In this document: positions 1-64,000 of the stretch, piece by piece
How the letters are laid out: every line of letters begins with the position of its first letter
Numbering within the stretch: position 1 is the stretch's first letter
DNA from: Acidimicrobiales bacterium
Lineage (GTDB): Bacteria; Actinomycetota; Acidimicrobiia; Acidimicrobiales; Iamiaceae
Direction of reading: 5' to 3'
DNA length: 64,000 bases
Assembly (NCBI GenBank): GCA_025463985.1
Contig: JAODBM010000192.1
Span: forward strand, 2,201 to 66,200
Made by a program: the position numbers and the translations under genes
The notes under the pieces: generated by a model
Seen by the model: only the letters and a program-made list of their open reading frames with translations
Database searches by the model: none
Told to the model about the DNA's origin: nothing

Positions 1-2
1 CC

Positions 3-428
3 TACGCGGCGGCCAAGGCCGCGATCGCCAGCCTCACGACGGTCACCGCCCTCGAGATGGCCCGCTACGGCGTGACCGTCAACGCCATCTCGCCGGTCGC
101 CCTGACCCGCATGACCTCGACGATCCCCGCGATGGCCGACGCCAAGCTCGCCGACGGCGCGTTCGACCCGATGGACCCGGCCAACTCCTCGCCGGTCGTC
201 GCCTTCCTCGCCTCGGACGCCGCCGCGTGGCTGTCCGGCCAGGTGCTGCGGATCGAGGGCAACGTGCTGCGACGCATGCACGGCTGGCGGATCTCGGACC
301 GGGTCTACCAGGCGAAGGCGGGCGGCCGGCTCGAGGCCGAAGAGGTGCTGGCCGGGACCCAGTCCATCTGGGAGACGATCCCCGGGGGCCTCAACACGTC
401 GGCCGGCGTCAGCCTGAGCGTGTCATGA
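3..428 (+). CDS. Short-chain dehydrogenase/reductase (SDR), C-terminal part; 5' end lies outside the window
   Basis: The frame is open from base 3. It begins YAAAKAAIASLT (the SDR YxxxK catalytic motif) followed by NAISP. Stop TGA is at 426-428 and overlaps the next ATG (ATGA). Confidence 0.85.
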   Translation, partial: YAAAKAAIASLTTVTALEMARYGVTVNAISPVALTRMTSTIPAMADAKLADGAFDPMDPANSSPVVAFLASDAAAWLSGQVLRIEGNVLRRMHGWRISDRVYQAKAGGRLEAEEVLAGTQSIWETIPGGLNTSAGVSLSVS

Positions 429-1585
429 GCACGGCAGCCCCGAGCGCGGGCCGAACCGAGCTGGTCGAGCAGCTCGACGCGTGGATCACCGGCCACGCCG
501 ATCTCCTCGAGGCCCACCGCGAGCACGACCCCCGCTCCGTCGAACAGACCGCGGAGAACGAGCGCGAGCTGCAGCGACTCCTGTTCGAGGACGGTTGGAC
601 CCGCTGGGGCTGGCCCGAGGACTGCGGCGGCCTCGGTGGGGACGCCACCAACCGCGCTGTGCTCTACGACCGCATGGGCGCGCACGGCTACGTCCTGCCC
701 GAGCTGCTCGGCGTGGTCGAGACCCTCGGCCCGATGCTGATCGAGTTCGCCCGGCCGATCGCGCAGGCCCACCTGGCCGCGCTCCTGCGCGGCGACGAGA
801 TGTGGTGCCAGGGCTTCTCCGAGCCGAACGCCGGGAGCGACCTCGCCTCCTTGCGCTGCAAGGCCACGCAGGACGATGACGGCTTCGTGGTCAACGGCCA
901 GAAGATCTGGGTGTCCCTGGGCCACGTCGCGCAGTGGTGCGTGCTGCTCGCCCGTACCGGCTCGCAGGAGTCGGCCCACCGCGGCATCAGCATGTTCATG
1001 GTCGACATGTCGCTCCCGGGCATCGAGGTGCGACCGATCCGCTACGCCAACGGCCGCAACGAGCTGTCCGAGCTGTTCTTCAGCGACGTGCGGCTGCCGC
1101 CCGAGGCGTTGATCGGCGAGGCCGGCGCCGGCTGGAACGTCGCGATGTACCTGCTCCAGTGGGAGCGGGGGATGTACGCCTGGCAACGCCAAGCGTGGCT
1201 GCACAAGCGCCTCGACGACCTGGTCGTCGGGCTCGGCTCCGACGCGGGGGCGCAGGCGGACCGGCTCGGTGACGTCTACCTGGATCTCGCCTCGCTGCGG
1301 GCCACGTGCGCCCGCACGGTCGCCGCGCTCGCTCGCGGCGAGAGTCCCGGTCCCGAGATCTCCGTCGACAAGCTGCTGCTCGGCGCGGGCGAGCAGTCGG
1401 TGATCGATGCGGCAATCGAGCTGCTCGACGCCGACATGGCGCTGTCACCGGAGGCCGCGGGCTGGCGCTCCGACTACTTCTACGCCCGTGCCGCCACGAT
1501 CTACGGCGGCGCCGCCGAGATCCAGCGGGGCATCATCGCCCAGCGCGTGCTCGGCCTCCCTCGGGAGGTGCGCAGTGGACGCTGA
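425..1585 (+). CDS. Acyl-CoA dehydrogenase, alpha-type (FAD-binding) subunit
   Basis: The in-frame ATG at 425 inside ORF 227..1585 overlaps the upstream stop. Motifs are GFSEPNAGSDLASLR and the C-terminal IYGGAAEIQRGIIAQRVLGLP. Confidence 0.9.
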   Translation: MSTAAPSAGRTELVEQLDAWITGHADLLEAHREHDPRSVEQTAENERELQRLLFEDGWTRWGWPEDCGGLGGDATNRAVLYDRMGAHGYVLPELLGVVETLGPMLIEFARPIAQAHLAALLRGDEMWCQGFSEPNAGSDLASLRCKATQDDDGFVVNGQKIWVSLGHVAQWCVLLARTGSQESAHRGISMFMVDMSLPGIEVRPIRYANGRNELSELFFSDVRLPPEALIGEAGAGWNVAMYLLQWERGMYAWQRQAWLHKRLDDLVVGLGSDAGAQADRLGDVYLDLASLRATCARTVAALARGESPGPEISVDKLLLGAGEQSVIDAAIELLDADMALSPEAAGWRSDYFYARAATIYGGAAEIQRGIIAQRVLGLPREVRSGR

Positions 1586-2564
1586 GACTCGCGAGATGTA
1601 CCGCAAGACGCTCGGGGGCCTCATGCGGCGCGTCGGTGCCGAAGGCGCGGGCGAGAGCGATGTCGTGGCCGAGCTGCGCGAGCTCGGCTGGGACGAGCTG
1701 ACCGTCGAGGAGCCGACGGAGAGCGTCGCCTTGCTGTTCGAAGAGCAGGGTGCCGCGCTCGTGGCTTCGCGGGCGCTCGACATGGTGGTCGCGGCCGCGC
1801 TCGGCCTCGACGATCGCTCGGTCGGGATCGCGTATCCCGAGCCCGGGCCCACGAACGTGACGTCGGCCATCAACGACGATGGCCGACTCACGATCGCGGG
1901 CTTGCTGCTCGGCGCATCCGAGGCCGCGGAGATCGCGGTGCCGGCGCAGGCGGGCACCGGCGTCGTCGTCGCGATCGTCTCTCGCGGGGCCCTCTCGGTC
2001 GTCGAGATGGAGGGGTTCGACGACGCGGCCGGGTTCACCCGCGTCACCGGCGTGGTCGAAGCCCGTCACTACCGGTTGCTCGACGGTGCGGCCTGGGCCG
2101 TGGCGGTCGCCGCTGGACGGCGGGCCCTCGCGCACGAGCTGGTCGGCCTGGCCTCGCACATGATCGACCGGGCCGCCGGCTACGTCATCGAGCGCGAGCA
2201 GTTTGGTCGTCCGCTCGGCACGTTCCAGGCGGTGCAGCACCGCTTGGCGGACGCCTACACCGGCCTCGTGGCGGCCCGCTCGGTCCTGGCCGCGATTGAG
2301 CCGGACGACGTGCTCTTCGGCAGCCTGGTCGCAAAGGCCGTGGCCGGCCGCGCCGCGATCCGCGCCGCGCACTCGTGCACGCAGGTCACCGGCGCGATCG
2401 GCTGCACGTGGGAGTACGAGCTGCACCGTTACCTGCGGCGCACGCACGCCTTGGACGCCCTGCTCGGCTCGTGGCGGGCGCTGCGCAAGGCGATCGGCCA
2501 GCAGATGGCCGAGGACGGTCACGCCGCACGGTTGGGGTCGGCGCCCGAGGGGCCTGCGGCATGA
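1575..2564 (+). CDS. Acyl-CoA dehydrogenase-like protein, beta-type subunit (degenerate FAD motif)
   Basis: GTG at 1575 inside ORF 1407..2564 overlaps the upstream gene by 11 nt; ATG 1596 is an alternative start. It has the ACAD C-terminal signature REQFGRPLGTFQAVQHRLAD and GAIGCTWEYELHRYLRR. It lacks the SEPxxGSD motif and has YPEPGPTNV in that position. Confidence 0.8.
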   Translation: MDAETREMYRKTLGGLMRRVGAEGAGESDVVAELRELGWDELTVEEPTESVALLFEEQGAALVASRALDMVVAAALGLDDRSVGIAYPEPGPTNVTSAINDDGRLTIAGLLLGASEAAEIAVPAQAGTGVVVAIVSRGALSVVEMEGFDDAAGFTRVTGVVEARHYRLLDGAAWAVAVAAGRRALAHELVGLASHMIDRAAGYVIEREQFGRPLGTFQAVQHRLADAYTGLVAARSVLAAIEPDDVLFGSLVAKAVAGRAAIRAAHSCTQVTGAIGCTWEYELHRYLRRTHALDALLGSWRALRKAIGQQMAEDGHAARLGSAPEGPAA

Positions 2565-2609
2565 GCGCCGTCGCCGGGCTCACCATCACGTCACGCGCCG
2601 GAGGCCGCC

Positions 2610-3710
2610 GTGGACTTCGCGTGGCCTGACGAGATCGAGGCGCTGCGCTGCGAGGCGCTCGAGGTCGGCCGGGCGGCCGCCGCCTCCCTGTCCATCCGCG
2701 AGGAGTCGTGGGTGCGCGGCTTCGATCGCGACTTCTCGCGCCAGCTCGGCGAGCGGGGCTGGCTGGGGATGACCTGGCCGCGCGAGGTCGGTGGCCACGA
2801 GCGGACGGCACTCGAGCGCTTCGTCGTCACCGAGGCGCTGATCTCCACCGGCGCGCCGTTGGCGGCGACGTGGGTGGGCGACCGCCAGATCGGCCCGACG
2901 CTCCTGGCCAACGGGTCGCCCGAGCAGATCGCGCGGTACCTCCCGCCGATGGCCGCGGGCGAGGTCACCTGGTCGCTCGGGATGAGCGAGCCCGACGCGG
3001 GCTCGGACCTCGCGTCGCTGCGCACCCGCGCCGTCGAGCGTGACGGTGCCTGGGTGATCGAGGGCCAGAAGGTCTGGACGAGCTTCGCTGCGGTGGCCGA
3101 CCACTGCTACCTGGTGGCTCGCACCGACCCGGACGCGCCGCCCCACGCCGGCATGTCCGAGTTCATCGTCCACATGGACGCCCCGGGCATCACCGTCGCG
3201 CCGATCCGCGACATCACCGGCGAGTCGCACTTCTGTGAGGTCGTGTTCGACGGAGTCGTCCTCCCGCGCGACGCGCTGGTCGGCAAGGAGAACGGCAGCT
3301 GGCAGCAGCTGATGCGCCAGCTCGAGCACGAGCGCGGCGGCATCGACCGGCTCATGAGCAACCGCGCGCTCTACGAGGACGCCCGAGCGACGGCTGATCG
3401 CTCCAACCCGACGGCGGCCCAGGAGATCGCGGCCATCGAGACGATGTATCGCATCGTGCGCCTCGCCGTGATCCGCGAGGTCATCGGCCAGGCACCTCCC
3501 GGGTTCTCCGCCGTGACCAAGATCCTCGGCACCGAGCTGGAGCAGCGGATCGCCCAGTTCGTCGCGGCCACGGCGGGCCCGGCGGCGATGCTCGACGGAC
3601 GGGTGTCGCGCGCCGTCGTCTACGCGCCCGCCTACACGATCCAGGGCGGGACCAGCGCCATCTTGCGCAACGTCATCGGCGAGCGTTTGCTCGGGCTGCC
3701 GCGGCGCTGA
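2610..3710 (+). CDS. Acyl-CoA dehydrogenase
   Basis: GTG start. Motifs are GMSEPDAGSDLASLR, GQKVWTSFA and the C-terminal YTIQGGTSAILRNVIGERLLGLPR. Confidence 0.9.
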   Translation: MDFAWPDEIEALRCEALEVGRAAAASLSIREESWVRGFDRDFSRQLGERGWLGMTWPREVGGHERTALERFVVTEALISTGAPLAATWVGDRQIGPTLLANGSPEQIARYLPPMAAGEVTWSLGMSEPDAGSDLASLRTRAVERDGAWVIEGQKVWTSFAAVADHCYLVARTDPDAPPHAGMSEFIVHMDAPGITVAPIRDITGESHFCEVVFDGVVLPRDALVGKENGSWQQLMRQLEHERGGIDRLMSNRALYEDARATADRSNPTAAQEIAAIETMYRIVRLAVIREVIGQAPPGFSAVTKILGTELEQRIAQFVAATAGPAAMLDGRVSRAVVYAPAYTIQGGTSAILRNVIGERLLGLPRR

Positions 3711-3778
3711 TCCTGCGGTTCCGCTAAATGATTTAATGTATCAACCGGGCAAGGACGACGAGCGCCGCGGAGCTGGAC

Positions 3779-4963
3779 ATGGATGACCTGTTGACCTCTG
3801 AGCAAGAGCAGTTGCGCGCCGACGTGCGCGACTTCATCGACGGGTCGGTGATCCCGGCCGAGGACGCGCTCTACGGGGGCGGGCTCAACGGCCTCGCCAC
3901 GATGGAGAAGCTCAAGGCCGAGGCGAAGGAGCGCGGCCTGTGGGCGCTCGGCCACCCGAAGGAGATCGGCGGCGGGGGCCTGCCCTTCATGGCGATGACG
4001 CTCATGAACGCGGTGATCGGGCGGTCGTTCTTCGGCCAGTCCGCGATCGGCTCGTGGTCGATGCAGGACTCGATCATGCTCAACCTCTACGGCACCGACG
4101 AGCAGAAGGCGCGCTGGCTGGGCCCGCTCGTCGCCGGTGAGATCCGCTCCTCGATCGGCATGACCGAGCCCGAGGTCGCGGGGTCGGACCCGAAGCTGAT
4201 CCAGTCCACCGCGGTGCTCGACGGCGACGAGTGGGTGATCAACGCCCACAAGTGGTTCACCACGGGCGCGAACATCGCGGCCTTCACGACCGTCTTCGCC
4301 GTCACCGAGCCCGACGATGCGCCGCCGCACCGCCGCATCTCGTCCATCCTGGTCCCCACCGACAGCCCCGGCTACGAGGTCGTGCGCGTCATGGAGACGA
4401 TGGGGGAGACCGTCGGCGCCCACTGCGAGATCCGCCTCACCGACGTGCGGGTTCCCGCCGACCACCTGCTGGGCGGTCGCGGCGAGGGGTTCCTCATCAG
4501 CCAGAAGCGGCTCGGCCCCGGGCGCATCTTCCACTGCATGCGCTGGCTCGGGCAGGCGATCCGGGCGTTCGAGCTCATGTGCGAGTACTCCACCCGCCGG
4601 TTCGCCCACGGGTCGATGCTCTCGGAGAAGGGCGAGATCCAGCGCTACATCGCGGAGTCGGCGGCGGACATCCAAGCCCATCGCCTGCTGACCCTCGACG
4701 CGGCCCAGGCGTTCGACCGCGGCGAAGACACGCGGCTGCAGGTGAGCCTGGCCAAGTTCCGCGGCGCGCAGATCCTCAACGACGTGATCGACCGAGCGAT
4801 CCAAGTCCACGGCGCGCTCGGCATCACCGCGGACACGCCGCTCGAGCGGATGTACCGCGAGGCGCGGGGCGCGCGGATCTACGACGGGCCCGACGAGGTC
4901 CACCGGATGGTGGTGGCCCGCAAGCTCGCGAAGGACCCGGGCGCGGCACCCTGGGCCTCGTAG
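3779..4963 (+). CDS. Acyl-CoA dehydrogenase (ACAD10/11 / FadE2-like type)
   Basis: 394-aa ORF with motifs GMTEPEVAGSDP, NAHKWFTTGA and ARIYDGPDEVHRMVVARKL. An A/T-rich box lies in the 68-bp upstream gap. Confidence 0.9.
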   Translation: MDDLLTSEQEQLRADVRDFIDGSVIPAEDALYGGGLNGLATMEKLKAEAKERGLWALGHPKEIGGGGLPFMAMTLMNAVIGRSFFGQSAIGSWSMQDSIMLNLYGTDEQKARWLGPLVAGEIRSSIGMTEPEVAGSDPKLIQSTAVLDGDEWVINAHKWFTTGANIAAFTTVFAVTEPDDAPPHRRISSILVPTDSPGYEVVRVMETMGETVGAHCEIRLTDVRVPADHLLGGRGEGFLISQKRLGPGRIFHCMRWLGQAIRAFELMCEYSTRRFAHGSMLSEKGEIQRYIAESAADIQAHRLLTLDAAQAFDRGEDTRLQVSLAKFRGAQILNDVIDRAIQVHGALGITADTPLERMYREARGARIYDGPDEVHRMVVARKLAKDPGAAPWAS

Positions 4964-5000
4964 CCGGCCGCCGCGTGGGCGCCGAGCGGGTCGGGCGACG

Positions 5001-6158
5001 ATGACCGCGGACCCGTTGATCGCGATCGCCGACGGGCCCGACAACCCCGGCATCTCGCCGGCCGAGGTGTGCGAGATGCTCGGGCTGCGCGACCCGCAAA
5101 CCTTGATCGGCTGGACGGTCGAGGACACGCCGTGGCTCGCGGACCTCGAGCCGGGCCGCACCCGGTCGATCATGGGCGGCTACGGCTTGACCGCGGCGAT
5201 CGCGGACGGACGCGTGACCTACCTGCCGGTCCGCCTCGCGTCGGTGCCGCGCCTCCTGGCCGGTGCGCTGCGGCCGAACGTCGCGGTGGTCAGCGGGTGC
5301 TGGCGGGGTGACCGGCTGGTGTTCCGCGGCAGCGTCGGCTGGGCCGCCGCGGCCGCCGCGAACGCCGACGTCGTGGTCGTCGAGGTCGACGCCGAGGCCC
5401 CCGACATCGGTGCGCCCGAGATCCCGGGCCGCATCGGGCCCGTCGTCGACCGCCAACGGCAACCTCGGCCCGTGGTTCGCCGGGCGCCCACCCCTGCCGA
5501 CGAGCAGATCGGCGCGCACGTCCGCTCGCTGCTCCCCGAGGGCGCCACGCTGCAGCTGGGCATCGGCGGGATCGCCGACGCGGTCCTCGGCCAGCTCGAT
5601 CGACCGGTGACGATCTGGTCGGGGCTCGTGTCCGATGGCCTGGTCGATCTCGACGAGCGCGGGCTGCTCGAAGGCACGGCCACCACGACCTACGTCTGGG
5701 GCGGTTCCCGCCTGCTCGACCTCGCGGCAGCGGGCCGCCTGCGCGTCGTCCCGGTCGAGCAGAGCCACGACCTGGGGGCGCTGCGGTCGCTGCAGCGCTT
5801 CGTCACGGTCAACGCCGCGGTCGAGGTGGCGCTCGACGGGTCGGTCAACGTCGAGCGCAGCGGTGGCCGGGTGGTCGGCGGGATCGGCGGGCACGCCGAC
5901 TTCTGCGCCGCGGCTGCCCTCGGGCGGGACGCGCTGTCGGTGGTGGCGGTCCGGGCCGAGCATGCGGGCCGCTCGACGATCCAGCGCCGGGTCGAGGTGG
6001 TCTCGACCGGCCGCTCCGACGTCGACGTGGTGGTCACCGAGCACGGCATCGCCGACCTCCGCGGCCTCGGTGACACCGAGCGGGCCGAGCGCCTCATCGC
6101 GGTGGCCGCGCCGCACCATCGCGACGGGCTGCGCTCGACGCTCGACAGGATTGAGTGA
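5001..6158 (+). CDS. Acetyl-CoA hydrolase/transferase family protein (4-hydroxybutyrate CoA-transferase-like)
   Basis: 385-aa ORF with the family-typical GGIGGHADF motif and LQLGIGGIADAVL. It is somewhat shorter than typical family members. Confidence 0.7.
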   Translation: MTADPLIAIADGPDNPGISPAEVCEMLGLRDPQTLIGWTVEDTPWLADLEPGRTRSIMGGYGLTAAIADGRVTYLPVRLASVPRLLAGALRPNVAVVSGCWRGDRLVFRGSVGWAAAAAANADVVVVEVDAEAPDIGAPEIPGRIGPVVDRQRQPRPVVRRAPTPADEQIGAHVRSLLPEGATLQLGIGGIADAVLGQLDRPVTIWSGLVSDGLVDLDERGLLEGTATTTYVWGGSRLLDLAAAGRLRVVPVEQSHDLGALRSLQRFVTVNAAVEVALDGSVNVERSGGRVVGGIGGHADFCAAAALGRDALSVVAVRAEHAGRSTIQRRVEVVSTGRSDVDVVVTEHGIADLRGLGDTERAERLIAVAAPHHRDGLRSTLDRIE

Positions 6159-6184
6159 CAAACGCCTAATTGTTCAACTATATT
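6155..6184 (+). promoter_or_regulatory. Putative sigma-70-type promoter: -35 GTGACA, 18-nt spacer containing GCCTAAT, -10 TATATT
   Basis: GTGACA is at 6155-6160 and TATATT at 6179-6184 (fits TANNNT). It lies 22 nt upstream of ATG 6206, which is preceded by GAGGAG. Confidence 0.45.
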
Positions 6185-6205
6185 GCCGGTCGACGAGGAG
6201 TGTGG

Positions 6206-7282
6206 ATGGCTGGCGAACCGAGTGCAGATCCCACCGCGAGCGTCGACCTGGGACGGCTGCGAGCCTTCCTCGTCGAGCACGACCTCCTGGACGGCGAGCC
6301 GCTCGATGTCTCCTTGCTCAGCGGCGGCCGGTCGAACCTGACCTTCCTCGTCACCGCCGGCGTGCGCCGGCTGGTGCTGCGCCGGCCACCCCTCGGCGAC
6401 ACGGCGCCAGGTGCGCACGACATGAGCCGCGAGTACAAGGTCCTCCACGCGCTGAAAGGCACCGGGCTGCCCATCCCCGTCGTGCACGGCTTCTCCGACG
6501 ACGTGGCCATCGTGGGCGCACCCTTCTACGTGATGGACCACGTGGCGGGGCTCGTGGCCGAGCGCCGGGGGGACGTGGCCGGGCGGGACGCGGCCTGGGG
6601 TCGGGCGTGCTCGCTCGCCGCGGTCGCGGGGCTCGCGAGAGTCCACGCGGTGGACACCGATGCCGTCGGGCTCGGCGACTTCGGCCGGCCCGAGAACTTC
6701 CTCGCGCGGCGGCTCACCCGCTGGTCCGAGCAGTGGCACGCCAGCACCCACCGGGATCTCCCGCTGTTCGACGCGGTCGCCCGGCGGCTCGTCGACATCG
6801 TGCCGCGCGAGAGCGAGACGACGCTCGTGCATGGCGACTACCGGCTCGGCAACCTCATCATCGGCACGGGGGACAGCGACGGCGACGAGCCCACGCTGGC
6901 CGCCATCCTCGACTGGGAGATGTCGACCCGGGGCGATCCGCTGACCGACCTCGCGCACCTGCTCGTGTACTGGGCGCCGACGTGCGGCCGGGTCACCCAC
7001 GAGTCGCAGGAGATCGCCGAGCAGCCCGGCTTCCTGACCACCGGCGAGCTGGCCGACGCCTACCGCGACCTCAGCGGCCGCGACCTCGCCAACTTGAGCT
7101 TCTACCTGGCCTTCGAGCACTGGCGGGCGGCGGTCATCAAGGAGGGGATCCACCACCGGTCGCTCCGCGGCCACACCCATGGGGATGGCTTCGCCGGCAT
7201 CGGCGCTAGCGTGCCGCTCCACCTCGAAGAGGCGTGGGAGATCGTCGGCGGCCCGGCCCTCGTCGACCCCGTCGCCATATGA
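6206..7282 (+). CDS. APH-family phosphotransferase (kinase)
   Basis: In-frame ATG at 6206 with an upstream GAGGAG inside ORF 6170..7282. Motifs are LVHGDYRLGNLI (catalytic HGD..N) and ILDWEMSTRGDPLTDLA. Confidence 0.85.
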   Translation: MAGEPSADPTASVDLGRLRAFLVEHDLLDGEPLDVSLLSGGRSNLTFLVTAGVRRLVLRRPPLGDTAPGAHDMSREYKVLHALKGTGLPIPVVHGFSDDVAIVGAPFYVMDHVAGLVAERRGDVAGRDAAWGRACSLAAVAGLARVHAVDTDAVGLGDFGRPENFLARRLTRWSEQWHASTHRDLPLFDAVARRLVDIVPRESETTLVHGDYRLGNLIIGTGDSDGDEPTLAAILDWEMSTRGDPLTDLAHLLVYWAPTCGRVTHESQEIAEQPGFLTTGELADAYRDLSGRDLANLSFYLAFEHWRAAVIKEGIHHRSLRGHTHGDGFAGIGASVPLHLEEAWEIVGGPALVDPVAI

Positions 7283-7292
7283 CGGAGGCCTG

Positions 7293-8066
7293 ATGGCTCT
7301 GCTGACCGAGCGGCGTGGGGCAGTGCTCCACCTGACCCTCGACCGACCCGACGCCTACAACGCGATCGACCCCGAGCTCCGCGACGGGCTCATCAGCGCC
7401 CTGGATGCGGCCGAGGGCGACGGCGCCCGCTGCATCGTGATCCGCGGCAACGGCCGGGGCTTCAGCGCCGGTGCCGACATGAAGAGCTCGAACGCGGACC
7501 TGCGCGGCATCGACATCATGATCCTGATGCGGGGCTCGACGCAGCGGCTCGTGCGGGCCGTCCTCGGGTGCCCGGTCCCGATCGTCACCGCCGTCCACGG
7601 CGCCTGCGCGGGCGTGTCGCTCACGCTCGCCCTGGCCAGCGACTACTGCATCGCCACTGAAGACGCCCGCTTCATCGCCGCGTTCGTCCAGCGCGGTCTC
7701 GTGCCCGACGGCGCCGCCACCTACCTGCTCCCGCGGCTCGTCGGCATGGGCCGGGCCAAGCGCTTCCTCCTGCTGGGGGAGACTATGACCGCCGCCGAGG
7801 CGGAGGCAGCCGGCATCGTGGCCGAGGTCGTCGCGCCCGACCAGCTGGCGACCGCCGCCGACGCGGCGGCGGCGCGGTTCGCGGCGTTGCCCACGCGCAC
7901 CCTCGGCTACACCAAGCAGATGCTGGCCCGCAGCTTCGAGCTCGACCTCGACTCGACGCTCTTGGAGGAGCGCGCCGGTCAGGCCCTGGTGGGCACGACC
8001 GACGACTCGCGGGAAGGCATCGCGGCCTTCCGCGAAAAGCGCCCCCCCGTCTACCGAGGCACCTGA
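7293..8066 (+). CDS. Enoyl-CoA hydratase/isomerase (crotonase family)
   Basis: ATG 7293 is preceded by GGAGG inside ORF 7179..8066. Motif RGNGRGFSAGADM. C-terminus EGIAAFREKRPPVY. Confidence 0.9.
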   Translation: MALLTERRGAVLHLTLDRPDAYNAIDPELRDGLISALDAAEGDGARCIVIRGNGRGFSAGADMKSSNADLRGIDIMILMRGSTQRLVRAVLGCPVPIVTAVHGACAGVSLTLALASDYCIATEDARFIAAFVQRGLVPDGAATYLLPRLVGMGRAKRFLLLGETMTAAEAEAAGIVAEVVAPDQLATAADAAAARFAALPTRTLGYTKQMLARSFELDLDSTLLEERAGQALVGTTDDSREGIAAFREKRPPVYRGT

Positions 8067-8072
8067 CAGCCG

Positions 8073-8310
8073 CAACTGGGCGGGGATGCGGTCGCCCCGG
8101 CAACCGGGATGCCGCCCAGTTGCGGGGGTGCGGCCAACTGGGCGGGGATGCGGTCGCCCCGGCAACCGGGATGCCGCCCAGTTGCGGGGGGCGCGGCCAA
8201 CTGGGCGGGGATGCGGTCGCCCCGGCAACCGGGATGCCGCCCAGTTGCGGGGGGCGCGGCCAACTGGGCGGAGTCTCGGTCGCCCCGGCAACCGGGATGC
8301 CGCCCAGTTG
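8073..8310. repeat. Tandem array of four 62-63 bp units, each an imperfect ~50 bp palindrome (CAACTGGGCGG-N28-CCGCCCAGTTG)
   Basis: Units start at 8073, 8135, 8198 and 8261. Units 2 and 3 are identical, unit 1 differs in the linker, and unit 4 has 4 substitutions in the loop. The 11-bp arms are perfect in all four. The array fills the gap between two convergent genes. Confidence 0.95.
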
Positions 8311-8333
8311 CGGGTTGGTTGCGGGGGCGCGGG

Positions 8334-9779
8334 TCAGCGGGCGTCGGCGGCCAACGCGCGGCGCAGGAGCTTGCCGCTCGCGTTGCGCGGCAGCGACGCG
8401 GCGAACGCCCACTCGGTCGGGACCTTGAAGCCCGACAGCCGGTGGCGCACGAACGCGGTGAGCTCGTCGGTCGAGACCGGTGCGTCGGGGTCGGCGAGCA
8501 CGACGATGGCCTTGATCGTCTCGCCCAGCCGGGCGTCGGGCACGCCGATCACGCCGGCCTCCACCACCGCCGGGTGGGCCTCGAGGGCGCGCTCGACCTC
8601 GAGCGGGTACACGTTCTCGCCGCCGCGGATGATCTTGTCGCCCTTGCGCCCGACGAGGAACAGGTAGCCGTCGTCGAGGCGGCCGAAGTCGCCGGTGCGC
8701 AGCTCGTGGTCGGCGTCGGCGCCGAACAGGTGGTCGCCGCGCACGACGACCTCCCCGACGCCCACGAGCGCGTCGTCGTCGTCGAGCGGCTCGATGCGCA
8801 GGTCCAGCCCCTCGACCGGACGGCCCGCGGCCGCCAGCAGCGCCGGACGCTCCAGCCCCACGAGGTGGTCCTCGTGCGACAGCTTGGTCAGCGGGCTGCC
8901 CTCGGTCTGGCCGTACACCTGCACGAAGCGCACGCCGGGGATCGCGTCCATCACCGCCCGCAGCAGCGTGGGGCTCATCGGCGAGCCGCCGTAGGCGATC
9001 ACCCGCACGCCCTCGGGCAGCTTGTCGGCCCGCAGCAGCATCTCGATCATCGTCGGGACCATGAGCACGTGGCTCGGGTCGGTCGCGGCGAAGCGCGCCC
9101 ACACGTCGATCGAGAACCATGGCACGGGCGCGATCGACGCCCCCGAAGCCAGCGCGGACCAACCCATGATCAGCCCGGACATGTGGTGGAACGGCGGGAC
9201 CGTGCAGAGGCGGTCGCCGGGTGCAAGCTCGTAGGCGCGGGCCGTGGCCCGCGCCTTGCGGAGCATGGCATCGTCGCTGATCGGCACGGGCTTGGGCACG
9301 CCGGTGGTGCCTGACGTGTGCAGGATCGCGATCGGGTCGCCGGGGCGGTAGGTGGGTGTCCCGGCCGGAGCCGGCTCGAAGCGGTCGGGAAGCGTGAGGA
9401 CGCGCACGTTGGGCGGTAGCTCGGCCGCCACCGCCGCGCTCGCGGGCTCGACGACCACGACCGACGGCGCGAGGAGCGAGATCGACTGCGCGAGCTCGGT
9501 CGGCGTCATCTTCGGGTTGACCGGCGCGAGCGGTCGACCGGTCAGGGCCCCGGCGATGGCCAACGCGAAGCTCCGCGCCGAGCCGTAGAGGAGGCCGGCC
9601 ACCGGCACGCTGGGCGTCGCGCCGGCGGCATCGAGCCAGCGGGCGGCTCCCCACGCGGCGGACAGCAGCTCCGGACCCGACCAGCGCGCCTCGGCTTCGG
9701 CGATCGCGCACTCGGCGGTGCTGAGCGCGTCGACCAGCGCGACGCGAAAGCTCGTGGCGGGCGCCGCGTCAGCGGTCAT
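8334..9779 (-). CDS. AMP-dependent acyl-CoA synthetase/ligase
   Basis: 481-aa ORF with the AMP-binding motif LHTSGTTGVPKP, DGYLFLVGRKGDKIIRGGENVYP and C-terminal lysine GKLLRR. Confidence 0.9.
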   Translation of the reverse strand: MTADAAPATSFRVALVDALSTAECAIAEAEARWSGPELLSAAWGAARWLDAAGATPSVPVAGLLYGSARSFALAIAGALTGRPLAPVNPKMTPTELAQSISLLAPSVVVVEPASAAVAAELPPNVRVLTLPDRFEPAPAGTPTYRPGDPIAILHTSGTTGVPKPVPISDDAMLRKARATARAYELAPGDRLCTVPPFHHMSGLIMGWSALASGASIAPVPWFSIDVWARFAATDPSHVLMVPTMIEMLLRADKLPEGVRVIAYGGSPMSPTLLRAVMDAIPGVRFVQVYGQTEGSPLTKLSHEDHLVGLERPALLAAAGRPVEGLDLRIEPLDDDDALVGVGEVVVRGDHLFGADADHELRTGDFGRLDDGYLFLVGRKGDKIIRGGENVYPLEVERALEAHPAVVEAGVIGVPDARLGETIKAIVVLADPDAPVSTDELTAFVRHRLSGFKVPTEWAFAASLPRNASGKLLRRALAADAR

Positions 9780-10494
9780 CGGCTCGATCCTCGGGGGTGT
9801 AGCTGTAGTGCTCGCCGCCGACGGAGATGAAGATCGCCTCCGCCTCGGCGCACAACGTGGTGCCGACGCGTGCCTCGCCGGCCACGTTGATCTTCCGGCC
9901 GTCGACCGAGACGAGGGCGCTGGTCAGCGCGACCTCCTGGTCGACCGGCACGCCGGCGCGGAAGCGGATCGTCAGCGTGCCGGTGACCACCATGAGGCCG
10001 GTCAGCGCGGCTTGGCGGCCGAGCACGTAGTCGAACGCCGAGGCGAGGAACCCGCCCTGGATCACGCCGGGCGCGCCCTCGTACGCGTTGCTGAACGTGC
10101 ACGTGGCGCGGATGGAGTCGGCGCCCTCGTCGATGACCAGGGGAGCGGCCAGCCCGCTCGACGCGCCGACGATCGGATGGCCCTCCCAGACGTCGGGCTG
10201 GTCGCCGCTGATCGTGCGCATGCCGCCGCTGCGGTGGTGGCGACTGGCGACGGCGAACGGCGCGAGTCGATCGGCGGCCGCCTCGATGTCTGCGACCGCA
10301 CCGTCGAGCTCGGCCACCGGCGGATCGGCGAACGCCACGATCGGGATGAGCGTGCGGATCGCCGCCGCGGCGCGCCGGCGGGCGGCGACCATGCGTGCTG
10401 CAACGTCCCCCGCATCGGCCACTCGGGCGACGGTACCAGGGCCCGCGCGGCCCCGATCGCTGGCCACTTCCAGCGGCTCCGGCGGATCAGTCAT
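9769..10494 (-). CDS. Hotdog-fold (PaaI-type) thioesterase with an Ala-rich N-terminal extension
   Basis: 241-aa ORF whose C-terminal half carries GAPGVIQGGFLASAFDYVLG. It overlaps the downstream ligase gene by 11 nt. Confidence 0.65.
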   Translation of the reverse strand: MTDPPEPLEVASDRGRAGPGTVARVADAGDVAARMVAARRRAAAAIRTLIPIVAFADPPVAELDGAVADIEAAADRLAPFAVASRHHRSGGMRTISGDQPDVWEGHPIVGASSGLAAPLVIDEGADSIRATCTFSNAYEGAPGVIQGGFLASAFDYVLGRQAALTGLMVVTGTLTIRFRAGVPVDQEVALTSALVSVDGRKINVAGEARVGTTLCAEAEAIFISVGGEHYSYTPEDRADDR

Positions 10495-10523
10495 CTCATT
10501 ATGCTATTCCGCGGGCTGATCGT

Positions 10524-10552
10524 TTGACAGTCGTCTAATTCGCTTATACATT
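10524..10552 (+). promoter_or_regulatory. Putative promoter: -35 TTGACA, 17-nt spacer containing GTCTAAT, -10 TACATT
   Basis: TTGACA is at 10524-10529 and TACATT at 10547-10552. It sits in the divergent gap between the thioesterase (-) and the fused ACAD (+). Confidence 0.55.
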
Positions 10553-10600
10553 CAGCCTTCCGGATCGCAGACCTGCGGCCTGGACGGGGGAGGGACGCGC

Positions 10601-12784
10601 ATGGGGATTCCTGTCTCGGACGATCACGCCGCGCTGGCGCAGGTCGCACGGACGTTCCTGACGAAGCAGGAGAGCCTGACCGCGGCGCGCCACGCCTTGG
10701 ACGGCGAGGACGCCAGGCCCGGGTTCTGGAAGGACATGGCCGCGCTCGGGTGGTTGGGTCTCCACGTCCCCGAGAGCCACGGCGGGTCCGGCTACGGGCT
10801 CCTCGAGCTGAGCATCGTCGTGGAGGAGCTGGGCCGGCAGTGCACGCCGGGGCCGTTCCTCACGACCGCGGTCGTCTCTGGCGCGATCGCGGCCGTCGGC
10901 GGCGACGCGCTGCGGGCCGAGCTGCTGCCCGGTCTGGCCAACGGCGAGCTCGTCGCCGGACTCGGCGTCGGCGGCACCCTGAAGCTCGACGACACCGGCG
11001 TGCTCGACGGTGCGGTCGGCGCGGTGATGGCCGCGGCCGGCGCGGACCTGCTGGCGCTCGTCGTCGGCGACGACCTCGTCCTCGTCGACCCGACCGCGGC
11101 CGGCGTCACGATCTCGGACCGGCAGAACCTCGACCCCACGCAGCCGTGCGCCGCGGTCCGTCTCGAGCAGGTCACCGTCCCTGCGCAGCGCATCGTCCGC
11201 GGCGGCGCTCGACCTGCCCGCCTGCTGCTCGACGTGCTCGCGGCCGCCGAAGCCGCGGGGGGTGCGGCGGCCTGCCAGGAGATGGGCACGGAGTACGCGA
11301 AGGAGCGCACGGCCTTCGGCCGGCCCATCGGACAGTTCCAGGCCATCAAGCACCACTGCGCCAACATGTTCGTGGACGAGCAGCTGTCGGTGGCGGCCGT
11401 CTGGGACGCAGCACGCGCCGCCGACCTCGCCGACGTGTCGCCGCTCTCGGCTCGGGCCGCGGCGGCCATCGCTCTCCCGGCGTTCCTGCGGGCTGCGAAG
11501 ACCAACGTGCAGGTGCACGGCGGCATCGGCTTCACCTGGGAGCACGACGCCCACCTCCACCTGCGCCGCGCGGCCGCGCTCAACGCGTTCGTCGGGCCGG
11601 TCGACGCCATCAGCGCCGACGTGGCGCGGCTCGCCGACGAGCAGCCCGGCCGGCGGTCGACGCTCGACCTGCCGCCCGAGGCCGATCAGTACGTGGCCGA
11701 GGCCGAGGAGTTCGTGGCCCGCTACGGCGAGCTGCCCGAGGCCGAGCGCCATCGGTTCGTCGTGGAGAGCGGCTACCTCTACCCGTCGTGGCCGAAGCCG
11801 TATGGCCGAGGAGCCGGGCCGCTGGAGCAGCTCGTGCTCGACGAGGCCCTGGGCGACCTTCCGCTCCACGAACCACTGGGCGACCCGGCCTGGACGCTCC
11901 CCATCATCCTCCCGACGATCATGGTGCACGGCACCGACGACCAGAAGCAGCGCTGGATCCGTCCGACGATGGACGCCGACATGAAGTGGTGCCAGCTCTT
12001 CAGCGAGCCCGGCGCCGGCAGCGACCTGGCCAACCTGTCGACCAGGGCCGAGCGCGGCGACGGCGGCTGGATCGTCACCGGCCAGAAGGTCTGGACCAGC
12101 AGCGGCCACCAGGCGGCGCGCGGCTTCGCCTTGGTGCGGACCGACCCGGACGCCGCCAAGCACCGCGGCATCACCGCCATGGTCGTCGACATGAAGGCCA
12201 AGGGCGTGACCGTGGTGCCGCTCAAGCAGATCACCGGCGAGCAGCACTTCAACGAGGTGTTCCTCGACGAGGTGTGGGTGCCCGACGAGGACGTCGTGGG
12301 TGACGTCAACGACGGCTGGACCGTCGCCCTCACGACGCTCAGCCACGAGCGCGTGTCGCTCGGCGAGGCGGAGGCCACCCAGGGCGAACCTTGGGCCACC
12401 ATCCGGCCGCTGGCGACGAGCGAGTCGGCCACGATCGAGGTCGGCGACATCGTGGCCACCGGCATCGCCGCCCGGGCCGTCAACCTGCGCATCGCCGCCC
12501 GAGCCGTCGTCGGCGCCCCTGCCGGCGTCGAGGGCAACGTCACCAAGCTCATCGGCACGGGGCACACGCAGCGCATCGCCGAGTTCGGCGTGCGCCTCCT
12601 GCAAGACCAGGCCGTCTACACCGATGGTCCGGGCGAGCCCGTGACCTACCAGTTCTTGTTGTCCCGGGCCTCGACCATCGCTGGTGGGACGTCGGAGATC
12701 CTCCGCAACGTCATCGCCGAGCGCGTGCTCGGTCTGCCCCGGGACCCCAAGCCGCTCGAGACCGCACCGAAAGGCCGTTCATGA
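10601..12784 (+). CDS. Fused double acyl-CoA dehydrogenase: N-terminal beta-like ACAD half plus C-terminal alpha-like ACAD half
   Basis: 727-aa ORF. The first half has ERTAFGRPIGQFQAIKHHCANM and GGIGFTWEHDAHLHLRR but no SEPxxGSD. The second half has LFSEPGAGSDLANL, GQKVWTSSG and TIAGGTSEILRNVIAERVLGLPRD. Confidence 0.9.
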   Translation: MGIPVSDDHAALAQVARTFLTKQESLTAARHALDGEDARPGFWKDMAALGWLGLHVPESHGGSGYGLLELSIVVEELGRQCTPGPFLTTAVVSGAIAAVGGDALRAELLPGLANGELVAGLGVGGTLKLDDTGVLDGAVGAVMAAAGADLLALVVGDDLVLVDPTAAGVTISDRQNLDPTQPCAAVRLEQVTVPAQRIVRGGARPARLLLDVLAAAEAAGGAAACQEMGTEYAKERTAFGRPIGQFQAIKHHCANMFVDEQLSVAAVWDAARAADLADVSPLSARAAAAIALPAFLRAAKTNVQVHGGIGFTWEHDAHLHLRRAAALNAFVGPVDAISADVARLADEQPGRRSTLDLPPEADQYVAEAEEFVARYGELPEAERHRFVVESGYLYPSWPKPYGRGAGPLEQLVLDEALGDLPLHEPLGDPAWTLPIILPTIMVHGTDDQKQRWIRPTMDADMKWCQLFSEPGAGSDLANLSTRAERGDGGWIVTGQKVWTSSGHQAARGFALVRTDPDAAKHRGITAMVVDMKAKGVTVVPLKQITGEQHFNEVFLDEVWVPDEDVVGDVNDGWTVALTTLSHERVSLGEAEATQGEPWATIRPLATSESATIEVGDIVATGIAARAVNLRIAARAVVGAPAGVEGNVTKLIGTGHTQRIAEFGVRLLQDQAVYTDGPGEPVTYQFLLSRASTIAGGTSEILRNVIAERVLGLPRDPKPLETAPKGRS

Positions 12785-13689
12785 CCGACTACTCGTTCGT
12801 CGCCTACGAGACCCTTGACGAGGGCAAGATCGCCCGGATCACGCTGAACCGACCGGAGGCCCGGAACGCGCAGCACCGCGGCCTGCTCGTCGAGCTCAAC
12901 GACGCCTTCTTGCGGGCGGAGGCCGACGACGCAGTGCGCGTCGTGATCCTCGCCGGCGCCGGCCCGATCTTCTCCGCCGGCCACGACATGGGCTCGGCCG
13001 AGATGTGGGAGCAGATGAACCCCGGGCCGAACCAGCACGAGACCTGGAAGATCAACGGCGGGACGCGCAAGGGCGTCGAGCAGCGGATGCTCCAGGAGTG
13101 GCACTACTTCTTCGAGAACACGAAGCGCTGGCGGAACCTGCGCAAGATCACCATCGCCCAGGTGCAGGGCACGGTCTACGCCGCCGGCTTGATGCTCATG
13201 TGGGCCTGTGACCTGATCGTCGGCGCCGAGAACGCCAGGTTCGCCGACGTGGTCGGCGCCCGCCTCGGCATGTGCGGCGTGGAGTACTTCGGCCACCCGT
13301 GGGAGTTCGGCCCCCGCAAGGCCAAGGAGCTCATGCTCACCGGCGACGCGGTCGACGTCGACGAGGCCCACCGCCTCGGCATGGTGAGCAAGGTCTTCCC
13401 GACCGACGAGCTGGCCGAGCGGACGCTCGAGTTCGCACAGCGGATCGCGGCCTTGCCGACGATGACCGCGCTGCTCATCAAGGAGTCGGTCAACCAGACC
13501 GTCGACAACATGGGCTTCAACAACGCGCTGAGCGCGTGCTTCTCGCTCCACCAGGTGAACCACGCCCACTGGGCCGAGATCCATGAGGACGGCATGCCGA
13601 TCGCCACCGAGGAGGACGGCATCGTCAACTGGCGAGAGGCGCCGCCGGTCGTGGTCGCCGAGAAGACCACGGTGCGGGCCGGGACTTGA
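12781..13689 (+). CDS. Enoyl-CoA hydratase/isomerase family protein
   Basis: ATG 12781 overlaps the upstream stop (ATGA) inside ORF 12391..13689. Motifs are ITLNRPEARNA and LAGAGPIFSAGHDM. Confidence 0.85.
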   Translation: MTDYSFVAYETLDEGKIARITLNRPEARNAQHRGLLVELNDAFLRAEADDAVRVVILAGAGPIFSAGHDMGSAEMWEQMNPGPNQHETWKINGGTRKGVEQRMLQEWHYFFENTKRWRNLRKITIAQVQGTVYAAGLMLMWACDLIVGAENARFADVVGARLGMCGVEYFGHPWEFGPRKAKELMLTGDAVDVDEAHRLGMVSKVFPTDELAERTLEFAQRIAALPTMTALLIKESVNQTVDNMGFNNALSACFSLHQVNHAHWAEIHEDGMPIATEEDGIVNWREAPPVVVAEKTTVRAGT

Positions 13690-13727
13690 CGACCGACGGG
13701 GCGGCGGTCGTGAGGAGCCAAGCGCTG

Positions 13728-14051
13728 ATGACCAAGGTCGCGATCGTGTGCGAGCTCGTCGCCAAGCCGGGCCGCAAGCCCGAGCTGCTCGACGCGCTCG
13801 ACCGCATCGCGCGGGTGTGCGACGACGAGCCGGGCACCGAGGCCTACGTCGTCATGGACTCGGCCACCGACGACGACGCCGTCGTGCTCTTCGAGCTGTT
13901 CACCGACGAGGCGGCGTACCAGGAGCACCGCGCCCACCCGGTGCACGAGGAGGTCGTCAGCGGGCTCGACGACCTCCTCGGGGACGGCAGCCGGCTCTCG
14001 CAGCTCCGTCCCGTCAGCCACAAGCTCATCGACCACGACAGGGGAACGTGA
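13728..14051 (+). CDS. Antibiotic-biosynthesis-monooxygenase (ABM) domain protein / putative quinol monooxygenase
   Basis: ATG 13728 follows GAGGAG; TTG 13686 is an alternative start. The roughly 100-aa ferredoxin-like pattern is VAIVCELVAKPG...FELFTDEAAYQEHRAHP. Confidence 0.65.
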   Translation: MTKVAIVCELVAKPGRKPELLDALDRIARVCDDEPGTEAYVVMDSATDDDAVVLFELFTDEAAYQEHRAHPVHEEVVSGLDDLLGDGSRLSQLRPVSHKLIDHDRGT

Positions 14052-14905
14052 TGGCAGGAACCGGAACACGCCTCGACGGCAAGGTGGCCTTGGTCACCGG
14101 CGCGGCCTCTGGGGTCGGGCGGGCGACGGCGAAGATCTTCGCGGCCGAGGGCGCGAAGGTCGTCGGCACCGACATCGACGACGTCAACGGCGCCGCGTTG
14201 GTCGACGAGATCAAGGCTGACGGCGGCGAGGCGATCTACGTCCACGCGAACGTCCGGAACTACGACGACCTCGTGGCCGCGGTGGCAGCGGCCGAGGAGA
14301 CGTTCGGCCGGCTCGACATCTGCATCGCCAACGCCGGCACCGTCGGCGGCAACGCCGTGGGCCGCCCGATGGAGGACCTCAGCGAAGAGCAGTGGGTCAC
14401 CATCGTCGACATCAACCTGCACGGCGTGTACCGCACGTTCCGGGCCGCGATCCCGGCCCTGCGGCGAGCCGGTGGCGGCGCCTTCTCGTCCACCGCCTCC
14501 ATCGCCGGGCTCACCGGCGTCGCCGGCCAGTCCGCCTACAGCGCCTCGAAGGGCGGGATCATCGCGCTGGTGCGCTCGCTCGCCTACCAGCTTGCGGGTG
14601 ACCACATCCGGGTCAACTGCGTGTGCCCCGGCGGCATCAACACGAACCTGCTCGCCGAGACCGACCTGATGGCCATCCTCATGGCGCAGGCCGCCGACGG
14701 GCCCCCGATGGGTGCGCCGGTCGAGGCGGCGCCGGGCGCCGACCCGGTCGCCCTGATGAACCAGGCGGCGGACCCCGAAGACATCGCCAACGCCCACCTC
14801 TACCTCGTCTCGGACGAGGCGCGGATGGTCAACGGCCAGTCGCTCGTGGTGGACGCCGGGAGCATGGTCGCCAACATGTGGCTCGTCGTGCCACGGGATC
14901 AATAA
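14051..14905 (+). CDS. Short-chain dehydrogenase/reductase (SDR)
   Basis: ATG 14051 shares one nucleotide (A at 14051) with the upstream TGA stop (14049-14051). Motifs are VTGAASGVGRA (TGxxxGxG) and YSASKGG (YxxxK). Confidence 0.9.
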   Translation: MAGTGTRLDGKVALVTGAASGVGRATAKIFAAEGAKVVGTDIDDVNGAALVDEIKADGGEAIYVHANVRNYDDLVAAVAAAEETFGRLDICIANAGTVGGNAVGRPMEDLSEEQWVTIVDINLHGVYRTFRAAIPALRRAGGGAFSSTASIAGLTGVAGQSAYSASKGGIIALVRSLAYQLAGDHIRVNCVCPGGINTNLLAETDLMAILMAQAADGPPMGAPVEAAPGADPVALMNQAADPEDIANAHLYLVSDEARMVNGQSLVVDAGSMVANMWLVVPRDQ

Positions 14906-14915
14906 GGAGACAGCT

Positions 14916-16103
14916 GTGAGCACCACCGAGAGCCCGAAGATCGACTTCCTGTCCGGTGACACGTTCCGGAACGGCCACCCGTGGGACGTGTACGAGTGGC
15001 TGCGCGACAACGATCCGGTCCACTGGCACGAGGAGCCCGAGGGCCCCGGCTTCTGGGCGGTCACGCGCTGGAAGGACATCCGCTGGGTCAACAACCACGA
15101 GCAGCAGTACTCCCACGCGCCCACGTCGATCCTCGAGGGCGAGGGCATCGTGCAGGAGTTCGCCTCGATGGTGAACCTCGACCCGCCGTCGCACACCACC
15201 GTGCGCAAGCTGGCGATCCCCGACTTCCTGCCCGGCGCCGTGCGGGACCGGTTCCCGGCGTTCAAGCAGGCGGCCAAGGACATCATCGAAGAGGTGCGGC
15301 CCAAGGGTGAGTGCGACCTCGCCGTCGAGGTGGCCGGGCGCATGGCCTCCTACGTGACCGGCGACCTGCTGGGCATCCCGCGCCCGGACGCGGTGAAGCT
15401 CTACGACGACGTCGAGATCGGGCTCGGGGGCGGCAACCACACGCTCCAGGAGCGCGAGGAGGCCACCAACCGCCTCATGGACTACAGCGCGGGCGTCTAC
15501 GAAGACCGCAAGCGCAACCCCACCGACGACGTCTCGTCCAAGATCGCCAACGGGCAGAACGGCCTCCCCGGCCTCGACCTCCCGGCGTTCTGCTCGAACC
15601 TCGCCTTGCTCATCGTCGGCGCCGGCGACACCACCCGGCACCTCATCGGCGGCGGGATGCTGGCCCTGTTCCAGTTCCCCGACCAGCGCAAGCTGCTGGA
15701 GGAGAACCTCGACAAGGCCATGCCGACCGCGGTCGAGGAGATGCTCCGCTGGGTCACGCCGGTGATCTACAACCGCCGCCAGGTCATCCAGGACCACACG
15801 CTCGGCGACCGGGAGATCAAGGAAGGCGACAAGGTGGTCGTCTACTACGGCGCCGGCAACCGCGACCCCCGCGAGTTCGGCAACGCCGACACGTTCGACG
15901 TCCGCCGCTCGCCGAACACGCACGTCGCGTTCAGCGGCCAGGGCGCTCACTTCTGCCTCGGCGCCCACGTCGCCCGGGCCGAGGCCTCGGCCATGTTCCA
16001 GGTCCTGCTCACCGAGCTGCCCGGCATCCACCAGACCGGCGAGGTCTCCTGGGCCGAGTCCAACCAGGTGATGGGCCCCGCGCACTTCCCGGTGGCCTTC
16101 TGA
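14916..16103 (+). CDS. Cytochrome P450 (CYP124/125/142-like clan)
   Basis: GTG start after AAGGAG. Motifs are I-helix VGAGDTTRH, K-helix EEMLRW and heme loop FSGQGAHFCLGAHVARAE. Confidence 0.92.
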   Translation: MSTTESPKIDFLSGDTFRNGHPWDVYEWLRDNDPVHWHEEPEGPGFWAVTRWKDIRWVNNHEQQYSHAPTSILEGEGIVQEFASMVNLDPPSHTTVRKLAIPDFLPGAVRDRFPAFKQAAKDIIEEVRPKGECDLAVEVAGRMASYVTGDLLGIPRPDAVKLYDDVEIGLGGGNHTLQEREEATNRLMDYSAGVYEDRKRNPTDDVSSKIANGQNGLPGLDLPAFCSNLALLIVGAGDTTRHLIGGGMLALFQFPDQRKLLEENLDKAMPTAVEEMLRWVTPVIYNRRQVIQDHTLGDREIKEGDKVVVYYGAGNRDPREFGNADTFDVRRSPNTHVAFSGQGAHFCLGAHVARAEASAMFQVLLTELPGIHQTGEVSWAESNQVMGPAHFPVAF

Positions 16104-16870
16104 TGGCGATCCTCGACCTGTTCCGGCTCGACGGCGACGTGGCCGTCGTGACGGGGGCGGGCACGGGCATCGGCCGCGGCATCGCCCTCGGCTTGTCCGA
16201 GGCCGGTGCGGCGGTCGTGCTCGCGGCGCGCCGCGAGAAGATGGTGGAAGAGGTGGCCGCCGGCATCCGCGAGGCGGGTGGCAAGGCGCTCGCCGTGGCC
16301 ACCGACGTGACCGATGCCGCGCAGGTCGAGCACCTGATCGCGGCCGCGGTCGAGGAGTTCGGCAAGATCGACATCTGGGTCAACAACGCCGGCGGCATGC
16401 AGGGCGAGAAGAACGTGCTGTTCCGCCAGCACAGCCCTGAGTCGGTCGAGAAGATCCTCGGCCTCAACTTCATGGCCGTCTGGCAGTGCACGTCGCTGGC
16501 GCAGGCCGCGATGTCCGAGGGCGGGCGCATCATCAACGTCAGCTCGATCGCGGCGAACATGCCCGGCACGCCGTTCAACGGTCCCTACGGCGCGGCCAAG
16601 GCGGCGGTCAACCACATGACCAAGACCTTTGCGACCGAGCTCGTCCGCAAGAAGATCCGCGTCAACGCGATCGCCCCCGGCGGCACCGACACGGAGGACC
16701 TGCGGGAGACCGCCGGCCTCTACCAGGACATGGACGAGATCGCCAAGGAGGTCCCGCTGGGTCGGCTGGGGCGCGACGAGGACTTCGGCGCCGCGGCCGT
16801 GTACCTCGCGTCGCGGGCGTCGGACTGGGTGACCGGCACGGTGCTCACGGTGAGCGGCGGGCAGAACTAG
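16103..16870 (+). CDS. Short-chain dehydrogenase/reductase (SDR)
   Basis: ATG 16103 shares one nucleotide (A at 16103) with the P450 TGA stop (16101-16103). Motifs are VTGAGTGIGRG, NNAG and YGAAKAA. Confidence 0.9.
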   Translation: MAILDLFRLDGDVAVVTGAGTGIGRGIALGLSEAGAAVVLAARREKMVEEVAAGIREAGGKALAVATDVTDAAQVEHLIAAAVEEFGKIDIWVNNAGGMQGEKNVLFRQHSPESVEKILGLNFMAVWQCTSLAQAAMSEGGRIINVSSIAANMPGTPFNGPYGAAKAAVNHMTKTFATELVRKKIRVNAIAPGGTDTEDLRETAGLYQDMDEIAKEVPLGRLGRDEDFGAAAVYLASRASDWVTGTVLTVSGGQN

Positions 16871-17809
16871 ATGGCCGTCACGGCGGTCGGCGAGAGCGCC
16901 GCCGCCGAGGCCCACCCGTCGCACGCGCGTGCCACCGCCGGCCTCCTGACGGTGATGGTCATCTACGGGCTCGGCGCACCCGTGATGAAGCTGATCAGCG
17001 CGCCACCCCTCGTCGCGGCGTCGTCGCGGCTGTGGTTCGCCCTCCCGCTGCTGTGGCTATTGTGCCGCGTGACCGGGCGCCGCGTGACGCTCGCGATGCT
17101 GCGCCAGACCGCGCCTGCCGGCGTACTCTTCGGGATGAACCTGATCATGATCTTCGCGGCGCTCCAGCGCGTCTCGGTCGCGATCGTGTCGGTGATCCTC
17201 GCCCTGCAACCCGGCATCGTGCTGGTGATCGGCGCCCGCTGGCTCGGGGAGCGGGCGACGCGCTGGCAGATCCTCTGGACGGGCGTGGGCATCGTCGGCG
17301 TGGCCGTGGTGGTGGCCGGCGGCGATCCCCACCTGCGCGGCGACCAGTGGGGCCTGCTGTTCGCGGTCTCCGCGCTGCTGTCCTACACGGGCTACTACCT
17401 GCTGAACCGGCGACACCGGGCCGACCTGGGCATCGGCTCGCTGGAGTGGATGCTCGGCGTCACGCTGTTCGCGAGCATCTTCGTCCTGCCGCTCGCGCTC
17501 CTCACGCTGTCGGTCGCCGACTACCGCCAGCTCGGCGGAGCCGACTGGGTGTACCTCGGGCTCGTGGTCGTGATGCAGGGCATCGTCGGCCACACGCTGA
17601 TGAGCTGGGTGCACAAGTTCGTGCCCGCCGGACGCTCGTCGCTCTTCCTGCTGGGCATGAACGTCGTCGCGGTCGCGGCGGCGTGGCCGTTGCACGGCGA
17701 GCGCGTCACCCTGCTGCAGATGCTCGGCGGCGTCGTCGTGCTCGGGGCCGTCGGCGCGGTGATCGCGCGGCCGGCGAGCGTCACGGTCGAGGTCGACTAC
17801 GCCGGTTGA
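16871..17809 (+). CDS. EamA/DMT-family membrane transporter
   Basis: 312-aa ORF starting directly after the upstream TAG. It has about 10 hydrophobic segments in a two-fold EamA-like pattern. Confidence 0.75.
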   Translation: MAVTAVGESAAAEAHPSHARATAGLLTVMVIYGLGAPVMKLISAPPLVAASSRLWFALPLLWLLCRVTGRRVTLAMLRQTAPAGVLFGMNLIMIFAALQRVSVAIVSVILALQPGIVLVIGARWLGERATRWQILWTGVGIVGVAVVVAGGDPHLRGDQWGLLFAVSALLSYTGYYLLNRRHRADLGIGSLEWMLGVTLFASIFVLPLALLTLSVADYRQLGGADWVYLGLVVVMQGIVGHTLMSWVHKFVPAGRSSLFLLGMNVVAVAAAWPLHGERVTLLQMLGGVVVLGAVGAVIARPASVTVEVDYAG

Positions 17810-17830
17810 GCGCGCCCGGCGGGCGTCGGG

Positions 17831-18856
17831 TCAGCTTCGCACGGTCTGGGCCAGCGCCCCGATGTCGGCGAACGTGCGGATCAGCTCGTTGAGGTGCGTG
17901 CAGGTGTTGGTGCCGCGCATGTGCGCGCCCACGAAGCGCCGCATGGTGCGCACGTCCTCGCCGACGAGCGCCTGCACGCTGCCGGCGGCCCACGGGCACT
18001 CGTACCAGGGCAGCACGTGCGGCGTGGCCTGCGCCGAGCGCACGACCAGCGTCTCGGGATCGACGGTGGCCAGCGCCGCGTACTCGTGCAGGATCGTCTC
18101 CTGCCCGCTGCTGTCGCCGAAGCTGTCGCAGAACATCGCGTCGACGCGCAGCGGGTCGCCGTCGATGACGTCGATCCGCCGCCGCCGGCGCATGGTGTTG
18201 CGCTCGACCGGATCGGCCGCGTGCCACGCGAGCGGGTCGTCGATGGGCTCCAGCGAGGGCATGGGCGGGCGCACGAACTGCGTGATCGACCGATCCCCCT
18301 GCAGCCGGACGTCGATCGACCCGCCGACCCGCCATCCCGCGCAGATGCCGAGCGCTGATCGGGGATCCTGGTCGTCGGCCGACCGCATGGTCGTGCGCCC
18401 GGTGTTGGACGCGATGAGGCCGAAGCGGGCCAGGCCCGACCAGGCCGACAGCGCGTCGAGCAGCAGGTAGAGCAGCGACCGCTCGTCGCGCTGGTCGGGG
18501 AGCAGCTCGTCGACGACGCCGCGCCAGCCGGCACGGGTGTTGCGGCCGGCGAGGAGGGCGAGGCGAGGCTCCGGCGGGGTCGCCTCGAGCGCCAGCACCT
18601 CGTGCCCCGGATCGACCCGCGCCCGCACCTCGGCCTCGGCGAGCACCTCGGCCGACCCGTCGGCCCGCGTCCGCAGGTCGCGGGCCCGCAGCACGTAGTG
18701 CGTCGGGCCGTCCATGCCCTCGGGGTGGGCGCCGTCGAGCGTGGTCGTGCGGCGGACCGAGCCCAGTGGACGCGGCGGCGTCGTGGTGATCGGGTCCTTG
18801 GGCCCTTCGCGGTCGGCCGCCGCGACCAGGTCGTCGCTCGCGCGCCGGCCGGTCAT
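17831..18856 (-). CDS. Conserved hypothetical protein, DUF2889-like
   Basis: 341-aa ORF overlapping the upstream Mo-enzyme gene by 4 nt. The C-terminal GTNTCTHLNELIRTF resembles the C-x-H-L motif I associate with DUF2889. This assignment is from memory only. Confidence 0.5.
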   Translation of the reverse strand: MTGRRASDDLVAAADREGPKDPITTTPPRPLGSVRRTTTLDGAHPEGMDGPTHYVLRARDLRTRADGSAEVLAEAEVRARVDPGHEVLALEATPPEPRLALLAGRNTRAGWRGVVDELLPDQRDERSLLYLLLDALSAWSGLARFGLIASNTGRTTMRSADDQDPRSALGICAGWRVGGSIDVRLQGDRSITQFVRPPMPSLEPIDDPLAWHAADPVERNTMRRRRRIDVIDGDPLRVDAMFCDSFGDSSGQETILHEYAALATVDPETLVVRSAQATPHVLPWYECPWAAGSVQALVGEDVRTMRRFVGAHMRGTNTCTHLNELIRTFADIGALAQTVRS

Positions 18857-20904
18857 GCGGGGGCGGCCACGACGGGTTCGAGCACCGGCTCGAGGGTCAC
18901 GGCGATGCCGGAGAAGCGGGGCATGCCGGTGAGCGGATCGAGGTCGTCGACGTCGGACGTCAGCTGGTTGACGTCAGGGCCGCTCCATCCATGGGGCAGC
19001 GAGACGACGCCGGGCCGCATGGCGGAGCTGATCTCCACCATGGCGGTCGTCTCGCCGTGCCGGGATCGGACGTGGGCCCCGGCGCCGTCGGTGAGGTGGT
19101 AGGCCGCCGCGTCCTGCGGGTGCACCAGGAGCGTGGGGAGCGGGCGGCGCTGCTGCGACGCCACCTCGCGCAGCAGGCTGTTCATCTGGTGCGGGAGCCG
19201 GCGGTTGACGAGCGCCAGGCCCGGCGGCGCGGGTGCCGCGTCCCGCCAGGCCTCAAGCTGGTCGACGAGCTCGGCCGGCGCGAGGTCGAGCCGCCCCCTC
19301 GGGATCCGGTCGGGGACCACCCAGCCGACCTCGGGCGCGTCGTCCGCCACGATGCCGCTGGGGGCGGCCTTGATCTGCTCGAACGTGGCCCGGCCGCTGC
19401 GCGCCGCGCCGGCCAGCACCGCGTCGTCGTCGAGCGGGTCGTTCGGCGCCTCGGGCAGCCGGACGCCCATCTTGCGGCCGAGCTCGGACACGATCCACCA
19501 CGTGGCCCGCCGCTGCCCGGCCGGCTCGACCACGCGTGCGCCGTACTGGGTGAACGGGATCGGGAACGTGCCGTCGACGTACGCGGGCATGTCGGCCCGC
19601 TCCAGCTGGCCGGTGCCGGCGAGGAGGTGGGTCGCGAGGTCGGTGGTCTCAGTCCGCCGGACGTCGTGGACGGCCAGGACGTCGAGCGAGGTGAGCGCAG
19701 CGCGCGTCTTGTCGCTGTCGGGGAAGACCTTGGCCGGGTTGCCGCCGAACACGAGCAGTGCCCGGACGCCGCCCGAGAGGATCTCGTCGTTGAGGACCGC
19801 GGCCGGGAGCTCGCCCCAGGTCTGGCTGAACTCCGGCCGGCTCGTCGCGGCAGCACCGGTGACGCGCGGCCGGCTGGCGATGCGGCTCTCCATGGGTCGG
19901 AGGAAGCCGCGGGTGAACAGCACGCCGCCGGGACGGTCGAGGCTGCCGGTCACCGCGTTCAGCGCCCACGAGAGCCACTCGGCGGCGTTCGGGGCCTCGC
20001 TCATCGAGACGCCCGTGCCGCAGGAGGTCGCCACGCGCGGCGTCGTCACCAGCAGCTCGACGACCTCGGCCAGCGTCGCGAGCGGCACGCCGCAGCGCGC
20101 CGCGGTGGTCGCCGCGTCGAAGGGCTCGACGCAACGCCGCAGCAGGTCGAGCGATGCCGCGTCGACGGCCGCGTCAAGGAACTCGGTGTCCGGTCGGCGG
20201 GCGAGCACCTCGCGCACGAGGTGACCGAGGAGCGCGGCGTCGGTGCCCGGGAGCAGCTGCACGTGGACGTCGGCGCCCGCGGCGCTCTCGGTGATCCGCG
20301 GGTCGACCACGACGACCTTGCCGCCGGAGGCGCGGATCTGGCGCAGCTCCTGGAGCGCGTTCGGCCACATGACGCCGTGGCCGTGCGACACGATCGGGTT
20401 CTGGCCGACGAGGATCACCAGCCGCGCGTTCTCGCGATCGGGGAACGGCAGCAGCAGCGGCGAACCGGTCATGAGGTCGGCGACGAGCAGCTTGTTCGGC
20501 GTGTCGAGCGTCAACGAGCTGTAGATCTGGTTGGTGCCGAGGGCCCGCGCGAACGAGTCGATGAAGTAGCGCCCGGCGGCGTCGAACGCCCAGCCCGCCG
20601 ACCGGTAGATGGCGACCGCGTCGGGGCCGTGCTCGTCGACGACGGTCCGCAGCCGGGCCGCGAGATCGTCGAGCGTCTCGTCCCACGATGCCGCCTGACC
20701 GGCCAGCGCCGGGTCGTCGAGCCGGTCCTCGTGGTGGTGCATGGCCGGCAGCGCGCGGCCCTTCGAGCACGTGTAGCCCTGCGACACCGGGTGGTCGCTG
20801 TCGCCGCGCACGCTGACGATCTGCTCTCCGTCGGCGGTGACCACGATCCCGCAGGATGCTGCGCAGATGCGGCAGAACGTTCGAACCTCACGGCGGTCGG
20901 CCAC
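18853..20904 (-). CDS. Molybdopterin (MopB/DMSO-reductase superfamily) oxidoreductase, cytoplasmic, with an N-terminal 4Fe-4S motif
   Basis: ORF 18853..20931. I prefer GTG 20904, which is preceded by GGAG 5 nt upstream; GTG 20931 is the alternative. The Cys cluster is CRICAASCG...YTCSKG. There is no twin-arginine signal peptide. The C-terminus MPRFSGIAVTLEPV is typical of the molybdopterin-binding domain. Confidence 0.85.
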   Translation of the reverse strand: MADRREVRTFCRICAASCGIVVTADGEQIVSVRGDSDHPVSQGYTCSKGRALPAMHHHEDRLDDPALAGQAASWDETLDDLAARLRTVVDEHGPDAVAIYRSAGWAFDAAGRYFIDSFARALGTNQIYSSLTLDTPNKLLVADLMTGSPLLLPFPDRENARLVILVGQNPIVSHGHGVMWPNALQELRQIRASGGKVVVVDPRITESAAGADVHVQLLPGTDAALLGHLVREVLARRPDTEFLDAAVDAASLDLLRRCVEPFDAATTAARCGVPLATLAEVVELLVTTPRVATSCGTGVSMSEAPNAAEWLSWALNAVTGSLDRPGGVLFTRGFLRPMESRIASRPRVTGAAATSRPEFSQTWGELPAAVLNDEILSGGVRALLVFGGNPAKVFPDSDKTRAALTSLDVLAVHDVRRTETTDLATHLLAGTGQLERADMPAYVDGTFPIPFTQYGARVVEPAGQRRATWWIVSELGRKMGVRLPEAPNDPLDDDAVLAGAARSGRATFEQIKAAPSGIVADDAPEVGWVVPDRIPRGRLDLAPAELVDQLEAWRDAAPAPPGLALVNRRLPHQMNSLLREVASQQRRPLPTLLVHPQDAAAYHLTDGAGAHVRSRHGETTAMVEISSAMRPGVVSLPHGWSGPDVNQLTSDVDDLDPLTGMPRFSGIAVTLEPVLEPVVAAPA

Positions 20905-20992
20905 GCTCGCTCCGTTTCGCAGGTGCCCCACTACCCGGCGGCGCCCAAAATAGTATAAGAATCACACCGTATATCGGCACCCAGGAGCTTGC

Positions 20993-21643
20993 ATGACCTT
21001 CGACCTCGAGCAAACCGACCGCTTGCTGCAGACCACCCGGGCCGTGCGCAAGCGCCTCGACCTCGACCGCCCCGTGGAGCGGTCCGTCGTGCTCGACTGC
21101 TTGCGGCTCGCGATCCAGGCCCCGTCGGGCGGCAACAGCCAGCCCTGGCGCTGGATCGTCATCGACGACCAGCCCACGAAGGACGCGCTGGCGGGCCTCT
21201 ACCGGGAGGCGTACGCGCCGTACATCGCGTCGCGCAAGGCAGAGCTCGCGGCCCAGGGCGGCAACGCCGATCACCCGATCGCCCAGTCGTCCGACTACCT
21301 GGCCGAGCACCTCGAGGAGGTGCCCGTGATGGTGATCCCGTGCCTGCTGGGCCGGGTCACCGCCGACGACTCGCCCGGCCACGTCGCCGGCTTCTTCGGC
21401 TCGGTGATGCCGGCGGTGTGGAGCTTCATGCTCGCCCTGCGCAGCCGCGGCCTCGGCTCCGCGTTCACGACGCTGCACCTCGAGCGCGAGAAGGAGGCGG
21501 CCGCGCTGCTCGGTGTGCCCGACACCGTCACGCAGCTGGCACTGCTGCCCGTCGCGTACACCAAGGGCGACGACTTCCGGCCGGCCGACCGCAAGCCGGT
21601 CGAGGACGTGACGTACTGGAACGGGTGGCGGCAGCGCGGCTAA
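20993..21643 (+). CDS. Nitroreductase-family protein
   Basis: 216-aa ORF with AGGAG upstream. The motif RAVRKRLDLDRPV...APSGGNSQPWRW is typical of the nitroreductase fold. Confidence 0.8.
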   Translation: MTFDLEQTDRLLQTTRAVRKRLDLDRPVERSVVLDCLRLAIQAPSGGNSQPWRWIVIDDQPTKDALAGLYREAYAPYIASRKAELAAQGGNADHPIAQSSDYLAEHLEEVPVMVIPCLLGRVTADDSPGHVAGFFGSVMPAVWSFMLALRSRGLGSAFTTLHLEREKEAAALLGVPDTVTQLALLPVAYTKGDDFRPADRKPVEDVTYWNGWRQRG

Positions 21644-21683
21644 TGCGTTAAACTATTCAGCAGTTCCCAAGGGGGAGGCCCAG

Positions 21684-22934
21684 GTGACGAAGCCGATGGA
21701 GGGCGTGCGCGTCCTCGAGGTGGCGATGTTCGGCTTCGTGCCGAGCGCCGCTGCGATCCTGTCCGATTGGGGGGCCGACGTCATCAAGGTCGAGCACCCC
21801 GACGGCGGCGACCCGGTGCGCCGGCTGTCGGCGTGGGGCGTGGAGCCCGGCGCGGGTGGGCTGACGTACCTCTGGGAGGTGTTCAACCGCGGCAAGCGGA
21901 GCGTCACGATCGACATCCGCAACCCCGAGGGGCGTGACGTCCTGCTGGACCTGGTCGACCAGGCTGACGTGTTCCTCACGAACTTCCTGCCGCCGGCCCG
22001 CCGCAAGCTCGGCATCGACGCCGACGAGATCATGGCCCGCAACCCGCGGATCGTCTACGCCCGCGGCAGTGCCCACGGACCGCTCGGCCCCGACGCCGAG
22101 AAGGGCGGCTTCGACGGGCTCACGTACTGGGCCGGCGCCGGGCCGAGCATGGCCGCCCGCCCGGCCGGCGTCGACGAGCCGATCCCGATGCCGGGGCCGG
22201 CGTTCGGCGACATCCAGGCCGGCTCGCAGCTGGCCGGCGCGATCGGCGTCGCGCTGTTCAACCGCGAGCGCACCGGTGCGGGCTGCGTGGTCGACCACTC
22301 GTTGCTGGCCTCGGGGCTCTGGGCGATGCAGGCGACGATGGCCGGCACCCACACCTCGGGCCTGACCGAGCTGCCCGCGCAGGACCGCATGGGTCCCGTC
22401 AGCCCGCTCGGCAACTGGTACCGCACGTCCGACGCCCGCTGGGTGTTCCTCGGCTTCAACGAGCCCGACCGCTCGTGGCCGCGGTTCTGCGAGCTCGTCG
22501 GGCGGCCGGAGCTCACCTCGGACGGCCGCTTCGGCACGGAGGCGGCCCGCGCCGCCAACATGAAGGCCTCGATCGAGCTGCTCGACGAGATCGTCGCCGA
22601 GCACACCCTCGCCGAGTGGCAGGGCATCCTGGGCGCCCAGGAGGGTCCGTGGGCGGTGCTGCGCACGCCGCGCGAGCTGCTCGACGACGAGCAGGCCATC
22701 GCCAACGGCTTCATCCAGACGGTCGACTACGACAGCGGCGCCACGTTGAAGCTCGTGTCGGCCCCCGGCCAGTTCGACGGCACGGTGCCGACGCTCGTCC
22801 CCGCCCCCGGCCACGGCGCCGACACCGACACCGTGCTGGCCGAGCACGGGTTGACCGTCGCGCAGATCGGAGCGCTCCGCGACGGCGGTGCGATCGGATC
22901 CAGCCCGTCGACCCCGGCTGTCGAGCCTGCGTGA
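21684..22934 (+). CDS. Family III CoA-transferase (CaiB/BaiF/alpha-methylacyl-CoA racemase family)
   Basis: GTG start after AAGGGGGAG. Motifs are MTKPMEGVRVLEV, DWGADVIKVEHP and FNRGKRSVTIDI. Confidence 0.9.
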   Translation: MTKPMEGVRVLEVAMFGFVPSAAAILSDWGADVIKVEHPDGGDPVRRLSAWGVEPGAGGLTYLWEVFNRGKRSVTIDIRNPEGRDVLLDLVDQADVFLTNFLPPARRKLGIDADEIMARNPRIVYARGSAHGPLGPDAEKGGFDGLTYWAGAGPSMAARPAGVDEPIPMPGPAFGDIQAGSQLAGAIGVALFNRERTGAGCVVDHSLLASGLWAMQATMAGTHTSGLTELPAQDRMGPVSPLGNWYRTSDARWVFLGFNEPDRSWPRFCELVGRPELTSDGRFGTEAARAANMKASIELLDEIVAEHTLAEWQGILGAQEGPWAVLRTPRELLDDEQAIANGFIQTVDYDSGATLKLVSAPGQFDGTVPTLVPAPGHGADTDTVLAEHGLTVAQIGALRDGGAIGSSPSTPAVEPA

Positions 22935-24529
22935 CGGCGCCGCCCAACCCCGCTCCGTGGGCCACGATCGGTGCGCTCGTCGAGGATGCCATCGCGCGGT
23001 TCCCCGACCTCGAGGCGGTGGTCGAGGGCGGTGAGCGGTGGACCTTTCGCTCGCTCGGCGACCGCATCCACGAGGCCGCCCGCGCCCTGATCGCGAGCGG
23101 CGTCGCGCCGGGCGATCGGGTGTCGGTGTGGGCGCCGAACATCCGCGAGTGGGTGGTCATCTCGCTTGCGATCCACAGCGTCGGTGCCGTCCTCGTGCCG
23201 ATCAACACGCGGTTCAAGGGCGGCGAGGCGGCGTACGTCCTGCGCAAGGCGAAGGTCCGCCGCGTCTTCACCGTGACCGACTTCCTCGACGTCGACTACG
23301 TCGAGGTGCTGCGCTCCGAGGCGGACCTCGAGCTCGACGAGATCGTGGTCCTGCGCGGCCCGTCCCACCCCGGCGCGACGTCGTGGGAGGACTTCGTGCG
23401 CCGCGGTGCCGACGTCGACGACGCCGAGCGCACCGCCCGCGTGGCCGCGGTTAGCGGCGAGGACCCGTGCCACATCCTCTTCACCTCGGGCACCACCGGT
23501 GCGCCGAAGGGCGCGGTGCTCGGGCACGCGGCCGTGTGCACCGCGTACTCCGTCTACGCCGACAACGTCGGCCTGCGCACCGGCGATCGCTACCTGATCG
23601 TGCTGCCGTTCTTCCACTCGTTCGGGTTGAACGCCGGGATCCTCGTCTGCCTCATGGCCGGCGCCACGATCGTGGCCGAGCCCGTGTTCGACGTGGAGTC
23701 GGTGCTGGAGCGCATCGTGGAGGAGCGGATCACCGCGTTCCCCGGCGCGCCGACCGTCTACCAGACCCTGCTCGCGGCCCCGGCCGCGACGCGGGAGAAG
23801 CTGACCACGCTCCGGCTGGCCGTCGTGTCCTCGGCCGCCATCCCGGTCGAGATGATCCGCCAGATGAGCAGCGTGCTGAAGATCGACACGATCATCACCG
23901 GCTACGGGCTCACCGAGGCGTCCGGCATCGTCGCGATGTGCCGTCACGGCGACGACCCCGAGGTGATCGCCCAGACGGCTGGCCGCACCGTCGAGGGCAT
24001 GACGATCCGCATCGCCGACGAGGCGGGCAACGAGCTGCCGGCCGAGGTGGCCGGTGAGGTCCTCGTGCGCGGCTACACGGTGATGCAGGGCTACTTCGAC
24101 GACCCCGAGCAGACCGCGCAGACGATCGACGCCGAGGGCTGGCTGCACACCGGCGACATCGGGATGATCCGCGCCGACGGCAACCTCGTGATCACCGACC
24201 GGATGAAGGACATGTACATCGTGGGCGGGTTCAATACGTATCCCGCCGAGATCGAGAACGTGATGTCGACCCACCCGGCCATCGCCGCCGTGGCCGTGGT
24301 CGGCGTGCCCGACGAGCGCCTGGGCGAGGTCGGCTCGGCCTTTGTGATCCCGGCGAGCGGCGTCGCCGCCGACCCCGACGAGATCATGGCCTGGTGCCGA
24401 GGTCGCATGGCCAACTACAAGGTGCCCCGGCACGTCCACGTGGTCGAGGACTTCCCGCTCAACGCCACCGGGAAGGTGCTCAAGTTCAAGCTCCGGGTGC
24501 AGGCCCGCGACATGCTCGCCCCGAGCTGA
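22931..24529 (+). CDS. AMP-dependent acyl-CoA synthetase/ligase
   Basis: GTG 22931 overlaps the upstream stop (GTGA) inside ORF 22475..24529. Motifs are LFTSGTTGAPKG, TGDIGMIRADGNLVITDRMKDMYIVGGFNTYP and GKVLKF. Confidence 0.9.
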   Translation: MTAPPNPAPWATIGALVEDAIARFPDLEAVVEGGERWTFRSLGDRIHEAARALIASGVAPGDRVSVWAPNIREWVVISLAIHSVGAVLVPINTRFKGGEAAYVLRKAKVRRVFTVTDFLDVDYVEVLRSEADLELDEIVVLRGPSHPGATSWEDFVRRGADVDDAERTARVAAVSGEDPCHILFTSGTTGAPKGAVLGHAAVCTAYSVYADNVGLRTGDRYLIVLPFFHSFGLNAGILVCLMAGATIVAEPVFDVESVLERIVEERITAFPGAPTVYQTLLAAPAATREKLTTLRLAVVSSAAIPVEMIRQMSSVLKIDTIITGYGLTEASGIVAMCRHGDDPEVIAQTAGRTVEGMTIRIADEAGNELPAEVAGEVLVRGYTVMQGYFDDPEQTAQTIDAEGWLHTGDIGMIRADGNLVITDRMKDMYIVGGFNTYPAEIENVMSTHPAIAAVAVVGVPDERLGEVGSAFVIPASGVAADPDEIMAWCRGRMANYKVPRHVHVVEDFPLNATGKVLKFKLRVQARDMLAPS

Positions 24530-24592
24530 CCACCCAGAGCGCCATCTCGCTGGACGCAGTCGACGGGGCGAGCGGCGCGAGCGGCGTCGACG

Positions 24593-26098
24593 TCAGGCGC
24601 TGTGGGAGAGCTTGGCTTCGAGCTCGCTCTTGAGCACCCGGCGCAGGAGCTTGCCGGTCTCGCTGTAGGGCAGCTCGGTGCAGAACGTGATCTGGTCGGG
24701 CGTCCGCGACGAGCGGAGCTGCTCGCGCACCCACGCCTTGAGCTCGTCCTCCGTCGCGGTCTCGTCCTCGTCGAGCACGACGGCGGCGGCGACGGCCTCA
24801 CCCCACTCGCGGTCGGCGACGCCGAACACGGCGGCCTCGCGGACGGCCGGGTGGGTGAGGAGCACGTCCTCGATCTCGCCCGGCGACAAGTTCTCGGCGC
24901 CGCGCACGATGACGTCGTCGAGGCGGCCGTCGATGAACAGGTAGCCGGCGGCGTCGAGCCAGCCGCCGTCGTTGGTGTGGAACCAGCCGTCCGACGGCGC
25001 CTGCTCGCGGCCGACGTACTCGCCCGACACCTGCTCGCCGCGCACGCAGATCTCGCCCTTCTCGCCGGGACCGACGGGCGTGCCCTCGGGGTCGCAGATC
25101 GTGAGCTCGATGGTCGGCAGCGGCCGGCCGACCGAGCCGAGCCGGGCCCGCACCGTCGGGTCGTCGCTGGCGAAGGCCTCGCGGTGGTCGTCGGGCGTGA
25201 GCACGGCGATCGTCGACGCCGTCTCGGTGAGCCCGTAGGCGTTGACGAGGTTCACCTGGGGGAGCAGCGTCATCGCCCGCTCGACCACGGCCATCGGCAT
25301 GCGCCCGCCGCCGTAGGACAGGTGGCGCAGCGCCGGCAGCGCGTTCTCGCCGCTCTCCAGCTCGTCGAGGATCCGGTCCAGCATGGTGGGCACGACCATC
25401 GCGTGGGTGATCGCTTCCTGGCGGGCCAGCTCGACCCAGTTCTTCGGGGAGAACTGCGGGACGTAGACCAGCCGGCGCCCGCCGAACAGCGACGACAGCA
25501 CGGCCGAGATCGCGGCGATGTGGTACGGCGGCACGCTGACGAGAGCGGCCTCGTCGGCGTCGGAGCCCAGGAACTCGACGGTGTCGAAGATGTAGGACGT
25601 GAGGTGGCGGTGCCGGAGCACGGCCGCCTTCGGCTCGCCGGTCGTGCCGCTCGTGAACAGCAGCACCGCGATGTCGTCGGCGTCGGCGGGGATCGCATCC
25701 TCGGTGGTCGCTCCGCTGGTGACCTGCGCGAAGTCGCTCGCCAGCACCACCTCGATCCCCTCGGTCCCGGCGACGCGGTCGACCGCGCTCTCGTGGACGA
25801 CGGCGATGCCGGGCGCGCTGCGGGCCAGGATCGCTCGAAGGCGGTCGTCGGCCAGCCGGTAGTTGAGCGGGACGTAGGGGATGCCCGCGAACGCCGCGGC
25901 GAAGAGGTAGATCGGGATGGCCTCGGAGTTGACGTCGACGGCGATGAGGCGCTCGGCGCCCCGCTCACGAAGCCACGCCCCGGCCTCGGTGGCCCGGGCC
26001 AGCAGTTCCGACATCGTCAGGCCGCCGCTCAGCGACCCGACCGCGGCGCGGTCGGGCGCGCCGTCGGCGGCCATCTCCAAGAGCATCGCGATCGACAT
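24593..26098 (-). CDS. AMP-dependent acyl-CoA synthetase/ligase
   Basis: 501-aa ORF with motifs LFTSGTTGEPKA, NDGGWLDAAGYLFIDGRLDDVIVRGAENLSP and GKLLRR. Confidence 0.9.
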   Translation of the reverse strand: MSIAMLLEMAADGAPDRAAVGSLSGGLTMSELLARATEAGAWLRERGAERLIAVDVNSEAIPIYLFAAAFAGIPYVPLNYRLADDRLRAILARSAPGIAVVHESAVDRVAGTEGIEVVLASDFAQVTSGATTEDAIPADADDIAVLLFTSGTTGEPKAAVLRHRHLTSYIFDTVEFLGSDADEAALVSVPPYHIAAISAVLSSLFGGRRLVYVPQFSPKNWVELARQEAITHAMVVPTMLDRILDELESGENALPALRHLSYGGGRMPMAVVERAMTLLPQVNLVNAYGLTETASTIAVLTPDDHREAFASDDPTVRARLGSVGRPLPTIELTICDPEGTPVGPGEKGEICVRGEQVSGEYVGREQAPSDGWFHTNDGGWLDAAGYLFIDGRLDDVIVRGAENLSPGEIEDVLLTHPAVREAAVFGVADREWGEAVAAAVVLDEDETATEDELKAWVREQLRSSRTPDQITFCTELPYSETGKLLRRVLKSELEAKLSHSA

Positions 26099-26104
26099 GG
26101 GCGG

Positions 26105-26413
26105 TCAGTCCGACGCGGGCAGCGGCTTTGCGCCCTTGAGCTCGAGCGCCTCGCCGCCGACGGCGAGCGTGCCGGTGCCGCCCTTGACGGCGAGGACCTC
26201 GAGGTTCGACGCCTCGTGGACGAACCGCTTGCCCAGGGCCGTGCCGCCCGACCAGTCGGCTGCGATCGTGACGCCGGCGGGCGGCTCGTCGCCCTGCGGC
26301 ACCATCGCCGCGCCGCCGCACTCGAGCTGCACGGGTTGGGCCGGCGGCCGGACGACCACGACCTCGACCTCGTCGACGGCGCTGCGCCAGCGTGACCCAG
26401 CTTTGAGTTCCAC
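26105..26413 (-). CDS. Small hypothetical protein (102 aa) with an internal two-fold repeat, co-transcribed with the ligase
   Basis: GTG start, and the stop is 6 nt before the ligase start. The repeat halves are EVEVVVVRPPAQPVQLECGGAAM and LEVLAVKGGTGTLAVGGEAL. GC3-rich codon use supports coding. Confidence 0.55.
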   Translation of the reverse strand: MELKAGSRWRSAVDEVEVVVVRPPAQPVQLECGGAAMVPQGDEPPAGVTIAADWSGGTALGKRFVHEASNLEVLAVKGGTGTLAVGGEALELKGAKPLPASD

Positions 26414-26510
26414 GACCTACCCCCTCGTGAAGCGAAGCGACATACGGTACCATCCGGCCCGTAAATCGCCAACTAGTTAAGTTATTCAGACCGACCCAAG
26501 GGAGCCCTGT

Positions 26511-27287
26511 GTGGAGACCGATGAGATCCCGAGTCCGGCTGAGCTGTTCGACCTTACTGGCAAGGTAGCCCTCGTCACGGGGGGGAGCCGGGGCCTCGGC
26601 CGGCAGATGGCGTTGGGCTTCGCGAAGGCGGGCGCCGACATCGTGGTCACGAGCCGCAAGATCGAGGCCTGTCGTGAGGTGGTGGAGGAGATCGAGGCCT
26701 CCACCGGCAGGCAGGCCATGGCCTACGGCTGCCACGTCGGCCATTGGGACGAGCTGTCAGGCCTGGTCGATGCGGCCTACGAGCGGTTCGGTCACGTCGA
26801 CGTGCTGGTCAACAACGCCGGCAAGTCGGTGCTCTACGAGTCGCTCGAGAGCGTGACCAAGGAGCTGTGGGAGAGCACGATCGCGGTGAACATGACCGGG
26901 CCGTTCCGGCTCTGCGCCCTCGTCGGCTCGCGGATGGTGGAGCACGGCGGCGGCTCGATCATCAACGTGAGCACGATCGGATCGATCCGGCCGAGCCCGC
27001 ACATCGTCCCCTACGCCGCGGCGAAGGCGGGGCTCAACGCGATGACGATCGGCTTCGCCCATGCCTTCGGGCCCACGGTGCGCGTCAACTGCCTCATGCC
27101 CGGCCCGTTCTTCACCGACGTCAGCGCGGCCTGGGACCTCGAGGCGTTCGGCGAGGCGGCGCAGGCCCACGCGCTGCGCCGGGGCGGGCAGCCCCGCGAG
27201 GTCATCGGCACCGCCCTGTACCTCGCGAGCGATGCGTCGAGCTTCACCACCGGAGCCACCGTGCGCGTCGACGGGGGGATCCCCTGA
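26511..27287 (+). CDS. Short-chain dehydrogenase/reductase (SDR)
   Basis: GTG start after AAGGGAG. Motifs are VTGGSRGLGRQ, NNAG and YAAAKAG. Confidence 0.9.
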   Translation: METDEIPSPAELFDLTGKVALVTGGSRGLGRQMALGFAKAGADIVVTSRKIEACREVVEEIEASTGRQAMAYGCHVGHWDELSGLVDAAYERFGHVDVLVNNAGKSVLYESLESVTKELWESTIAVNMTGPFRLCALVGSRMVEHGGGSIINVSTIGSIRPSPHIVPYAAAKAGLNAMTIGFAHAFGPTVRVNCLMPGPFFTDVSAAWDLEAFGEAAQAHALRRGGQPREVIGTALYLASDASSFTTGATVRVDGGIP

Positions 27288-28336
27288 TGGGCGTCGCTGG
27301 TGTCGACGAGGTGCCGCAGCCGGTGGTCGACCTGGTCGCCCTGCAGCTGTGGATGGACGGTCAGGGCGTCGGGTCCGGGCCGATCAGCGACGCCGAGCTG
27401 TTGGCCGGTGGCACGCAGAACATCCTCCTGCGCTTCCACCGCGGCGGCGACGTCTACGTGCTGCGGCGACCGCCCATCAACAAGCGCGGCAACAGCGACG
27501 AGACGATGCGGCGCGAAGCCCGCGTCCTCGCCGTGCTGGCAGACACGGACGTGCCGCACGCGCGGCTGATCGCGGCCTGTCCCGACGTCGACGTGATCGG
27601 GGCCGCGTTCTACCTGATGGAGTCGGTCGACGGCTTCAACCCGACCGTTGACCGGCCCGAGCCGTTCGGGTCCGACCACTCGATGCAGCACGCGATCGGC
27701 CTGGCCATGGCCGACGCGATCGCCGGCCTCGGGCGCGTCGACCACGTCGCCACCGGGCTCACCGATCTGGGGCGGGGGGCGGGCTGGCTGGAGCGCCAGG
27801 TCGCCCGCTGGCGGTCGCAGCTCGAGTCGTACGCCGAGCTCGATGGCTACGCGGGACCGGAGCTGCCGGGGGTCGACGCCGTCGCCGCCTGGCTGGAGGC
27901 GCATCAGCCCACGGCGTGGACGCCCGGGCTCATCCACGGCGACTTCCACCTGGCGAACGTCCTCGTGCGCCCCGATCCGCTGGCGCTCGCGGCGGTGGTC
28001 GACTGGGAGCTGACGACGATCGCCGACCCACTGCTGGACCTGGGGCACCTCCTGGCCACGTGGCCGGGTTCGAGCCCGGAGTCAGCTGCCGCGGTCGACC
28101 TGCCCGGCCTGCCGACGCGGGCTGAGCTCATCGAGCGCTACGCGGCCGGGTCGACCCGCGACATGACCCACGTCGACTGGTACCAGGTGCTCGCCTGCTA
28201 TCGCCTCGGGATCATCCTCGAGGGTTCGAACGCTCGTGCCGACGCCGGGCTCACGCCGCGGGCCATCGGCGATCAGCTCCACGACGGTGCGATGTCGCTC
28301 TTCACGCAAGCCTGTGCGCTCGTCGGCGCGGCCTGA
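27287..28336 (+). CDS. APH-family phosphotransferase (kinase)
   Basis: ATG 27287 shares one nucleotide (A at 27287) with the SDR TGA stop (27285-27287), inside ORF 26744..28336. Motifs are LIHGDFHLANVLV and VVDWELTTIADPLLDLG. Confidence 0.85.
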   Translation: MGVAGVDEVPQPVVDLVALQLWMDGQGVGSGPISDAELLAGGTQNILLRFHRGGDVYVLRRPPINKRGNSDETMRREARVLAVLADTDVPHARLIAACPDVDVIGAAFYLMESVDGFNPTVDRPEPFGSDHSMQHAIGLAMADAIAGLGRVDHVATGLTDLGRGAGWLERQVARWRSQLESYAELDGYAGPELPGVDAVAAWLEAHQPTAWTPGLIHGDFHLANVLVRPDPLALAAVVDWELTTIADPLLDLGHLLATWPGSSPESAAAVDLPGLPTRAELIERYAAGSTRDMTHVDWYQVLACYRLGIILEGSNARADAGLTPRAIGDQLHDGAMSLFTQACALVGAA

Positions 28337-28430
28337 ACCGCGGGGCGCTTGCAGCGGCTGCTGAATATAATTAGTCTAACTCTTTGGGCGCGACCCTCGG
28401 ACGCCCACGGGTTCAAGGGGAGGAACACAG

Positions 28431-29612
28431 ATGACGGATGTGCTCAACGACACCGGCCTGAAGGTGATCGACGTGGACACGCACGTCGTCGAGCCGTACG
28501 ACCTCTGGACGTCGCGCGTGTCGACGCAGAAGTACGGCGACAAGGTGCCCCACGTCGTGCGCAACGAGGACGGCGTCGACCAGTGGCATGCCGGCGACAT
28601 GATCCTCGGCCCCGCCGCGGGTGCCGCGGCCGCCGGCTGGAGCGAGGCGCCGCCGAACTTCGCGCCGCGCATCGAAGAGGTCGATCCCCGCATCTGGCAG
28701 CCCGAGGGCCGCCTGGAGCTGATGGACGAGTACGGGATCTGGGCCGAGGTGCTCTACCCGAACGTGGCCGGCTTCGGCGCCGGCAAGTACACCGACTTCG
28801 GCGACATGGACCTCGCGCTGCTCCTGCTGCAGGCCTACAACGACTTCCTCAGCGAGTTCGGCGCGGTGGCCCCCGATCGCTACGCGCCGATCATGGCCGT
28901 GCCGTTCTGGGACATCGACATCAGCCTCAAAGAGATGAAGCGCTGCGTCGAGAACGGCCACAAAGGGCTGATCTTCTCGCAGGCCCCCGAGACGTTCGGG
29001 TCGCCACGGCTGAGCGATCAGCACTGGGACCCACTGTGGGCCGCCGCCCAGGAGATGGGCCTGTCGATCAACTTCCACATCGGCAGCGGTGACCTGTCCG
29101 GCATGGAGCTGCTGGTGCCCGAGGCGGGCGCCGCGGCGAACTACGCCTCGTTCCCGGTCACGTTCTTCACCGGCAACTGCCGCACGATCGCCCAGCTGAT
29201 CGGCGGCGGCGTGTGCCACCGGTTCCCGGACCTCAAGTTCGTGTCCGTGGAGAGCGGCGTCGGCTGGGTGCCGTTCGCGCTCGACGCCCTCGACTGGATG
29301 TGGGGCGAGTGCAACGTGCCGGCCGAGCACCCCGAGTACGACCTGCTGCCGAGCGAGTACTTCAAGCGGCAGATCTACGCCTGCTTCTGGTTCGAGCAGG
29401 GTCCCAGCCTGGAGCTGGCCATCGAGCGGCTCGGGGCCGACAACGTCCTCTACGAGACCGACTTCCCGCACCCGACCAGCATGTCGCCCGGGCCCGCCAG
29501 CGCCGGCGGCATGAAGGCCAAGGACTTCATCAGCGAGCGGCTCTCCAACCTCAAGCCCGAAGTCCTGCAGAAGGTGCTGCACGACAACGCCGCCCAGCTC
29601 TACGGCCTCTAG
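28431..29612 (+). CDS. Amidohydrolase-2 family protein (ACMSD/LigW-type metal-dependent hydrolase or decarboxylase)
   Basis: 393-aa ORF with motifs VIDVDTHVVEP and LYETDFPHPTS. It is a paralogue of 59543..60721, roughly 70 percent identical by eye. Confidence 0.85.
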   Translation: MTDVLNDTGLKVIDVDTHVVEPYDLWTSRVSTQKYGDKVPHVVRNEDGVDQWHAGDMILGPAAGAAAAGWSEAPPNFAPRIEEVDPRIWQPEGRLELMDEYGIWAEVLYPNVAGFGAGKYTDFGDMDLALLLLQAYNDFLSEFGAVAPDRYAPIMAVPFWDIDISLKEMKRCVENGHKGLIFSQAPETFGSPRLSDQHWDPLWAAAQEMGLSINFHIGSGDLSGMELLVPEAGAAANYASFPVTFFTGNCRTIAQLIGGGVCHRFPDLKFVSVESGVGWVPFALDALDWMWGECNVPAEHPEYDLLPSEYFKRQIYACFWFEQGPSLELAIERLGADNVLYETDFPHPTSMSPGPASAGGMKAKDFISERLSNLKPEVLQKVLHDNAAQLYGL

Positions 29613-29624
29613 ATCGGACTGAAC

Positions 29625-30920
29625 ATGTGGGGATTCGAGACTGAGCCGGAGTTCCAAGAGAAGCTGGACTGGATCAATGGGTTCGTCCGGGAGGAGGTCG
29701 AGCCCCTCGACCTCGTCCTGGGCGATCCGTACGACAAGGCCGACCAGGTCGCGATGTCGGTCGTCCGGCCGCTACGCCAGCAGGTGAAGGACCAGGGCCT
29801 GTGGGCCGCCCACCTCGGCCCCGAGCTCGGCGGCCAGGGCTACGGCCAGGTGAAGCTGGCGCTGATGAACGAGATCGTCGGCCGGTCCCGGTGGGCGCCC
29901 TCGATCTTCGGGTCCCAGCCGCCCGACTCGGGCAACGCCGAGATCCTGGCGCACTACGGCACCGAGGACCAGAAGGCCAAGTACCTCCAGCCGCTCCTCG
30001 ATGGCGAGATCACCTCGTGCTACTCGATGACCGAGCCGCACGCGGGTGCCGACCCCACGCTGTTCACGACCCAAGCGGTGCAGGACGGCGACGAGTGGGT
30101 GATCACCGGCGAGAAGTGGTTCTCCTCGGCGGCCCGCTACGCGAGCTTCCTCATCGTGATGGTGGTGACCAACCCCGACGTGAGCGCGTACAACGGGATG
30201 AGCATGTTCATCGTCCCGGCCGACACGCCCGGCGTGAACATCGTGCGCAACGTCGGGCTCGGCGGTGAGCCCGAGGGCGAGGGCATGCACGCCTACATCC
30301 GCTACGAGGGCGTGCGGGTGCCGGCCGACCACCTGCTCGGCGGCGAGGGCAACGCGTTCGTCATCGCGCAGACCCGCCTCGGCGGTGGCCGGATCCACCA
30401 CGCCATGCGCACCATCGCCATGGCCCGCCATGCGCTGGACATGATGTGCGAGCGGGCGCTCTCGCGGCAGACCCGCAACGGGCCGCTCGCGAGCCTCGGC
30501 GTCGTGCAGGACCAGCTGGCCGACAGCTGGATCGAGATCGAGCAGTTCCGCCTGCTCGTGCTCCGGTCGGCATGGCTGATCGACAAGCACAACGACTACA
30601 AGCGGGTGCGCAAGGACATCGCCGCGGTGAAGGTGGCGATGCCGAAGGTCCTGCACGACGTCGTGCAGCGGGCCATGCACCTCCACGGCGCGCTCGGCGT
30701 GAGCGACGAGATGCCGTTCTTCCACATGCTGATCGGGGCCGAGGCCCTCGCGCTCGCCGACGGTCCCACCGAGGTCCACAAGATCACGGTGGCGCGCGAG
30801 CTGCTCAAGGAGCACAGCCCGGTCGAGACGCTGTTCCCGAGCGGTCACCTCCCGACGCGGCGCGCCGCCGCCCAGTCGAAGCTGGCCGCCGCGCTCGAGC
30901 TGGCGATCGCCGAGACCTGA
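29625..30920 (+). CDS. Acyl-CoA dehydrogenase (ACAD10/11 / FadE2-like type)
   Basis: 431-aa ORF with motifs SMTEPHAGADP, GEKWFSSAA and LADGPTEVHKITVAREL. Confidence 0.9.
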   Translation: MWGFETEPEFQEKLDWINGFVREEVEPLDLVLGDPYDKADQVAMSVVRPLRQQVKDQGLWAAHLGPELGGQGYGQVKLALMNEIVGRSRWAPSIFGSQPPDSGNAEILAHYGTEDQKAKYLQPLLDGEITSCYSMTEPHAGADPTLFTTQAVQDGDEWVITGEKWFSSAARYASFLIVMVVTNPDVSAYNGMSMFIVPADTPGVNIVRNVGLGGEPEGEGMHAYIRYEGVRVPADHLLGGEGNAFVIAQTRLGGGRIHHAMRTIAMARHALDMMCERALSRQTRNGPLASLGVVQDQLADSWIEIEQFRLLVLRSAWLIDKHNDYKRVRKDIAAVKVAMPKVLHDVVQRAMHLHGALGVSDEMPFFHMLIGAEALALADGPTEVHKITVARELLKEHSPVETLFPSGHLPTRRAAAQSKLAAALELAIAET

Positions 30921-30997
30921 AGGGCCGGGCGCGGTCCCGGCAAGTGGTGTAATTGTCTACTGATACGGTGCGCTCAGGCGCACGGGGGGAGTCAAGG

Positions 30998-32206
30998 GTG
31001 AGCACGACGCCAACGATCGACCTGCTGTCGGCGGCCACGTTCGCGAACGGGCATCCGCACGAGCTCTTCGCGTGGCTACGGGCCAACGACCCCGTCCACT
31101 GGCATCCCGAGCCGGAGCGGTCCGGCTATTGGGCGGTCATGAAGCACGCCGACGTGCGCTTCGTCAACATCCGCCACGACCTGTTCTCGCACGCGCCCTC
31201 CTCGATGTTGGAGGACGACGGCGAGTACATGGAGGGGTCGCCGATGGTCACCGTCGACCCGCCGGTGCACACGCCGATCCGCAAGACCGCCATCGCCGAG
31301 TTCCTCCCGAAGGCCGTCCGCGAACGGATGGGCGCGTTGCAGGAGATCGCCGGCGTGATCGTCGACGAGGTGATCGAGGCCGGCTCGTGCGACCTCGTGC
31401 ACGACCTGGCCGGCAAGATGGCCTCCGACGTCACGGCCAACCTGCTCGAGATCCCGCGTGAGGACGCCGCTGCGCTCTACGAGGACATCGAGATCACGCT
31501 GGCCGGCCTGGACGTCCATGGGATGGACGAGGTCATGGCTTCGGTGGGCCGCATGGACGACTACGGCCGGCAGGTCATGGTCGAGCGGCGGGCCAACCCT
31601 CGTGGCGATCTGCTGAGCCGCCTCGCGACCGAGGAGATCGCCGGCGCGCGCTTGAGCGACGCAGACTTCCTCGCCAACTTCATGCTCATGGTGGCCGGCG
31701 CCGGCGACACCACGCGCCACCTGATCGCCGGCGGGATGCTCGCGCTGTTCGAGAACCCCGACCAGCGGGAGATCCTCATGGCCGACCTGGACGGCGTGAT
31801 GCCGACCGCGGTCGAGGAGATGCTCCGCTGGGTCACGCCGGTCGTCTACAACCGCCGCATGGCCAAGGTCGATTGCGTCATCGGCGAGACGCCGATCAAG
31901 GCGGGCGACAAGCTCGCCGTCTACTACGCCTCGGCCAACCGGGACGAAGACGTGTTCGCCGAGCCCACCCGGTTCGACGTCCGCCGCAGCCCCAATCCGC
32001 AGCTGGCGTTCAGCGGTGTGGGCGCCCATTTCTGCCTTGGCGCCCACCTGGCCCGTGCCGAGGCCACCGCGATGCTGCGCGAGATCCTCACGCGGATGCC
32101 CGACCTCAAGCAGACCGAACCCGTCGAGATCGATCCGTCGACGTTCGTGTCCGGCCCGAAGCACCTCATGGTGAGCTTCGCGCCGGGCCCAAAGCGCGTT
32201 TCCTAA
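30998..32206 (+). CDS. Cytochrome P450, paralogue of 14916..16103
   Basis: GTG 30998 follows GGGGGGA and aligns with the N-terminus of the paralogue (VSTTPTIDLLSAATF versus MSTTESPKIDFLSGDTF). Motifs are VAGAGDTTRH, EEMLRW and FSGVGAHFCLGAHLARAE. Confidence 0.9.
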   Translation: MSTTPTIDLLSAATFANGHPHELFAWLRANDPVHWHPEPERSGYWAVMKHADVRFVNIRHDLFSHAPSSMLEDDGEYMEGSPMVTVDPPVHTPIRKTAIAEFLPKAVRERMGALQEIAGVIVDEVIEAGSCDLVHDLAGKMASDVTANLLEIPREDAAALYEDIEITLAGLDVHGMDEVMASVGRMDDYGRQVMVERRANPRGDLLSRLATEEIAGARLSDADFLANFMLMVAGAGDTTRHLIAGGMLALFENPDQREILMADLDGVMPTAVEEMLRWVTPVVYNRRMAKVDCVIGETPIKAGDKLAVYYASANRDEDVFAEPTRFDVRRSPNPQLAFSGVGAHFCLGAHLARAEATAMLREILTRMPDLKQTEPVEIDPSTFVSGPKHLMVSFAPGPKRVS

Positions 32207-32223
32207 CCGTCACGCCACGGCTC

Positions 32224-32252
32224 TTGACGCTGTCGTGGCATCAGCCTACGCT
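32224..32252 (+). promoter_or_regulatory. Putative promoter: -35 TTGACG, 17-nt spacer, -10 TACGCT
   Basis: TTGACG is at 32224-32229 and TACGCT (TANNNT) at 32247-32252, in the 130-bp gap upstream of the LLM/ABC-transporter operon. Confidence 0.45.
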
Positions 32253-32336
32253 CGATTAAACCGTAAGCTCTTTATGCTTATCTAACGGACTTTCTCAGGG
32301 GGAGATGGTGGAGTTCACGATCGGAGATAGTCGCGC

Positions 32337-33239
32337 GTGAAGGCCTCCTTCTTTCCGGGACGGTGGCACGAGCTGCCGAGCGGCGACCTTGCCGATTGCG
32401 TGGACGTGGGCCGCATGGTCGAGGACGCCGGCCTCTACGGCATCCAGATGGGCGACCACGTGGTCATGGGCAACCGCCCGGACCGCTACCCCTATGGCCA
32501 GTTCCGCCACGAGCTCGAATGCCCGTGGCCCGAACCGATCGCGACCCTGAGCGCGATCGCGGCCGTCACGTCCACGATCCGCCTCTCGATGAGCGTGATC
32601 CTCACGCCGCTGCGGCCGGCGATCCTTCTTGCCAAGCAGCTGGCGACCCTGGACGTCCTGTCGCGTGGGCGCCTGGAGCCCGGCATCGGGCTCGGCTGGC
32701 AGCGCGAGGAGTACGAGGCCGAGGGCCTCGAATGGCGCGACCGCCATCAGCTCTTCGAGGACGGCATCGCCGTGTGCCGCGCCCTTTGGGAGGAGGAGCA
32801 GCCGGTCTCCTTCAAGGGCGAGACCGTCAGCTTCGCCGACCTCTATGCGCTCCCGCGCCCCGTGCAATCGCGGATCCCGATCCTCTTCGGCGTGGTGCTC
32901 AACGAGCGCAACATCGAGCTCATCACCCGCCTCGGCGATGGCTGGACGCCGGTCGCCGGCGGCGAGGAGCTGCGGGCCGGCCGGCAGCAGCTGCAGGACG
33001 CGTTCACGGCTGCGGGCCGTGATCCCGACGAGCTGATCGTGCGCGGCGGCGTGCAGTTCGGCTTCGACGATCACGGCCGGCTCGACATCGCTCGGGCGGT
33101 GGACGAGGCCCGTGAGCTGGAAGCGATCGGCTCGGACGTCGTCACGCTCGGCCTGCCGGTCGGCTTCGGCCGCGCCTTCGAGACCATGGCCGACCTCGGC
33201 ACGTTCATCGCTGAAGTCGGTCGTCAGGTGGCCGAATGA
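32337..33239 (+). CDS. Luciferase-like monooxygenase (LLM) family oxidoreductase, F420/FMN-dependent class
   Basis: GTG start. Motifs are LDVLSRGRLEPGIGLGWQREEYEAEG and RHQLFEDGIAVCRALW. Confidence 0.85.
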   Translation: MKASFFPGRWHELPSGDLADCVDVGRMVEDAGLYGIQMGDHVVMGNRPDRYPYGQFRHELECPWPEPIATLSAIAAVTSTIRLSMSVILTPLRPAILLAKQLATLDVLSRGRLEPGIGLGWQREEYEAEGLEWRDRHQLFEDGIAVCRALWEEEQPVSFKGETVSFADLYALPRPVQSRIPILFGVVLNERNIELITRLGDGWTPVAGGEELRAGRQQLQDAFTAAGRDPDELIVRGGVQFGFDDHGRLDIARAVDEARELEAIGSDVVTLGLPVGFGRAFETMADLGTFIAEVGRQVAE

Positions 33240-33339
33240 CGGCGGCCGCCATCGCGCTTCACCCCTCCGCGCACACCTGCGCGGGACGGGGTGCAAGGCA
33301 TCACATCGACAGCACATCGCGTGCTGCGGAGGGAAAGGG

Positions 33340-34641
33340 ATGAGTGACATGGCAGACAACGTGGAACAGGCGTCGAGGCGCCGGCGACGAGGGAGGGGAA
33401 CGATCCTCTTGTCGGTCGGGCTGACGGCGAGCATGTTCGTTGCCGCGTGTGGGTCCAGTTCGAAGTCCTCCACGACCACAGCACCGCCCACGAGCACGGG
33501 CCCCGCGGTCAGCGGCACCCCGATCAAGATCGGGCAGATCGCCGCGGGCGACGTCACGTACCAGCCCAAGTCGAGCACCGCCAAGGACGTGCTCGACATG
33601 TGGGTCAAGTGGACGAACAATCACGGCGGTGTCGCAGGACACCCCGTGGAGGTCGTCTCGCGCGACGAGAAGGGCGATCCCGCGGTCGGGCTCTCGGCCG
33701 CGAAGGAGCTGCTCCAGCAGGAGAAGGTCGTCGCGCTCGTCGGCAACAACGCCACCTCGGCTGAGCAGGCGATCCAGCCGGTCATCGAGGCCGCGAAGGT
33801 TCCCGTGGTCGGTGGTGTCGCCTATGGCGCGGCGTACCTGACCTCGAAGGCCTTCTATCCGGTCGGCCCGCAGATCACGACGCAGATCTTTGGCGCCCTC
33901 TACGCCGTGAAGAACAAGGTCAACGTGAGCGCGGCCGCCGTGCTCATCTGCAACGAGTCGGCCATCTGCGACGGCGCCATCCCGCTGTACCAGAAGTTCG
34001 CCCCGACGCTCGGGATGACCATCGGTCCGATCGTCAAGGCCGCGGTCACCCAGCCCAACTACACCGCCGAATGCCTGTCCATCAAGGACAAGGGCGTGAA
34101 GGCGATCATCGTGGCTGGCCCGCCGTTGGAGAAGGTCGCTTCGGACTGCAAGCGCCAGGGCTTCGAGCCCCGGATCCTGACCAATGACCTGTTCGGTGTC
34201 ACGCCCGCCGTGGCCAAGAACGTGAACCTGGTCAGCATCATCTCGGGCTTCCCGGTGTTCCAGCAGTTCCCGGAGACCAAGGCGTTCTTCGATGCGCTGA
34301 AGCAGTACCACCCGGAGTACCTCGAGGGCGGCGACAAGTACGACTCGTTCGTCTCCGGCGGAACGGGTGGCTCGATCGGCTCGCTGACGTGGGCCGCCGC
34401 TGAGGCGTTCAAGAAGGCCGTCGAGAACTCCGGTGCCGCGCCGACCGCGACCGTCACCAGCGCCGACGTGATCAAGGGCCTCTCGATGTTCAAGGGCGAG
34501 ACCCTTGGCGGCATCGCCCAGCCCCTCACCTACGGCGACGGCACCACGCCGCAGCCGCAGCAGAAGTGCTTCTTCCTGGCCTCGACCGAGACCGGGAAGA
34601 TCACCGCCCCCGACGGCCTGAAGCCGTCCTGCATGCCGTAA
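33340..34641 (+). CDS. ABC transporter substrate-binding lipoprotein (LivK / Peripla_BP_6 type)
   Basis: ATG 33340 follows GGAGGGAAAGGG inside ORF 33112..34641. The N-terminus has RRRRRGRG, a hydrophobic stretch and the lipobox FVAACG. The body is typical of branched-chain-amino-acid-type binding proteins. Confidence 0.8.
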   Translation: MSDMADNVEQASRRRRRGRGTILLSVGLTASMFVAACGSSSKSSTTTAPPTSTGPAVSGTPIKIGQIAAGDVTYQPKSSTAKDVLDMWVKWTNNHGGVAGHPVEVVSRDEKGDPAVGLSAAKELLQQEKVVALVGNNATSAEQAIQPVIEAAKVPVVGGVAYGAAYLTSKAFYPVGPQITTQIFGALYAVKNKVNVSAAAVLICNESAICDGAIPLYQKFAPTLGMTIGPIVKAAVTQPNYTAECLSIKDKGVKAIIVAGPPLEKVASDCKRQGFEPRILTNDLFGVTPAVAKNVNLVSIISGFPVFQQFPETKAFFDALKQYHPEYLEGGDKYDSFVSGGTGGSIGSLTWAAAEAFKKAVENSGAAPTATVTSADVIKGLSMFKGETLGGIAQPLTYGDGTTPQPQQKCFFLASTETGKITAPDGLKPSCMP

Positions 34642-34642
34642 T

Positions 34643-34687
34643 CAGCTCGTCGGGGTGGGGGCGTGGCGGCGCCCCCACCCCGAGCTG
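34643..34687 (+). terminator. Strong GC-rich intercistronic stem-loop (about 18 bp stem) directly after the binding-protein gene
   Basis: CAGCTC(GTC)GGGGTGGGGGCG at 34643-34663 pairs with CGCCCCCACCCCGAGCTG at 34670-34687 around a 6-nt loop. No U-tract follows. The role could be partial termination or an mRNA-stabilising structure. Confidence 0.5.
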
Positions 34688-34724
34688 ATCGGCAGACCGT
34701 TCGACCCGAGGGAACTCACCTCCA

Positions 34725-37506
34725 ATGCACAGCCTCTTGCCCTTCCTCATCACCGGCATCACGATCGGCGCCGTCTACGGCCTGGCCGCGACCGGGCTCG
34801 TCCTGACCTACAAGACCTCGGGCATCTTCAACTTCGCCCACGGGTCGGTCGCGAGCCTCGCGGTCTTCGCGTTCTACGAGCTGCGCATCAAGCAGGGGCT
34901 TCCATGGCCGCTTGCGGCATTCATCGCGGTGTTCGTGCTCGGGCCGATCGGGGGCTTGCTGCTTGAACGCATGGCCCGGCTCTTGGCCGACGTCGGCCAC
35001 GTGCTGAAGATCACCGCGACGGTCGGCCTCATCCTCGTGGTGATCGCCTTCGGCAACATCTACTACGGCGACGTCACCGAGCTGTTCCCGACCTACCTCC
35101 CGATCAAGACGGTCAAGTTCGCCGGCGTCTTCATCGGCTACGACCAGATCATCATCTTCGTGATCGCCGTCACCTGCACGACGGCGCTCGCCATCTTCTT
35201 CAAGCGGGCCCCCCTCGGGGTCAAGATGCGCGGCGTCGTCGACGACGCCGCCTTGCTCTCCATGACCGGCACGAGCCCGGCCCGGGTTCGGCAGTACGCC
35301 TGGATGATCGGCTCGACGTTCGCCTGCCTCTCCGGCGTGCTGCTCGCGCCGACGCTCAACATCAACGGCACCGTGCTCACGCTCCTCGTGGTGCAAGCGT
35401 TCGGTGCGGCCGCGATCGGCTTCTTCTCCAGCCTGCCGCGCACGTTCGTCGGCGGCCTGATCATCGGCGTTGGCGGCGCGCTCGCCACCAAGTACTCGAT
35501 CAACTACTCGATCCTGGCCGACCTGCCAATCGGCCTGCCGTTCCTCATCCTCTTCGTGGTCCTGATCTTCACGCCGCGGTCGAAGCTGATCGACCGGCGG
35601 TTCTCGGCCCCACGATCGCTCACGCCTGAGTGGCATGCGCCCAACCGGGTGCGGATGCTCGTCGGCGTGGCGGCCGTCGTCGTCCTCGGCTTCGTCCCGC
35701 AGTTCGCCTCGAACAAGCTCCCGATCTACACGATCGGCGTCATCACGATGATCCTCTTCCTGTCGCTGGGCGTCCTCGTCCGGGCGTCGGGGCAGGTCTC
35801 GCTGTGCCAGTACGGCTTCGCGGCGGTCGGCGCCGCGGCCATGGCCCACTTCAGCCAGGGCGCGCACCTTCCCTGGCTCCTCGCGTTGGTCCTCGCCGCT
35901 CTGGTGATGATCCCGGTCGGCGCCCTCGTCGCCATCCCGGCCGTGCGGCTCTCGGGCGTGTTCCTCGCGCTGGCCACGTTCGGCTTCGGCGTGCTCCTGC
36001 AGTCGGTGTTCTACGGCCGCAAGTTCATGTTCGGCTCGGGCTTCAACGGCCTGCCGGCGCGCCGGCCGCACATGTCGGTGTTCGGCCTCGACCTCAACTC
36101 GGACAACGGCTTCTACTACGTGTGCCTCGCCGTCGCCGTGGTGCTCGCCGTGGTCGTGGTCCTCTTGCTGAACGGGCGCCTGGGCCGGCTGCTCCGCGCC
36201 CTCTCCGACTCGCCGGTCGCGTTGGAGACCTACGGCTCGGCCGTGACCGTGCTGCGGGTGCTCACGTTCTGCCTGTCGGCCATGCTCGCCGGCATCGCCG
36301 GGGCGCTCACCGTGAGCCTCTACAGCTTCGGCACCGGCAGCACGTTCCCGGCCTTCAACTCGCTGACGCTGGTCGCGCTCATCACGATCATCCCGATCGG
36401 GCTCCCGTGGTACGCCGTCGTCGGCGCCGCGAGCATGACGATCGTCCCGTCGTACATCAGCGGCGGCAACGTGACGCACTACCTGAACCTCCTCTTCGGG
36501 CTCTCGGCGATCCTGGCGCCGCTCACGATCGGGCGGCACAAGGGTGCGCCCGAGCCGATCCGCCGCCTGGCGGCTCGCCTCGACCAGCTGCTGCCCGGGC
36601 GACGGATGGCGCCTGCGCTGGCCGGCGCCGGGGCGATCGACGTCCACGCCGCGACCGGCCGCGGCGAGCTCGGCACGGACCGCAGCGGCTTGGAGGTCCA
36701 CGGCCTGCGCGTGCAGTACGGCGGCGCGGTCGCGGTCACGAGCCTCGACCTGGTCGCCCCGCGTGGCGCGATCACCGGCCTGATCGGTCCCAACGGCGCC
36801 GGCAAGACGACGACGTTCAACGTGTGCTCGGGCCTCGTGCGCCCGACGGCTGGCGCGGTGATCCTCCACGGCAACGACATCTCCGGCCAGGGGGTCGCCA
36901 CCCGTGCACGCGACGGCATCGGCCGGACGTTCCAGCGGGTCGAGCTGTTCGAGAGCCTGTCCGTGCGCGAGAACATCGCGCTCGGGCGCGAGGCCGGGAT
37001 GGCCGGCAACAGCGTGGTGCGCCAGATCGTGGCCCGGGCGCACGAGCGACGGACCGTCGATGAGGCCGTGACCGTCGCCGCCGAGCTGACCGGCATCACC
37101 GGCCTGCTCGACGTGCGGGCTCGCGACCTCAGCACCGGCCAGCGCCGGCTGCTGGAGCTGGCCCGTGCACTGGCCGGACCGTTCGACATGCTGCTGCTCG
37201 ACGAGCCGTCGTCGGGCCTCGATCACTCGGAGACGAGGCGCTTCGGCGAGATCCTCCAGCGCGCCGTGGAGCAGCTCGACGTCGGCGTGCTGATCGTCGA
37301 GCACGACATGGCGCTGGTGCAGCAGATCTGCAACCACGTCTACGTGCTCGACTTCGGCCAGCTCATCTTCGAGGGCTCGACGCCCGAGATGCTGGCGAGC
37401 GACGTCGTGCGGGCCGCCTACCTGGGCACCGACTCGGCGGCGCTGCCACCACCAGTCGAGCTGGACGACGTCCCCGATGCCCCCCTGACCGTCGGGGTTC
37501 CGACCG

Positions 37507-37514
<8 letters not shown>
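34725..37514 (+). CDS. Fused ABC transporter protein: LivH-type permease + LivM-type permease + LivG-type ATPase in one 929-aa polypeptide
   Basis: Single uninterrupted ORF. The N-terminus is LTYKTSGIFNFAHG (LivH-like). The middle is SGQVSLCQYGFAAVGA (LivM-like). The C-terminus has Walker A GPNGAGKTTTFN, signature LSTGQRRLLELARAL and Walker B LLLDEPSSGLD. Confidence 0.85.
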
Positions 37515-38265
<751 letters not shown>

Positions 38266-38284
38266 CCCACCCCACCACCCGAAC

Positions 38285-38326
38285 TGGGCTGGGGTTCGGT
38301 CGTCCCAACGACCGCAACCCAGCCCA
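38285..38326. terminator. Long nested hairpin between convergent genes (candidate bidirectional terminator), related in sequence to the 8073-8310 repeat unit
   Basis: TGGGCTGGGGTT-CGGTCGT-CCCA-ACGACCG-C-AACCCAGCCCA. The inner stem is 7 bp and perfect. The outer stem is 11 bp with one bulge. Confidence 0.55.
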
Positions 38327-38345
38327 CTTCCGTGGTGCGGCGCGC

Positions 38346-38798
38346 TCAGCCCAGCTGGGCCGGGGACTGGAGCGGCAGCATGTCGTCGAGCGTGATCCGC
38401 TTCTCGATGCACACGGCTGCGCCGTCGCGGGCGACGAACACGTCGTAGTAGGTGCCGGCGCCGATGAACGAGGCCTCGCCGGCGGCGTACACGAGGGCGA
38501 AGGTGGACCGGACGACCGTGCGGTCGGCCTCGGCTTCCTCGACGTCGATGTTGGTCACCAGGTGGTGGGCGCCACCGGTCCCGGCGGTGGCGAACAGCTC
38601 ACCGAAGAACTCGACGATGGCGTCGCGCCCGTCGCGGTCCACGCCGTCGGCGCCGTTGAAGAAGGCGCTCTTGTCGAAGTGGGCGGCCAGGCCCTCGATG
38701 TCGCCGCTGTCCATCGCGCGGATGTAGCGGGCGATCGCGCTGCGGGCCCATTCGGCCCGCTCGAGTCGGGCCACGGTCTCGTTCAGGTCTGCGCTCAT
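38346..38798 (-). CDS. SnoaL-like / NTF2-fold protein
   Basis: 150-aa ORF with a pattern typical of SnoaL_4-type proteins (ARYIRAMDSGDIEGLAAHF...GAHHLVTNIDV). Confidence 0.6.
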   Translation of the reverse strand: MSADLNETVARLERAEWARSAIARYIRAMDSGDIEGLAAHFDKSAFFNGADGVDRDGRDAIVEFFGELFATAGTGGAHHLVTNIDVEEAEADRTVVRSTFALVYAAGEASFIGAGTYYDVFVARDGAAVCIEKRITLDDMLPLQSPAQLG

Positions 38799-38864
38799 GT
38801 CGTCCTCTCGTGTCTGCGGCTCGGCCGCCGGGCTGTCGTGGTGCTGCGGTCCGGCGCGCGGCCG

Positions 38865-40082
38865 TCAGCTGATCGCGCCGGACTCCTTCAGGCGGATGAG
38901 ATCGTCCCAGTCGTAGCCGTGCTCAAGGAGGACCTCCTCGGTGTGCTCGGCGTGCTCGGGCCCGCGGGTGAGCGAGGCCGGCTCTTGGTCGAACTGCGCC
39001 GCGGCGGCCACGAGCGGGAGCGTGTGGCCCGACTCGTAGGTCACGGGCTGGAAGTAGCCGTTGATGATCGCCTGCTCGTCGGCCGCCACCTCACGAGGAT
39101 TGGTCATGACCGCCCAGGGGCCCTCTTGCGAGTCGAGCCGCGGCTTCCATTCGTCGAGCGTGCGCTCGGCAAAGGTCTTGTCGAGCTCGTCGACGCACGC
39201 CTCGACGTTCGCCAGGCGGGCGTCGGCGTCGACGAACCGGGGGTCGTGCTCGAGGTCGGGGCGACCGATCGCGGCACAGAAGTGGCCCCAGTAGCGGTCG
39301 GCTTCGAGGAAGCCGAGCATCAGGAACCGGTGGTCGGCCGTGCGGTAGATGTTGCCGAGGGGGTTGTTCGGCCGCTGCCGGTCGGGCGACGGCATCACGT
39401 CCACGTCCATCAGGTTGGCGCCGATGACGTTGGCCTGCCCGGCCCAGAGGCCGGCGCTCATGAGCGAGACGTCGACGACCGAGCCCTCGCCGGTCTTCTC
39501 CCTGAGGAAGAGCGCCGCGGCGATGCCACCGGCGAGCTGGGCGCCGGCCTGGATGTCGCCGAACGCCGGGCCGGGGAGCTGGATCGGGTAGCCGTAGTCG
39601 GGCGGCATCGCCGCGACGGCCGTGCCGCTGCGACCCCAGTACGAGATCGCGTCGAACCCACCCTTGTCGGCGTCGGGGCCCTTGGGGCCGTGGCCGGTGC
39701 CGCGGGCGTAGATGATCTTGGGGTTCCGGGCCTGGATGTCCTCGGCCTCGATGCCCAGCTTGCGGCGGGCATCACCGAGGAAGTTGGTGAGGAAGACGTC
39801 GGCCTGCTCCACGAGCTTCATCAGGACCTCGCGGCCCTCGTCGTTGCGGATGTCGAGGCCCACGCTCTTCTTGCCGCGGTTGAACATCTCCCACAGGTAG
39901 CTGATGCCCTGCTCCTTGGGGTCGAAGCCCCAGGCCACCAGGCCACGCACCGGGTCGCCGGTGACGGGGTGCTCGATCTTGAGGACGTCGGCTCCCCAGT
40001 CCGACAGCACGGCCGCCGCGCTCGGCACGAAGCCGTACAACGCGACCTCCACGACCCGCAGGCCTTCCATGGGCTTGGTCAC
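38865..40082 (-). CDS. Family III CoA-transferase (CaiB/BaiF/racemase family)
   Basis: GTG start after AAGGGGGAG. Motifs are MTKPMEGLRVVEV, DWGADVLKIEHP and FNRGKKSVGLDI. Confidence 0.9.
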   Translation of the reverse strand: MTKPMEGLRVVEVALYGFVPSAAAVLSDWGADVLKIEHPVTGDPVRGLVAWGFDPKEQGISYLWEMFNRGKKSVGLDIRNDEGREVLMKLVEQADVFLTNFLGDARRKLGIEAEDIQARNPKIIYARGTGHGPKGPDADKGGFDAISYWGRSGTAVAAMPPDYGYPIQLPGPAFGDIQAGAQLAGGIAAALFLREKTGEGSVVDVSLMSAGLWAGQANVIGANLMDVDVMPSPDRQRPNNPLGNIYRTADHRFLMLGFLEADRYWGHFCAAIGRPDLEHDPRFVDADARLANVEACVDELDKTFAERTLDEWKPRLDSQEGPWAVMTNPREVAADEQAIINGYFQPVTYESGHTLPLVAAAAQFDQEPASLTRGPEHAEHTEEVLLEHGYDWDDLIRLKESGAIS

Positions 40083-40194
40083 TCGCTCCCCCTTCGAGCA
40101 CCGGCCGCTCAGTACCGGTCAATTAGACAGATAGATTAGACTATTGTGTGATCGTAGCGGACGGGCGACCCTTCGGCTAGAGGCAGGGGATCTC

Positions 40195-41079
40195 ATGAGC
40201 GGCACGGGACCGACGTTCGGGCTGACCCTGGTGGGGGCGGGCGCGATGGCCCAACCGGCCTTGGCCGCCGAGGTGGCGGAGACGGCCGAAGGGCTCGGGT
40301 TCACCGCCCTGTGGACCTCGGAGCACGTGGTGTTCCCCGGCGAGATCCGCTCGCCCTATCCCTACAGCGCGGACGGCACGTTCCCGGCGGGGGGCCCGCG
40401 GATGGACGCACCCGACCCGCTGATCTGGCTCGCGTACGTGGCCGCGCGCACCGCTCGGATCCGCCTCGGCACGGCCGTCCTCGTGCTGCCCCAGCGCGAC
40501 CCGTTCGTCGTGGCCAAGCAGGTCGCCTCGCTCGACGTGCTCTCGGGAGGGCGGGTGAGCCTCGGGATCGGGGTGGGCTGGCTGGCCGAGGAGTTCGAGG
40601 TGCTCGGGGTGCCGTTCGCCGACCGCGGCCGCCGCGCCGACGAGTACGTCGCCGTGCTGCGCCGCCTCTGGTCGGACGCCCCCGCCTCGTTCAGCGGCGA
40701 CTACGTGTCGTTCACCGACTGCACGTCGCTGCCCCACCCCGTGCAGCCCGGCGGACCCCCGATCATCGTCGGCGGCGACACCGTGCGGGCCGCCCGCCGA
40801 GCCGGTCGCATCGGCGACGGATGGTTCCCGGGCACGGGCACGCCCGATGAGCTCGAGGTGCTGCTGGGCCACCTGCGCGACGCGGCGGTCGACGCCGGGC
40901 GCGACCCGGAGCACGTCGTGCTCCACACCGGCTATCCCGACGACGACAAGACGCTGAGCCGCCTGGTCGACCTGGGCTTCTCGCACTTCAGCGTGGGCGT
41001 CGCCGGTCGCGGCATGCGCGAGCCGGGCGGGCTCGACAAGGTGCTGCAGGCGCTGGCCACCCGGGTCGGGCTCCGGTGA
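40195..41079 (+). CDS. Luciferase-like monooxygenase (LLM) family oxidoreductase, F420/FMN class
   Basis: ATG 40195 inside ORF 40144..41079. Motifs are LDVLSGGRVSLGIGVGWLAEEFEVLGVPFADRGRRADEYVAVLRRLW. Confidence 0.85.
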   Translation: MSGTGPTFGLTLVGAGAMAQPALAAEVAETAEGLGFTALWTSEHVVFPGEIRSPYPYSADGTFPAGGPRMDAPDPLIWLAYVAARTARIRLGTAVLVLPQRDPFVVAKQVASLDVLSGGRVSLGIGVGWLAEEFEVLGVPFADRGRRADEYVAVLRRLWSDAPASFSGDYVSFTDCTSLPHPVQPGGPPIIVGGDTVRAARRAGRIGDGWFPGTGTPDELEVLLGHLRDAAVDAGRDPEHVVLHTGYPDDDKTLSRLVDLGFSHFSVGVAGRGMREPGGLDKVLQALATRVGLR

Positions 41080-41906
41080 AGCTCGGCCTGCACCTGCCCC
41101 AGTACGGACGCGCCGCGGTCACCGGCGCCATCCAGCGCGTGGCGCGCCAGGCGGAGGACCTCGGCTTCGACGACGTGTGGGTCAGCGATCACCTCGTGGT
41201 GCCGAGCGAGCAGCCGTACCCGCCGCCCTATCTCTACGACCCGCTGCAGTCGCTCGCGTTTGCCGCGGCGGTGACGTCGACGATCGGCCTGGGCACCAGC
41301 GTCCTCGTGCTCCCGCAGTACGCGAGCCCGCTGGCGCTGGCCAACACGCTCGCCTCGCTCGACGACCTGGCCGGTGGCCGGGTGATCCTCGGGGCGGGGA
41401 TCGGCTGGTCGGCACGCGAGTACGAGGCGCTCGGGGCCGGGTTCGACCACCGGGGCGCCCGCCTCGAGGAGATCGTCGCGGTGCTCCGAGCGAGCTGGGA
41501 GACCGACCCCACGTCCTACGAGGGCGAGCACTACGCCTTCCACGACATGCGCCTCCTGCCGAAGCCGGCGCACCGGATCCCCCTCTGGCTCGGCGGAACG
41601 AGCGATGCCGCGCTGGCGCGGGCGGCGCGGCTGGCCGACGGCTACCACGGCTTGGGCATGGCGCCCGCCGAGCTGAAGCCCGTGGTCGACCGGCTGCGCG
41701 AGGCACGGCCCGGCCCGGACTTCACGATCTCGATGCGGTTGACCTGCCCGCCCGACCAGCCGGTCGAGGAGCTGGTCGAGGTGGTCGTCGCGCATGGCGA
41801 GGCCGGCGTGGACCACTGCGTGCTGACCCCCGAGCGCGGCGACCTGGAGACCTGGCTGCGTTGCGCGGAGACGTGGGCCGAGGCGATCGTGAGCGGCGCC
41901 TCGTGA
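41076..41906 (+). CDS. Luciferase-like monooxygenase (LLM) family oxidoreductase, F420/FMN class
   Basis: GTG 41076 overlaps the upstream stop (GTGA). Motifs are LDDLAGGRVILGAGIGWSAREYEALGAGFDHRGARLEEIVAVLRASW. Confidence 0.85.
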   Translation: MKLGLHLPQYGRAAVTGAIQRVARQAEDLGFDDVWVSDHLVVPSEQPYPPPYLYDPLQSLAFAAAVTSTIGLGTSVLVLPQYASPLALANTLASLDDLAGGRVILGAGIGWSAREYEALGAGFDHRGARLEEIVAVLRASWETDPTSYEGEHYAFHDMRLLPKPAHRIPLWLGGTSDAALARAARLADGYHGLGMAPAELKPVVDRLREARPGPDFTISMRLTCPPDQPVEELVEVVVAHGEAGVDHCVLTPERGDLETWLRCAETWAEAIVSGAS

Positions 41907-42853
41907 CCGCCGCGCCGCCGACCGAGATGGCCGTCGTCGCGACCGGTCTCCAGTTCCCGGAGGGACCGGTCGCGCTGCCCGACGGCAGCGTCCTCGTGGT
42001 CGAGATCGCGCGCGGCACGCTCACGCGCGTGACGCCGACCGGCGACGTCGACGTCGTGGCCGAGTGCGGCGGCGGCCCGAACGGCGCGGCCTTCGGGCCG
42101 GACGGCCGCGTGTGGATCTGCAACAACGGCGGCTTCTCATGGGACCGCGACCGGGGGCGACTGGTGCCGGTCGGTCCCGCCGCGGACTACTCCGGCGGTC
42201 GCATCCAGGCGGTCGACCTGGAGTCCGGACGGGTCGAGACCATCTACGAGGCCTGCGACGGCGAGCCGCTGTGCGCACCCAACGACCTCGTGTTCGACGG
42301 CGCCGGCGGGCTGTGGTTCACCGATCCGGGCCACCGACGCGAACGCGTCCACGATCTCGGTGGGCTCTTCTACGCGCGGGCGGACGGCTCCGAGATCCGC
42401 TGCGTGAGCTGGGGCCTCGACGGCCCGAACGGGGTCGGCCTGGGGCCCGACGGCACCACGCTCTACGTCGCGATGACGCCGCTCGCGCGGGTCTACTGGT
42501 GGCCGCTGGACGGCCCGGGCGAGGTGGCGTCCCCGTTCAGCAACGACCGCGGCCGCCTGCTCTACGCCGACGCCCGCGACAACGTCTTCGACTCGCTCAA
42601 GGTCGACAGCGCCGGGCACGTGTGCGTCGCGTCGATCCGCAAGGGCGGCATCGTCGACATCGCGCCCGACGGCACGGCCGTCGACGTGCCGACCGGCGAC
42701 CGGGTCACGACCAACATCTGCTTCGGCGGCGCCGACCTGCGCACCGCCTACCTGACGTGCTCGGGCACGGGCACCCTGCGCACCGCCACGTGGGCCCGGC
42801 CGGGCCTGGCGCTGCACCACAACCCGTACCCCCCGATCGACCCGGCCGGATGA
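41903..42853 (+). CDS. SMP-30/gluconolactonase/LRE-family beta-propeller hydrolase
   Basis: GTG 41903 overlaps the upstream stop (GTGA); ATG 41927 is an alternative start. Motifs are LQFPEGPVALPDGSVLVVE, PNDLVFDGAGGLWFTDPG and GPNGVGLGPDGTTLYV. Confidence 0.8.
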   Translation: MTAAPPTEMAVVATGLQFPEGPVALPDGSVLVVEIARGTLTRVTPTGDVDVVAECGGGPNGAAFGPDGRVWICNNGGFSWDRDRGRLVPVGPAADYSGGRIQAVDLESGRVETIYEACDGEPLCAPNDLVFDGAGGLWFTDPGHRRERVHDLGGLFYARADGSEIRCVSWGLDGPNGVGLGPDGTTLYVAMTPLARVYWWPLDGPGEVASPFSNDRGRLLYADARDNVFDSLKVDSAGHVCVASIRKGGIVDIAPDGTAVDVPTGDRVTTNICFGGADLRTAYLTCSGTGTLRTATWARPGLALHHNPYPPIDPAG

Positions 42854-42866
42854 GGAGCACCGCAGG

Positions 42867-43847
42867 ATGAGAGCGATCGTCTGCAAGGAGTACGGCCCGC
42901 CCGAGGGCCTCCTGCTCGAAGAGGTGCCCGAGCCCACCCCCGGGCCCGGTGAGGTCGTGCTCGACGTCAAGGCCTGCGCGGTCAACTTCCCTGACGTGCT
43001 CACGCTCCAGGACCGCTATCAGGTCCGCCAGCACCCGCCGTTCACGCCCGGGAGCGAGGTTGCCGGCATCGTCAGCGTGCTCGGCGCGGGGGTCGACTCC
43101 GTCCGCATCGGGGATCGGGTGTTCCTCTCCGCGGCCACCGGCGGCCTCGCCGAGAAGGCGGTGGTCTCAGCCGAGCTCTGCGTGCCGGTTCCCGACGCCG
43201 TCGATCTCGTCCACGCCTCGGCGTTCATCTACGCCTACGGCACGTCGTACCACGCGCTCCACGACCGGGCCCACCTGCAGCCGGGCGAGACGCTGCTCGT
43301 GCTAGGCGCGTCCGGAGGCGTCGGCCTCGCCGCGGTCGAGCTGGGCGCCGCGCACGGGGCGCGCGTGATCGCCGCCGCCTCGTCCGAGGAGAAGCTCGTG
43401 CTCTGTCGTGAGCACGGCGCCGCGATGACCATCAACTACGACGAGGAAGACCTCAAGCAGCGCGTGCGCGAGCTCACCGACGGCGAGGGCGCCGACGTGG
43501 TCTACGACGCCGTCGGCGGGCCCTACACCGAGCCGGCGCTGCGGGCGACGGCCTGGGCCGGCCGGTTCCTCGTGATCGGCTTCGCGGCGGGAGAGATCCC
43601 CCGCATCCCGCTCAACCTGCCCCTGCTCAAGGGCACCTCGATCGTCGGCGTGATCTGGGGCCGTGCCGCCATGCGCGACCGGGCGAACCACCGGGCGATC
43701 GTGGCCGAGCTGCTGCGGCTGTGGGGGGCCGGGAAGATCCACCCGCACGTGTCCGCCACGTATCCCCTGGAGGAGGCCGCCACGGCGCTGCGGCAGATCA
43801 TCGACCGCAAGGCGACCGGCAAGGTCGTGGTGACGATCGGCGGCTGA
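42867..43847 (+). CDS. NADPH:quinone oxidoreductase / zinc-type alcohol dehydrogenase superfamily (MDR)
   Basis: ATG follows GAGGAG. Motifs are EVLDVKACAVNFPDV and the Rossmann motif VLGASGGVGLAAVELG. Confidence 0.85.
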   Translation: MRAIVCKEYGPPEGLLLEEVPEPTPGPGEVVLDVKACAVNFPDVLTLQDRYQVRQHPPFTPGSEVAGIVSVLGAGVDSVRIGDRVFLSAATGGLAEKAVVSAELCVPVPDAVDLVHASAFIYAYGTSYHALHDRAHLQPGETLLVLGASGGVGLAAVELGAAHGARVIAAASSEEKLVLCREHGAAMTINYDEEDLKQRVRELTDGEGADVVYDAVGGPYTEPALRATAWAGRFLVIGFAAGEIPRIPLNLPLLKGTSIVGVIWGRAAMRDRANHRAIVAELLRLWGAGKIHPHVSATYPLEEAATALRQIIDRKATGKVVVTIGG

Positions 43848-43850
43848 CCG

Positions 43851-45329
43851 CTACAAGCGCGCGGCCCGCAGGGCGGAGCGCCGGACCTTGCCGGCGTCGT
43901 CACGCAGGGGCGCAGCGACGCGCTCGACCGACCGCGGCAGCTTGTAGCGGGCCAGGCGCTGTGCGAGGTGGGCGAGCAGCTCGTCGTCGCCGACGTCCTC
44001 GCGCAGCTCGACGATGGCGTGCACGCGGTTGCCGAGGTCGTCGTCGGGCAGGCCGATCACGCACGAGGACTGCACGGCGGGATGCTCGTCGAGCGCGGCC
44101 TCGACCTCGGCGGGATAGACGTTGGCCCCGCCCACCAGGATGAGGTCGGCGTCGCGGTCGCTCAAGTACAGGTAGCCGTCCTCGTCCATCGAGCCCAGGT
44201 CGCCCACCGACTCCCACCCGCCGGCGCGCTGGCGAGGCTCGGCCCCGATGTAGCGATAGGGCCTGGGCTCGTCGGGGCCGCGGCGCATCCAGACCTCGCC
44301 GATCTCGCCGGGCGGGGCCGGCGTGCCGTCGCGGCCGAGGATCGTGATCTCGCCCAGGTAGGCCCGGCCGACCGAGCCGGGATGCGCGAGCCAGTCGTGG
44401 CCGTCGATGAGCGTCGCCGCCTGGGCCTCGGTGGCGGCGTAGAGCTCGAGGATCCGGTCCGGACCGAGCCACTCGATCCACTCCCGCTTCAGCCACTCGG
44501 GGCAGGGCGCGGCGAGGTGGAACAGGGTGCGCAGCGACGAGAGGTCCGGCTTCAGCCGTTCGACCTCGGGCAGCCGCCAGATGCGCAACATCATCGTGGG
44601 CACCGCGTACATCCAGTCCACCCGGTGCTCGTCGATGAGCTGCAGCGCGCGGGCCGCGTCGAAGCGCGACATCACGATCAGCTCGCACCCGATCAGCAGC
44701 GCGCACACCGACGTGTTGAACGGGGCGTTGTGGTAGAGCGGCGCGGTCACGAGGTGCACGCCTTCGGGCACCATGCGCAGCGGTCCGGCGAGGCCGACGA
44801 CCTCTTCCACCGTGGCCCGCTGCGACGACACGATGATCTTGGGCCGGCCCGTGCTGCCGCCCGAGGTCGGAGCCTTGAACGACGGTGACACGACGGGCGG
44901 GAGCGGCGCGTCGGACAGGGTTGCGGCGGGCTCGTACCCGGCGGCGACCGCCGGCCAGGTCGACCCCGGCGGCGCCGCGATCCCGACCACGAGGGCCGGG
45001 TCGGCCAGCTCGATGATGGCGGCGACCTCGCGTCCGGGCAGCGCCGCCGACACCGGCTGGGGGATCGCGCCGAGCTTCCACGTGGCGATGGCGGCCTCGT
45101 AGAGCTCGATGCCGTTTGGCAGGCCGATCGTGACGAACGCCCCGGGCGTCACGCCCAAGCGGGCGTAGGCGCGGGCCAGGCGGTTCGTCCGCTGCTCCAG
45201 CGCGGCCCGTGATATCGAGCGTCCCTCGTGGGTGATGGCCGTGCGCTGCGGGTCGGCGTCTGCCAGCGCGGCGAGGGCGGCGCCGAGCGGCGTGCCCTCG
45301 GTGGCGGCGGGGTGGGAGGTGGTGGTCAC
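43851..45329 (-). CDS. AMP-dependent acyl-CoA synthetase/ligase
   Basis: 492-aa ORF with motifs APTSGGSTGRPK, GDLGSMDEDGYLYLSDRDADLILVGGANVYP and GKVRRS. Its stop is 3 nt from the convergent stop at 43847. Confidence 0.9.
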   Translation of the reverse strand: MTTTSHPAATEGTPLGAALAALADADPQRTAITHEGRSISRAALEQRTNRLARAYARLGVTPGAFVTIGLPNGIELYEAAIATWKLGAIPQPVSAALPGREVAAIIELADPALVVGIAAPPGSTWPAVAAGYEPAATLSDAPLPPVVSPSFKAPTSGGSTGRPKIIVSSQRATVEEVVGLAGPLRMVPEGVHLVTAPLYHNAPFNTSVCALLIGCELIVMSRFDAARALQLIDEHRVDWMYAVPTMMLRIWRLPEVERLKPDLSSLRTLFHLAAPCPEWLKREWIEWLGPDRILELYAATEAQAATLIDGHDWLAHPGSVGRAYLGEITILGRDGTPAPPGEIGEVWMRRGPDEPRPYRYIGAEPRQRAGGWESVGDLGSMDEDGYLYLSDRDADLILVGGANVYPAEVEAALDEHPAVQSSCVIGLPDDDLGNRVHAIVELREDVGDDELLAHLAQRLARYKLPRSVERVAAPLRDDAGKVRRSALRAARL

Positions 45330-45352
45330 CGGTCGGTCGAGCGGCCGAGCGG

Positions 45353-46288
45353 CTAGGCGTACGGCGGCGCGAGCCGCGTGACGACGTCGTCGACGAGCCG
45401 CGCCGACTCGGTCGAGGCGGGGGCGTCGAACCGGCTCGGCGCCTCGCGCCGGTCGGCCACGACCCAGAGCTCCTGCGCCCCCGCCGGGCCCGGCTGCGAC
45501 GGCCCGTGGCGGGTGCCGGCCTGCTGGAGGCGGAAGCCGAGGCGGCCGAGCTCGACGCCAGCGACCGTGCAGGAGCCCTCGACCACCAGGCGCACCAGGT
45601 CGGTGGTCGCCGCGAAGCCCGGCAGCTCGGCGGCGTCCGCCGGACGGTCCCAGAACAGGAGCAGCGGGCCGTGGACGCGGTCACCCATGGCCACGATGCC
45701 CAGGCGGCTGCCGTCGCTCAGCTGCGGCCACGTGGCCGAGCCGGCGAACGCGGCGTCCCAATGCCCGGCGTGCAGCTCGGCGCCGAGGTCGTTCGCGATC
45801 TCGTGGTCGACGACGGCGTCGCGCGGGAGGTGGTCGCTGGTGGCCAAGAGGTCGTCGGAGTCCTCGAGAGCGAGGTCGATCGCGCCCTGCTTGGTCTCGT
45901 CGGGGAGGTAGGGCTTGACCCCGCGGCGGTCCGCCATGATCAGCACCTGGTTGGTGCCGACCTCGTCGGTCCAGAGCTCGGGCCCGTAGAACGTGTCGGC
46001 CTGCTGGAGGCGGAACCCGCCGTGCTGGTAGGTGGACCGGCCGACCACGAGCGGGTCGTTGAGCGCCATGCGGAACGTGTCGGTCTTGTGCATGTGCACG
46101 GGGGCCTTCCGGGGGAACAGCCGGCCCTCGATCGACATCGAGATCGCGGGCCCCGAGACCGGGTCGCCGAGCAGCATGACCGCGCCCGACAGCCGGCCGT
46201 CGTCGGGCACGGGCTGGCGGATGTCGCGGATGACCCCGTCGGCCGAGCCCGCCTCCCAAGCAGCACCGTCTCGCAACGTGATCATCAC
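45353..46288 (-). CDS. Hypothetical protein with two tandem cupin-like halves
   Basis: 311-aa ORF starting GTG 46288 or ATG 46285. It has an internal duplication: GGFRLQQADTFYGPE...IMADRRG and LGFRLQQAGTRHGPS...VVADRRE. It lies upstream of the ligase in the same operon. Confidence 0.6.
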   Translation of the reverse strand: MMITLRDGAAWEAGSADGVIRDIRQPVPDDGRLSGAVMLLGDPVSGPAISMSIEGRLFPRKAPVHMHKTDTFRMALNDPLVVGRSTYQHGGFRLQQADTFYGPELWTDEVGTNQVLIMADRRGVKPYLPDETKQGAIDLALEDSDDLLATSDHLPRDAVVDHEIANDLGAELHAGHWDAAFAGSATWPQLSDGSRLGIVAMGDRVHGPLLLFWDRPADAAELPGFAATTDLVRLVVEGSCTVAGVELGRLGFRLQQAGTRHGPSQPGPAGAQELWVVADRREAPSRFDAPASTESARLVDDVVTRLAPPYA

Positions 46289-46342
46289 GCCCCCTTGTGC
46301 CGGACCCTAGCCCGAACGACGTCGGCTAATCCCTACAATAGT

Positions 46343-46371
46343 TTGACTTGATCGCGACCGGCACGGACAAT
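46343..46371 (+). promoter_or_regulatory. Putative promoter: -35 TTGACT, 17-nt spacer, -10 GACAAT
   Basis: TTGACT is at 46343-46348 and GACAAT at 46366-46371, in the divergent gap. GGCTAAT (46324-46330) and TACAAT (46334-46339) lie immediately upstream. Confidence 0.35.
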
Positions 46372-46400
46372 GCGGACACACGAGATCGAGGGGAGGCCCC

Positions 46401-47321
46401 GTGGGCTTGGTCGCGGACGGCAAGGTCATCATCGAGGTCGGGCTCAACGAGTGGGCCACGAAGGACAAGAACCCCAACGTGCCGTATGGGGTCGACGAGG
46501 TGATCGAGGCCGGCGTCGCGTGCGCCGAGGCGGGCGCGGCGGTCCTGCACTTCCATGCTCGCGATGACGACGGCGTCCAGGTCTGGACGGCGGCCGACGT
46601 GTATCGGGCCGAGATGGCGGGGATCGGTGCCCGGGCCGACGTGATCATGTACCCGAGCTACAACGGCGACTTCAGCGCGATCTGGGACCTGCTCGACGCG
46701 CCGCCCGCCGGCGCCCCGATGTTCATGTGCCCGTTCGACGTCTTCCAGGGCGTCGGGAACGTCACCTGGGACGAGGCCACGCGGTCGTTCCACGAGATCG
46801 GCTTCGACATCGAGACCATGGGCGCGAGCAAGGGCGACACGCCGGCCGAGCTCGAGGAGATGGTGCGCCGCGGCCTGGTGCCGACCGTGTGCACGCAGGA
46901 GCTGAGCGACATCCGCTGGACGCGGCACGCGCTCGAGGCGGGCCTCATCAGCGCGCCCGTCGCCCTCAAGATCTTCGTCATCGACCGCTTCATCAAGGGC
47001 GCCGATCCGTCTCCTGCCGGCGTCGATGCCCTGCTGACCCACGTCACCGCCGAGATGGAGCCCACGGTGGTCCCGGCGATGATGGCGTCGCGCGAGCGCA
47101 ACGAGGCGATCCTGCGCCACGCCATGCGCCGGGGCGCGCACATCCGCGTCGGCCTCGGCGACAACCCCGATGCCTTCCCGACCGAGACGAATGCGGACCT
47201 CGTCCGCTGGGCCGTCGAGCTGGCGCGGGACGAGGGCCTGGAACCGGCGACGGCGGAGGACGTGCGCCGCCTGTTCGCGCTCGACCGCGTGGCCGAACCC
47301 GCGGTGGCGGCCGGCGACTGA
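46401..47321 (+). CDS. Beta-keto acid cleavage enzyme (BKACE / DUF849, 3-keto-5-aminohexanoate cleavage enzyme family)
   Basis: GTG start after GAGGGGAGG. Family-typical motifs are IIEVGLNE and AGAAVLHFHARDDDG. Confidence 0.75.
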   Translation: MGLVADGKVIIEVGLNEWATKDKNPNVPYGVDEVIEAGVACAEAGAAVLHFHARDDDGVQVWTAADVYRAEMAGIGARADVIMYPSYNGDFSAIWDLLDAPPAGAPMFMCPFDVFQGVGNVTWDEATRSFHEIGFDIETMGASKGDTPAELEEMVRRGLVPTVCTQELSDIRWTRHALEAGLISAPVALKIFVIDRFIKGADPSPAGVDALLTHVTAEMEPTVVPAMMASRERNEAILRHAMRRGAHIRVGLGDNPDAFPTETNADLVRWAVELARDEGLEPATAEDVRRLFALDRVAEPAVAAGD

Positions 47322-47358
47322 CATCGGACCTGCGGGCCGGTCGGGGCCCTCGCTTACC

Positions 47359-47376
47359 ATCGACCGCACAGTCGAT
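47359..47376. promoter_or_regulatory. Perfect inverted repeat ATCGAC-N6-GTCGAT overlapping a -10-like TACCAT; candidate operator for the downstream TetR
   Basis: The arms are at 47359-47364 and 47371-47376. TACCAT is at 47355-47360. It lies about 20 nt upstream of the thioesterase-TetR gene pair. Confidence 0.35.
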
Positions 47377-47397
47377 CGATCGAACGAGGTGGCGTTG

Positions 47398-47850
47398 GTG
47401 TCCGATCCGGTGTTCCGCCCGGCCCTCCACATCCGCGGGTTCAACCGGCTGGTGGGCCTCGAGGTCGCCGAGGCGTCCGGCGATCGGGTCGTCGTCACCC
47501 TTCCGGTCCGCGACGAGCTCTTCCAGGTGCACGGGATCGTGCACGGGGGCGTGTGGTGCACGCTGGTCGAGACGGCGGCGAGCATCGGCGGTGGGCTGTG
47601 GATCGCCGACCGCGGATCCGCGGTCGGCGTGTCGAACCACACCGACTTCCTGCACGCGCTGCGGTCCGGCACGGTCACGGCCACGGCCACGCCGGTGCAC
47701 CGGGGCCGCCTCCAGCAGCTCTGGCTCGTCGAGGTGCGCGGCGACGATGGCCGGCTCGTCGCCCGCGGCGAGGTCAGGCTGCAGAACCTCGAGGACACGG
47801 CGCAGCTCGCGGCGGCGGCGTCGCCAACGGCGGGGGACGAGGGGCCGTGA
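47398..47850 (+). CDS. PaaI-family hotdog thioesterase
   Basis: Inside ORF 47170..47850. Candidate starts are GTG 47389, TTG 47395 and GTG 47398, after ACGAGG. Motif HGIVHGGVWCTLVETAAS. Confidence 0.75.
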   Translation: MSDPVFRPALHIRGFNRLVGLEVAEASGDRVVVTLPVRDELFQVHGIVHGGVWCTLVETAASIGGGLWIADRGSAVGVSNHTDFLHALRSGTVTATATPVHRGRLQQLWLVEVRGDDGRLVARGEVRLQNLEDTAQLAAAASPTAGDEGP

Positions 47851-48518
47851 CCCCTCCAGCCGCAGGGCCGGCCGCCGAACCGGACGATGCGCCGGCGCCG
47901 TCCCCGGCCGCTCCGCGCAAGCGGGGTCGCCCCCGCAACCTCGAACCGAGCGCCGAGTACCGCCAGCGCCTCGAGAACATCGTGACCGTGGCCGCCGAGG
48001 TGTTCACCGCGCAGGGCTACGAGTCCGGCTCGCTCGACGACGTGGCCGCGGCGCTCGGGCTCCGCAAGGCCAGCCTCTACTACTACGTCAAGAAGAAGAG
48101 CGACCTGCTGCGACTCGTGTTCGACCGTGCCATCACCACCGCCCTGGAACAGGTCGAGGCGCTGGGCCACATCGAAGACCCCAAGGACCGGCTCTCGGCG
48201 CTGATCCGCCATCAGGCCCACCTGGTCGTCCGCGACCCGTCGCTGTTCGCGGTGTTCTTCGACCACCGAGCCGGCCTCACCGACGAGGCCATGGCGGACA
48301 TCGAGCCGAACGAGCGTCGTTACGTCCGGCACTTCGTGTCGGCGGTCGGGGCGGCCATGGACGCGGGCCACATCGCGAAGGCCGACCCCCGCACGGTCGC
48401 CCACGCCGTGCTCGGGATGACGAGCTGGTCGTACAAGTGGTTCGACCCGGCTCGCGACAGCGCGGACGGGTTCGCCGAGGCGTGCGTCGCGCTGGTGTTT
48501 CCACCCATTCGGACTTAA
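47847..48518 (+). CDS. TetR/AcrR-family transcriptional regulator
   Basis: GTG 47847 overlaps the thioesterase stop (GTGA) inside ORF 47553..48518. The helix-turn-helix is SLDDVAAALGLRKASLYYYVKKKSDLL. Confidence 0.85.
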   Translation: MTPPAAGPAAEPDDAPAPSPAAPRKRGRPRNLEPSAEYRQRLENIVTVAAEVFTAQGYESGSLDDVAAALGLRKASLYYYVKKKSDLLRLVFDRAITTALEQVEALGHIEDPKDRLSALIRHQAHLVVRDPSLFAVFFDHRAGLTDEAMADIEPNERRYVRHFVSAVGAAMDAGHIAKADPRTVAHAVLGMTSWSYKWFDPARDSADGFAEACVALVFPPIRT

Positions 48519-48542
48519 TCAATAAATTATTCGACTCATCGG

Positions 48543-48572
48543 TTGACAAAAGTCGCGGCTCGGCCATACCGT
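48543..48572 (+). promoter_or_regulatory. Putative promoter: -35 TTGACA, 18-nt spacer, -10 TACCGT
   Basis: TTGACA is at 48543-48548 and TACCGT at 48567-48572. The 11-nt palindrome AATAAATTATT (48521-48531) lies just upstream. The hexamers match those of the promoter candidate at 55442. Confidence 0.5.
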
Positions 48573-48627
48573 CTTCGGTGCTGCGGGACCGCCCTTCGCG
48601 GCAGCACGTTCTAAGACGGAGGACGCG

Positions 48628-49857
48628 ATGTCAGAGGCCTGGATCATCGATGGCGTGAGGTCCCCCCGGGGCAAGGGGAAGGCGAACGGCTCGCTCCACC
48701 ACATCCACCCGCAGGAGCTGCTCGGGCAGGTGCTCAACGCGCTGCGCGATCGGGTCGGGATCGATCCCTCCGAGGTCGACGACGTGGTGATGGGCAACGG
48801 CAACTCCGTCGGCGATCACGGGTGCGACATCGGCCGGCAGGCGGTGCTCGCCGCCGGTTGGCCGATCGAGGTGCCGGGCGTGACGCTCAACCGCTGGTGC
48901 GGCTCGGGCCAGCAGGCGGTCACCTTCGCGGCCATGGGCGTGCAGTCGGGCCAGCAGCAGCTGGTCGTCGGCGGCGGCGTCGACATGATGTCGCGCTGGC
49001 CGGCCGAGGACGCGCCCGCCGACTTCGCCGCCGGCAACGCCAAGCTCCGCGAGGCGTTCCCGTTCGTGCCGCAGGGCATCTCGGCGGACCTGATCGCGAC
49101 GCTCGAAGGCTTCTCCCGCGAGGACGTCGACGCCTTCGCGCTGCGCAGCCAGGAGCGGGCCGCGCAGGCGCTCTCGGAGGGACGCTTCGAGCGCAGCGTG
49201 GTCCCCATCCACAACCCCGACGGGACGATCGCGCTCGACCATGACGAGCACCCGCGGCCGTCCACGACGCTGGAGGGCCTGGCCAAGCTCGACGCCTCCT
49301 TCGCCAAGCTCGGCTCGCTGGTCCTCGACGGGTACGACACCTCGTTCGACGAGATGTGCCGGCAGGTGTATCCGCAGGTCGCGGCCGTCGACCACGTGCA
49401 CCACGCGGGGAACTCGTCGGGTGTCGTCGACGGCGCGGCGGCGATCCTCGTGGCCAGCTCGGACTACGCGACCGCGCATGGCTTGGCGCCCCGGGCCCGC
49501 GTCGTGATGAGCGGGGTGGCCGGGTCCGAGCCGGTGATCATGCTCACCGCGCCAGGCGCCGCCGCGCAGCGCTGCCTCGATCGAGCCGGCATGACCGTGG
49601 CCGACGTGGACCTGTGGGAGATCAACGAGGCGTTCGCGACCGTGCCCATGAAGACGATCCGCGACCTCGACCTCGACCCCGACAAGGTAAACGTCAACGG
49701 CGGCGCGATAGCCCTCGGCCACCCGATCGGCGCCACCGGGGCGATGCTGATCCAGACGGCGCTCGACGAGCTCGAGCGCCGCGATCTCTCCACGGCGCTC
49801 GTGGCCATGTGCACCGGCGGGGGGATGGGGACCGCCACGCTCATCGAGCGGATCTGA
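48628..49857 (+). CDS. Acetyl-CoA C-acyltransferase (thiolase)
   Basis: 409-aa ORF with the nucleophile motif LNRWCGSGQQAV and C-terminal NVNGGAIALGHPIGATGA and MCTGGGMG. Confidence 0.92.
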   Translation: MSEAWIIDGVRSPRGKGKANGSLHHIHPQELLGQVLNALRDRVGIDPSEVDDVVMGNGNSVGDHGCDIGRQAVLAAGWPIEVPGVTLNRWCGSGQQAVTFAAMGVQSGQQQLVVGGGVDMMSRWPAEDAPADFAAGNAKLREAFPFVPQGISADLIATLEGFSREDVDAFALRSQERAAQALSEGRFERSVVPIHNPDGTIALDHDEHPRPSTTLEGLAKLDASFAKLGSLVLDGYDTSFDEMCRQVYPQVAAVDHVHHAGNSSGVVDGAAAILVASSDYATAHGLAPRARVVMSGVAGSEPVIMLTAPGAAAQRCLDRAGMTVADVDLWEINEAFATVPMKTIRDLDLDPDKVNVNGGAIALGHPIGATGAMLIQTALDELERRDLSTALVAMCTGGGMGTATLIERI

Positions 49858-49928
49858 ACGTGGCGGACGCAGAAGGTCGAGGGGGCCCTCCTGTGGTGGT
49901 CCGTGGCATCCGCAACGGGAGCCCGGTC

Positions 49929-51719
49929 ATGATCGAGTGGCGCGACGGCGTGCTGTCGGGTGATCCGCCGACGATCGATCTCATCGAGGTCGAGGCCGGC
50001 ATGGCCGTCGTCGGCGCCACCGATCCGCTGGTGGCGCGCTCGGGTGGACCGCTCGTCGGCGCGACGCGCGACGAGCTCCTCGGCACCGCGACGCAGGCGC
50101 TCGCGGTCATCCGTCGGGTCGTCGACCGGGTGACCGAGGTGACGCCCGCGTGGCTCGGCACCGCGCCCGCCACGGTGGCGGACATCGTGCGGGCCAACGG
50201 CGTCCTGCGCGGTGCGCACCAGGCGATCGTGGTCGGCGAGCAGTCCTGCACCTGGGCGCAGCTCGACGCCCGGTCCAGCCAGGTCGCCGTCGCGCTCGAA
50301 GCCGACGGCATCGGCGCCGGCAACCGGGTCGCCATCCTCGAGAAGAGCTCGATCGAGACGTTCGAGGTGCTGTTCGGCTGCGCCAAGCTGAACGCGGTCG
50401 CCGTGTCGATCAGCTGGCGCCTCGTGGCCCGGGAGCTGGCCGTCCTGCTCAACGATTCGCGGGCGACGGTGCTGGTCGTGGGCACCGACTTCCTGCCGCT
50501 CGCCACCGCCGTCGAGCCGCTCTTGGAGTTCGTCAAGACGATCCTGGTGATCGGCGCCAGCGATCCCTACCCGAGCTATGCCGAGTGGCGCGACGCATGT
50601 TCGGCCACGGATCCGTCCGCCGACAGCGCGGACGACGACGTCGTGCTGCAGCTCTACACGTCGGGGACGACCGGTGTTCCCAAAGGCGTCATGCTCACGA
50701 ATCGGAACCTCATCGAGCTCGTGCGCGGCGCGGAGATGCTCGGCTTCGAGGAGACCAGCATCAACCTGGTGCCGCTGCCGCTGTTCCACATCGGGGGCTG
50801 CGGCTATGCGTTGATCGGGATGTCGACGGGCTGCGTCACGGTGCTGGTTCGGGAGATCGATCCGGCCGACATGCTCCGCATCGTGGTCGAGCAGGGCGTC
50901 ACCAACATGTTCGTCGCGCCGGCCGTGCTCCAGCTCATGCTCGGGGTTCCGGGCGTCGACACGATGGACTTCTCGCGGCTTCGCTACATCGTCTACGGCG
51001 CCTCACCGGTCAGCAACGATCTGCTCGGGCGAGCGGTCTCCACGTTGGGATGCCGGTTCATCCAGGTCTATGGCCTCACCGAGACCACCGGCACGGTCAC
51101 CGTGCTGCCGCCGGAGGATCACGACCCCACCGGCCCCAACCCGCACCGGTTGCGGTCCGCCGGTCGCCCGGTCGAGGGGGCCGCGGTGCGCATCGTGCTC
51201 GCAGGCAGCGACACGGAGGCCGCAACGGGCGAGGTCGGCGAGATCTGGGTCCGGACCCCGCAGAACATGCTGGGCTACTGGCGCAAGCCCGACGAGACGG
51301 CGGCGGTGCTCACCGAGGCGGGCTGGTTGAAGACGGGTGATGCCGGCTACGTCGACGACGACGGCTATCTCTACATCCACGACCGGGTCAAAGACATGAT
51401 CATCTCGGGCGGCGAGAACGTGTATCCCGCTGAGGTCGAGAACGTGCTCATGTCGCACCCCGAGGTCGCCGCGGTCGCGGTGATCGGCGTGCCGAGCGAG
51501 CGCTGGGGCGAGACCGTGAAGGCGGTGGTCGTGGCCGTCCCCAACGCCGACCCCGACCCGAGCGAGATCATCGCGCTCGCCCGCGAGCAGTTGGCGCACT
51601 ACAAGTGTCCGACATCGGTGGACTTCGTCGATGCGCTCCCGCTGAACGCCGCGGGCAAGGTGCTCAAGCGCGAGCTGCGCGCCCCGTATTGGGGCGATCG
51701 TGCGAGGGCGATCAACTGA
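49929..51719 (+). CDS. AMP-dependent acyl-CoA synthetase/ligase with an extra N-terminal segment of about 80 aa
   Basis: Inside ORF 49356..51719. ATG 49929 is preceded by GGGAG at 7-nt spacing; GTG 49860 is an alternative. Motifs are LYTSGTTGVPKG, TGDAGYVDDDGYLYIHDRVKDMIISGGENVYP and GKVLKR. Confidence 0.85.
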   Translation: MIEWRDGVLSGDPPTIDLIEVEAGMAVVGATDPLVARSGGPLVGATRDELLGTATQALAVIRRVVDRVTEVTPAWLGTAPATVADIVRANGVLRGAHQAIVVGEQSCTWAQLDARSSQVAVALEADGIGAGNRVAILEKSSIETFEVLFGCAKLNAVAVSISWRLVARELAVLLNDSRATVLVVGTDFLPLATAVEPLLEFVKTILVIGASDPYPSYAEWRDACSATDPSADSADDDVVLQLYTSGTTGVPKGVMLTNRNLIELVRGAEMLGFEETSINLVPLPLFHIGGCGYALIGMSTGCVTVLVREIDPADMLRIVVEQGVTNMFVAPAVLQLMLGVPGVDTMDFSRLRYIVYGASPVSNDLLGRAVSTLGCRFIQVYGLTETTGTVTVLPPEDHDPTGPNPHRLRSAGRPVEGAAVRIVLAGSDTEAATGEVGEIWVRTPQNMLGYWRKPDETAAVLTEAGWLKTGDAGYVDDDGYLYIHDRVKDMIISGGENVYPAEVENVLMSHPEVAAVAVIGVPSERWGETVKAVVVAVPNADPDPSEIIALAREQLAHYKCPTSVDFVDALPLNAAGKVLKRELRAPYWGDRARAIN

Positions 51720-51809
51720 AAACACGTCTCCAGATGAAAGCAAATATGGCTCCCCGTCGGTGCATCAAGCACCTGGTATGGCGAGGGGTTCGACCACAAG
51801 GGGGAAACC

Positions 51810-52199
51810 ATGAAGCTTGATGCAAAGGGAACGACGATCCACGAGGACTCGCTCACCGTGGAGCTGAAGCAGCTCGAGGCGCTCGGCGCGGCGATCGGCA
51901 CGCCCAGCGCAGCCGAGACGGCAGGGCTGGTGACCTGGTTCGGGGCCACGGTTGGTGGCGATGCGCCGCTGGTCAAGGCCCTCGACATGGACCTGAGCCG
52001 CGCGCTGCTCACCGGCCAGGGCTACCAATGGCGCCGGCCGTTCGAGGTGGGCGAGGACGTGTCCGTGCGCGTGATGGTGGACGACGTCTACGAGAAGAAC
52101 GGCAACCAGTTCGCGGTCGTTCTGGCGGAGTTCCGTGACGCGGGCGGCGAGCTCATCCAGGCGCAGACCACGACGTTCATCGAACGAGGAGCAACGTGA
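51810..52199 (+). CDS. Hotdog-fold protein, MaoC-N / FAS1-dehydratase-like partner subunit
   Basis: 129-aa ORF after AAGGGGGAAA. It lacks the D-x-N-x-x-H hydratase motif. It overlaps the next hotdog gene by 4 nt. Confidence 0.6.
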   Translation: MKLDAKGTTIHEDSLTVELKQLEALGAAIGTPSAAETAGLVTWFGATVGGDAPLVKALDMDLSRALLTGQGYQWRRPFEVGEDVSVRVMVDDVYEKNGNQFAVVLAEFRDAGGELIQAQTTTFIERGAT

Positions 52200-52543
52200 G
52201 CTCGATCCAACCCGGCACGACCGAGCAGGTGACCCGCGAGCAGATCGCGCGGTATGCCGAGGCGGTCGGCGACTTCAACCCCATGCACCTGGACGACGAC
52301 TTTGCCAAGAAGGCGGGGTTGCCGTCGGTGATCGCGCATGGCCCGCTCACGCTGGCCCTGGCGATCGACGTGCTCGTCGCGCAGTTCGGCGCCGCGCAGC
52401 TGCGCGGCGTCGAGGCGCGTCTGCGGGCGCCCGTGTTCCCCGGTGACCGGCTCGAGGTCGTGCCGACCGAGACCGGCATCGAGGTGCGCAAGGCCGACGG
52501 CACCGTCGTCATCACCGCCGTCATCGACCTCGGGCGGCCCTGA
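52196..52543 (+). CDS. MaoC-like (R)-specific enoyl-CoA hydratase subunit
   Basis: GTG 52196 overlaps the upstream stop. The hydratase motif is GDFNPMHLDDDFAKKAG. Confidence 0.8.
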   Translation: MSSIQPGTTEQVTREQIARYAEAVGDFNPMHLDDDFAKKAGLPSVIAHGPLTLALAIDVLVAQFGAAQLRGVEARLRAPVFPGDRLEVVPTETGIEVRKADGTVVITAVIDLGRP

Positions 52544-53334
52544 TGGGCTACCAGTACCTCCTCGAGGACGACCAGCCGGCGGGCGTGCGCGTCCTCACCC
52601 TCAACCGCCCGGACCGCCTCAACTCCTGGAACGCCGAGATGCGCGGCGAGATGCGGGACGCGATCGATCGGGCGGCCAACGATCAGACCTTGCGCTGCCT
52701 GGTGCTCGCCGGCGCCGGCCGGGCGTTCTCCGCCGGTGAGGACGTCTCGGGCATGGGTGACCTCACCGCGATGGGGACGCGTGGCTTCCGCGCCGCGGCC
52801 CGGGGGATCCACGACGTCTTCGACACCATCGAGGCGATCGAGATCCCGGTGATCGCCGCCATCGACGGCGTCGCCGCCGGCGGCGGCTTCGAGCTCGCGC
52901 TCTCGTGCGACTTCCGCGTGCTCTCCGAGCGGGCGCGGTTCGTCATGCCGGAGGCCAAGGTCGGGTTGATCCCGGGCAGCGGTGGCTGCTCGCGCCTGGT
53001 CAAGCACGTCAGCCTCGGTCGGGCGAAGGAGCTGGTGATGCTCGGCGGCTCGTTGACTGCCGACGCCGCGCTCCAGATGGGGCTGGCCACCGAGGTGCGG
53101 CCCGAGGGCCAGGCCCTCGATGGTGCGCTCGAGCTGGCGGCCCGTCTGGGCCAGCTCGCACCGCTCGCCATCGGCATGGCCAAGCTGGTGCTCAACACCT
53201 GCACCGACGTCGACGCCGAGACGGGGCGCAAGCTCGAGCGGCTCGGGCAGAGCGTGCTGAAGCTCACTGATGATCATCGCGAGGGGGCGACGGCGTTCAT
53301 GGAGAAGCGTGCACCGCAGTGGCGTGGCCTCTGA
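52543..53334 (+). CDS. Enoyl-CoA hydratase/isomerase (crotonase family)
   Basis: ATG shares one nucleotide (A at 52543) with the upstream TGA stop (52541-52543). Motifs are LTLNRPDRLNS, LAGAGRAFSAGEDV and GATAFMEKRAPQW. Confidence 0.9.
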   Translation: MGYQYLLEDDQPAGVRVLTLNRPDRLNSWNAEMRGEMRDAIDRAANDQTLRCLVLAGAGRAFSAGEDVSGMGDLTAMGTRGFRAAARGIHDVFDTIEAIEIPVIAAIDGVAAGGGFELALSCDFRVLSERARFVMPEAKVGLIPGSGGCSRLVKHVSLGRAKELVMLGGSLTADAALQMGLATEVRPEGQALDGALELAARLGQLAPLAIGMAKLVLNTCTDVDAETGRKLERLGQSVLKLTDDHREGATAFMEKRAPQWRGL

Positions 53335-54421
53335 CCTGATCCAGGCCGGCAAGACCTCCCCGACCGGGGCGGCCGCGGCCGCGGCCCGCCATGCCGAGCT
53401 GAGCATCTACGTGACGCCGGGCCGCGTCGCCAACCCCGTGGTGGCCTTGGCCGAGGCGCACGATGCCGAGCGGGCGGGCTTCGGGGGCGTGTGGGTCAGC
53501 GAGCGGCTCGACGTGAAGGAAGCCGGCGTCGTGTGCGGTGCGGTCGCGGCCACGACGCGCGACCTCACGATCGGCACCGCGCTGATCCACCAGGGCACGC
53601 GCCACCCGCTGACGATCGCCGCGCTGGCTGCGACCACGCAGTCGCTGTCGGGCGGTCGGTTCGTGCTGGGCATCGGCCGGGGGCTGGATGCCCTCGCGCC
53701 CGCGCTCGGGGTGCCGAAGCCGACTTTGGCCGGCGTCGAGCACCTCGTGAGCATCCTGCGCCGGCTGTGGGCCGGCGAGCGGGTGTCGGAGAGCGGCGCC
53801 GCCGGCACGTTCGGCAGCCTCCGCTTTGCCGACCTGCCGGAGGGCGGCGGGCCACCGATCGTCTTCGGAACCATCGGGCCGCGCGGTCTCGACCTCGCCG
53901 GCCGGGTGTTCGACGGAGTGATCCTGCACCCGTTCCTCACGACCGCGGCCGTCGCGGAGTCGGTCGCCACCGTGCGCCGCGCCGCCGAGGAGGCGGGCCG
54001 CGATCCCGCCGCGGTGCGGATCATCTCCACGCTCGTCGCCGCCCCCGACCTCGCCGCCGATCGGGAGGACGTCGTGGTGCGCGCTCGCGCCGTGAGCTAC
54101 TTCCAGGTACGCGGGCTCGGCGAGCTCATCACCCGCTGGAACGGCTGGGACCCAAGCGTCCTGCAGCACCTCCGCGACCACCCCACGCTCGCCGGCAAGG
54201 GCATCGCCGACACCGCGTTGACCCGTGATCGGCTGGTCGCCTCCGCCGAGGTCATCCCCGACGAGTGGTTCACGACGGGCGCGGCGCTCGGGTCGACCGC
54301 GGCCTGCGCGGCGCGGGCCCGCGCCTATCTGGACGCCGGCGCCGATGAGGTGCTGTTCCATGGCGCGTCGCCCGCGGAGGCCGCGGGCATCGCCACCCAG
54401 TGGTCCCTCCCGCGTCCATGA
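53324..54421 (+). CDS. Luciferase-like monooxygenase (LLM) family oxidoreductase, F420/FMN class
   Basis: Inside ORF 53270..54421. The start is uncertain (GTG 53324 or GTG 53309). Motifs are GFGGVWVSERL, SGGRFVLGIGRG and LVSILRRLWAGE. Confidence 0.75.
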   Translation: MASDLIQAGKTSPTGAAAAAARHAELSIYVTPGRVANPVVALAEAHDAERAGFGGVWVSERLDVKEAGVVCGAVAATTRDLTIGTALIHQGTRHPLTIAALAATTQSLSGGRFVLGIGRGLDALAPALGVPKPTLAGVEHLVSILRRLWAGERVSESGAAGTFGSLRFADLPEGGGPPIVFGTIGPRGLDLAGRVFDGVILHPFLTTAAVAESVATVRRAAEEAGRDPAAVRIISTLVAAPDLAADREDVVVRARAVSYFQVRGLGELITRWNGWDPSVLQHLRDHPTLAGKGIADTALTRDRLVASAEVIPDEWFTTGAALGSTAACAARARAYLDAGADEVLFHGASPAEAAGIATQWSLPRP

Positions 54422-55428
54422 GAGCGCCGTCCGAGCTCGCCCTCGACGATCTCGCCGGCGTGATGACGGCGGCGCTCGGTCAGCCCGTGACCGTCGACGG
54501 GCTCACTCGCCTGAAGGGCGGCTACTCGCGGGAGATGTGGACGTTCGACGCCCGCACCGCCGCGGGCGACGTGCTCGAGCTGGTGCTCTGCGCCGACGGT
54601 CCGGCCGGCGTCGTGGAGCGGGGCGCGCAGTCGCTCGATCGGGTCGAGGAGCACGCGCTCCTGCAGGCGCTCCATGGCCATGGGCTCCCGGTCCCCGCGG
54701 TGTTCGCCACCGGTGACGGCACGCACGACCTCCGGCGCCCGTTCCTCGTGATGGAGCGCGTGTCGGGCACGGCGGCGATCGGCCCGCTCATGCGCGAGCA
54801 GCACTACGTCGAGCGCCGCCACGCGTTCGCCACGCAGAAGGCCGAGATCCTCGCGGCGATCCACGCCGCCCCGGTGCTCGACACGCTGCCGGCGCGCCTG
54901 CGCCCGGCCCCCGACGCGCTCGCGGCCGACGAGGTGCGCCGCTGGGCCGCGGCGTACGACGAGACCCCCGCGGCCGCGACGCCGACCGTGCGGAGCGCCA
55001 TCGCCTGGCTCGAGGCGAACATCCCGGCGGCGCCGGCCGAGCTCGTGCTCGTGCACGGCGACTACCGCACCGGAAACCTGATGTACGGCCCCGAGGGCAT
55101 CCGCACGGTCCTCGACTGGGAGATGGCCCACCTCGGCGACCCGGTCGAGGACGTCGCTTGGGCCCAGCTCGTGTCCTGGCGGGCCGGGACCGGGCTCGTC
55201 GGCGTGCTGGTCGACCAGCCGACGTGGGTGGCGCTCTACGAGAAGGCCGCGGGGCGCACCGTCGACCCGGCGGTGCTGCGGTTCTGGGAGGTCGTCGCCG
55301 CCGTGAAGATGGCGAGCCTCGCCTGGCGCGCGCGCGAGATGACCGAGGAGCCCCGCGAGCGCGACCTGCTCGGCCGGATCTTCGACGACCTCGGCCGCGA
55401 GCTCGGTCAGGTCCTGCGGCCGGATTGA
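54418..55428 (+). CDS. APH-family phosphotransferase (kinase)
   Basis: ATG 54418 overlaps the LLM stop (ATGA); GTG 54400 is an alternative. Motifs are LVHGDYRTGNLMYG and VLDWEMAHLGDPVEDVA. Confidence 0.85.
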   Translation: MRAPSELALDDLAGVMTAALGQPVTVDGLTRLKGGYSREMWTFDARTAAGDVLELVLCADGPAGVVERGAQSLDRVEEHALLQALHGHGLPVPAVFATGDGTHDLRRPFLVMERVSGTAAIGPLMREQHYVERRHAFATQKAEILAAIHAAPVLDTLPARLRPAPDALAADEVRRWAAAYDETPAAATPTVRSAIAWLEANIPAAPAELVLVHGDYRTGNLMYGPEGIRTVLDWEMAHLGDPVEDVAWAQLVSWRAGTGLVGVLVDQPTWVALYEKAAGRTVDPAVLRFWEVVAAVKMASLAWRAREMTEEPRERDLLGRIFDDLGRELGQVLRPD

Positions 55429-55441
55429 TTCTACTGACGGG

Positions 55442-55470
55442 TTGACAGAAATCCGGCGGGGTCCTACCGT
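55442..55470 (+). promoter_or_regulatory. Putative promoter: -35 TTGACA, 17-nt spacer, -10 TACCGT
   Basis: TTGACA is at 55442-55447 and TACCGT at 55465-55470. It lies 22 nt upstream of ATG 55492, which follows TGGAGG. Confidence 0.5.
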
Positions 55471-55491
55471 GCCCACCTGGAGGTGCTTGCC

Positions 55492-56211
55492 ATGACGGTT
55501 GCAATGGCGCAGCGGGTGTACGAAGAGGGCGATCCAGACATGCCGGAGGAGTTCGCCGAACTGCTCCGGCGGATGCTCACGCATCACCTGGAGAACTCGA
55601 CGAACCCGCACTACACCGAGCTGCTCAGCCACCTCTGGGCCCGCGGCATGGCTCTGGCACCCGAAGAGCGGCTGAAGACGACCTACGCCAAGCTGATGCA
55701 GCAAGAGGTCGAGCACGGCGTGATCACCTCGCGCATCCTCGCCGGCCTCGGCGTCGGGCCGATCGTCCAGCCCATCAAGCAGTACCTGTTCCACCTCCCG
55801 ATCGACACGTTCTGCGACATGGCGTACTTCAACGCGCTGGGCGACCGCGTCGGTTGCTACATCGGTGAGACGTGGGAGGACGTGCCGTACCGGCCGCTCC
55901 TCAACGTCGCCGAGCGCCTGCACAAGGACGAGGTGTTCCACGCCACGTTCGGGCTGTCGAACCTGCGGCGCGTGTGCTCGACGCCCGAGGGCCTCGCCGA
56001 GGCCAACGAGAAGATCACGATCTGGTGGCCGGCGGCGCTCGACATGTTCGGCCGCTCCGATTCGCAGTTCTCGGAGTCGTATGTGACGTGGGGCCTGCGC
56101 AAGCTCGACAACGAGGCGCTGCGGCGGCAGTACATCGCCGAGACCCGGCCGCTGCTCGAGGATCTCGGCATCACCGTGCCCGACGATCTCGCCAACCGTC
56201 GGTTCCTCTGA
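55492..56211 (+). CDS. Ferritin-like di-iron protein of the PaaA/PaaC (phenylacetyl-CoA oxygenase) family
   Basis: ATG 55492 is 8 nt after GGAGG; GTG 55483 is an alternative. Candidate carboxylate-bridged di-iron ligand motifs are QQEVEHG and HKDEVFH. The C-terminus WGLRKLDNEALRRQYIAETRPLLEDLGITVPD resembles PaaA. Confidence 0.65.
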   Translation: MTVAMAQRVYEEGDPDMPEEFAELLRRMLTHHLENSTNPHYTELLSHLWARGMALAPEERLKTTYAKLMQQEVEHGVITSRILAGLGVGPIVQPIKQYLFHLPIDTFCDMAYFNALGDRVGCYIGETWEDVPYRPLLNVAERLHKDEVFHATFGLSNLRRVCSTPEGLAEANEKITIWWPAALDMFGRSDSQFSESYVTWGLRKLDNEALRRQYIAETRPLLEDLGITVPDDLANRRFL

Positions 56212-56256
56212 CGCTCCCGTCAGGCGTGCGCTGGCGACCGGTCGCCCGGCTCCGGC

Positions 56257-56262
56257 TAACAT
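56257..56262 (+). promoter_or_regulatory. -10-like hexamer TAACAT placed 7 nt before the ATG of the DUF35 gene (possible leaderless transcript)
   Basis: TAACAT (TANNNT) is at 56257-56262. ATG 56270 has no Shine-Dalgarno sequence upstream. The hexamer is embedded in the near-palindrome CTAACATTAG (56256-56265). Confidence 0.35.
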
Positions 56263-56269
56263 TAGTTGA

Positions 56270-56668
56270 ATGAGTGAGCGCATCACGCTGGTCGACTACC
56301 TGACGCTCGACGACGCCGACGAGCCGCACCTCGTCGCCAACGAGTGCGGCACGTGCGGCGCCCGCTACTTCGGGCGGCGCAACGCCTGCGCGTCGTGCTT
56401 CGGCACCGACTTCGCCAAGGTCACCGTGCCGAGCGAGGGCGTCGTCCGTTCGTTCACCATCGTCGCCCAAGCCGCACCGGGGGTGCCGGTGCCGTTCGTC
56501 GCCGCCGTCGTCGACTGCGACGGCACGAGGGTGCGCAGCAACCTGATCAACGTCGACCCCGATCCCGAGCACGTCGTGCTCGGGATGAAGGTGCGCCTCG
56601 CGACCTACCTGGTCGGCACCGATGCGAGCGGCACCGACGCGATCGGCTTCGGCTTCGAGCCGATGTGA
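56270..56668 (+). CDS. DUF35 protein (zinc-ribbon + OB-fold, acyl-CoA-associated)
   Basis: 132-aa ORF with the rubredoxin-like ribbon CGTCGARYFGRRNACASC followed by an OB-fold-like C-terminus. It lies immediately upstream of an SCPx-type thiolase. Confidence 0.8.
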   Translation: MSERITLVDYLTLDDADEPHLVANECGTCGARYFGRRNACASCFGTDFAKVTVPSEGVVRSFTIVAQAAPGVPVPFVAAVVDCDGTRVRSNLINVDPDPEHVVLGMKVRLATYLVGTDASGTDAIGFGFEPM

Positions 56669-56701
56669 CCTCGCCCGCGAACGACCTCCCGAGAGGAGCC
56701 T

Positions 56702-57910
56702 GTGATGGCAAGCGATGACGTCTGGATCTTGGGCATCCGCATGACGAAGTTCGGCAAGCACCCGGACAAGGACAGCCTCGACCTGGGTGCGGAGGCGGCC
56801 ATGGCCGCGCTCGCGGACGGCGGCGTGACGATGCGCGACATGGGCGTCCTCGCCGCCGGCAACCTGCTGGGCGTCTCGGGCTACGGCCAGCAGCTGCAGA
56901 AGCAGATCGGGCAGACCGGCATCCCCGTGTACAACGTCGCCAACGCCTGCGCGACCGGTGCCACCGCGCTGCGCACGGCGATCATGGCGATCAAGGCCGG
57001 CGAGTGCGACATGGGCTTGGCCGTGGGCGTCGAGAAGCTCGCAGGCGCGGGCCTCCTCGGTGCCGGAGGCCAGGCCAAGAAGGACGCCGACACGTGGGAG
57101 CGGTCGGGCCGCATGGGTGCGGTGGCTCCGGTCGACGGGCGCATCGGCACCGACGGCATGCCGGGCGTGTTCGCACAGGTCGGCATGGAGTACGGCCACA
57201 AGTACGGCGGCGCCACCTTCGAGCTCTTCGCCCGGATCAGCGAGAAGAACCACGCGCACTCGACGCTGAACCCGCTCGCCACCTACACGAAGCGCATGAG
57301 CCTCGACCAGATCATGAACGACGTGATGATCGCGTACCCGAACACGCGCTCGATGTGCTCGGCCAACTGCGACGGCGCGGCCGCGGCCGTGGTGGTGTCC
57401 GGCGAGAAGCTCAAGACCCTCGGACCCGATCAGCGCCGGCGTGCCGTCAAGGTGTCGGCGAGCGTCCTGACGTCCGACCCGTGGCAGGACGGCTGCCAGG
57501 TCCTGCCCGACGTCAACACCCTGACCCGCAACGCGGCCACGCAGGCCTATGAGGCGGCGGGCGTCTCACCGTCGGACCGCGACCTCGTCGAGCTGCACGA
57601 CTGCTTCGCGACGGCCGAGCTCGTCCACTACGACAACCTCCAGCTGTGCGCGCCGGGCGAGGCCGTGCCGTTCTTCGAGTCGGGCGCCCCGTGGCGTGAC
57701 GGCTCGACGCCGGTCAACGTGTCAGGCGGCCTGGAGTCGAAGGGCCACCCGATCTCGGCCACGGGCATCGCCAACATCTGGGAGGTCTGCCATCACCTCC
57801 GCGGCGAGGCCGGCGATCGCCAGATCGAGGGGGCCACGGTCGGCCTGGCTCACGTCATCGGGCTGGGCTCCGCCTGCGGCGTGCACATCCTCGAGCGCGC
57901 CGCGGCCTGA
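56702..57910 (+). CDS. SCP-x / nonspecific lipid-transfer-type thiolase-like protein
   Basis: GTG 56702 or ATG 56705. Motifs are NVANACATGATAL (Cys retained) and NVSGGLESKGHPISATG. Confidence 0.85.
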   Translation: MMASDDVWILGIRMTKFGKHPDKDSLDLGAEAAMAALADGGVTMRDMGVLAAGNLLGVSGYGQQLQKQIGQTGIPVYNVANACATGATALRTAIMAIKAGECDMGLAVGVEKLAGAGLLGAGGQAKKDADTWERSGRMGAVAPVDGRIGTDGMPGVFAQVGMEYGHKYGGATFELFARISEKNHAHSTLNPLATYTKRMSLDQIMNDVMIAYPNTRSMCSANCDGAAAAVVVSGEKLKTLGPDQRRRAVKVSASVLTSDPWQDGCQVLPDVNTLTRNAATQAYEAAGVSPSDRDLVELHDCFATAELVHYDNLQLCAPGEAVPFFESGAPWRDGSTPVNVSGGLESKGHPISATGIANIWEVCHHLRGEAGDRQIEGATVGLAHVIGLGSACGVHILERAAA

Positions 57911-57946
57911 CGGCAGGCGGCGACGCCGGCTGGGCGGGTCACGGCG

Positions 57947-59470
57947 CTACCTGCTGTCGTCGGAGCGTGCGGGCAGTCGGGCGAGCGTGAGGATCGCGGC
58001 CAGGACCAAGATGGCGATCGCCAGCAGCAGGGTCTGGCTGAACGCGATCACGAACTCGGACCGCGCCGCCGCCACCACCTGGGGGCGCAGGGGATCGGCG
58101 AGCGAGGCGGCGGCGTCCACGGCCCCGCCGATCGAGCCGCGCGCCCGGTCGATCACCGTCGCGGGCGCCGCGAGCTCGGCGAGGCGGGCGTCGACCCCGC
58201 GGGCGTAGGAGGCGGCCAGGATCGACCCGAGCACGGCCACGCCGAGCACGCCGCCGATCTGGCTGATCGTGTCGTTGACGGCCGAGCCGACACCGGCCTT
58301 CCCGTGCGGCAGCGAACCCATCACCGATTCGGTCACGGGCGCGATCACGAGGCCCATGCCGAGGCCGAGCAGCACGAGGCCGCCGACGAGGTGGTTGTAG
58401 CCGTCGGTCACCGGGACCCCGCGGATCACGACCACGCCGGCGGCGACCACCAGCGCGCCCGTGCCGACCACGAGCTTGGTGCCGACGCGCTCGACGATGC
58501 GCGGCGCGCACGGTCCCATCACGAGCAGGGTGAGGGCGAACGGCAGCATCCGGAACCCGGCCTGCAGCGCCGAGTAGCCGAGCACTGTCTGCAGGTACTG
58601 CGTCAACAGGAACTGCGTCCCGAACATCACGAAGAAGCACATCGTGAGCGTGCCGTTGGCGACCGAGAAGCGGCGGCTGCGGAACAGCGAGAGGTCGAGC
58701 ATCGGCTGGCCGCAGGCCCGCTCCCAGCGCAGGAACGCCGCGAACACGGCGATCCCGACGGCCAGGCTGAGGATGATCGCCGGCGAGCTCCACCCGTGCG
58801 TCGGCGCTTCGATGATCGCCCATACCACGGCGACGAGCCCCGCGATGCTGAGCAGCGCGCCGAGGGGGTCGAGGCCACGGCTGTTCGGATCCTTCGAGTC
58901 CGGCAGCACGAACCGGCCGGCGACCAGCGCGACCAGCGCGATGGGGACGTTGATGAGGAACACCGAGCCCCACCAGAAGCGCCCGAGCAGCAGCCCACCG
59001 AGCACGGGACCGGCCGCCGCGCCGAGGCCGACGACCGCGGCCCACACGCCGATCGCCCGGGCCCGGCGTTGCGGCTCGGGGAAGACGTGGGTGAGCAGCG
59101 AGAGGGTCGACGGCAGGATCAGCGACGCGCCGACGCCCATGCCCGCTCGGCTGAGGATCAGCATCAGGGTGGACACGGCGAAGGCCGAGGCTGCGGATCC
59201 GGCGGCGAAGATCGTGAGGCCGACGCCGAGCGTCGTCTTGCGCCCGAAGCGGTCGCCGATGCTGCCGGACGTCACGAGCAGGCCGGCGAAGACGAGCGTG
59301 TAGCCGTCGAAGATCCACTGCAGGGCGCTGTTCGACGCGTGGAGGTCGCGGGAGAAGGCTGGGAGGGCGATCGTGACGATCGCGTTGTCGAGACCGACCA
59401 CGAGCACGCTCATGCAGAGGACCAGCAGGGCGACCCCTTGCGCCCGTCCCCGAACCTCCTCGGTTGGCAC
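57947..59470 (-). CDS. MFS transporter, DHA2 (14-TMS drug:H+ antiporter-like) family
   Basis: This is the 3' part of ORF 57947..60712. GTG 59470 is the first start that keeps TM1 intact. Motifs are LDNAIVTIALP and GDRFGRK. It has many hydrophobic segments. Confidence 0.8.
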   Translation of the reverse strand: MPTEEVRGRAQGVALLVLCMSVLVVGLDNAIVTIALPAFSRDLHASNSALQWIFDGYTLVFAGLLVTSGSIGDRFGRKTTLGVGLTIFAAGSAASAFAVSTLMLILSRAGMGVGASLILPSTLSLLTHVFPEPQRRARAIGVWAAVVGLGAAAGPVLGGLLLGRFWWGSVFLINVPIALVALVAGRFVLPDSKDPNSRGLDPLGALLSIAGLVAVVWAIIEAPTHGWSSPAIILSLAVGIAVFAAFLRWERACGQPMLDLSLFRSRRFSVANGTLTMCFFVMFGTQFLLTQYLQTVLGYSALQAGFRMLPFALTLLVMGPCAPRIVERVGTKLVVGTGALVVAAGVVVIRGVPVTDGYNHLVGGLVLLGLGMGLVIAPVTESVMGSLPHGKAGVGSAVNDTISQIGGVLGVAVLGSILAASYARGVDARLAELAAPATVIDRARGSIGGAVDAAASLADPLRPQVVAAARSEFVIAFSQTLLLAIAILVLAAILTLARLPARSDDSR

Positions 59471-59542
59471 CGCGCCCTCACTCGCCTCGAAAGCAACAGG
59501 TAGATGAATGATATAGTATGACGACAAAGAGAGGGGAACTTC

Positions 59543-60721
59543 ATGGATCTCATCGACCAGCTCGGCGTCAAGGTCATCGACTGCGACACCCACGTGATCG
59601 AGCCGTACGACCTGTGGACGTCGCGTGTGTCGGTCGCCAAGTACGGCGACCTGGTGCCGCACATCGAGAAGGACGACCGCGGCGTCGACATGTGGTACTC
59701 GGGGTCCAACCCCTTGCACCCCGGCGCCCAGGCCGCGGCGGCTGGTTGGGAGACCGAGCCGCCGAACCTCCCGGCGAGCATCGACCTCGTCGACCCCCGG
59801 ATCTGGCAGCCCGAGGGCCGCCTGCAGATCATGGACGAGTACGGCATCTATGCCGAGGTGCTCTATCCGAACGTGTCGGGCTTCGGCGCCGGTCGCTTCA
59901 CCGACCTGGGCGACATGGAGCTCGCGCTGCTCCTGCTGCAGGCGTACAACGACTATCTCACGGACTTCGCGAGCGTCGATCCGAAGCGCTACGTGCCGAT
60001 CGCGGCCGTGCCTTTCTGGGACATCGACCTCAGCATCAAGGAGATCGAGCGGTGCCGGAACAAGGGCCACCGCGGAATCATCTTCTCCCAGGCGCCCGAG
60101 ACCTTTGGCCAGCCCAAGCTGAGCGATCCCTACTGGGACCGGCTGTGGGGGGCGCTGCAGGAGATGGAGATGGCCGTCAACTTCCACATCGGGAGCGGTG
60201 ACACGTCGAACCTCGAGATGCTCCACGAGTCCGCCGGCGTGCACGCCAACTTCGCATCGTTCCCGGTCACGTTCTTCACCGGCAACGCGAAGACGGTGGC
60301 CACGCTCATCGGTGGCGGCATCTGCCATCGGTTCCCCGACCTGAAGTTCGTGTCGGTGGAGAGCGGGGTCGGCTGGATCCCCTTCGCGCTGCAGGCGCTC
60401 GACTGGATGTGGGGCGAGTGCGGGGTCGCCAAGGAGCACCCCGAGTACGACCTGCTCCCGAGCGAGTACTTCAAGCGCCAGATCTACGCCTGCTTCTGGT
60501 TCGAGCACGGCAAGACGCTCGAGAACGCCATCGACGAGCTCGGTGCGGACAACATCCTCTACGAGACCGACTTCCCGCACCCGACGAGCATGTCGCCCGG
60601 CCCGGTGAGCAACGCCCTGGCCCCGCGGGACTTCATCTCGCAGAACCTCTCCAACCTGCCGCACGACGTGCTGCAGAAGGTGCTCCATGACAATGCCGCC
60701 AACCTGTACCACCTCGGCTGA
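59543..60721 (+). CDS. Amidohydrolase-2 family protein, paralogue of 28431..29612
   Basis: 392-aa ORF with motifs VIDCDTHVIEP and LYETDFPHPTS. GAGAGGGGAA lies upstream. Confidence 0.85.
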   Translation: MDLIDQLGVKVIDCDTHVIEPYDLWTSRVSVAKYGDLVPHIEKDDRGVDMWYSGSNPLHPGAQAAAAGWETEPPNLPASIDLVDPRIWQPEGRLQIMDEYGIYAEVLYPNVSGFGAGRFTDLGDMELALLLLQAYNDYLTDFASVDPKRYVPIAAVPFWDIDLSIKEIERCRNKGHRGIIFSQAPETFGQPKLSDPYWDRLWGALQEMEMAVNFHIGSGDTSNLEMLHESAGVHANFASFPVTFFTGNAKTVATLIGGGICHRFPDLKFVSVESGVGWIPFALQALDWMWGECGVAKEHPEYDLLPSEYFKRQIYACFWFEHGKTLENAIDELGADNILYETDFPHPTSMSPGPVSNALAPRDFISQNLSNLPHDVLQKVLHDNAANLYHLG

Positions 60722-60738
60722 CGGGCAAGGATCGCAGG

Positions 60739-61956
60739 ATGTCTCAGCTGCTTGAAGGTGTGAAGGTCGTCGAGCTGGCGATCTATGCGTTCGTCCCGTC
60801 GGCCGGTGCCGCCCTCGCCGACTGGGGCGCGGACGTGGTCAAGATCGAGCACCCCGAGACCGGCGATCCCGTCCGCGGGCTCGTGTCGTACGGCGTGAAG
60901 CCGGGCGACGGCGGGGTGACGCCGCTGTGGGAGGTGTTCAACCGCGGCAAGAAGAGCGTGGGGATCGACATCCACAGCGCGGCCGGCCTCGAGCTGCTGA
61001 TGTCGCTGATCGACGAAGCCGACGTGTTCCTCACGAACTTCATGCAGCCGGCCCGCGCCCGGCTCGGGATCGACGCCGACCAGGTGCTGGCCCGCAACCC
61101 GCGCATCATCTATGGGCGGGGTACCGGGCACGGGCCGATCGGGCCCGACGCCAACAAGGGCGGCTTCGACGGCATCTCCTATTGGAGCCGTCCGGGCGTC
61201 GCCACCGCGGCAATTCCGCCGGGCTACGACTTCCCGATCATGCTCCCTGGACCCGCTTTCGGTGACGTCCAGTCCGGCATGAACCTCGCGGGCGGCGTGG
61301 CCGCGGCCCTCTATCGGCGGGAGAAGACCGGGCAGGGCGCAATCGTGGACGTCTCGCTCCTCAGCTCCGGCCTGTGGGCGATGGGGGCCACGATCGCCGG
61401 TGCCTATGCCATCAAGTCGGACAACATCGTGCAGCTCGACCGGCGCCGGCCCGAGAACCCGTTGGCGAACATGTACCGCTCGGGCGACGGCAAGTTCTTC
61501 GTGCTCGGCATGCTCGAATCGGACAAGTACTGGACCGGGTTGTGCGCGGCGCTGGGCCTCGGTGACCTCGAAGACGATGCGCGCTTCAACTCGTTCGTGG
61601 GCCGCCGCGACAACGCGGAAGACCTCGTCAAGGTGCTCGACGAGACGTTCGGTTCGCTCACGATGGAGCAGCTCGCCGACCAGCTCGACAGCCAGGCCGG
61701 GCAGTGGGCGCGGGTCGGCTTCCCGGGCGACGCGGTGACCGACGAGCAGGCGCTCGTCAACGACTTCATCCGCATGATCGAGTACGAGGACGGCGCCACG
61801 CTGCCGATCACCACCGTGCCCACGCGCATCGACGGCGAGGACATCACGATGTCGCGGGCCCCGACGCACGGCGAGCACACCGATGAGGTGCTGACCGCCG
61901 CGGGCCACTCGATGGACGAGCTGCTCGCGCTCAAGATCGAGGGCGTCATCAACTGA
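60739..61956 (+). CDS. Family III CoA-transferase (CaiB/BaiF/racemase family)
   Basis: 405-aa ORF with motifs DWGADVVKIEHP and FNRGKKSVGIDI. Confidence 0.9.
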   Translation: MSQLLEGVKVVELAIYAFVPSAGAALADWGADVVKIEHPETGDPVRGLVSYGVKPGDGGVTPLWEVFNRGKKSVGIDIHSAAGLELLMSLIDEADVFLTNFMQPARARLGIDADQVLARNPRIIYGRGTGHGPIGPDANKGGFDGISYWSRPGVATAAIPPGYDFPIMLPGPAFGDVQSGMNLAGGVAAALYRREKTGQGAIVDVSLLSSGLWAMGATIAGAYAIKSDNIVQLDRRRPENPLANMYRSGDGKFFVLGMLESDKYWTGLCAALGLGDLEDDARFNSFVGRRDNAEDLVKVLDETFGSLTMEQLADQLDSQAGQWARVGFPGDAVTDEQALVNDFIRMIEYEDGATLPITTVPTRIDGEDITMSRAPTHGEHTDEVLTAAGHSMDELLALKIEGVIN

Positions 61957-61997
61957 GCCCCCGGCCCAGTTCCGGCGGCGCGGCAGCGCGGCGGCCC

Positions 61998-63413
61998 TCA
62001 GGCGTCGTCGCGCCACACGATGCGACCGGCCCGCACGGTCAGGGCCACGGCCTCGGCTGAGGGGCCGTTCAGCGCCTGCTCGAGCGGGCCGCTGAGCAGC
62101 GCGACGTCGGCCGGCTGGCCCACGGCGACGCGCCGCGGCGGTCCCCCGGGCGCGTCGAGCGGACCCATGAACAGGTCGAGGGCCTGCTCGGCGCGCACCC
62201 GTTCCGCCGGTCCGAGCACGCGCCCGGACGGAGCCTCCCGGCGGATCGCGGCGACCATGGCCGCCCAGGGGTCGGGCTCGCTGTAGGGCGCATCGGTGCT
62301 TCCCGCCACCGGCACCCCGGCGTCGAGGAGGGTCCGGCACCGGTAGAGGTCGTCGAGGTCCGCCGGATCGACGTCGGCCAGGTACTGGTCGCCCCGCTCG
62401 GCCACGAAGCCCGGTTGGGTCACGACGGTGAGCCGGTGGTGCGCGAGCCGGCTCACGAGCTCGCGCGGGATCACCGACCCGTGCTCGACGCGGTCGCCGG
62501 GCCGGGCGCCGCCCTCGTCCCAGGCGGCGAGAGCGAACACGAGACTGAGGCGGCTCACGCAGTGGACGGCGACGTTCCGCTCGTGCCGGTGCGCCGTGGC
62601 GAACCAGGCGATCAGGTCCTCGAGCGCCGGGAGGTCGTGGTCGTCGAGCACGACCTTGACCGGGCCGCGATCGACGCCGGCGGGGAACGTGGCGCCGGCG
62701 AGCGCGACGCCGCCCGTGGCCTGGACGTGGAGGGTGGAGGAGGCATCAGCCAGCCGTGCCAGCTCCTCGGGGGTCTCGACGGCCGAAGCGTCGGTGACCC
62801 CGACGACCCCCAGCCGGTTCAGCCGCAGCGCGAGCGCGGCGAGATCGGGTGCCGCGGTCTCGGGCAGCCGCTCGCGCAGCCAACGGTCGAGCCGGAGCAG
62901 CCGCCCGTTGGGCCGCCCCTCGGCGTCGCGCTCGACGCCTTCGGGACCGCCGTCGGACGTGCGGTCGTCGAGGCCCACGGACCGGCACGCGGCGGAGCTC
63001 AGGATCCAGAGCGCCCCTGAGCGGTGCTGCACCCGGACCGGGTGATCGCCGACGATCCGATCGAGGGCCCACCGGTCGAGCGGCCCCGCCACGGCGTCGT
63101 GATACCCGGTGGCCCGGACCCACGCCTCCGGGCCCGCCTCGCTGACCGCGGCGCGCAGGGCGCGGGCGAGACCCGCCGCGTCGACCACGTCGGCGGGGCC
63201 GACGCGCAAGGATCGGCTGCTCGCCGCCGTCGCGAGCAGGTGGATGTGGTGGTCGTGCAGCCCGGGGATCAGCGGGCGACCGGCCCCGTCGATGCGCTCG
63301 GCCGTCGGGTCGGCGGCGAGGTCGCGGCCGATCGCGGACACCACGCCGCCGTCCACGTGCACGTCGACCGTCGCACCTTCGACCACGACGCCGCGGAACC
63401 GCAGCGCCGTCAC
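61998..63413 (-). CDS. Amidohydrolase-3 family metal-dependent hydrolase
   Basis: 471-aa ORF with an N-terminal metal motif PGLHDHHIHLL. It overlaps the upstream gene by 4 nt. Confidence 0.75.
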   Translation of the reverse strand: MTALRFRGVVVEGATVDVHVDGGVVSAIGRDLAADPTAERIDGAGRPLIPGLHDHHIHLLATAASSRSLRVGPADVVDAAGLARALRAAVSEAGPEAWVRATGYHDAVAGPLDRWALDRIVGDHPVRVQHRSGALWILSSAACRSVGLDDRTSDGGPEGVERDAEGRPNGRLLRLDRWLRERLPETAAPDLAALALRLNRLGVVGVTDASAVETPEELARLADASSTLHVQATGGVALAGATFPAGVDRGPVKVVLDDHDLPALEDLIAWFATAHRHERNVAVHCVSRLSLVFALAAWDEGGARPGDRVEHGSVIPRELVSRLAHHRLTVVTQPGFVAERGDQYLADVDPADLDDLYRCRTLLDAGVPVAGSTDAPYSEPDPWAAMVAAIRREAPSGRVLGPAERVRAEQALDLFMGPLDAPGGPPRRVAVGQPADVALLSGPLEQALNGPSAEAVALTVRAGRIVWRDDA

Positions 63414-64000
63414 AGGGAGACGCCGAGCTCGTCGAGGACGGTCGCCGTGTGCGCACCGAGCGGCGGCGCGGCAGCCGCGCGGGGCGGGGCGGTCGGTCGG
63501 GGCGCCGCGGTGCCCGGCGGGAGGGCGAGCGTTGGCCCTGCGAGGCTGGCCGCCACCGCCGCCATCGAGACGTCGAGCAGCCAGCGTCCACCGACGGCGA
63601 GCGCGTCGACGACGGCGGACGCGGCGGCCAGCCCGGCGCAGGGATCACCGACCGCGTCGGCGCAGAACACCGGCCCGGACGGATCGTCGGCCACGAGCCC
63701 GCCGGCCACCGCGGCATCGTCGCCGAACCCGATCCGCCCCGGTCCGTCGCCTGGACCGGCGTCTTGCCGGCCGTCTCGCCCCGCGTCCCGCTGGGCGTCG
63801 CGACCGTGGCCGGTGATCGAGACCCAGATGCGGGGGCCACCGGCGGCCACGAGGGCGTCGGCGTCGAGGCCGAGCTGCCGCAACGCCCGAGGCCGCGAGG
63901 CTTCGAGCACGATGTCGGCCCGGGCCACGAGCTCGTGGAGGGCGGCCACCCCGGCCCGGTCGCCGAAGTCGAGGGCGACGCTGCGCTTGGCGCCGTTCAG
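63410..64000 (-). CDS. Family III CoA-transferase (CaiB/BaiF family), C-terminal part; 5' end outside the window
   Basis: The frame stays open to base 64000. Reverse translation of 63950-64000 gives LNGAKRSVALDFGD, the family LN-x-x-KRS motif. The remainder is ADIVLEASRPRALRQLGLD. Confidence 0.8.
   Translation of the reverse strand: MNGAKRSVALDFGDRAGVAALHELVARADIVLEASRPRALRQLGLDADALVAAGGPRIWVSITGHGRDAQRDAGRDGRQDAGPGDGPGRIGFGDDAAVAGGLVADDPSGPVFCADAVGDPCAGLAAASAVVDALAVGGRWLLDVSMAAVAASLAGPTLALPPGTAAPRPTAPPRAAAAPPLGAHTATVLDELGVSL

Follow-up and report, generated by a model that had tools for sequence, protein, structure and literature searches.

The A/T-rich islands in the promoter gaps of the 64-kb window (the whole stretch of DNA analyzed here) share a sequence-specific element, (G)TTAnACTATT, hereafter the AT motif, that goes beyond base composition and the generic TAnnnT of -10 hexamers. 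The motif is confined to intergenic islands and is distinct from an element linked to the TetR gene of the window. It probably marks a co-regulated gene set with about a dozen promoter gaps, and we read it best as a regulon motif that is specific to this organism and overlaps -10 regions, serving either as a repressor operator or as a special promoter class.

Gene content and A/T-rich islands of the window

The window is a fat- or steroid-type degradation gene cluster of an uncultured high-GC actinobacterium. Our codon-bias gene model gave 59 genes and 2775 nt of intergenic DNA. An A/T-rich island was present in 14 of the 17 non-convergent gaps that are 60 nt or longer; thus, the original prediction was right to place such islands in most promoter gaps. 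The genes flanking the motif sites follow one theme (acyl-CoA dehydrogenases, CoA-transferases, acyl-CoA synthetases, SDR, amidohydrolases, P450, and luciferase-like monooxygenases), and the cluster includes a ChsH-like MaoC pair, ChsH2-OB with a thiolase-like protein, P450s, CoA-transferases, and both fused and paired acyl-CoA dehydrogenases. No relative close enough for phylogenetic footprinting was found (best, 57-63% at the amino acid level).

De novo identification of the AT motif

An EM search (ZOOPS, both strands, 27 promoter-capable gaps) revealed six to seven strong and approximately six weaker copies of the motif, all intergenic and one per island. The EM scores of 67.4 (width 12) and 88.0 (width 16) compared with 38.2±2.9 and 52.4±4.1 for shuffles within island and non-island segments; none of the 25 island-preserving shuffles reached the observed score (z of about 9-10). 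When the T, A, and T of every TAnnnT were fixed on both strands, the motif still stood out (z=4.3-5.7; 0 of 25 shuffles). All PWM matches of at least 8 bits in the window were intergenic, again one per island. By leave-one-out scoring, six sites kept 10.5-14.3 bits and a seventh 8.9 bits. After the motif was masked, no second A/T-rich motif was left (z of about 1-2).

A search of related clusters (approximately 470 kb) with the PWM indicated that only 1 of 122 A/T-rich islands reaches 9 bits, versus 6 of 18 window islands by leave-one-out (Fisher P=1.3e-5). The density of strong islands was nevertheless similar, at 2.6 per 10 kb in the related high-GC loci and 2.8 in the window, and the motif is therefore not a generic actinobacterial promoter feature. 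Homologous clusters of other organisms carry recurrent A/T-rich palindromes of their own, namely three islands with a TGACGTCA core in locus L012 and GTTAAC or AACGnnCGTT in locus L019, which by analogy would support the reading as a regulon motif.

These data bear on the explanation that nothing specific is shared, and that the islands are ordinary A/T-rich -10 or melting regions of unrelated promoters that resemble one another through low-complexity composition and TAnnnT. About half of the sites are weak (leave-one-out, 4.7-7.8 bits), the information of the motif against island composition is a modest 8.2 bits, the EM and the shuffle controls were our own implementations with 25 shuffles per test, the single words described below are not significant once their choice is corrected for, and the block pair does not surpass pairs from shuffled gaps. 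However, the z values under both kinds of shuffle, the leave-one-out scores of the six strong sites, and the near absence of the motif from related islands all speak against this explanation, and we consider it unlikely.

Copies of the AT motif

The strongest copy, GTTAAACTATT at 21647..21657 (plus strand; EM; PWM, 14.9 bits; leave-one-out, 14.3), lies 26 nt 5' of the GTG (21684) of a CoA-transferase gene and holds the sole TAnnnT (TAAACT) of the 40-nt gap 21644-21683. The copy GTTAAGTTATT at 26476..26486 (plus strand; EM; 11.7 bits; leave-one-out, 10.5) is located in the divergent gap 26414-26510, 24 nt 5' of an SDR gene (26511), and holds the only or best-placed -10 candidate for that plus-strand gene. 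Three further strong copies also lie in divergent gaps: ATTAGACTATT at 40135..40145 (plus strand; 13.5 bits; leave-one-out, 12.7), between a CoA-transferase gene (minus) and a luciferase-like monooxygenase gene (plus), accompanied by a weaker copy in the same direction, ATTAGACAGAT, 13 nt further upstream (40122); GTCAAACTATT at 46337..46347 (minus strand; 13.1 bits; leave-one-out, 12.0), between a gene for a 311-aa protein (minus) and a BKACE-thioesterase-TetR operon (plus), where it overlaps TACAAT and TTGACT of the plus strand; and CTTATACTATT at 20949..20959 (minus strand; 12.4 bits; leave-one-out, 11.1), between molybdopterin oxidoreductase (minus) and nitroreductase (plus) genes. The copy ATTATGCTATT at 10498..10508 (plus strand; 12.0 bits; leave-one-out, 10.7) lies 15 nt 5' of the -35 hexamer in the canonical promoter that serves the fused acyl-CoA dehydrogenase gene, and its minus strand carries TAGCAT, 6 nt ahead of an alternative thioesterase ATG (10494). 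The seventh site, GTTAGACTAAT at 28370..28380 (minus strand; 11.2 bits; leave-one-out, 8.9), is 5' of an amidohydrolase gene (28431), with TATAAT and TAGTCT on the plus strand, and coincides with the ATTAGTC/GTCTAAC of the original prediction.

Among the weaker sites, two overlapping inverted copies, GTTGAACAATT (minus strand) and GTTCAACTATA (plus strand), at 6168..6182 (10.2 and 7.6 bits; leave-one-out, 7.6) occupy the spacer and -10 of GTGACA-18-TATATT, 5' of an APH kinase gene. The copy ATTAAATCATT at 3727..3737 (minus strand; 9.8 bits; leave-one-out, 7.4) lies 5' of an acyl-CoA dehydrogenase gene (3779), and AGTAGACAATT at 30951..30961 (minus strand; 9.9 bits; leave-one-out, 7.8) lies directly 5' of TACGGT (30964), ahead of a P450 gene (30998). 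A weak copy, GTCATACTATA at 59512..59522 (minus strand; 9.0 bits; leave-one-out, 6.1), is found in the divergent gap between an MFS transporter gene (minus) and an amidohydrolase gene (plus), and the doubtful copy CGTAAGCTCTT at 32262..32272 (plus strand; 8.2 bits; leave-one-out, 4.7) lies 10 nt 3' of the -10 in TTGACG-17-TACGCT. One further apparent copy, at 48521-48531, is better read as the A/T-rich 5' part of the TetR-linked element described below.

Position of the AT motif relative to promoters

Canonical promoters of the type TTGAC-N17-20-TAnnnT matched four times in the window against 0.21 expected, and their TAC-type -10 hexamers (TACCGT, TACATT, and TACGCT) lack the motif. Relative to canonical promoters, the motif lies 5' of the -35 at 10498, in the spacer or -10 at 6168 and 30951, and just downstream at 32262 and 20949; such variable placement is typical of transcription factor sites.

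The core also has features of a promoter, and the shared sequence might mark promoters of one type, a -35-independent extended -10 (G-n-TAnACT-ATT) read by a housekeeping or alternative sigma factor, rather than a repressor site. Of 13 sites, 9 have TAnnnT inside the core and 6 have G at -14. The motif lies 24-104 nt 5' of start codons with a Shine-Dalgarno sequence between, several gaps (such as 21644-21683) offer no other -10 candidate, and no sigma-70-type -35/-10 pair was found in 20000-33000, home of six sites. The motif is asymmetric: the second arm, AATAGTTnAACTATT, is weak; dyad symmetry is weak overall and least in the six strongest sites, whose left arms fit AATAG at approximately two of five positions by manual count; and a palindrome-constrained model scored 61 versus 85 for the free model. 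The six strong sites all face a gene in the same orientation; however, orientation is uninformative in divergent gaps, which hold five of the six. The best-conserved positions, the ATT after the hexamer (12 of 13 each) and a C at -8 (10 of 13), are unlike a sigma-70-type -10, and the weaker copies in tandem gaps (3727, 28370, and 30951) are on the strand opposite to the gene. The motif is also essentially absent from the related islands although housekeeping sigma recognition is conserved, it is missing from the window's own canonical promoters, and by manual inspection it does not fit the GTTT...GGGTAT promoters of the SigB/SigF type. A special core-promoter class is possible but on the doubtful side.

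We tentatively prefer, at somewhat less than even confidence, to regard the AT motif as the putative target of a dedicated transcription factor, through which these promoters would be repressed together. Such a factor, not identifiable in the window, would bind (G)TTAnACTATT once in each of approximately 12 promoter gaps, at or beside the -10/TSS region of promoters that for the most part lack a -35, and would repress them jointly until a pathway metabolite appears. Protein binding, repression as its effect, and co-regulation of the genes are what we infer here. Against this reading, no cognate regulator for the motif was found in the window, a dimeric HTH repressor would not typically recognize an asymmetric 10- to 11-mer, and the only or best-placed -10 candidate of several gaps lies in the motif itself.

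The words GNCTAAT, CTAAT, and ATTCAG

The original prediction had proposed GNCTAAT and ATTCAG as shared boxes, and every coordinate that it listed was exact. The 64-kb scan gave 8 copies of CTAAT/ATTAG, 7 of GNCTAAT, and 4 of ATTCAG/CTGAAT, every one within or touching intergenic DNA; within the GGCTAAT at 21638, TAA is the stop codon that ends the upstream gene. Tested as fixed patterns, with the composition of each island preserved in the shuffles, GNCTAAT (7 versus 0.72 expected, P<0.0002), CTAAT (8 versus 2.7, P=0.006), and ATTCAG (4 versus 0.72, P=0.005) were enriched. The words were picked after seeing the data, and correction by the maximum over all A/T-rich words of the same type raised these values to approximately 0.04, 0.1, and 0.5, respectively; the words are weakly supported by themselves. 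The blocks at 21647 and 26476, described as nearly identical, agree at 21 of 30 positions, and the best pairs from shuffled gaps agree at 20-23 of 30.

Relative to the AT motif, the words are contained in it (28370 and 40135), fall at its 3' end (6164), lie 3-7 nt off (21638 and 46324), or are outside it (10533). In the canonical promoter TTGACA-17-TACATT at 10524..10552 (plus strand; promoter search), GTCTAAT (10533) falls in the spacer and ATTCAG (10550) overlaps the -10. With such inconsistent places, and with no second motif left after masking, the words are not the motif itself; they are pieces or flanks of (G)TTAnACTATT or of -10 hexamers. Both the islands and the recurrences are real, but the recurring unit is not the words in this form. 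CTAAT does stand 5 nt after GTGACA (6155-6160) and after TTGACA (10524-10529), but the operator position deduced for it in the spacer was based on these two sites and is not supported.

The TetR-family regulator and the linked 29-nt element

The sole regulator found in the window is a TetR-family protein (TetR_N and TetR_C_24; 47847..48518, plus strand) with an N-terminal PRKRGRPRN stretch. The original prediction had named it as one possible regulator, besides a regulator outside the window; in this reading, the words would be its operator and at least nine transcription units would be co-repressed in an acyl-CoA-responsive manner. Its best solved relative is the acyl-CoA-binding AibR (E=4e-25, aligned over residues 40-221), and a strong AT-motif copy lies in the promoter gap of its operon (46289-46400). 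GNCTAAT is moreover the most frequent A/T-rich 7-mer with one N (7 copies; corrected P of approximately 0.04), and CTAAT has the same distance from two -35 hexamers. However, six orthologs with 65-73% identity to the TetR have exactly its HTH (residues 61-92). Directly 3' of the TetR gene, five of the six loci that encode these orthologs share another conserved element of 29 nt, ATTnATTCGACTGACCGGTTGACAGAAnT; no copy was found in the sixth, L034. None of the six loci has an AT-motif match of at least 9 bits.

A PWM of the 29-nt element, built from the non-window orthologous loci only, found exactly two window sites (37-39 bits; next best, 14 bits). The first, AATTATTCGACTCATCGGTTGACAAAAGT at 48525..48553 (plus strand; 38.8 bits), directly follows the TetR stop codon and includes the -35 hexamer of the thiolase gene promoter, TTGACA-18-TACCGT. 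The second, ATTGATTCTACTGACGGGTTGACAGAAAT at 55424..55452 (plus strand; 36.9 bits), accompanies TTGACA-17-TACCGT 5' of a PaaA_PaaC-like gene (55492). Neither half of the element scores on the AT-motif sites. The 29-nt element is a better candidate operator of the TetR than the AT motif, which is probably not a target of this protein. Together with the inconsistent placement of the words relative to -10, -35, and the AT motif, these results make control of the proposed boxes by the local TetR very improbable. Coordinated control of at least nine units fared better, since a motif found once per gap in 12-13 gaps makes a regulon-type signature plausible, although its link to the TetR is unlikely.

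Comparison with known systems

The -35-less, extended -10 promoters of Actinobacteria have TAnnnT, often with G at -14. The AT motif resembles them in its core TAnnnT, in the G that precedes it by two bases at roughly half of the sites, and in its distance from start codons, but differs in the conserved C at -8, the ATT at -6 to -4, the wrong-strand weak copies, its near absence from the 122 islands of related clusters, and its lack at the canonical promoters of the window. Symmetric -10 elements (TAnnnTA on both strands), said to have been described by Warman and co-workers in 2021, reportedly give bidirectional promoters. The core TAnACTA fits TAnnnTA, and 6 of 13 sites are in divergent gaps holding a single island; however, -10 symmetry alone leaves the conserved flanking T, the ATT, and the C at -8 unexplained.

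[quoted passage not shown] Similarly, the window TetR gene is directly 5' of a thiolase gene. The operator oligonucleotide of AibR, GCTACCTACCGGTCGGTAGGT, is unlike both the AT motif and the 29-nt element. The parallel relates to the window TetR, which probably does not bind the AT motif.

KstR and KstR2 of Mycobacterium and Rhodococcus belong to the TetR repressors, and short operators for them are repeated across most promoter gaps of the cholesterol catabolic cluster. These operators (TnnAACnnGTTnnA and AnCAAGnnCTTGnT, respectively) do not occur in the window, and the window TetR matched the NCBIfam KstR model only at E=0.008. Unlike these systems, the AT motif is largely asymmetric and has no cognate regulator found in the window. 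As in the KstR and KstR2 regulons, a large catabolic cluster of the acyl-CoA or steroid-side-chain type carries a short AT-containing motif, one copy in most promoter gaps and often over the -10/TSS region, and the proposed system would functionally resemble the KstR or FadR regulons.

Gene content of the catabolic cluster

A codon-bias gene model of the window (71% G+C) gave 59 genes, the starts of which are predictions, and left 2775 nt of intergenic DNA (4.3% of the window) in 36 gaps. Pfam matches revealed a dense CoA-dependent catabolic cluster across the window, with many acyl-CoA dehydrogenases, including a fused protein of 727 aa whose homologs carry the JGI name 3-oxochol-4-en-24-oyl-CoA dehydrogenase. 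The cluster also encodes family-III CoA-transferases, acyl-CoA synthetases, enoyl-CoA hydratases, a MaoC hydratase pair, a ChsH2-type OB protein adjoining a thiolase-like protein, a thiolase, APH-type kinases, two P450s, luciferase-like monooxygenases, amidohydrolases, and ABC and MFS transporters. TetR, encoded at 47847-48518, was the sole regulator detected in the window. An enoyl-CoA hydratase gene and an acyl-CoA synthetase gene converge on a gap filled by a 63-bp tandem repeat (3.9 copies, 96% identical) at 8073-8314; each unit contains a GC-rich inverted repeat (CAACTGGGCGG...CCGCCCAGTTG), and the array may represent a series of terminators or be REP-like.

An 11-nt motif shared by promoter gaps

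The original prediction held that most promoter gaps contain A/T-rich islands, many of them sharing the words GNCTAAT and ATTCAG, a candidate regulon signature. Such islands were present in 14 of the 17 non-convergent gaps of at least 60 nt, and the positions given for the words were all exact, including CTAAT 5 nt past GTGACA (6155) and TTGACA (10524). Every copy of CTAAT/ATTAG (n = 8), GNCTAAT (n = 7), and ATTCAG/CTGAAT (n = 4) in the window lay within or touched intergenic DNA. As fixed patterns, the words were over-represented (P from <0.0002 to 0.006) relative to shuffles preserving the composition of each island; they had been selected post hoc, and P values corrected by the maximum over comparable AT-rich words were 0.04 for GNCTAAT, approximately 0.1 for CTAAT, and approximately 0.5 for ATTCAG. 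The blocks at 21647 and 26476, described as nearly identical, agreed at 21 of 30 positions, inside the range for shuffled gaps (20-23/30).

Motif discovery by ZOOPS-type EM over 27 promoter-capable gaps (EM and shuffles in-house, 12-25 shuffles per test) converged on GTTAAACTATT / AATAGTTTAAC, which contains the 11-nt element (G)TTAnACTATT, here called the AT motif. Its score was 67.4 at width 12 and 88.0 at width 16, versus 38.2±2.9 and 52.4±4.1, respectively, in shuffles confined to island or non-island segments, and it still exceeded by 4-6 sd the scores of shuffles that froze the T, A, and T of each TAnnnT on both strands. In the aligned core, T-T-A-n-A-C-T-A-T-T, nine positions agreed in 10-12 of 13 sites, and all matches of at least 8 bits to the position weight matrix (PWM) in the 64 kb were intergenic, one per island. 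The PWM was derived from the window's own sites, which is mitigated by leave-one-out scoring; the strong sites at 21647, 46337, 40135, 20949, 10498, and 26476 thus scored 10.5-14.3 bits and the intermediate site at 28370 scored 8.9 bits, with weaker sites at 3727, 6168, 30951, 48521, 59512, and 32262.

The predicted words at 28370 and 40135 lie inside the AT motif; those at 6164 and at the TATT/CAG junction at 21655 and 26484 lie at its 3' edge; those at 21638 (stop codon included) and 46324 are flanks near it; and those at 10533 and 10550 belong to a canonical promoter. Since the words are pieces or flanks of the AT motif or parts of canonical promoters, and masking of the AT-motif sites left only a non-significant Shine-Dalgarno sequence as a second motif, neither GNCTAAT nor ATTCAG is an independent box. 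The islands and the recurrence of words are real, but the recurring unit is a different, longer motif, which may plausibly be the signature of a regulon.

A search of all gaps for perfect inverted repeats with arms rich in A/T gave only isolated examples, none of them shared between gaps, and a literature search for the motif strings returned primers and unrelated sequences only. Neither strand of the 64 kb matched the KstR operator (14-bp palindrome TnnAACnnGTTnnA), and the window held no match to the KstR2 operator (14-bp palindrome AnCAAGnnCTTGnT). Comparisons by hand showed no fit of the IdeR iron box (approximately 11/19 at 28366), nor any fit to the AT motif of the SigB/SigF-type GTTTAA...GGGTAT, AmtR CTAT-N6-ATAG, McbR TAGAC-N6-GTCTA, or Thermus FadR TTRNAC...GTNYAA sequences.

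Phylogenetic footprinting failed because collections contained no close relatives of the source organism. The best matches were Acidimicrobiia-type MAGs at approximately 50% aa identity (at most 51% for the fused acyl-CoA dehydrogenase in a genome scan) and metagenome proteins, which reached at most 62% over the full length in the protein search and 63% for the CoA-transferase query in a metagenome scan. The upstream regions of these relatives showed no conservation of CTAAT or the AT motif. A plasmid collection gave only short matches of 75-84%.

Relation of the AT motif to promoter elements

TAnnnT occurs in the frame of the AT motif in 9 of 13 sites and is the sole -10 candidate in several gaps, which favors a special promoter class. 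The same reading draws on the absence of any sigma-70-type -35/-10 pair from 20-33 kb, a region with six AT-motif sites, on the orientation of the strong sites, all of which face a gene, and on the largely asymmetric form of the motif: the strongest sites of the alignment have a weak left arm, and a palindrome-constrained EM gave AATagTTaAActATT, with z of approximately 10 versus shuffles, yet its score of 61 fell short of the 85 reached without the constraint. An operator read by a dimeric HTH repressor would be expected to show dyad symmetry over 12-20 bp. The weaker sites at 3727, 28370, and 30951 lie on the strand opposite to the gene, in tandem gaps.

Several points speak against a plain -10 element. 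Canonical promoters exist separately in the window: four TTGAC-N17-20-TAnnnT promoters, all intergenic and aimed at the next gene, were found versus 0.21 expected, and they use TAC-type hexamers. Relative to the predicted hexamers, the AT motif varies in position, lying upstream of the -35, in the spacer, or just past the -10. Its best-conserved positions are the ATT after the hexamer and the C at hexamer position 5, neither of which is conserved in a sigma-70-type -10. Strong AT islands are equally dense in related high-GC clusters and in the window (2.6 versus 2.8 per 10 kb); however, only 1 of 122 islands of the related loci (approximately 470 kb) reached 9 bits, versus 6 of 18 in the window by leave-one-out scoring (Fisher P = 1.3e-5). 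Sigma recognition is conserved, and a sigma-70-type -10 would be expected to keep the same consensus in related organisms, whose islands largely lack it.

Because these points against a plain -10 were weighed with those for a promoter element, we tentatively place first the reading of the AT motif as an operator, overlapping -10 regions, of a factor not found in the window, and second, as a rather doubtful one, the special promoter class.

Housekeeping promoters here seem to use a TAC-type, fairly GC-rich -10. TACCGT/ACGGTA occurs only four times in the 64 kb (10430 and 26444 on the minus strand, 48567 and 55465 on the plus strand), always intergenic and pointing to the next gene, and in three of the four it is paired with a TTGACA-like -35 at a spacing of 17-18 nt. 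Two candidate leaderless mRNAs were seen: at 56257-56272, TAACAT is followed after 7 nt by ATG 56270 of the ChsH2-OB-like gene, and at 10494-10506 on the minus strand, TAGCAT is followed after 6 nt by ATG 10494, an alternative start with which the thioesterase would be extended to 241 aa. The recurrent AT-rich palindrome of promoter gaps differs among homologous catabolic clusters: that of Kibdelosporangium aridum has a TGACGTCA core three times, that of an ENA farmland contig has GTTAAC / AACGnnCGTT, and a third (locus L010) has AGTATACT.

TetR and a conserved neighboring 29-nt element

The nearest solved relative of the window TetR is AibR, which is acyl-CoA-binding (PMC5389471). Many TetR orthologs were found (68-83% identity); those of six fetched loci (L033-L038), several of which are syntenic with the TetR neighborhood, were 65-73% identical to the window protein. 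Helix-turn-helix (HTH) residues 61-92 are invariant between TetR and these six orthologs, as is the N-terminal PRKxGRPR (residues 23-30; 6/6 aligned), which includes the AT-hook core RGRP.

Five of the six loci carry, directly after the TetR gene, a 29-nt element, ATTnATTCGACTGACCGGTTGACAGAAnT, within which lies the -35 of a TTGACA-17/18-TAnnnT promoter. Copies lie at 8643, 7018, 4944, and 651 (the last two on the minus strand) in L033, at 8620 and 14813 in L035, at 8622 in L036, at 8679 and in the gap 2065-2169 in L037, and at 7741 in L038, with L033, L035, and L037 thus carrying extra copies; the element is conserved beside TetR orthologs in at least five organisms. Its partial symmetry (TATTC...ACCGGT...GAAnT) may fit two TetR dimers, and the RGRP arm could contact its AT-rich ends in the minor groove. 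With a PWM built from non-window sites only, exactly two window sites matched, at 48525-48553 (38.8 bits) and 55424-55452 (36.9 bits); no other site exceeded 14 bits.

TetR had been proposed as a possible regulator of the AT boxes, which the orthologous loci make unlikely: the HTH is invariant, yet L033-L038 hold no AT-motif match of at least 9 bits, and another element is kept next to the TetR gene in five of six. AT-motif sites were matched by neither half, left or right, of the 29-nt element. The invariant HTH, the 29-nt element beside TetR, and the lack of the AT motif there suggest that the 29-nt element, and not the AT islands, is most likely the route by which TetR governs the promoters of the thiolase and PaaA-like genes, and that some protein other than the local TetR, be it a sigma factor or a transcription factor, probably reads the AT motif. 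What scored as an AT-motif copy at 48521-48531 is better explained by the 5' end of the TetR element, which is AT-rich.

An AibR-like TACCG...CGGTA operator for TetR was rejected; TACCGT at 48567 is simply a -10, because orthologous promoters have TAGGTT or TAGCCT in its place. Just past this -10, at 48573-48610 in the predicted thiolase 5' UTR, is an imperfect hairpin rich in G+C (GTGCTGCGGGACCGCCCTTCGCGGCAGCAC). The gap at 46289-46400 adjoins a conserved 311-aa protein without a Pfam match, and its counterpart is the gap 2065-2169 of L037; the former has the AT motif (...CGACGTCGGCTAATCC) at the position where the latter has the TetR-type element (...CGACCCGTCGGTTGACAAT). This arrangement suggests that one control element was swapped for another.

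Implications for control of the cluster

We consider it improbable that two control systems, the widely conserved TetR/29-nt element and the lineage-specific 11-nt AT element, are stacked on the cluster. In such a scheme, the RGRP-armed (AT-hook-like) TetR would bind the 29-nt element embedding the -35 of two promoters, and the asymmetric 11-nt element would double as the -10 of approximately 12 -35-less, partly bidirectional promoters; the latter would be read by an alternative sigma factor dedicated to it, or by a factor, encoded elsewhere, that binds as a monomer or in tandem. If true, it would represent a promoter/operator hybrid undescribed to date in Acidimicrobiia-like actinobacteria.

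If the AT motif is a true regulon signature, it would mark which of the approximately 60 lipid- or steroid-like degradation genes of this uncultured organism switch jointly and set them apart from the core under TetR control, which is smaller and widely conserved (thiolase, MaoC pair, ECH, LLM, APH, and PaaA-like). Separating the two gene sets would aid pathway-module assignment in metagenome-assembled genomes, and GTTAAACTATT and the 29-nt TetR element provide defined probes for DAP-seq and pull-downs. Cis-regulatory findings such as the AT motif of this novel lineage are of a routine type and leave general concepts unchanged, since cluster-wide operator motifs are routine in the catabolic regulons of actinobacteria.

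Follow-up and report, generated by a model that had tools for sequence, protein, structure and literature searches.

REP elements occur mainly between convergent genes and between genes of the same direction, and their clusters can be reiterated in tandem along with DNA of the flanks (PMC3733652). A GTAG or CGTC tetranucleotide is conserved at one end of the palindrome (PMC3733652). In transcripts, REPs form 3'-UTR hairpins that stabilise the upstream mRNA and attenuate read-through (PMC3733652, PMC3184786, bioRxiv 10.64898/2026.03.23.713779). The REP325 cluster of E. coli acts as a partly Rho-dependent terminator as well as an mRNA stabiliser, and where REPs lie between convergent genes, both genes tend to be expressed more highly (bioRxiv 10.64898/2026.03.23.713779). 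MIRUs are intra-operonic, polycistronically transcribed elements with short ORFs that overlap the adjacent genes at their own ends, and their filled sites show tetranucleotide direct repeats (PMC3184786). Small palindromic repeat families have been well studied in Proteobacteria and hardly in Acidimicrobiia, an abundant, mostly uncultured class of actinobacteria.

The array described here was found in a 64-kb stretch of DNA (the window) from a MAG of an uncultured Acidimicrobiales bacterium, which also contains a second, diverged element (e2). Together, these sequences are best read as members of a family of small, G+C-rich, REP/MITE-like insertable hairpins. Palindromic repeat families of this kind are already known, and the findings on the array and e2 leave the current understanding of REP-like elements unchanged; new is the present family, in a poorly studied lineage. 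What makes it attractive is mainly that occupied sites at two loci can be cleanly compared with empty ones, and the comparison dated. Convergent gene pairs that lie 1-23 nt apart in relatives are here separated by 80 or 267 nt of hairpin DNA, and two insertion ages can be distinguished. This comparison represents a natural experiment on whether these elements give rise to transcript-end barriers at sites that had none and on the origin of head-to-tail clusters. In addition, the 63-bp array is likely to be a copy-number-variable marker, and short-read assemblies of the lineage break at this site.

Four palindromic units between convergent genes

Analysis with Tandem Repeats Finder identified the array as the strongest tandem repeat of the window, with a period of 63, 3.9 copies, 96% matches and a score of 442, while all other tandem-repeat rows scored 67 or less (Table 1). 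The first-pass annotation had described four tandem units of 62-63 bp with perfect 11-bp inverted arms, located in a 267-bp gap between a crotonase gene and a convergent ligase gene, and this description proved accurate. The gap runs from stop codon to stop codon, the start-to-start spacings of the units are 62, 63 and 63 nt, and the arm CAACTGGGCGG occurs exactly eight times, four times per strand (at 8073, 8135, 8198 and 8261 and at 8112, 8174, 8237 and 8300). When one mismatch was allowed, nine matches to the arm were found in comparison with 1.9 expected, a number that none of 100 shuffles reached. The stop codon of the hydratase gene is positioned 3 nt ahead of the first hairpin stem, that of the extended unit 1.

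Unit comparison also bore out the reported identity of units 2 and 3 and the four clustered core substitutions in unit 4. Units 1-3 do not differ in their 50-nt hairpin parts, and units 2 and 3 additionally share an identical 13-nt spacer. In unit 4, GGATG is replaced by AGTCT, with substitutions in columns 12, 14, 15 and 16. A covariance model (R2) that was trained on just the four array units, without e2, gave 80-84 bits for the units on the + strand and 42-51 bits on the - strand, and all four units are oriented head-to-tail. The G+C content of the array unit is 74%, compared with 71% across the window.

Table 1. Features of the array locus and of the e2 locus (positions in the window).
Feature	Position	Strand	Basis or remarks
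Enoyl-CoA hydratase/isomerase gene	7290..8066	+	Pfam ECH_1, 2e-49; P0121 100% identical, named 'MAG: enoyl-CoA hydratase [Acidimicrobiales bacterium]'
Array gap	8067..8333		267 bp between convergent stop codons
Tandem array	8073..8314		Tandem Repeats Finder
Unit 1	8070..8125 (50-nt hairpin 8073-8122)	.	Outer stem 14 bp via CCG/CGG; R2 84.1 bits
Spacer 1, 12 nt, CGGGGGTGCGGC	8123..8134	.	Read from sequence
Unit 2, same as units 1 and 3	8135..8184	.	Unit comparison, model R2
Spacer 2, 13 nt, CGGGGGGCGCGGC	8185..8197	.	Read from sequence
Unit 3, same as unit 2 including spacer	8198..8247	.	79-nt exact repeat
Spacer 3, 13 nt, same as spacer 2	8248..8260	.	Read from sequence
Unit 4, variant GGATG to AGTCT left of inner stem	8261..8310	.	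Closes internal loop on + strand
Right flank CGGGTTGGTTGCGGGGGCGCGGG	8311..8333	.	Includes degenerate 'arm end + spacer' copy GTTGCGGGGGCGCGG; repeat family D2
Acyl-CoA (AMP-binding) ligase gene	8334..9779	-	Pfam AMP-binding and AMP-binding_C; P0001 100% identical, named 'MAG: long-chain fatty acid--CoA ligase [Acidimicrobiales bacterium]'
ABC-transporter ATPase gene, left of e2	37507..38265	+	Pfam ABC_tran
e2 gap	38266..38345		80 nt between stop codons
e2, single diverged member, 50 nt	38281..38330	. ((+) orientation relative to model)	Inverted repeat I7, window-wide inverted-repeat search
SnoaL-like (NTF2-fold) gene, right of e2, convergent with ATPase gene	38346..38798	-	Pfam SnoaL_4, SnoaL_2

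Each array unit was predicted to fold as one long imperfect hairpin: the outer stem comprises 11 bp (14 bp in unit 1) and is separated by a symmetric 5x5 internal loop from an inner stem of 7 bp, which is closed by a 4-nt loop. The earlier proposal of a core that can fold by itself was correct in that the core folds, but the small CCGG hairpin is only part of a structure that takes in the whole unit. Predicted folding energies of single units were -33 to -41 kcal/mol on either strand, with -40.6 (+) and -41.1 (-) kcal/mol for unit 1. When three flanking bases per side were included, the units had z values of -2.3 to -5.6 relative to shuffled sequences. In units 1-3, both sides of the internal loop read GGATG, a direct repeat within the palindrome; a longer word, GGGATGC, flanks the inner stem. 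The AGTCT of unit 4 can form two Watson-Crick and two G-U pairs with the right-hand copy on the + strand, and the predicted folding energy of this unit is -38.2 kcal/mol, in comparison with -32.7 kcal/mol for unit 2. An assignment of the strand of action from G-U asymmetry was rejected: the array units fold about equally well on both strands, and only e2 favours the - strand.

No U-tract was found behind any of the array stems on either strand, the next bases being CGGGGG on the + strand and GCCGCGCC on the - strand. Consistently, a terminator scan called no site in the gap. Screening of the whole window against Rfam 15 yielded no match at gathering level, and at permissive thresholds the sole sub-threshold match in 7950-8450 was a plant miRNA model (E 0.62). 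Three other interpretations of the array were considered and rejected. A coding repeat (63 nt corresponding to 21 codons) does not fit an array that lies between two stop codons, in a gene pair whose protein ends are conserved in relatives; moreover, the spacings of 62, 63 and 63 nt break the reading frame through the array. A CRISPR was dismissed on the grounds that the 'spacers' are themselves repeated. A G-quadruplex array was also dismissed: G-runs are present, but loops of 15-20 nt separate them.

The copy number of the array was taken from a MAG assembly, and the longest exact repeat inside the array measures 79 nt. The four copies are therefore best read as a lower bound; further identical middle units could have been collapsed in assembly. 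It is very improbable that the copy number or the entire array is an artefact of assembly, although the sequence comes from a MAG and contains two identical units (2 and 3) as well as an exact 79-nt repeat. Assemblers evidently struggle at this point, since the contig of a relative from an independent sample (L015, see below) breaks within the element. However, this contig has the element at the same locus. In addition, the units are individually marked by the 12- or 13-nt length of the spacer and the four substitutions of unit 4, so that the assembly path is unique for k-mers above 79, and collapse of identical middle units is likelier than spurious expansion.

A second element and site occupancy among relatives

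Besides the array, e2 was detected in the gap between an ABC-transporter ATPase gene and a convergent SnoaL-like gene, most of which is covered by its stem. Ungapped comparison with the array unit showed 35 identical positions out of 50, whereas the next-best place in the window reached 28; the maximum among 200 shuffled windows was 32, and none of these reached 33. Model R2, which had not been trained on e2, scored it at 40 bits (E 2.3e-6) in the same (+) orientation, compared with 15.8 bits (E 0.36) for the next unrelated match. The two kinds of unit have the same length (50 nt), share a CCCN loop and are both located in convergent gaps. With its flanks, e2 was predicted to form one hairpin over nearly the whole gap, with folding energies of -46.3 (+) and -57.8 (-) kcal/mol. 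No further family members were found in the window, which brings the total to two loci and five units. These results supported membership of the array unit in a repeat family of which e2 is a second, diverged member. The likeness between e2 and the array could instead reflect shared functional constraint rather than common descent.

The left arm of e2 reads GAACTGGGCTGGGGTTCGGTCGT, in comparison with CAACTGGGCGGGGATGCGGTCGC in the array unit. Three of the 11 arm pairs differ in e2, and two of these differences are compensated. Among the three distinct sequences, four stem pairs are changed on both sides, and three of these separate the array units from e2 with pairing kept (from array to e2, pair 1-50 changes from CG to GC, pair 10-41 from GC to UA and pair 23-28 from CG to UA). 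The covariation score was reached by 46 of 500 shuffles; three distinct sequences are too small a set for meaningful covariation statistics, and covariation between the array units and e2 is regarded as no more than suggestive. The long-hairpin design has been retained in two members that differ at 30% of their positions. The window contains one other strong hairpin, at 34636-34695 (34643-34687 in the model scan), which is unrelated to the family, intergenic and without a T-tract, and which scored approximately 11 bits with R2.

Relatives were identified by protein searches that included neighbouring genes. Very few close relatives were found, all of them on short JGI metagenome contigs. At the array locus, a contig from sample 3300044816 (L015; 91.5% DNA identity) follows the window sequence past the ligase stop codon and into CCGCAACCGGGCGGCACCTC, which corresponds to the first arm with a T-to-C change, and ends 18 nt into the element. 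In a more distant relative (L048, sample 3300036402; 81-84% DNA identity, with 83% and 79% protein identity for hydratase and ligase, respectively), the element is absent and the stop codons of the two genes are 1 base apart. At the e2 locus, the gap measures 10 nt instead of 80 nt in L049 (sample 3300044816), whose flanks show 91-94% DNA identity with the window, and 18 and 23 nt in L050 (sample 3300081723; 76%) and L051 (sample 3300036402; 78-84%), respectively. Sample 3300044816, from which both L015 and L049 originate (approximately 91-94% identity), thus has the element at the array locus and lacks e2. At both loci, the element is present or absent among close relatives while the flanking genes remain collinear.

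Relative to L049, e2 constitutes an indel of approximately 70 nt, and neither half of its palindrome is present in L049. Since the empty site contains neither half, e2 appears to have arrived as a whole palindrome rather than to have grown in place. No target-site duplication was visible at the array or the e2 site, where the boundaries of the inserts are not clean. When empty, the e2 site forms a mini-palindrome of its own, AGCTGGGC-TGA-GCCCAGC. In the simplest history suggested by these alignments, the hydratase/ligase junction would have acquired the element between two splits, that from the approximately 82% identical relative and the later one from the approximately 92% identical relative, and e2 would have been gained after the split from the organism represented by L015 and L049. 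Although e2 would be the younger insertion, it is only 70% like the array units and hence cannot derive from them. This implies that other genomic copies exist or existed and that the donor of e2 lay outside the window. Furthermore, since the relatives manage with gaps of 1-23 nt, hairpin elements are not required at these junctions and are dispensable; they may be largely selfish or neutral.

The data on e2 and on the relatives also bear on whether the array might be an ordinary bidirectional terminator hairpin, duplicated in place and immobile, to which e2 is a look-alike by chance or shared constraint. Both loci are convergent 3' ends, with hairpins that begin 3-15 nt past a stop codon, and the unrelated intergenic hairpin described above raises the possibility that such structures are the usual 3' ends of this organism. 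In high-G+C Actinobacteria, annotation as a terminator is common for hairpins without a U-tract, which counts in favour of this explanation. It is nevertheless considered unlikely. The stems lack a U-tract on either strand, and the same gene pairs in relatives have short gaps without a hairpin. In addition, R2 scores e2 far above the other strong hairpin of the window (40 and approximately 11 bits, respectively), and e2 is present as an insert between flanks closely similar to those of L049, where neither half of its palindrome pre-exists. The presence of a diverged relative elsewhere in the window agrees with the initial suggestion that the array is more than a simple terminator.

Searches outside the window used patterns and alignments. 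A pattern with exact arms (CAACTGGGCGG, 20-40 nt, CCGCCCAGTTG) was searched in one genome per species for 185,579 species, a set that evidently does not include the source MAG, as the array of the window itself was not recovered; this yielded 14 single matches, all with unrelated cores and contexts. When the variable arm position was written as Y/R, JGI metagenomes yielded 32 single hairpins, all unrelated. Since e2-like variants would escape the patterns, these two scans establish no more than that the exact arm pair is not widespread. A pattern of the 31 specified positions common to the units and e2 gave no matches in viral contigs. Alignment of the whole array gap with blastn found nothing in plasmids. 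In phages, three weak matches (E 2e-3) in a Curtobacterium phage primase gene were judged to be due to chance.

Proposed origin and role of the array

The array is interpreted, with a probability of roughly 60%, as the result of local tandem amplification of one member of a lineage-restricted family of 50-nt palindromes, which was inserted into the junction and subsequently provided two-sided transcript-end hairpins. The members are found just past stop codons in short convergent-gene gaps at both loci of the window. As a first step, a whole palindromic unit would insert into a convergent junction of near-zero length, without sign of RAYT involvement. At the hydratase/ligase junction, the unit and approximately 13 nt of flank would then have been reiterated head-to-tail to at least four copies. 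Replication slippage or unequal recombination between the 63-nt repeats is a likely route for this tandem growth, with units 2 and 3 as presumably the most recent copies.

Transcription from either flank would place the elements in the 3' UTR of both converging mRNAs, and each transcribed unit would fold into a very stable hairpin (-33 to -41 kcal/mol). Stacked hairpins of this kind may impede 3'-to-5' exonucleases and may pause or stop RNA polymerase, so that fewer transcripts would run on in antisense direction into the opposing gene. Rho or other factors probably assist in the latter function, since a U-tract is absent. In vitro, mycobacterial RNA polymerase seems to need U-tracts for intrinsic termination. 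On the basis of this work and of the missing U-tract, mRNA stabilisation and factor-assisted attenuation are expected, rather than classical intrinsic termination. The hairpins probably act as two-sided transcript-end structures that combine a barrier to read-through with stabilisation of the mRNA. This role is proposed by analogy with the E. coli REP clusters, for which the same combination of termination and stabilisation has been described. Among the roles listed in the first-pass annotation, that of stacked bidirectional terminators or insulators appears the most plausible.

A role at the DNA level rather than as an RNA element was also considered, with the array offering cruciforms or binding sites for a protein such as gyrase, a nucleoid protein or a regulator. 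The perfect 11-bp inverted arms recur at a fixed phase of 62-63 bp, corresponding to approximately six helical turns, units 1-3 keep GGATG to either side of the inner stem, and binding of IHF, Pol I and gyrase has been reported for BIMEs (PMC3184786). Conservation in e2, however, concerns the hairpin and not the arms, which fits recognition of structure rather than of sequence. Moreover, the array and e2 are located at gene 3' ends, not at promoters, and the Pfam scan showed no candidate binding protein nearby. A DNA-level array is consequently regarded as highly unlikely.

Extension of the preferred reading, that of an inserted and locally amplified palindrome with a role at transcript ends, leads to a more tentative proposal. 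The repeats may belong to an undescribed, currently active, tag-less 50-nt family of Acidimicrobiales that is mobilised by means other than a RAYT, targets convergent junctions of near-zero length, where it would install two-sided transcript-end structures de novo, and expands head-to-tail, a possibility that is given limited weight here. If true, the two loci would capture the birth of a terminator or insulator by a mobile element, seen at two ages in one genome.

Comparison with known palindromic elements

The array unit resembles REPs in being a G+C-rich imperfect palindrome that is extragenic and located in the gap after convergent genes. As in REPs, the elements occur singly or clustered, are reiterated in tandem with their flank and occupy sites that differ between related strains. 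The unit is longer (50 nt, or 63 nt with spacer) than the typical REP of 20-40 nt and falls towards the top of the sizes published for REPs, which reach about 65 bp (PMC3184786). The terminal tetranucleotide of REPs is not found: neither GTAG nor CGTC, nor their complements CTAC and GACG, occur anywhere in 8060-8340, and the single CGTC of the e2 region is at the apex of the hairpin rather than at its end. REPs are usually dispersed in more than 100 copies, in contrast to the two loci and five units known here from 64 kb, and REP/BIME hosts are Enterobacteria, Pseudomonas and Stenotrophomonas, whereas the present host is an Acidimicrobiales actinobacterium.

BIMEs, as defined in PMC2817692, consist of REPs that are regularly spaced in alternating orientation, while the array units all have the same orientation. 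REPINs, in the description of PMC3337134, comprise two REPs inverted around a spacer; the array units are direct repeats, and e2 stands alone. The REPIN/RAYT system is similar in that a non-autonomous palindromic family persists in one lineage with variable site occupancy. It differs in that no RAYT was found among the window ORFs scanned, as further discussed below.

A classical REP/BIME or REPIN family, mobilised by a RAYT encoded outside the window, would account for a G+C-rich imperfect palindrome that is extragenic, clustered and found at convergent 3' ends, and for its variable presence among relatives. The first-pass annotation had proposed a genome search for a RAYT. The Pfam scan of approximately 30 ORFs from the window, whose families represent acyl-CoA metabolism and transport, revealed no transposase, integrase or RAYT. 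According to PMC5581495, RAYTs are usually single-copy, so that absence of a RAYT from 64 kb says little. The missing tag at either end and the length of the 50-nt unit also speak against such a family, as does the head-to-tail arrangement, which has been reported as absent or rare for REPs and corresponds neither to BIME alternation nor to REPIN doublets. RAYT-based mobilisation is therefore considered improbable.

Similarity to MIRU-VNTR loci includes actinobacterial, intergenic, direct tandem repeats of 40-100 bp (period 63 and 3.9 copies in the array), filled and empty sites among related genomes, and G-C-rich imperfect terminal and internal inverted repeats (PMC3184786). In contrast to MIRUs, the array is situated between convergent stop codons, it has no ORFs that reach into the adjacent genes, its frame is broken by the 62-nt spacing and no flanking direct repeat is visible. 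Accordingly, of the initial classification as 'REP/BIME or MIRU-type', only the REP-like behaviour was retained; the BIME assignment fails on the single orientation and the missing tag, and the MIRU assignment on the convergent stop codons. 'REP-like' is a fair description of the behaviour, because the unit has a second member instead of occurring nowhere else and because both loci, instead of being invariant among relatives, are occupied in some and empty in others.

With MITEs, the elements share terminal inverted repeats (the perfect 11-bp arms, 14 bp in unit 1) and the existence of empty sites at both loci; no target-site duplication was seen. No sequence relationship was found with SPRITE, a terminator-like MITE of Streptococcus pneumoniae, and the array, in addition to being reiterated in tandem, lacks a U-tract. 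The latter feature also separates it from canonical intrinsic terminators, with which it has G+C-rich hairpins in common. The 'I-shaped', U-tract-less terminators of high-G+C Actinobacteria have a long G+C-rich stem right after the stop codon and no T run. Such terminators are unique for each gene, whereas the array unit is repeated four times, has a homologue elsewhere and shows presence/absence polymorphism. The array is most closely described as the head-to-tail cluster of a palindromic family that is REP-like or MITE-like but carries no tag.

Direct repeat inside the array units

In units 1–3 of the hairpin array, the motif GGGATGC was found on both flanks of the inner stem, with the coordinates for unit 1 given in the table and corresponding ones in the other two units. 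The pair constitutes a direct repeat within a palindrome and thereby opens an internal loop that is symmetric (5x5). In unit 4 the left copy of the motif was missing, and the four clustered differences of this unit look like a single templated patch.

Coordinates of the features discussed
Feature	Sequence	Position
GGGATGC pair, unit 1	window	8084–8089, 8107–8112
Convergent gene ends (crude GC3-based gene map)	window	17809/17831
Convergent gene ends (crude GC3-based gene map)	window	43847/43851
Convergent gene ends, array locus	L048	751/753
Convergent gene ends, e2 locus	L049	800/811
Convergent gene ends, e2 locus	L050	666/685
Convergent gene ends, e2 locus	L051	721/745
Gene to the left of unrelated hairpin	window	~33037–34641
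Unrelated hairpin	window	34636–34695
929-aa permease–ATPase ORF	window	34725–37514
Separate ATPase gene	window	37507–38265
Contig end in element	L015	1081–1112
Rearranged matches	L052	1–5253
Look-alike hairpins	L024 (QMCD01025756.1)	3457–5475

Convergent gene ends and an unrelated hairpin

Distances of 1–23 nt between convergent gene ends were common in the lineage, both in the window and in relatives' contigs covering the array locus (L048) or that of e2, the diverged single copy (L049, L050, L051). Such gaps leave no room for a terminator hairpin.

A very strong hairpin (-46.4 kcal/mol) unrelated to the array element, with a perfect 13-bp G/C stem (GGGGTGGGGGCG...CGCCCCCACCCC) and no T-tract at its site, was located between two same-direction genes. 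It probably represents the organism's ordinary style of 3'-end structure. The gene to its right encodes branched-chain amino-acid-type permease domains (BPD_transp_2, in two stretches) fused to an ABC ATPase domain, and is followed by a separate ATPase gene.

Gene content and related contigs

Genes of acyl-CoA metabolism crowd the window. Among them, AMP-binding ligases number five or more, and several acyl-CoA dehydrogenases are accompanied by enoyl-CoA hydratases, CoA-transferases, thioesterases, a thiolase, a luciferase-like monooxygenase, and a BKACE enzyme. No mobile-element genes were detected among approximately 30 window ORFs scanned. A 5-kb contig (L052, JGI sample 3300080723) aligned to five separate segments of the window, with DNA identities of 75–84%. 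Its SnoaL-like, p450, amidohydrolase, and CoA-transferase genes occurred in a different order, thus indicating that gene neighbourhoods of this region are rearranged among relatives.

At the array locus, relative contig L015 ended 18 nt inside the element, consistent with short-read assemblies breaking at this repeat. Four copies were also present, on an unrelated metagenome contig of low G+C content (L024), of a 44-nt hairpin (arms CAACCGGGCGGG), spaced 640–700 nt apart, each inside direct repeats of 180–220 nt; this hairpin was detected solely through the arm pattern that it shares with the array element.

Follow-up and report, generated by a model that had tools for sequence, protein, structure and literature searches.

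The MopB gene and the DUF2889 gene that overlaps it in the window (the whole 64,000-nucleotide stretch of DNA that was analyzed, from an uncultured Acidimicrobiales bacterium) probably, though by no means surely, encode two enzymes that belong to the same acyl-CoA catabolic island but are separable, and not a dedicated two-subunit molybdoenzyme. The preliminary description had portrayed a cytoplasmic molybdopterin enzyme coupled to what may be a new type of partner protein. The partner-less MopB enzyme in an acyl-CoA island was borne out, but the conserved MopB–DUF2889 module was not: the pairing is local to this lineage, and the MopB family itself is widespread.

The features of the locus are collected in Table 1. 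The MopB and DUF2889 genes meet at gcATGAcc, where the start at 18856 and the stop at 18853 have four nucleotides in common. The DUF2889 stop codon lies 21 nt from the end of a convergent operon that encodes a double ACAD, an enoyl-CoA hydratase, an ABM monooxygenase, an SDR, a P450, a further SDR, and, on the side of the pair, an EamA transporter. In the other direction, the nitroreductase-fold gene diverges from the MopB gene and opens a run that continues with a family III CoA-transferase and an AMP-ligase. Its product matched PF00881 with 67.8 bits and stayed under all NCBIfam cut-offs. The divergent gap has 46% A+T overall and 70% A+T in a 30-nt core, in a genome of 72% G+C. It contains a short hairpin at 20964–20980; no sigma-70 consensus match was found in it. 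GC3 values were 0.95–0.97 for the MopB, DUF2889, and nitroreductase ORFs. A Pfam survey showed the EamA transporter, the nitroreductase, the CoA-transferase, and AMP-ligases as the neighbors of the pair, and no FeS-subunit, cytochrome, or anchor gene adjacent to the MopB gene. The layout claimed earlier (four-nucleotide overlap, divergent nitroreductase-fold gene, acyl-CoA surroundings, no adjacent subunit gene) was recovered in full. The genome also encodes MoeA and MoaC.

Table 1. Features of the MopB–DUF2889 locus, in positions of the window.
Feature	Position	Strand	Basis or remark
Convergent upstream operon	10601..17809	+	Pfam matches; ACAD and P450 by clustering with annotated loci
341-aa tandem DUF2889 protein gene	17831..18856	-	PF11136 match
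ATGA start/stop overlap of the DUF2889 gene with the MopB gene end	18853..18856	-	Read from the sequence
MopB protein gene	18853..20931	-	692 aa from GTG at 20931; ORF and Pfam domains
Divergent intergenic region, 61 nt	20932..20992	.	Presumed shared promoter/operator region
Nitroreductase-fold FMN protein, 216 aa	20993..21643	+	PF00881
CoA-transferase and AMP-ligase block downstream of the nitroreductase gene	21684..24529	+	Pfam
Family III CoA-transferase	21684-22934	+	Pfam CoA_transf_3, 304 bits
AMP-forming acyl-CoA ligase	about 22931-24529	+	Pfam AMP-binding, 293 bits

Three Pfam domains were found above the cut-off in MopB: Molybdop_Fe4S4 (53 bits), Molybdopterin (PF00384, 77 bits), and Molydop_binding (PF01568, 73 bits). 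The CX2CX3C...C motif for a [4Fe-4S] cluster, noted in the preliminary description, reads C20-x2-C23-x3-C27...C55-S-K-G. The PGD-binding motifs DPR..E, G.NP, and T.T are invariant in the MopB family and align with the FdhF/FdhA structures. Judged by its domains and PGD motifs, MopB is a member of the DMSO reductase (MopB, Mo/W-bisPGD) superfamily. Translation probably starts at the second GTG, at codon 10 (20904), which has GGAG five bases upstream and yields 683 aa rather than 692 aa; the public record starts the protein at the same GTG, and the divergent gap then measures 88 nt. The first cluster Cys lies 19 residues from the first GTG and 10 from the second. The family consensus starts only 4–5 residues ahead of the cluster motif, which leaves no room for a Tat signal. 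None was found in the window protein either, where the 10–19 residues before C20 hold no hydrophobic stretch. The absence of this signal and of an adjacent partner gene agrees with the cytoplasmic, partner-less enzyme described earlier.

The closest sequence relatives are the cytoplasmic formate dehydrogenase (FDH) subunits (FdhF/FdhH, FdhA, and HDCR FdhF; PDB 1aa6, 7bkb, 7qv7, and 9t1s), which scored 242–202 bits to the MopB family profile. They have in common with MopB the four-domain layout, the cluster motif with the CxKG lysine, the PGD-binding motifs, the cytoplasmic location, and a similar length of about 680–715 aa. The same cluster motif occurs in NasA/NasC/NarB and NapA (208 bits for NapA), type I MopB enzymes that work as monomers or with few partners. 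With the top sequence and structure matches falling on FdhF/FdhA, NapA, and the NasC/NasA models, MopB might be taken for an ordinary assimilatory nitrate reductase or FDH whose partners are encoded elsewhere. We consider this highly improbable. The best NCBIfam match, Fdh-alpha (TIGR01591), scored 207 bits where 666 are required, and the NasC and NasA models gave 133 and 111 bits against 1100 and 1000. No NCBIfam equivalog cut-off was reached, and these scores, 3- to 9-fold too low, place MopB outside every characterized clade, NasA/NarB included. No nir/nas or hyc/fds genes were found near the MopB gene in the Pfam survey, and the neighborhood offers neither a nitrogen-assimilation context nor the hydrogenase, Fds, or Hdr partners of FDHs.

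The ligand region also differs from that of both groups. MopB reads T-L-D143-T where FdhA/FdsA read R-I/L-C/U-H. Asp143 (motif T-[ILV]-D) was invariant in alignments of 42–116 family members, was kept in 19 genome homologs down to 34% identity, and likewise showed no variation in four further subfamilies (Sphingomonads, Mycobacterium, Deinococcus, and Streptomyces). In six structure alignments to five different enzymes (an FdsA-type enzyme with two sequences counts once), Asp143 stood opposite the Sec/Cys ligand in four, and one or two columns off the ligand in the remaining two. The invariant Asp thus appears to occupy the Cys/Sec metal-ligand position in most alignments. The catalytic His that adjoins the ligand in FDHs is replaced by Thr, Gly, or Gln in the family, with Thr in the window protein, and no conserved Arg aligned with that of the FDH 'RGQNNVQG' segment. 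We infer that an Asp-ligated Mo (or W) in MopB would carry out oxygen-atom or hydroxyl transfer on a small organic intermediate of the pathway.

Asp, the putative ligand in MopB, is the presumed Mo ligand of the type II enzymes (NarG, ethylbenzene dehydrogenase EbdA, steroid C25 dehydrogenase, and perchlorate reductase). Several of these enzymes introduce a hydroxyl group into hydrocarbons or steroid side chains independently of O2, and such chemistry would fit a catabolic island. Their similarity to the MopB family profile is very weak (48 bits for NarG, 66 for EbdA, and 86 for PcrA). Type II enzymes comprise 900–1250 aa, require beta and gamma partners, and are mostly Tat-exported. The window MopB displays none of these traits, and no genes for an FeS beta subunit, a gamma subunit, or a chaperone were present in its neighborhood.

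MopB homologs were found in four phyla, likewise partner-less and often in acyl-CoA clusters. CoA genes occurred near MopB at 17 of 27 loci against a background of 32%, which is only an approximately twofold enrichment, over loci that are not independent. No conserved partner gene was common to the about 30 contexts examined. Beside the homologs with 46–59% identity, the genes encode an SDR, an NMO, a protein of the VOC/glyoxalase family, or one with a metallo-beta-lactamase fold, or there is no such neighbor. NAD(P)H or flavin enzymes recurred beside MopB: an NMO overlapping by 4 nt in one locus, an NMO with an FAD protein, an FMN reductase, or an overlapping SDR at others, and the nitroreductase in the window. 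Electrons would pass via the cluster to ferredoxin, as a diffusible carrier, or to an NAD(P)H-linked flavoprotein of variable identity, and the divergent nitroreductase-fold protein may be a local electron partner.

If MopB were non-redox, the absence of a conserved electron partner would be explained. It would then be a hydratase or lyase of the acetylene hydratase type that acts on a pathway intermediate, its cluster having a structural or tuning role. The partner-less state of MopB in all of the about 30 contexts and four phyla is consistent with this, as is the likeness to acetylene hydratase (PDB 2e7z), a single-subunit, partner-less enzyme with a cluster that matched the MopB family profile with an E value of 6.8e-46. 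We nevertheless find it unlikely. In acetylene hydratase, a tungsten enzyme found in strict anaerobes, the ligand is Cys and a catalytic Asp follows the second Cys of the cluster motif, whereas MopB has Asp at the ligand position and Ala24 after C23. Against a non-redox role also stand the flavin or NAD(P)H enzymes often encoded right beside MopB, and the fact that the enzymes of the MopB superfamily are mostly redox enzymes.

The DUF2889-like assignment of the 341-aa protein, which contains the CTHL motif as described, held in an HMM check: PF11136 matched residues 222–332 with 82.8 bits, the gathering cut-off being 25. Alignment of the N-terminal half with the C-terminal half in hhalign (probability 96.6%, E = 4.8e-10) revealed a tandem repeat. 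Its N-terminal copy (about residues 28–130) is degenerate, and its C-terminal copy (about 215–335) is the canonical module, in which the HEY, ECP, and CTH motifs of the Pfam family appear as H257-E-Y, E286-C287-P, and C319-T-H321. The window protein differs from PF11136, which corresponds to its C-terminal half, in the roughly 340-aa tandem form with the degenerate repeat and in the extra conserved residues C172 and H212. C172 (in the linker), C287, C319, H257, and H321 were invariant, and the linker residue H212 was present in at least 90% of a 65-sequence alignment. The AlphaFold model (pLDDT 94.3) contains two beta sheets, and no PDB fold match to it was found. The protein is a pseudo-dimeric tandem repeat with one Cys/His site, which probably binds metal.

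Inspection of the homologs of both proteins did not support the conserved partnership proposed earlier; the preliminary description had itself named a lack of conservation elsewhere as a refutation, and this is what was observed. A DUF2889 neighbor was found for none of the eight MopB homologs at 46–59% identity and at none of 19 further MopB family loci. In a count of MopB-family loci from other genomes, 0 of 22 showed the pair. Conversely, none of the six closest DUF2889 homologs checked (P0124, P0125, P0126, P0129, P0136, and L017; 50–56% identity) had a MopB neighbor, and of 80 DUF2889 loci surveyed over GTDB species, only 2 had a MopB within 7 kb. The window copy belongs to a seven-member clade of the DUF2889 tree (support 100/99), and none of the five context-checked members among the other six was paired. 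The MopB-adjacent state required at least three changes on this tree. The two genes came to lie together on at least three independent occasions, each involving a different MopB subfamily or subfamilies. Beyond the window, DUF2889 stood beside or near MopB in the genus g82 (with a subfamily of roughly 756 aa) and in two single genomes, G068/L093 and, convergently, L049. Counted with the window, these at least three separate cases exceed the chance expectation of roughly 0.15–0.85, and a loose same-pathway link or some functional affinity is possible. With the proposed new molybdoenzyme partner failing, no effort need go into a pair restricted to a single lineage.

DUF2889 might still be a genuine accessory subunit of MopB in this lineage, either an electron-transfer partner with an Fe-S cluster or another metal, or a maturation factor. 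The ATGA overlap implies tight co-expression, and a real complex would show the same translational coupling. The five invariant Cys and His residues, together with H212, could bind a redox metal or cluster; the MopB cluster would face the surface with no other partner; and DUF2889 recurs beside or near MopBs of two subfamilies. We doubt this explanation, since the closest homologs of both proteins are unpaired and the pair occurs at 2 of 80 DUF2889 loci and 0 of 22 MopB-family loci. Moreover, no fusion of MopB length was found in the best 150 of the 887 strong DUF2889 clusters (the strong set being the approximately 887 clusters, formed at 50% identity, with E values under 1e-30). The predicted two beta sheets are unlike the NarJ/TorD chaperones, which are all-helical, and the family-wide association of DUF2889 is with CoA enzymes.

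A CoA-family gene was located within 7 kb at 53 of 57 DUF2889 loci, as compared with 32% of random 14-kb windows of the window's own genome, and in one case DUF2889 forms a fusion with a PaaK-like ligase. The long form adjoins CoA ligases, CoA-transferases, and thiolase-like/DUF35 pairs. A double ACAD lies near DUF2889 in the window, in Nocardia nova, and in locus L120. Given the family's regular company of CoA ligases, CoA-transferases, and beta-oxidation genes, the DUF2889 protein has its most likely role on or alongside the CoA-thioester branch of the pathway. As separable enzymes of the island, MopB and DUF2889 would be co-translated in this lineage through the placement of the DUF2889 gene directly behind the MopB gene.

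From sequence comparison, MopB appears to belong to a broad, uncharacterized clade of soluble single-subunit Mo/W-bisPGD proteins with an FDH/Nap-like scaffold and a [4Fe-4S] cluster (FS0) at the N-terminus. The clade is large and spans several phyla, combines an invariant Asp in place of Cys/Sec with a type I scaffold, and never has a conserved partner subunit; its genes are often surrounded by beta-oxidation-type genes, in aerobic bacteria of soil and water. Tentatively, and with less confidence than in the separable-enzyme reading, it may represent an undescribed DMSO reductase class of soluble, single-subunit enzymes with an FDH-like scaffold and an Asp-ligated Mo/W. Such a class would span Actinomycetota, Deinococcota, and Pseudomonadota and perform a dedicated step of acyl-CoA or alicyclic-acid breakdown, for example, hydroxylating or dehydroxylating a CoA-ester, or the precursor of one, without the use of O2. 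DUF2889 would then be a new CoA-pathway metalloenzyme that is occasionally recruited beside MopB. With one member characterized, the family would gain a further pairing of ligand and scaffold, and a molybdenum-dependent reaction in the catabolism of lipid, steroid-like, or xenobiotic acids could come to light.

The long-form DUF2889 protein, in turn, has a clear genomic address and a confident tandem-repeat model for functional work. On the Sphingobium plasmid pNIN3, the gene order is AMP-ligase, DUF2889, ECH, HADH, thiolase, and ACAD, and a MopB gene with an FMN reductase gene lies 10 kb from this run.

The layout outlined in the preliminary description was borne out by the sequence. The window (G+C content 72%) comes from an assembly that is 83% complete. 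The MopB stop codon and the ATG of the DUF2889 gene share the sequence ATGA, giving the 4-nt overlap, and the DUF2889-like assignment was secured by an HMM search (82.8 bits vs. a gathering score of 25). MopB contains the cluster motif C20-x2-C23-x3-C27...C55-S-K-G and has no Tat signal, its first Cys being located 10–19 residues from the start. The neighbors encode an EamA transporter, a CoA-transferase of family III, and AMP-ligases; genes for FeS subunits, cytochromes, or membrane anchors are not among them. The surrounding acyl-CoA island comprises a double ACAD, ECH, ABM, two SDRs, a P450, a CoA-transferase, and three ligases. The divergent nitroreductase-fold gene is separated by an A/T-rich gap of 61 nt, the 30-nt core of which is 70% A+T. 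The gap grows to 88 nt with the GTG that is probably the true MopB start; the consensus of the MopB family likewise starts just before the cluster motif. A short imperfect palindrome in the core is a possible operator. No regulator gene adjoins the gap, and a sigma-70 promoter scan of it gave no match. The nitroreductase was rejected as a conserved third member of the locus, because a single homologue was found (L047, 6 kb from a DUF2889 gene).

Features of the window and of related loci
Feature	Position	Strand	Details
MopB ORF	18853-20931	-	692 aa; GC3 0.95-0.97
Likelier MopB start	20904	-	GTG at codon 10, GGAG five bases upstream; start of the 683-aa protein in the public record
DUF2889 ORF	17831-18856	-	341 aa; GC3 0.95-0.97
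Nitroreductase-fold ORF	20993-21643	+	216 aa; PF00881, 67.8 bits; GC3 0.95-0.97
Imperfect hairpin/palindrome	20964-20980	-	GTGCCGATATACGGTGT
Small ORF	26105-26413	-	102 aa; upstream of acyl-CoA ligase; no Pfam match; related small ORFs (cluster c19) in five DUF2889 loci
Second long-form DUF2889 of the assembly	L015:7176-8237 (G000:C99)		37% identical
Second Asp-type MopB of the assembly	L016:6613-9042 (G000:C100)		809 aa; 31% identical
g82 MopB locus	L101:4041-8067		43%-identical MopB subfamily (also L106, L107)
DUF2889–ligase fusion	L121:4939-6858 (G248:C1, Acidimicrobiia)		639 aa; DUF2889 79.5 bits
MopB operon	L122:739-8242		54-57%-identical MopB (also contig of P0007)
Sphingobium sp. JS3065 island	L123, plasmid pNIN3, 12387-41340		29 kb

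MopB matched the Pfam families Molybdop_Fe4S4, Molybdopterin, and Molydop_binding. The pterin-binding motifs are conserved in its family, and MoeA and MoaC are encoded in the genome. Its placement, based on NCBIfam and PDB profile scores, was outside characterized clades such as NasA/NarB: no curated NCBIfam cut-off was reached (best Fdh-alpha, 207 vs. 666; NasC, 133 vs. 1100). Among solved structures, cytoplasmic formate dehydrogenases are the closest relatives, followed by NapA and PsrA/PhsA, a kinship that would favor an ordinary Nas or Fdh. However, we regard this assignment as highly improbable. The main difference concerns the ligand: the family has T-[ILV]-D where FdhA, F420-FDH, and FdsA carry R-[IL]-[CU]-H. 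The His and Arg of the formate dehydrogenases are not conserved either.

The identity of the Mo-ligand residue was checked by aligning MopB with solved structures. Asp143 coincided with the metal ligand in four of the six alignments (five distinct enzymes), while in the other two it was off by one or two columns because of gap placement. The residue showed no variation in sets of 116 and 42 family members, among 19 genome homologues with identities as low as 34%, or across four further subfamilies. The latter are represented by the assembly's second copy on contig C100, grouped with the proteins from g82, Deinococcus, and Streptomyces; by two proteins from Sphingomonad plasmids; and by Mycobacterium branderi. 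Some homologues have an in-frame TGA. Selenocysteine at the ligand position was rejected for these, since tblastn showed Asp there and the aligned parts to be free of internal stops; the TGA is probably due to read-through past the gene end. Elsewhere, Asp ligation is known from type II enzymes such as NarG, the dehydrogenase of ethylbenzene, and steroid C25 dehydrogenase, which to our knowledge are always found with partner subunits. The window MopB bears only a remote similarity to them (48–86 bits), and no conserved partner was found for it across ~30 contexts in four phyla. What stands is a widespread, uncharacterized, partner-less variant of the superfamily with Asp on a type I scaffold. 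Literature searches on DMSO-reductase phylogeny with aspartate or Actinobacteria, and on molybdopterin oxidoreductases in Acidimicrobiia, returned nothing relevant, nor was a paper found on the Asp-type variant or on the genomic setting of long-form DUF2889.

DUF2889 had been proposed as a conserved, new type of partner for the molybdoenzyme. This specific claim was not supported, as the pair is not conserved in other genomes. On GTDB contigs (one genome per species), any MopB occurred within 7 kb at only 2 of the 80 best DUF2889 loci. The closest DUF2889 homologues (50–56% identity: P0124, P0125, P0126, P0129, P0136, and locus L017) adjoin Amidohydro_2, SDR, CoA-transferase, glyoxalase, or unrelated genes. 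The possibility that L017, the closest GTDB homologue, was a hidden pair cut off by the contig start was rejected: the 207 nt upstream do not encode a MopB C-terminus. Long-form DUF2889 was present in 31 of 301 sampled genomes of the class, with MopB within 2 kb only in the window, three genomes of genus g82, and genome G068. In G068, two opposite-strand genes intervene; the g82 MopB belongs to a different subfamily (~756 aa, ~31% identical to the window MopB). Orthologues of both genes were absent from same-family relatives of the window's MAG. A maximum-likelihood tree placed the window DUF2889 in a clade of seven (support 100/99), and five of the six other members were checked for context (P0130 was left out), all being unpaired. 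At least three changes of a MopB-adjacent label were needed on this tree. Of the 887 strong DUF2889 clusters, the best 150 were inspected for a MopB–DUF2889 fusion; their representatives are all 282–400 aa long, and none is such a fusion. In genome G116, an open frame of 839 aa spanning a DUF2889 match was discarded as an artefact of high GC; a better gene overlaps it in antisense.

The MopB side gave the same result, with DUF2889 within ~6 kb of none of 19 further MopB-family loci in Acidimicrobiia genomes. The 59%-identical homologue has an overlapping SDR as its neighbor, the 57% one has NMO and a FAD protein, then ECH and ACAD, and the 54% one has an overlapping NMO, then ACAD. At 51% and 46% identity, the neighbors are VOC/glyoxalase-family and metallo-beta-lactamase-fold proteins followed by ECH and ACAD, or nothing obvious. 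In locus L122 and the contig of P0007, the operon that includes MopB also encodes an AMP-ligase, a 362-aa unknown protein, two small UGSC-family proteins, one or more FAD proteins, NMO (4-nt overlap with MopB), ECH, ACAD, or both, and a Liv-type ABC transporter. Independent juxtapositions of MopB and DUF2889 were counted in about four lineages vs. ~0.15–0.85 expected (a rough estimate from MopB copy numbers), which suggests at most a loose same-pathway affinity. A true lineage-specific complex would suit the overlapping frames in the window; with close homologues of both proteins unpaired, we consider it unlikely.

Proteins encoded directly beside MopB are often dependent on NAD(P)H or flavin and differ in fold (SDR, NMO, FMN reductase, a FAD amine-oxidase-like protein, and, in the window, the nitroreductase). 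Beside such neighbors, a non-redox, hydratase-type MopB, for which a partner-less enzyme may be a candidate, seems unlikely. CoA-family genes lay within ~6 kb at 17 of 27 MopB loci vs. a background of 32%, a modest enrichment among loci that are not independent.

For the DUF2889 protein, alignments of 28 and 65 sequences revealed invariant C172, H257-E258-Y259, C287, C319-T320-H321, and several Asp/Arg residues; H212 was invariant in the smaller set and at least 90% conserved in the larger. The very confident AlphaFold2 model (pLDDT 94.3, pTM 0.92) consists of two similar units in which helices follow a four-stranded sheet. The halves are a tandem duplication, as shown by profile–profile comparison (probability 96.6%, E 4.8e-10), and only the C-terminal copy retains the HEY/ECP/CTH motifs. 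A PDB sequence search (E<=1) and Foldseek of the model against the PDB (E<=1e-3) gave no match, and weak MHC-like, hot-dog, and T-fold rows (TM<=0.26) were rejected. No functional data on DUF2889 were found in the literature.

The genomic address of long-form DUF2889 was better defined. Its neighbors are luciferase-like monooxygenases, CoA-transferase III, Amidohydro_2, SDR, pairs of a thiolase-like and a ChsH2-type OB-fold protein, AMP-ligases, P450s, ACADs, and APH kinases. Of 57 full-length loci, 53 contained one or more ACAD, ECH, CoA-transferase, AMP-ligase, or thiolase-like genes, vs. 32% of random 14-kb stretches of the genome that the window comes from. In L121, a single protein joins an N-terminal DUF2889 to an adenylate-forming enzyme of the PaaK-like kind (AMP-binding + AMP-binding_C_2), which is a Rosetta-stone link to CoA ligases. 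DUF2889 has a fused double ACAD nearby in the window, Nocardia nova, and locus L120, and the Sphingobium plasmid pNIN3 has the order AMP-ligase, DUF2889, ECH, HADH, thiolase, and ACAD. Together, these gene contexts point to DUF2889 as a probable member of the CoA-thioester machinery.

Within its acyl-CoA island, the window has a soluble MopB with a [4Fe-4S] motif and an Asp that never varies at the ligand position, and this MopB is co-translated with DUF2889, a tandem Cys/His protein. On balance, we favor MopB and DUF2889 as separable enzymes of one pathway. MopB would bind Mo or W bis-PGD through Asp143 and may catalyze oxo/hydroxyl transfer (hydroxylation, dehydroxylation, or reduction) on an island intermediate, its cluster exchanging electrons with a ferredoxin or a neighboring flavoprotein. 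DUF2889 would act separately, through a metal site, on the CoA-ester branch.

Several related loci were observed. The L123 island, on a conjugative plasmid, nearly matches the gene set of the window (ACAD, ABM, SDRs, two nitroreductases, CaiB CoA-transferase, AMP-ligase, DUF2889, ECH, HADH, thiolase, and MopB with FMN reductase), with 10 kb between DUF2889 and MopB; its host is a cultured organism suited to functional testing. The second DUF2889 and MopB of the window's assembly are on separate contigs and not adjacent, this MopB being flanked by genes for a MarR regulator and a class II ribonucleotide reductase. On Sphingopyxis and Deinococcus plasmids (L124, L126), the Asp-type MopB adjoins APH-type phosphotransferase and ACAD modules. 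In the g82 loci L101, L106, and L107, genes for an ApbE flavin transferase and a membrane protein resembling ferric reductases come after MopB in the same orientation, which hints at a flavinylated membrane partner for this subfamily; a glyoxalase-fold gene and an SDR are transcribed divergently.
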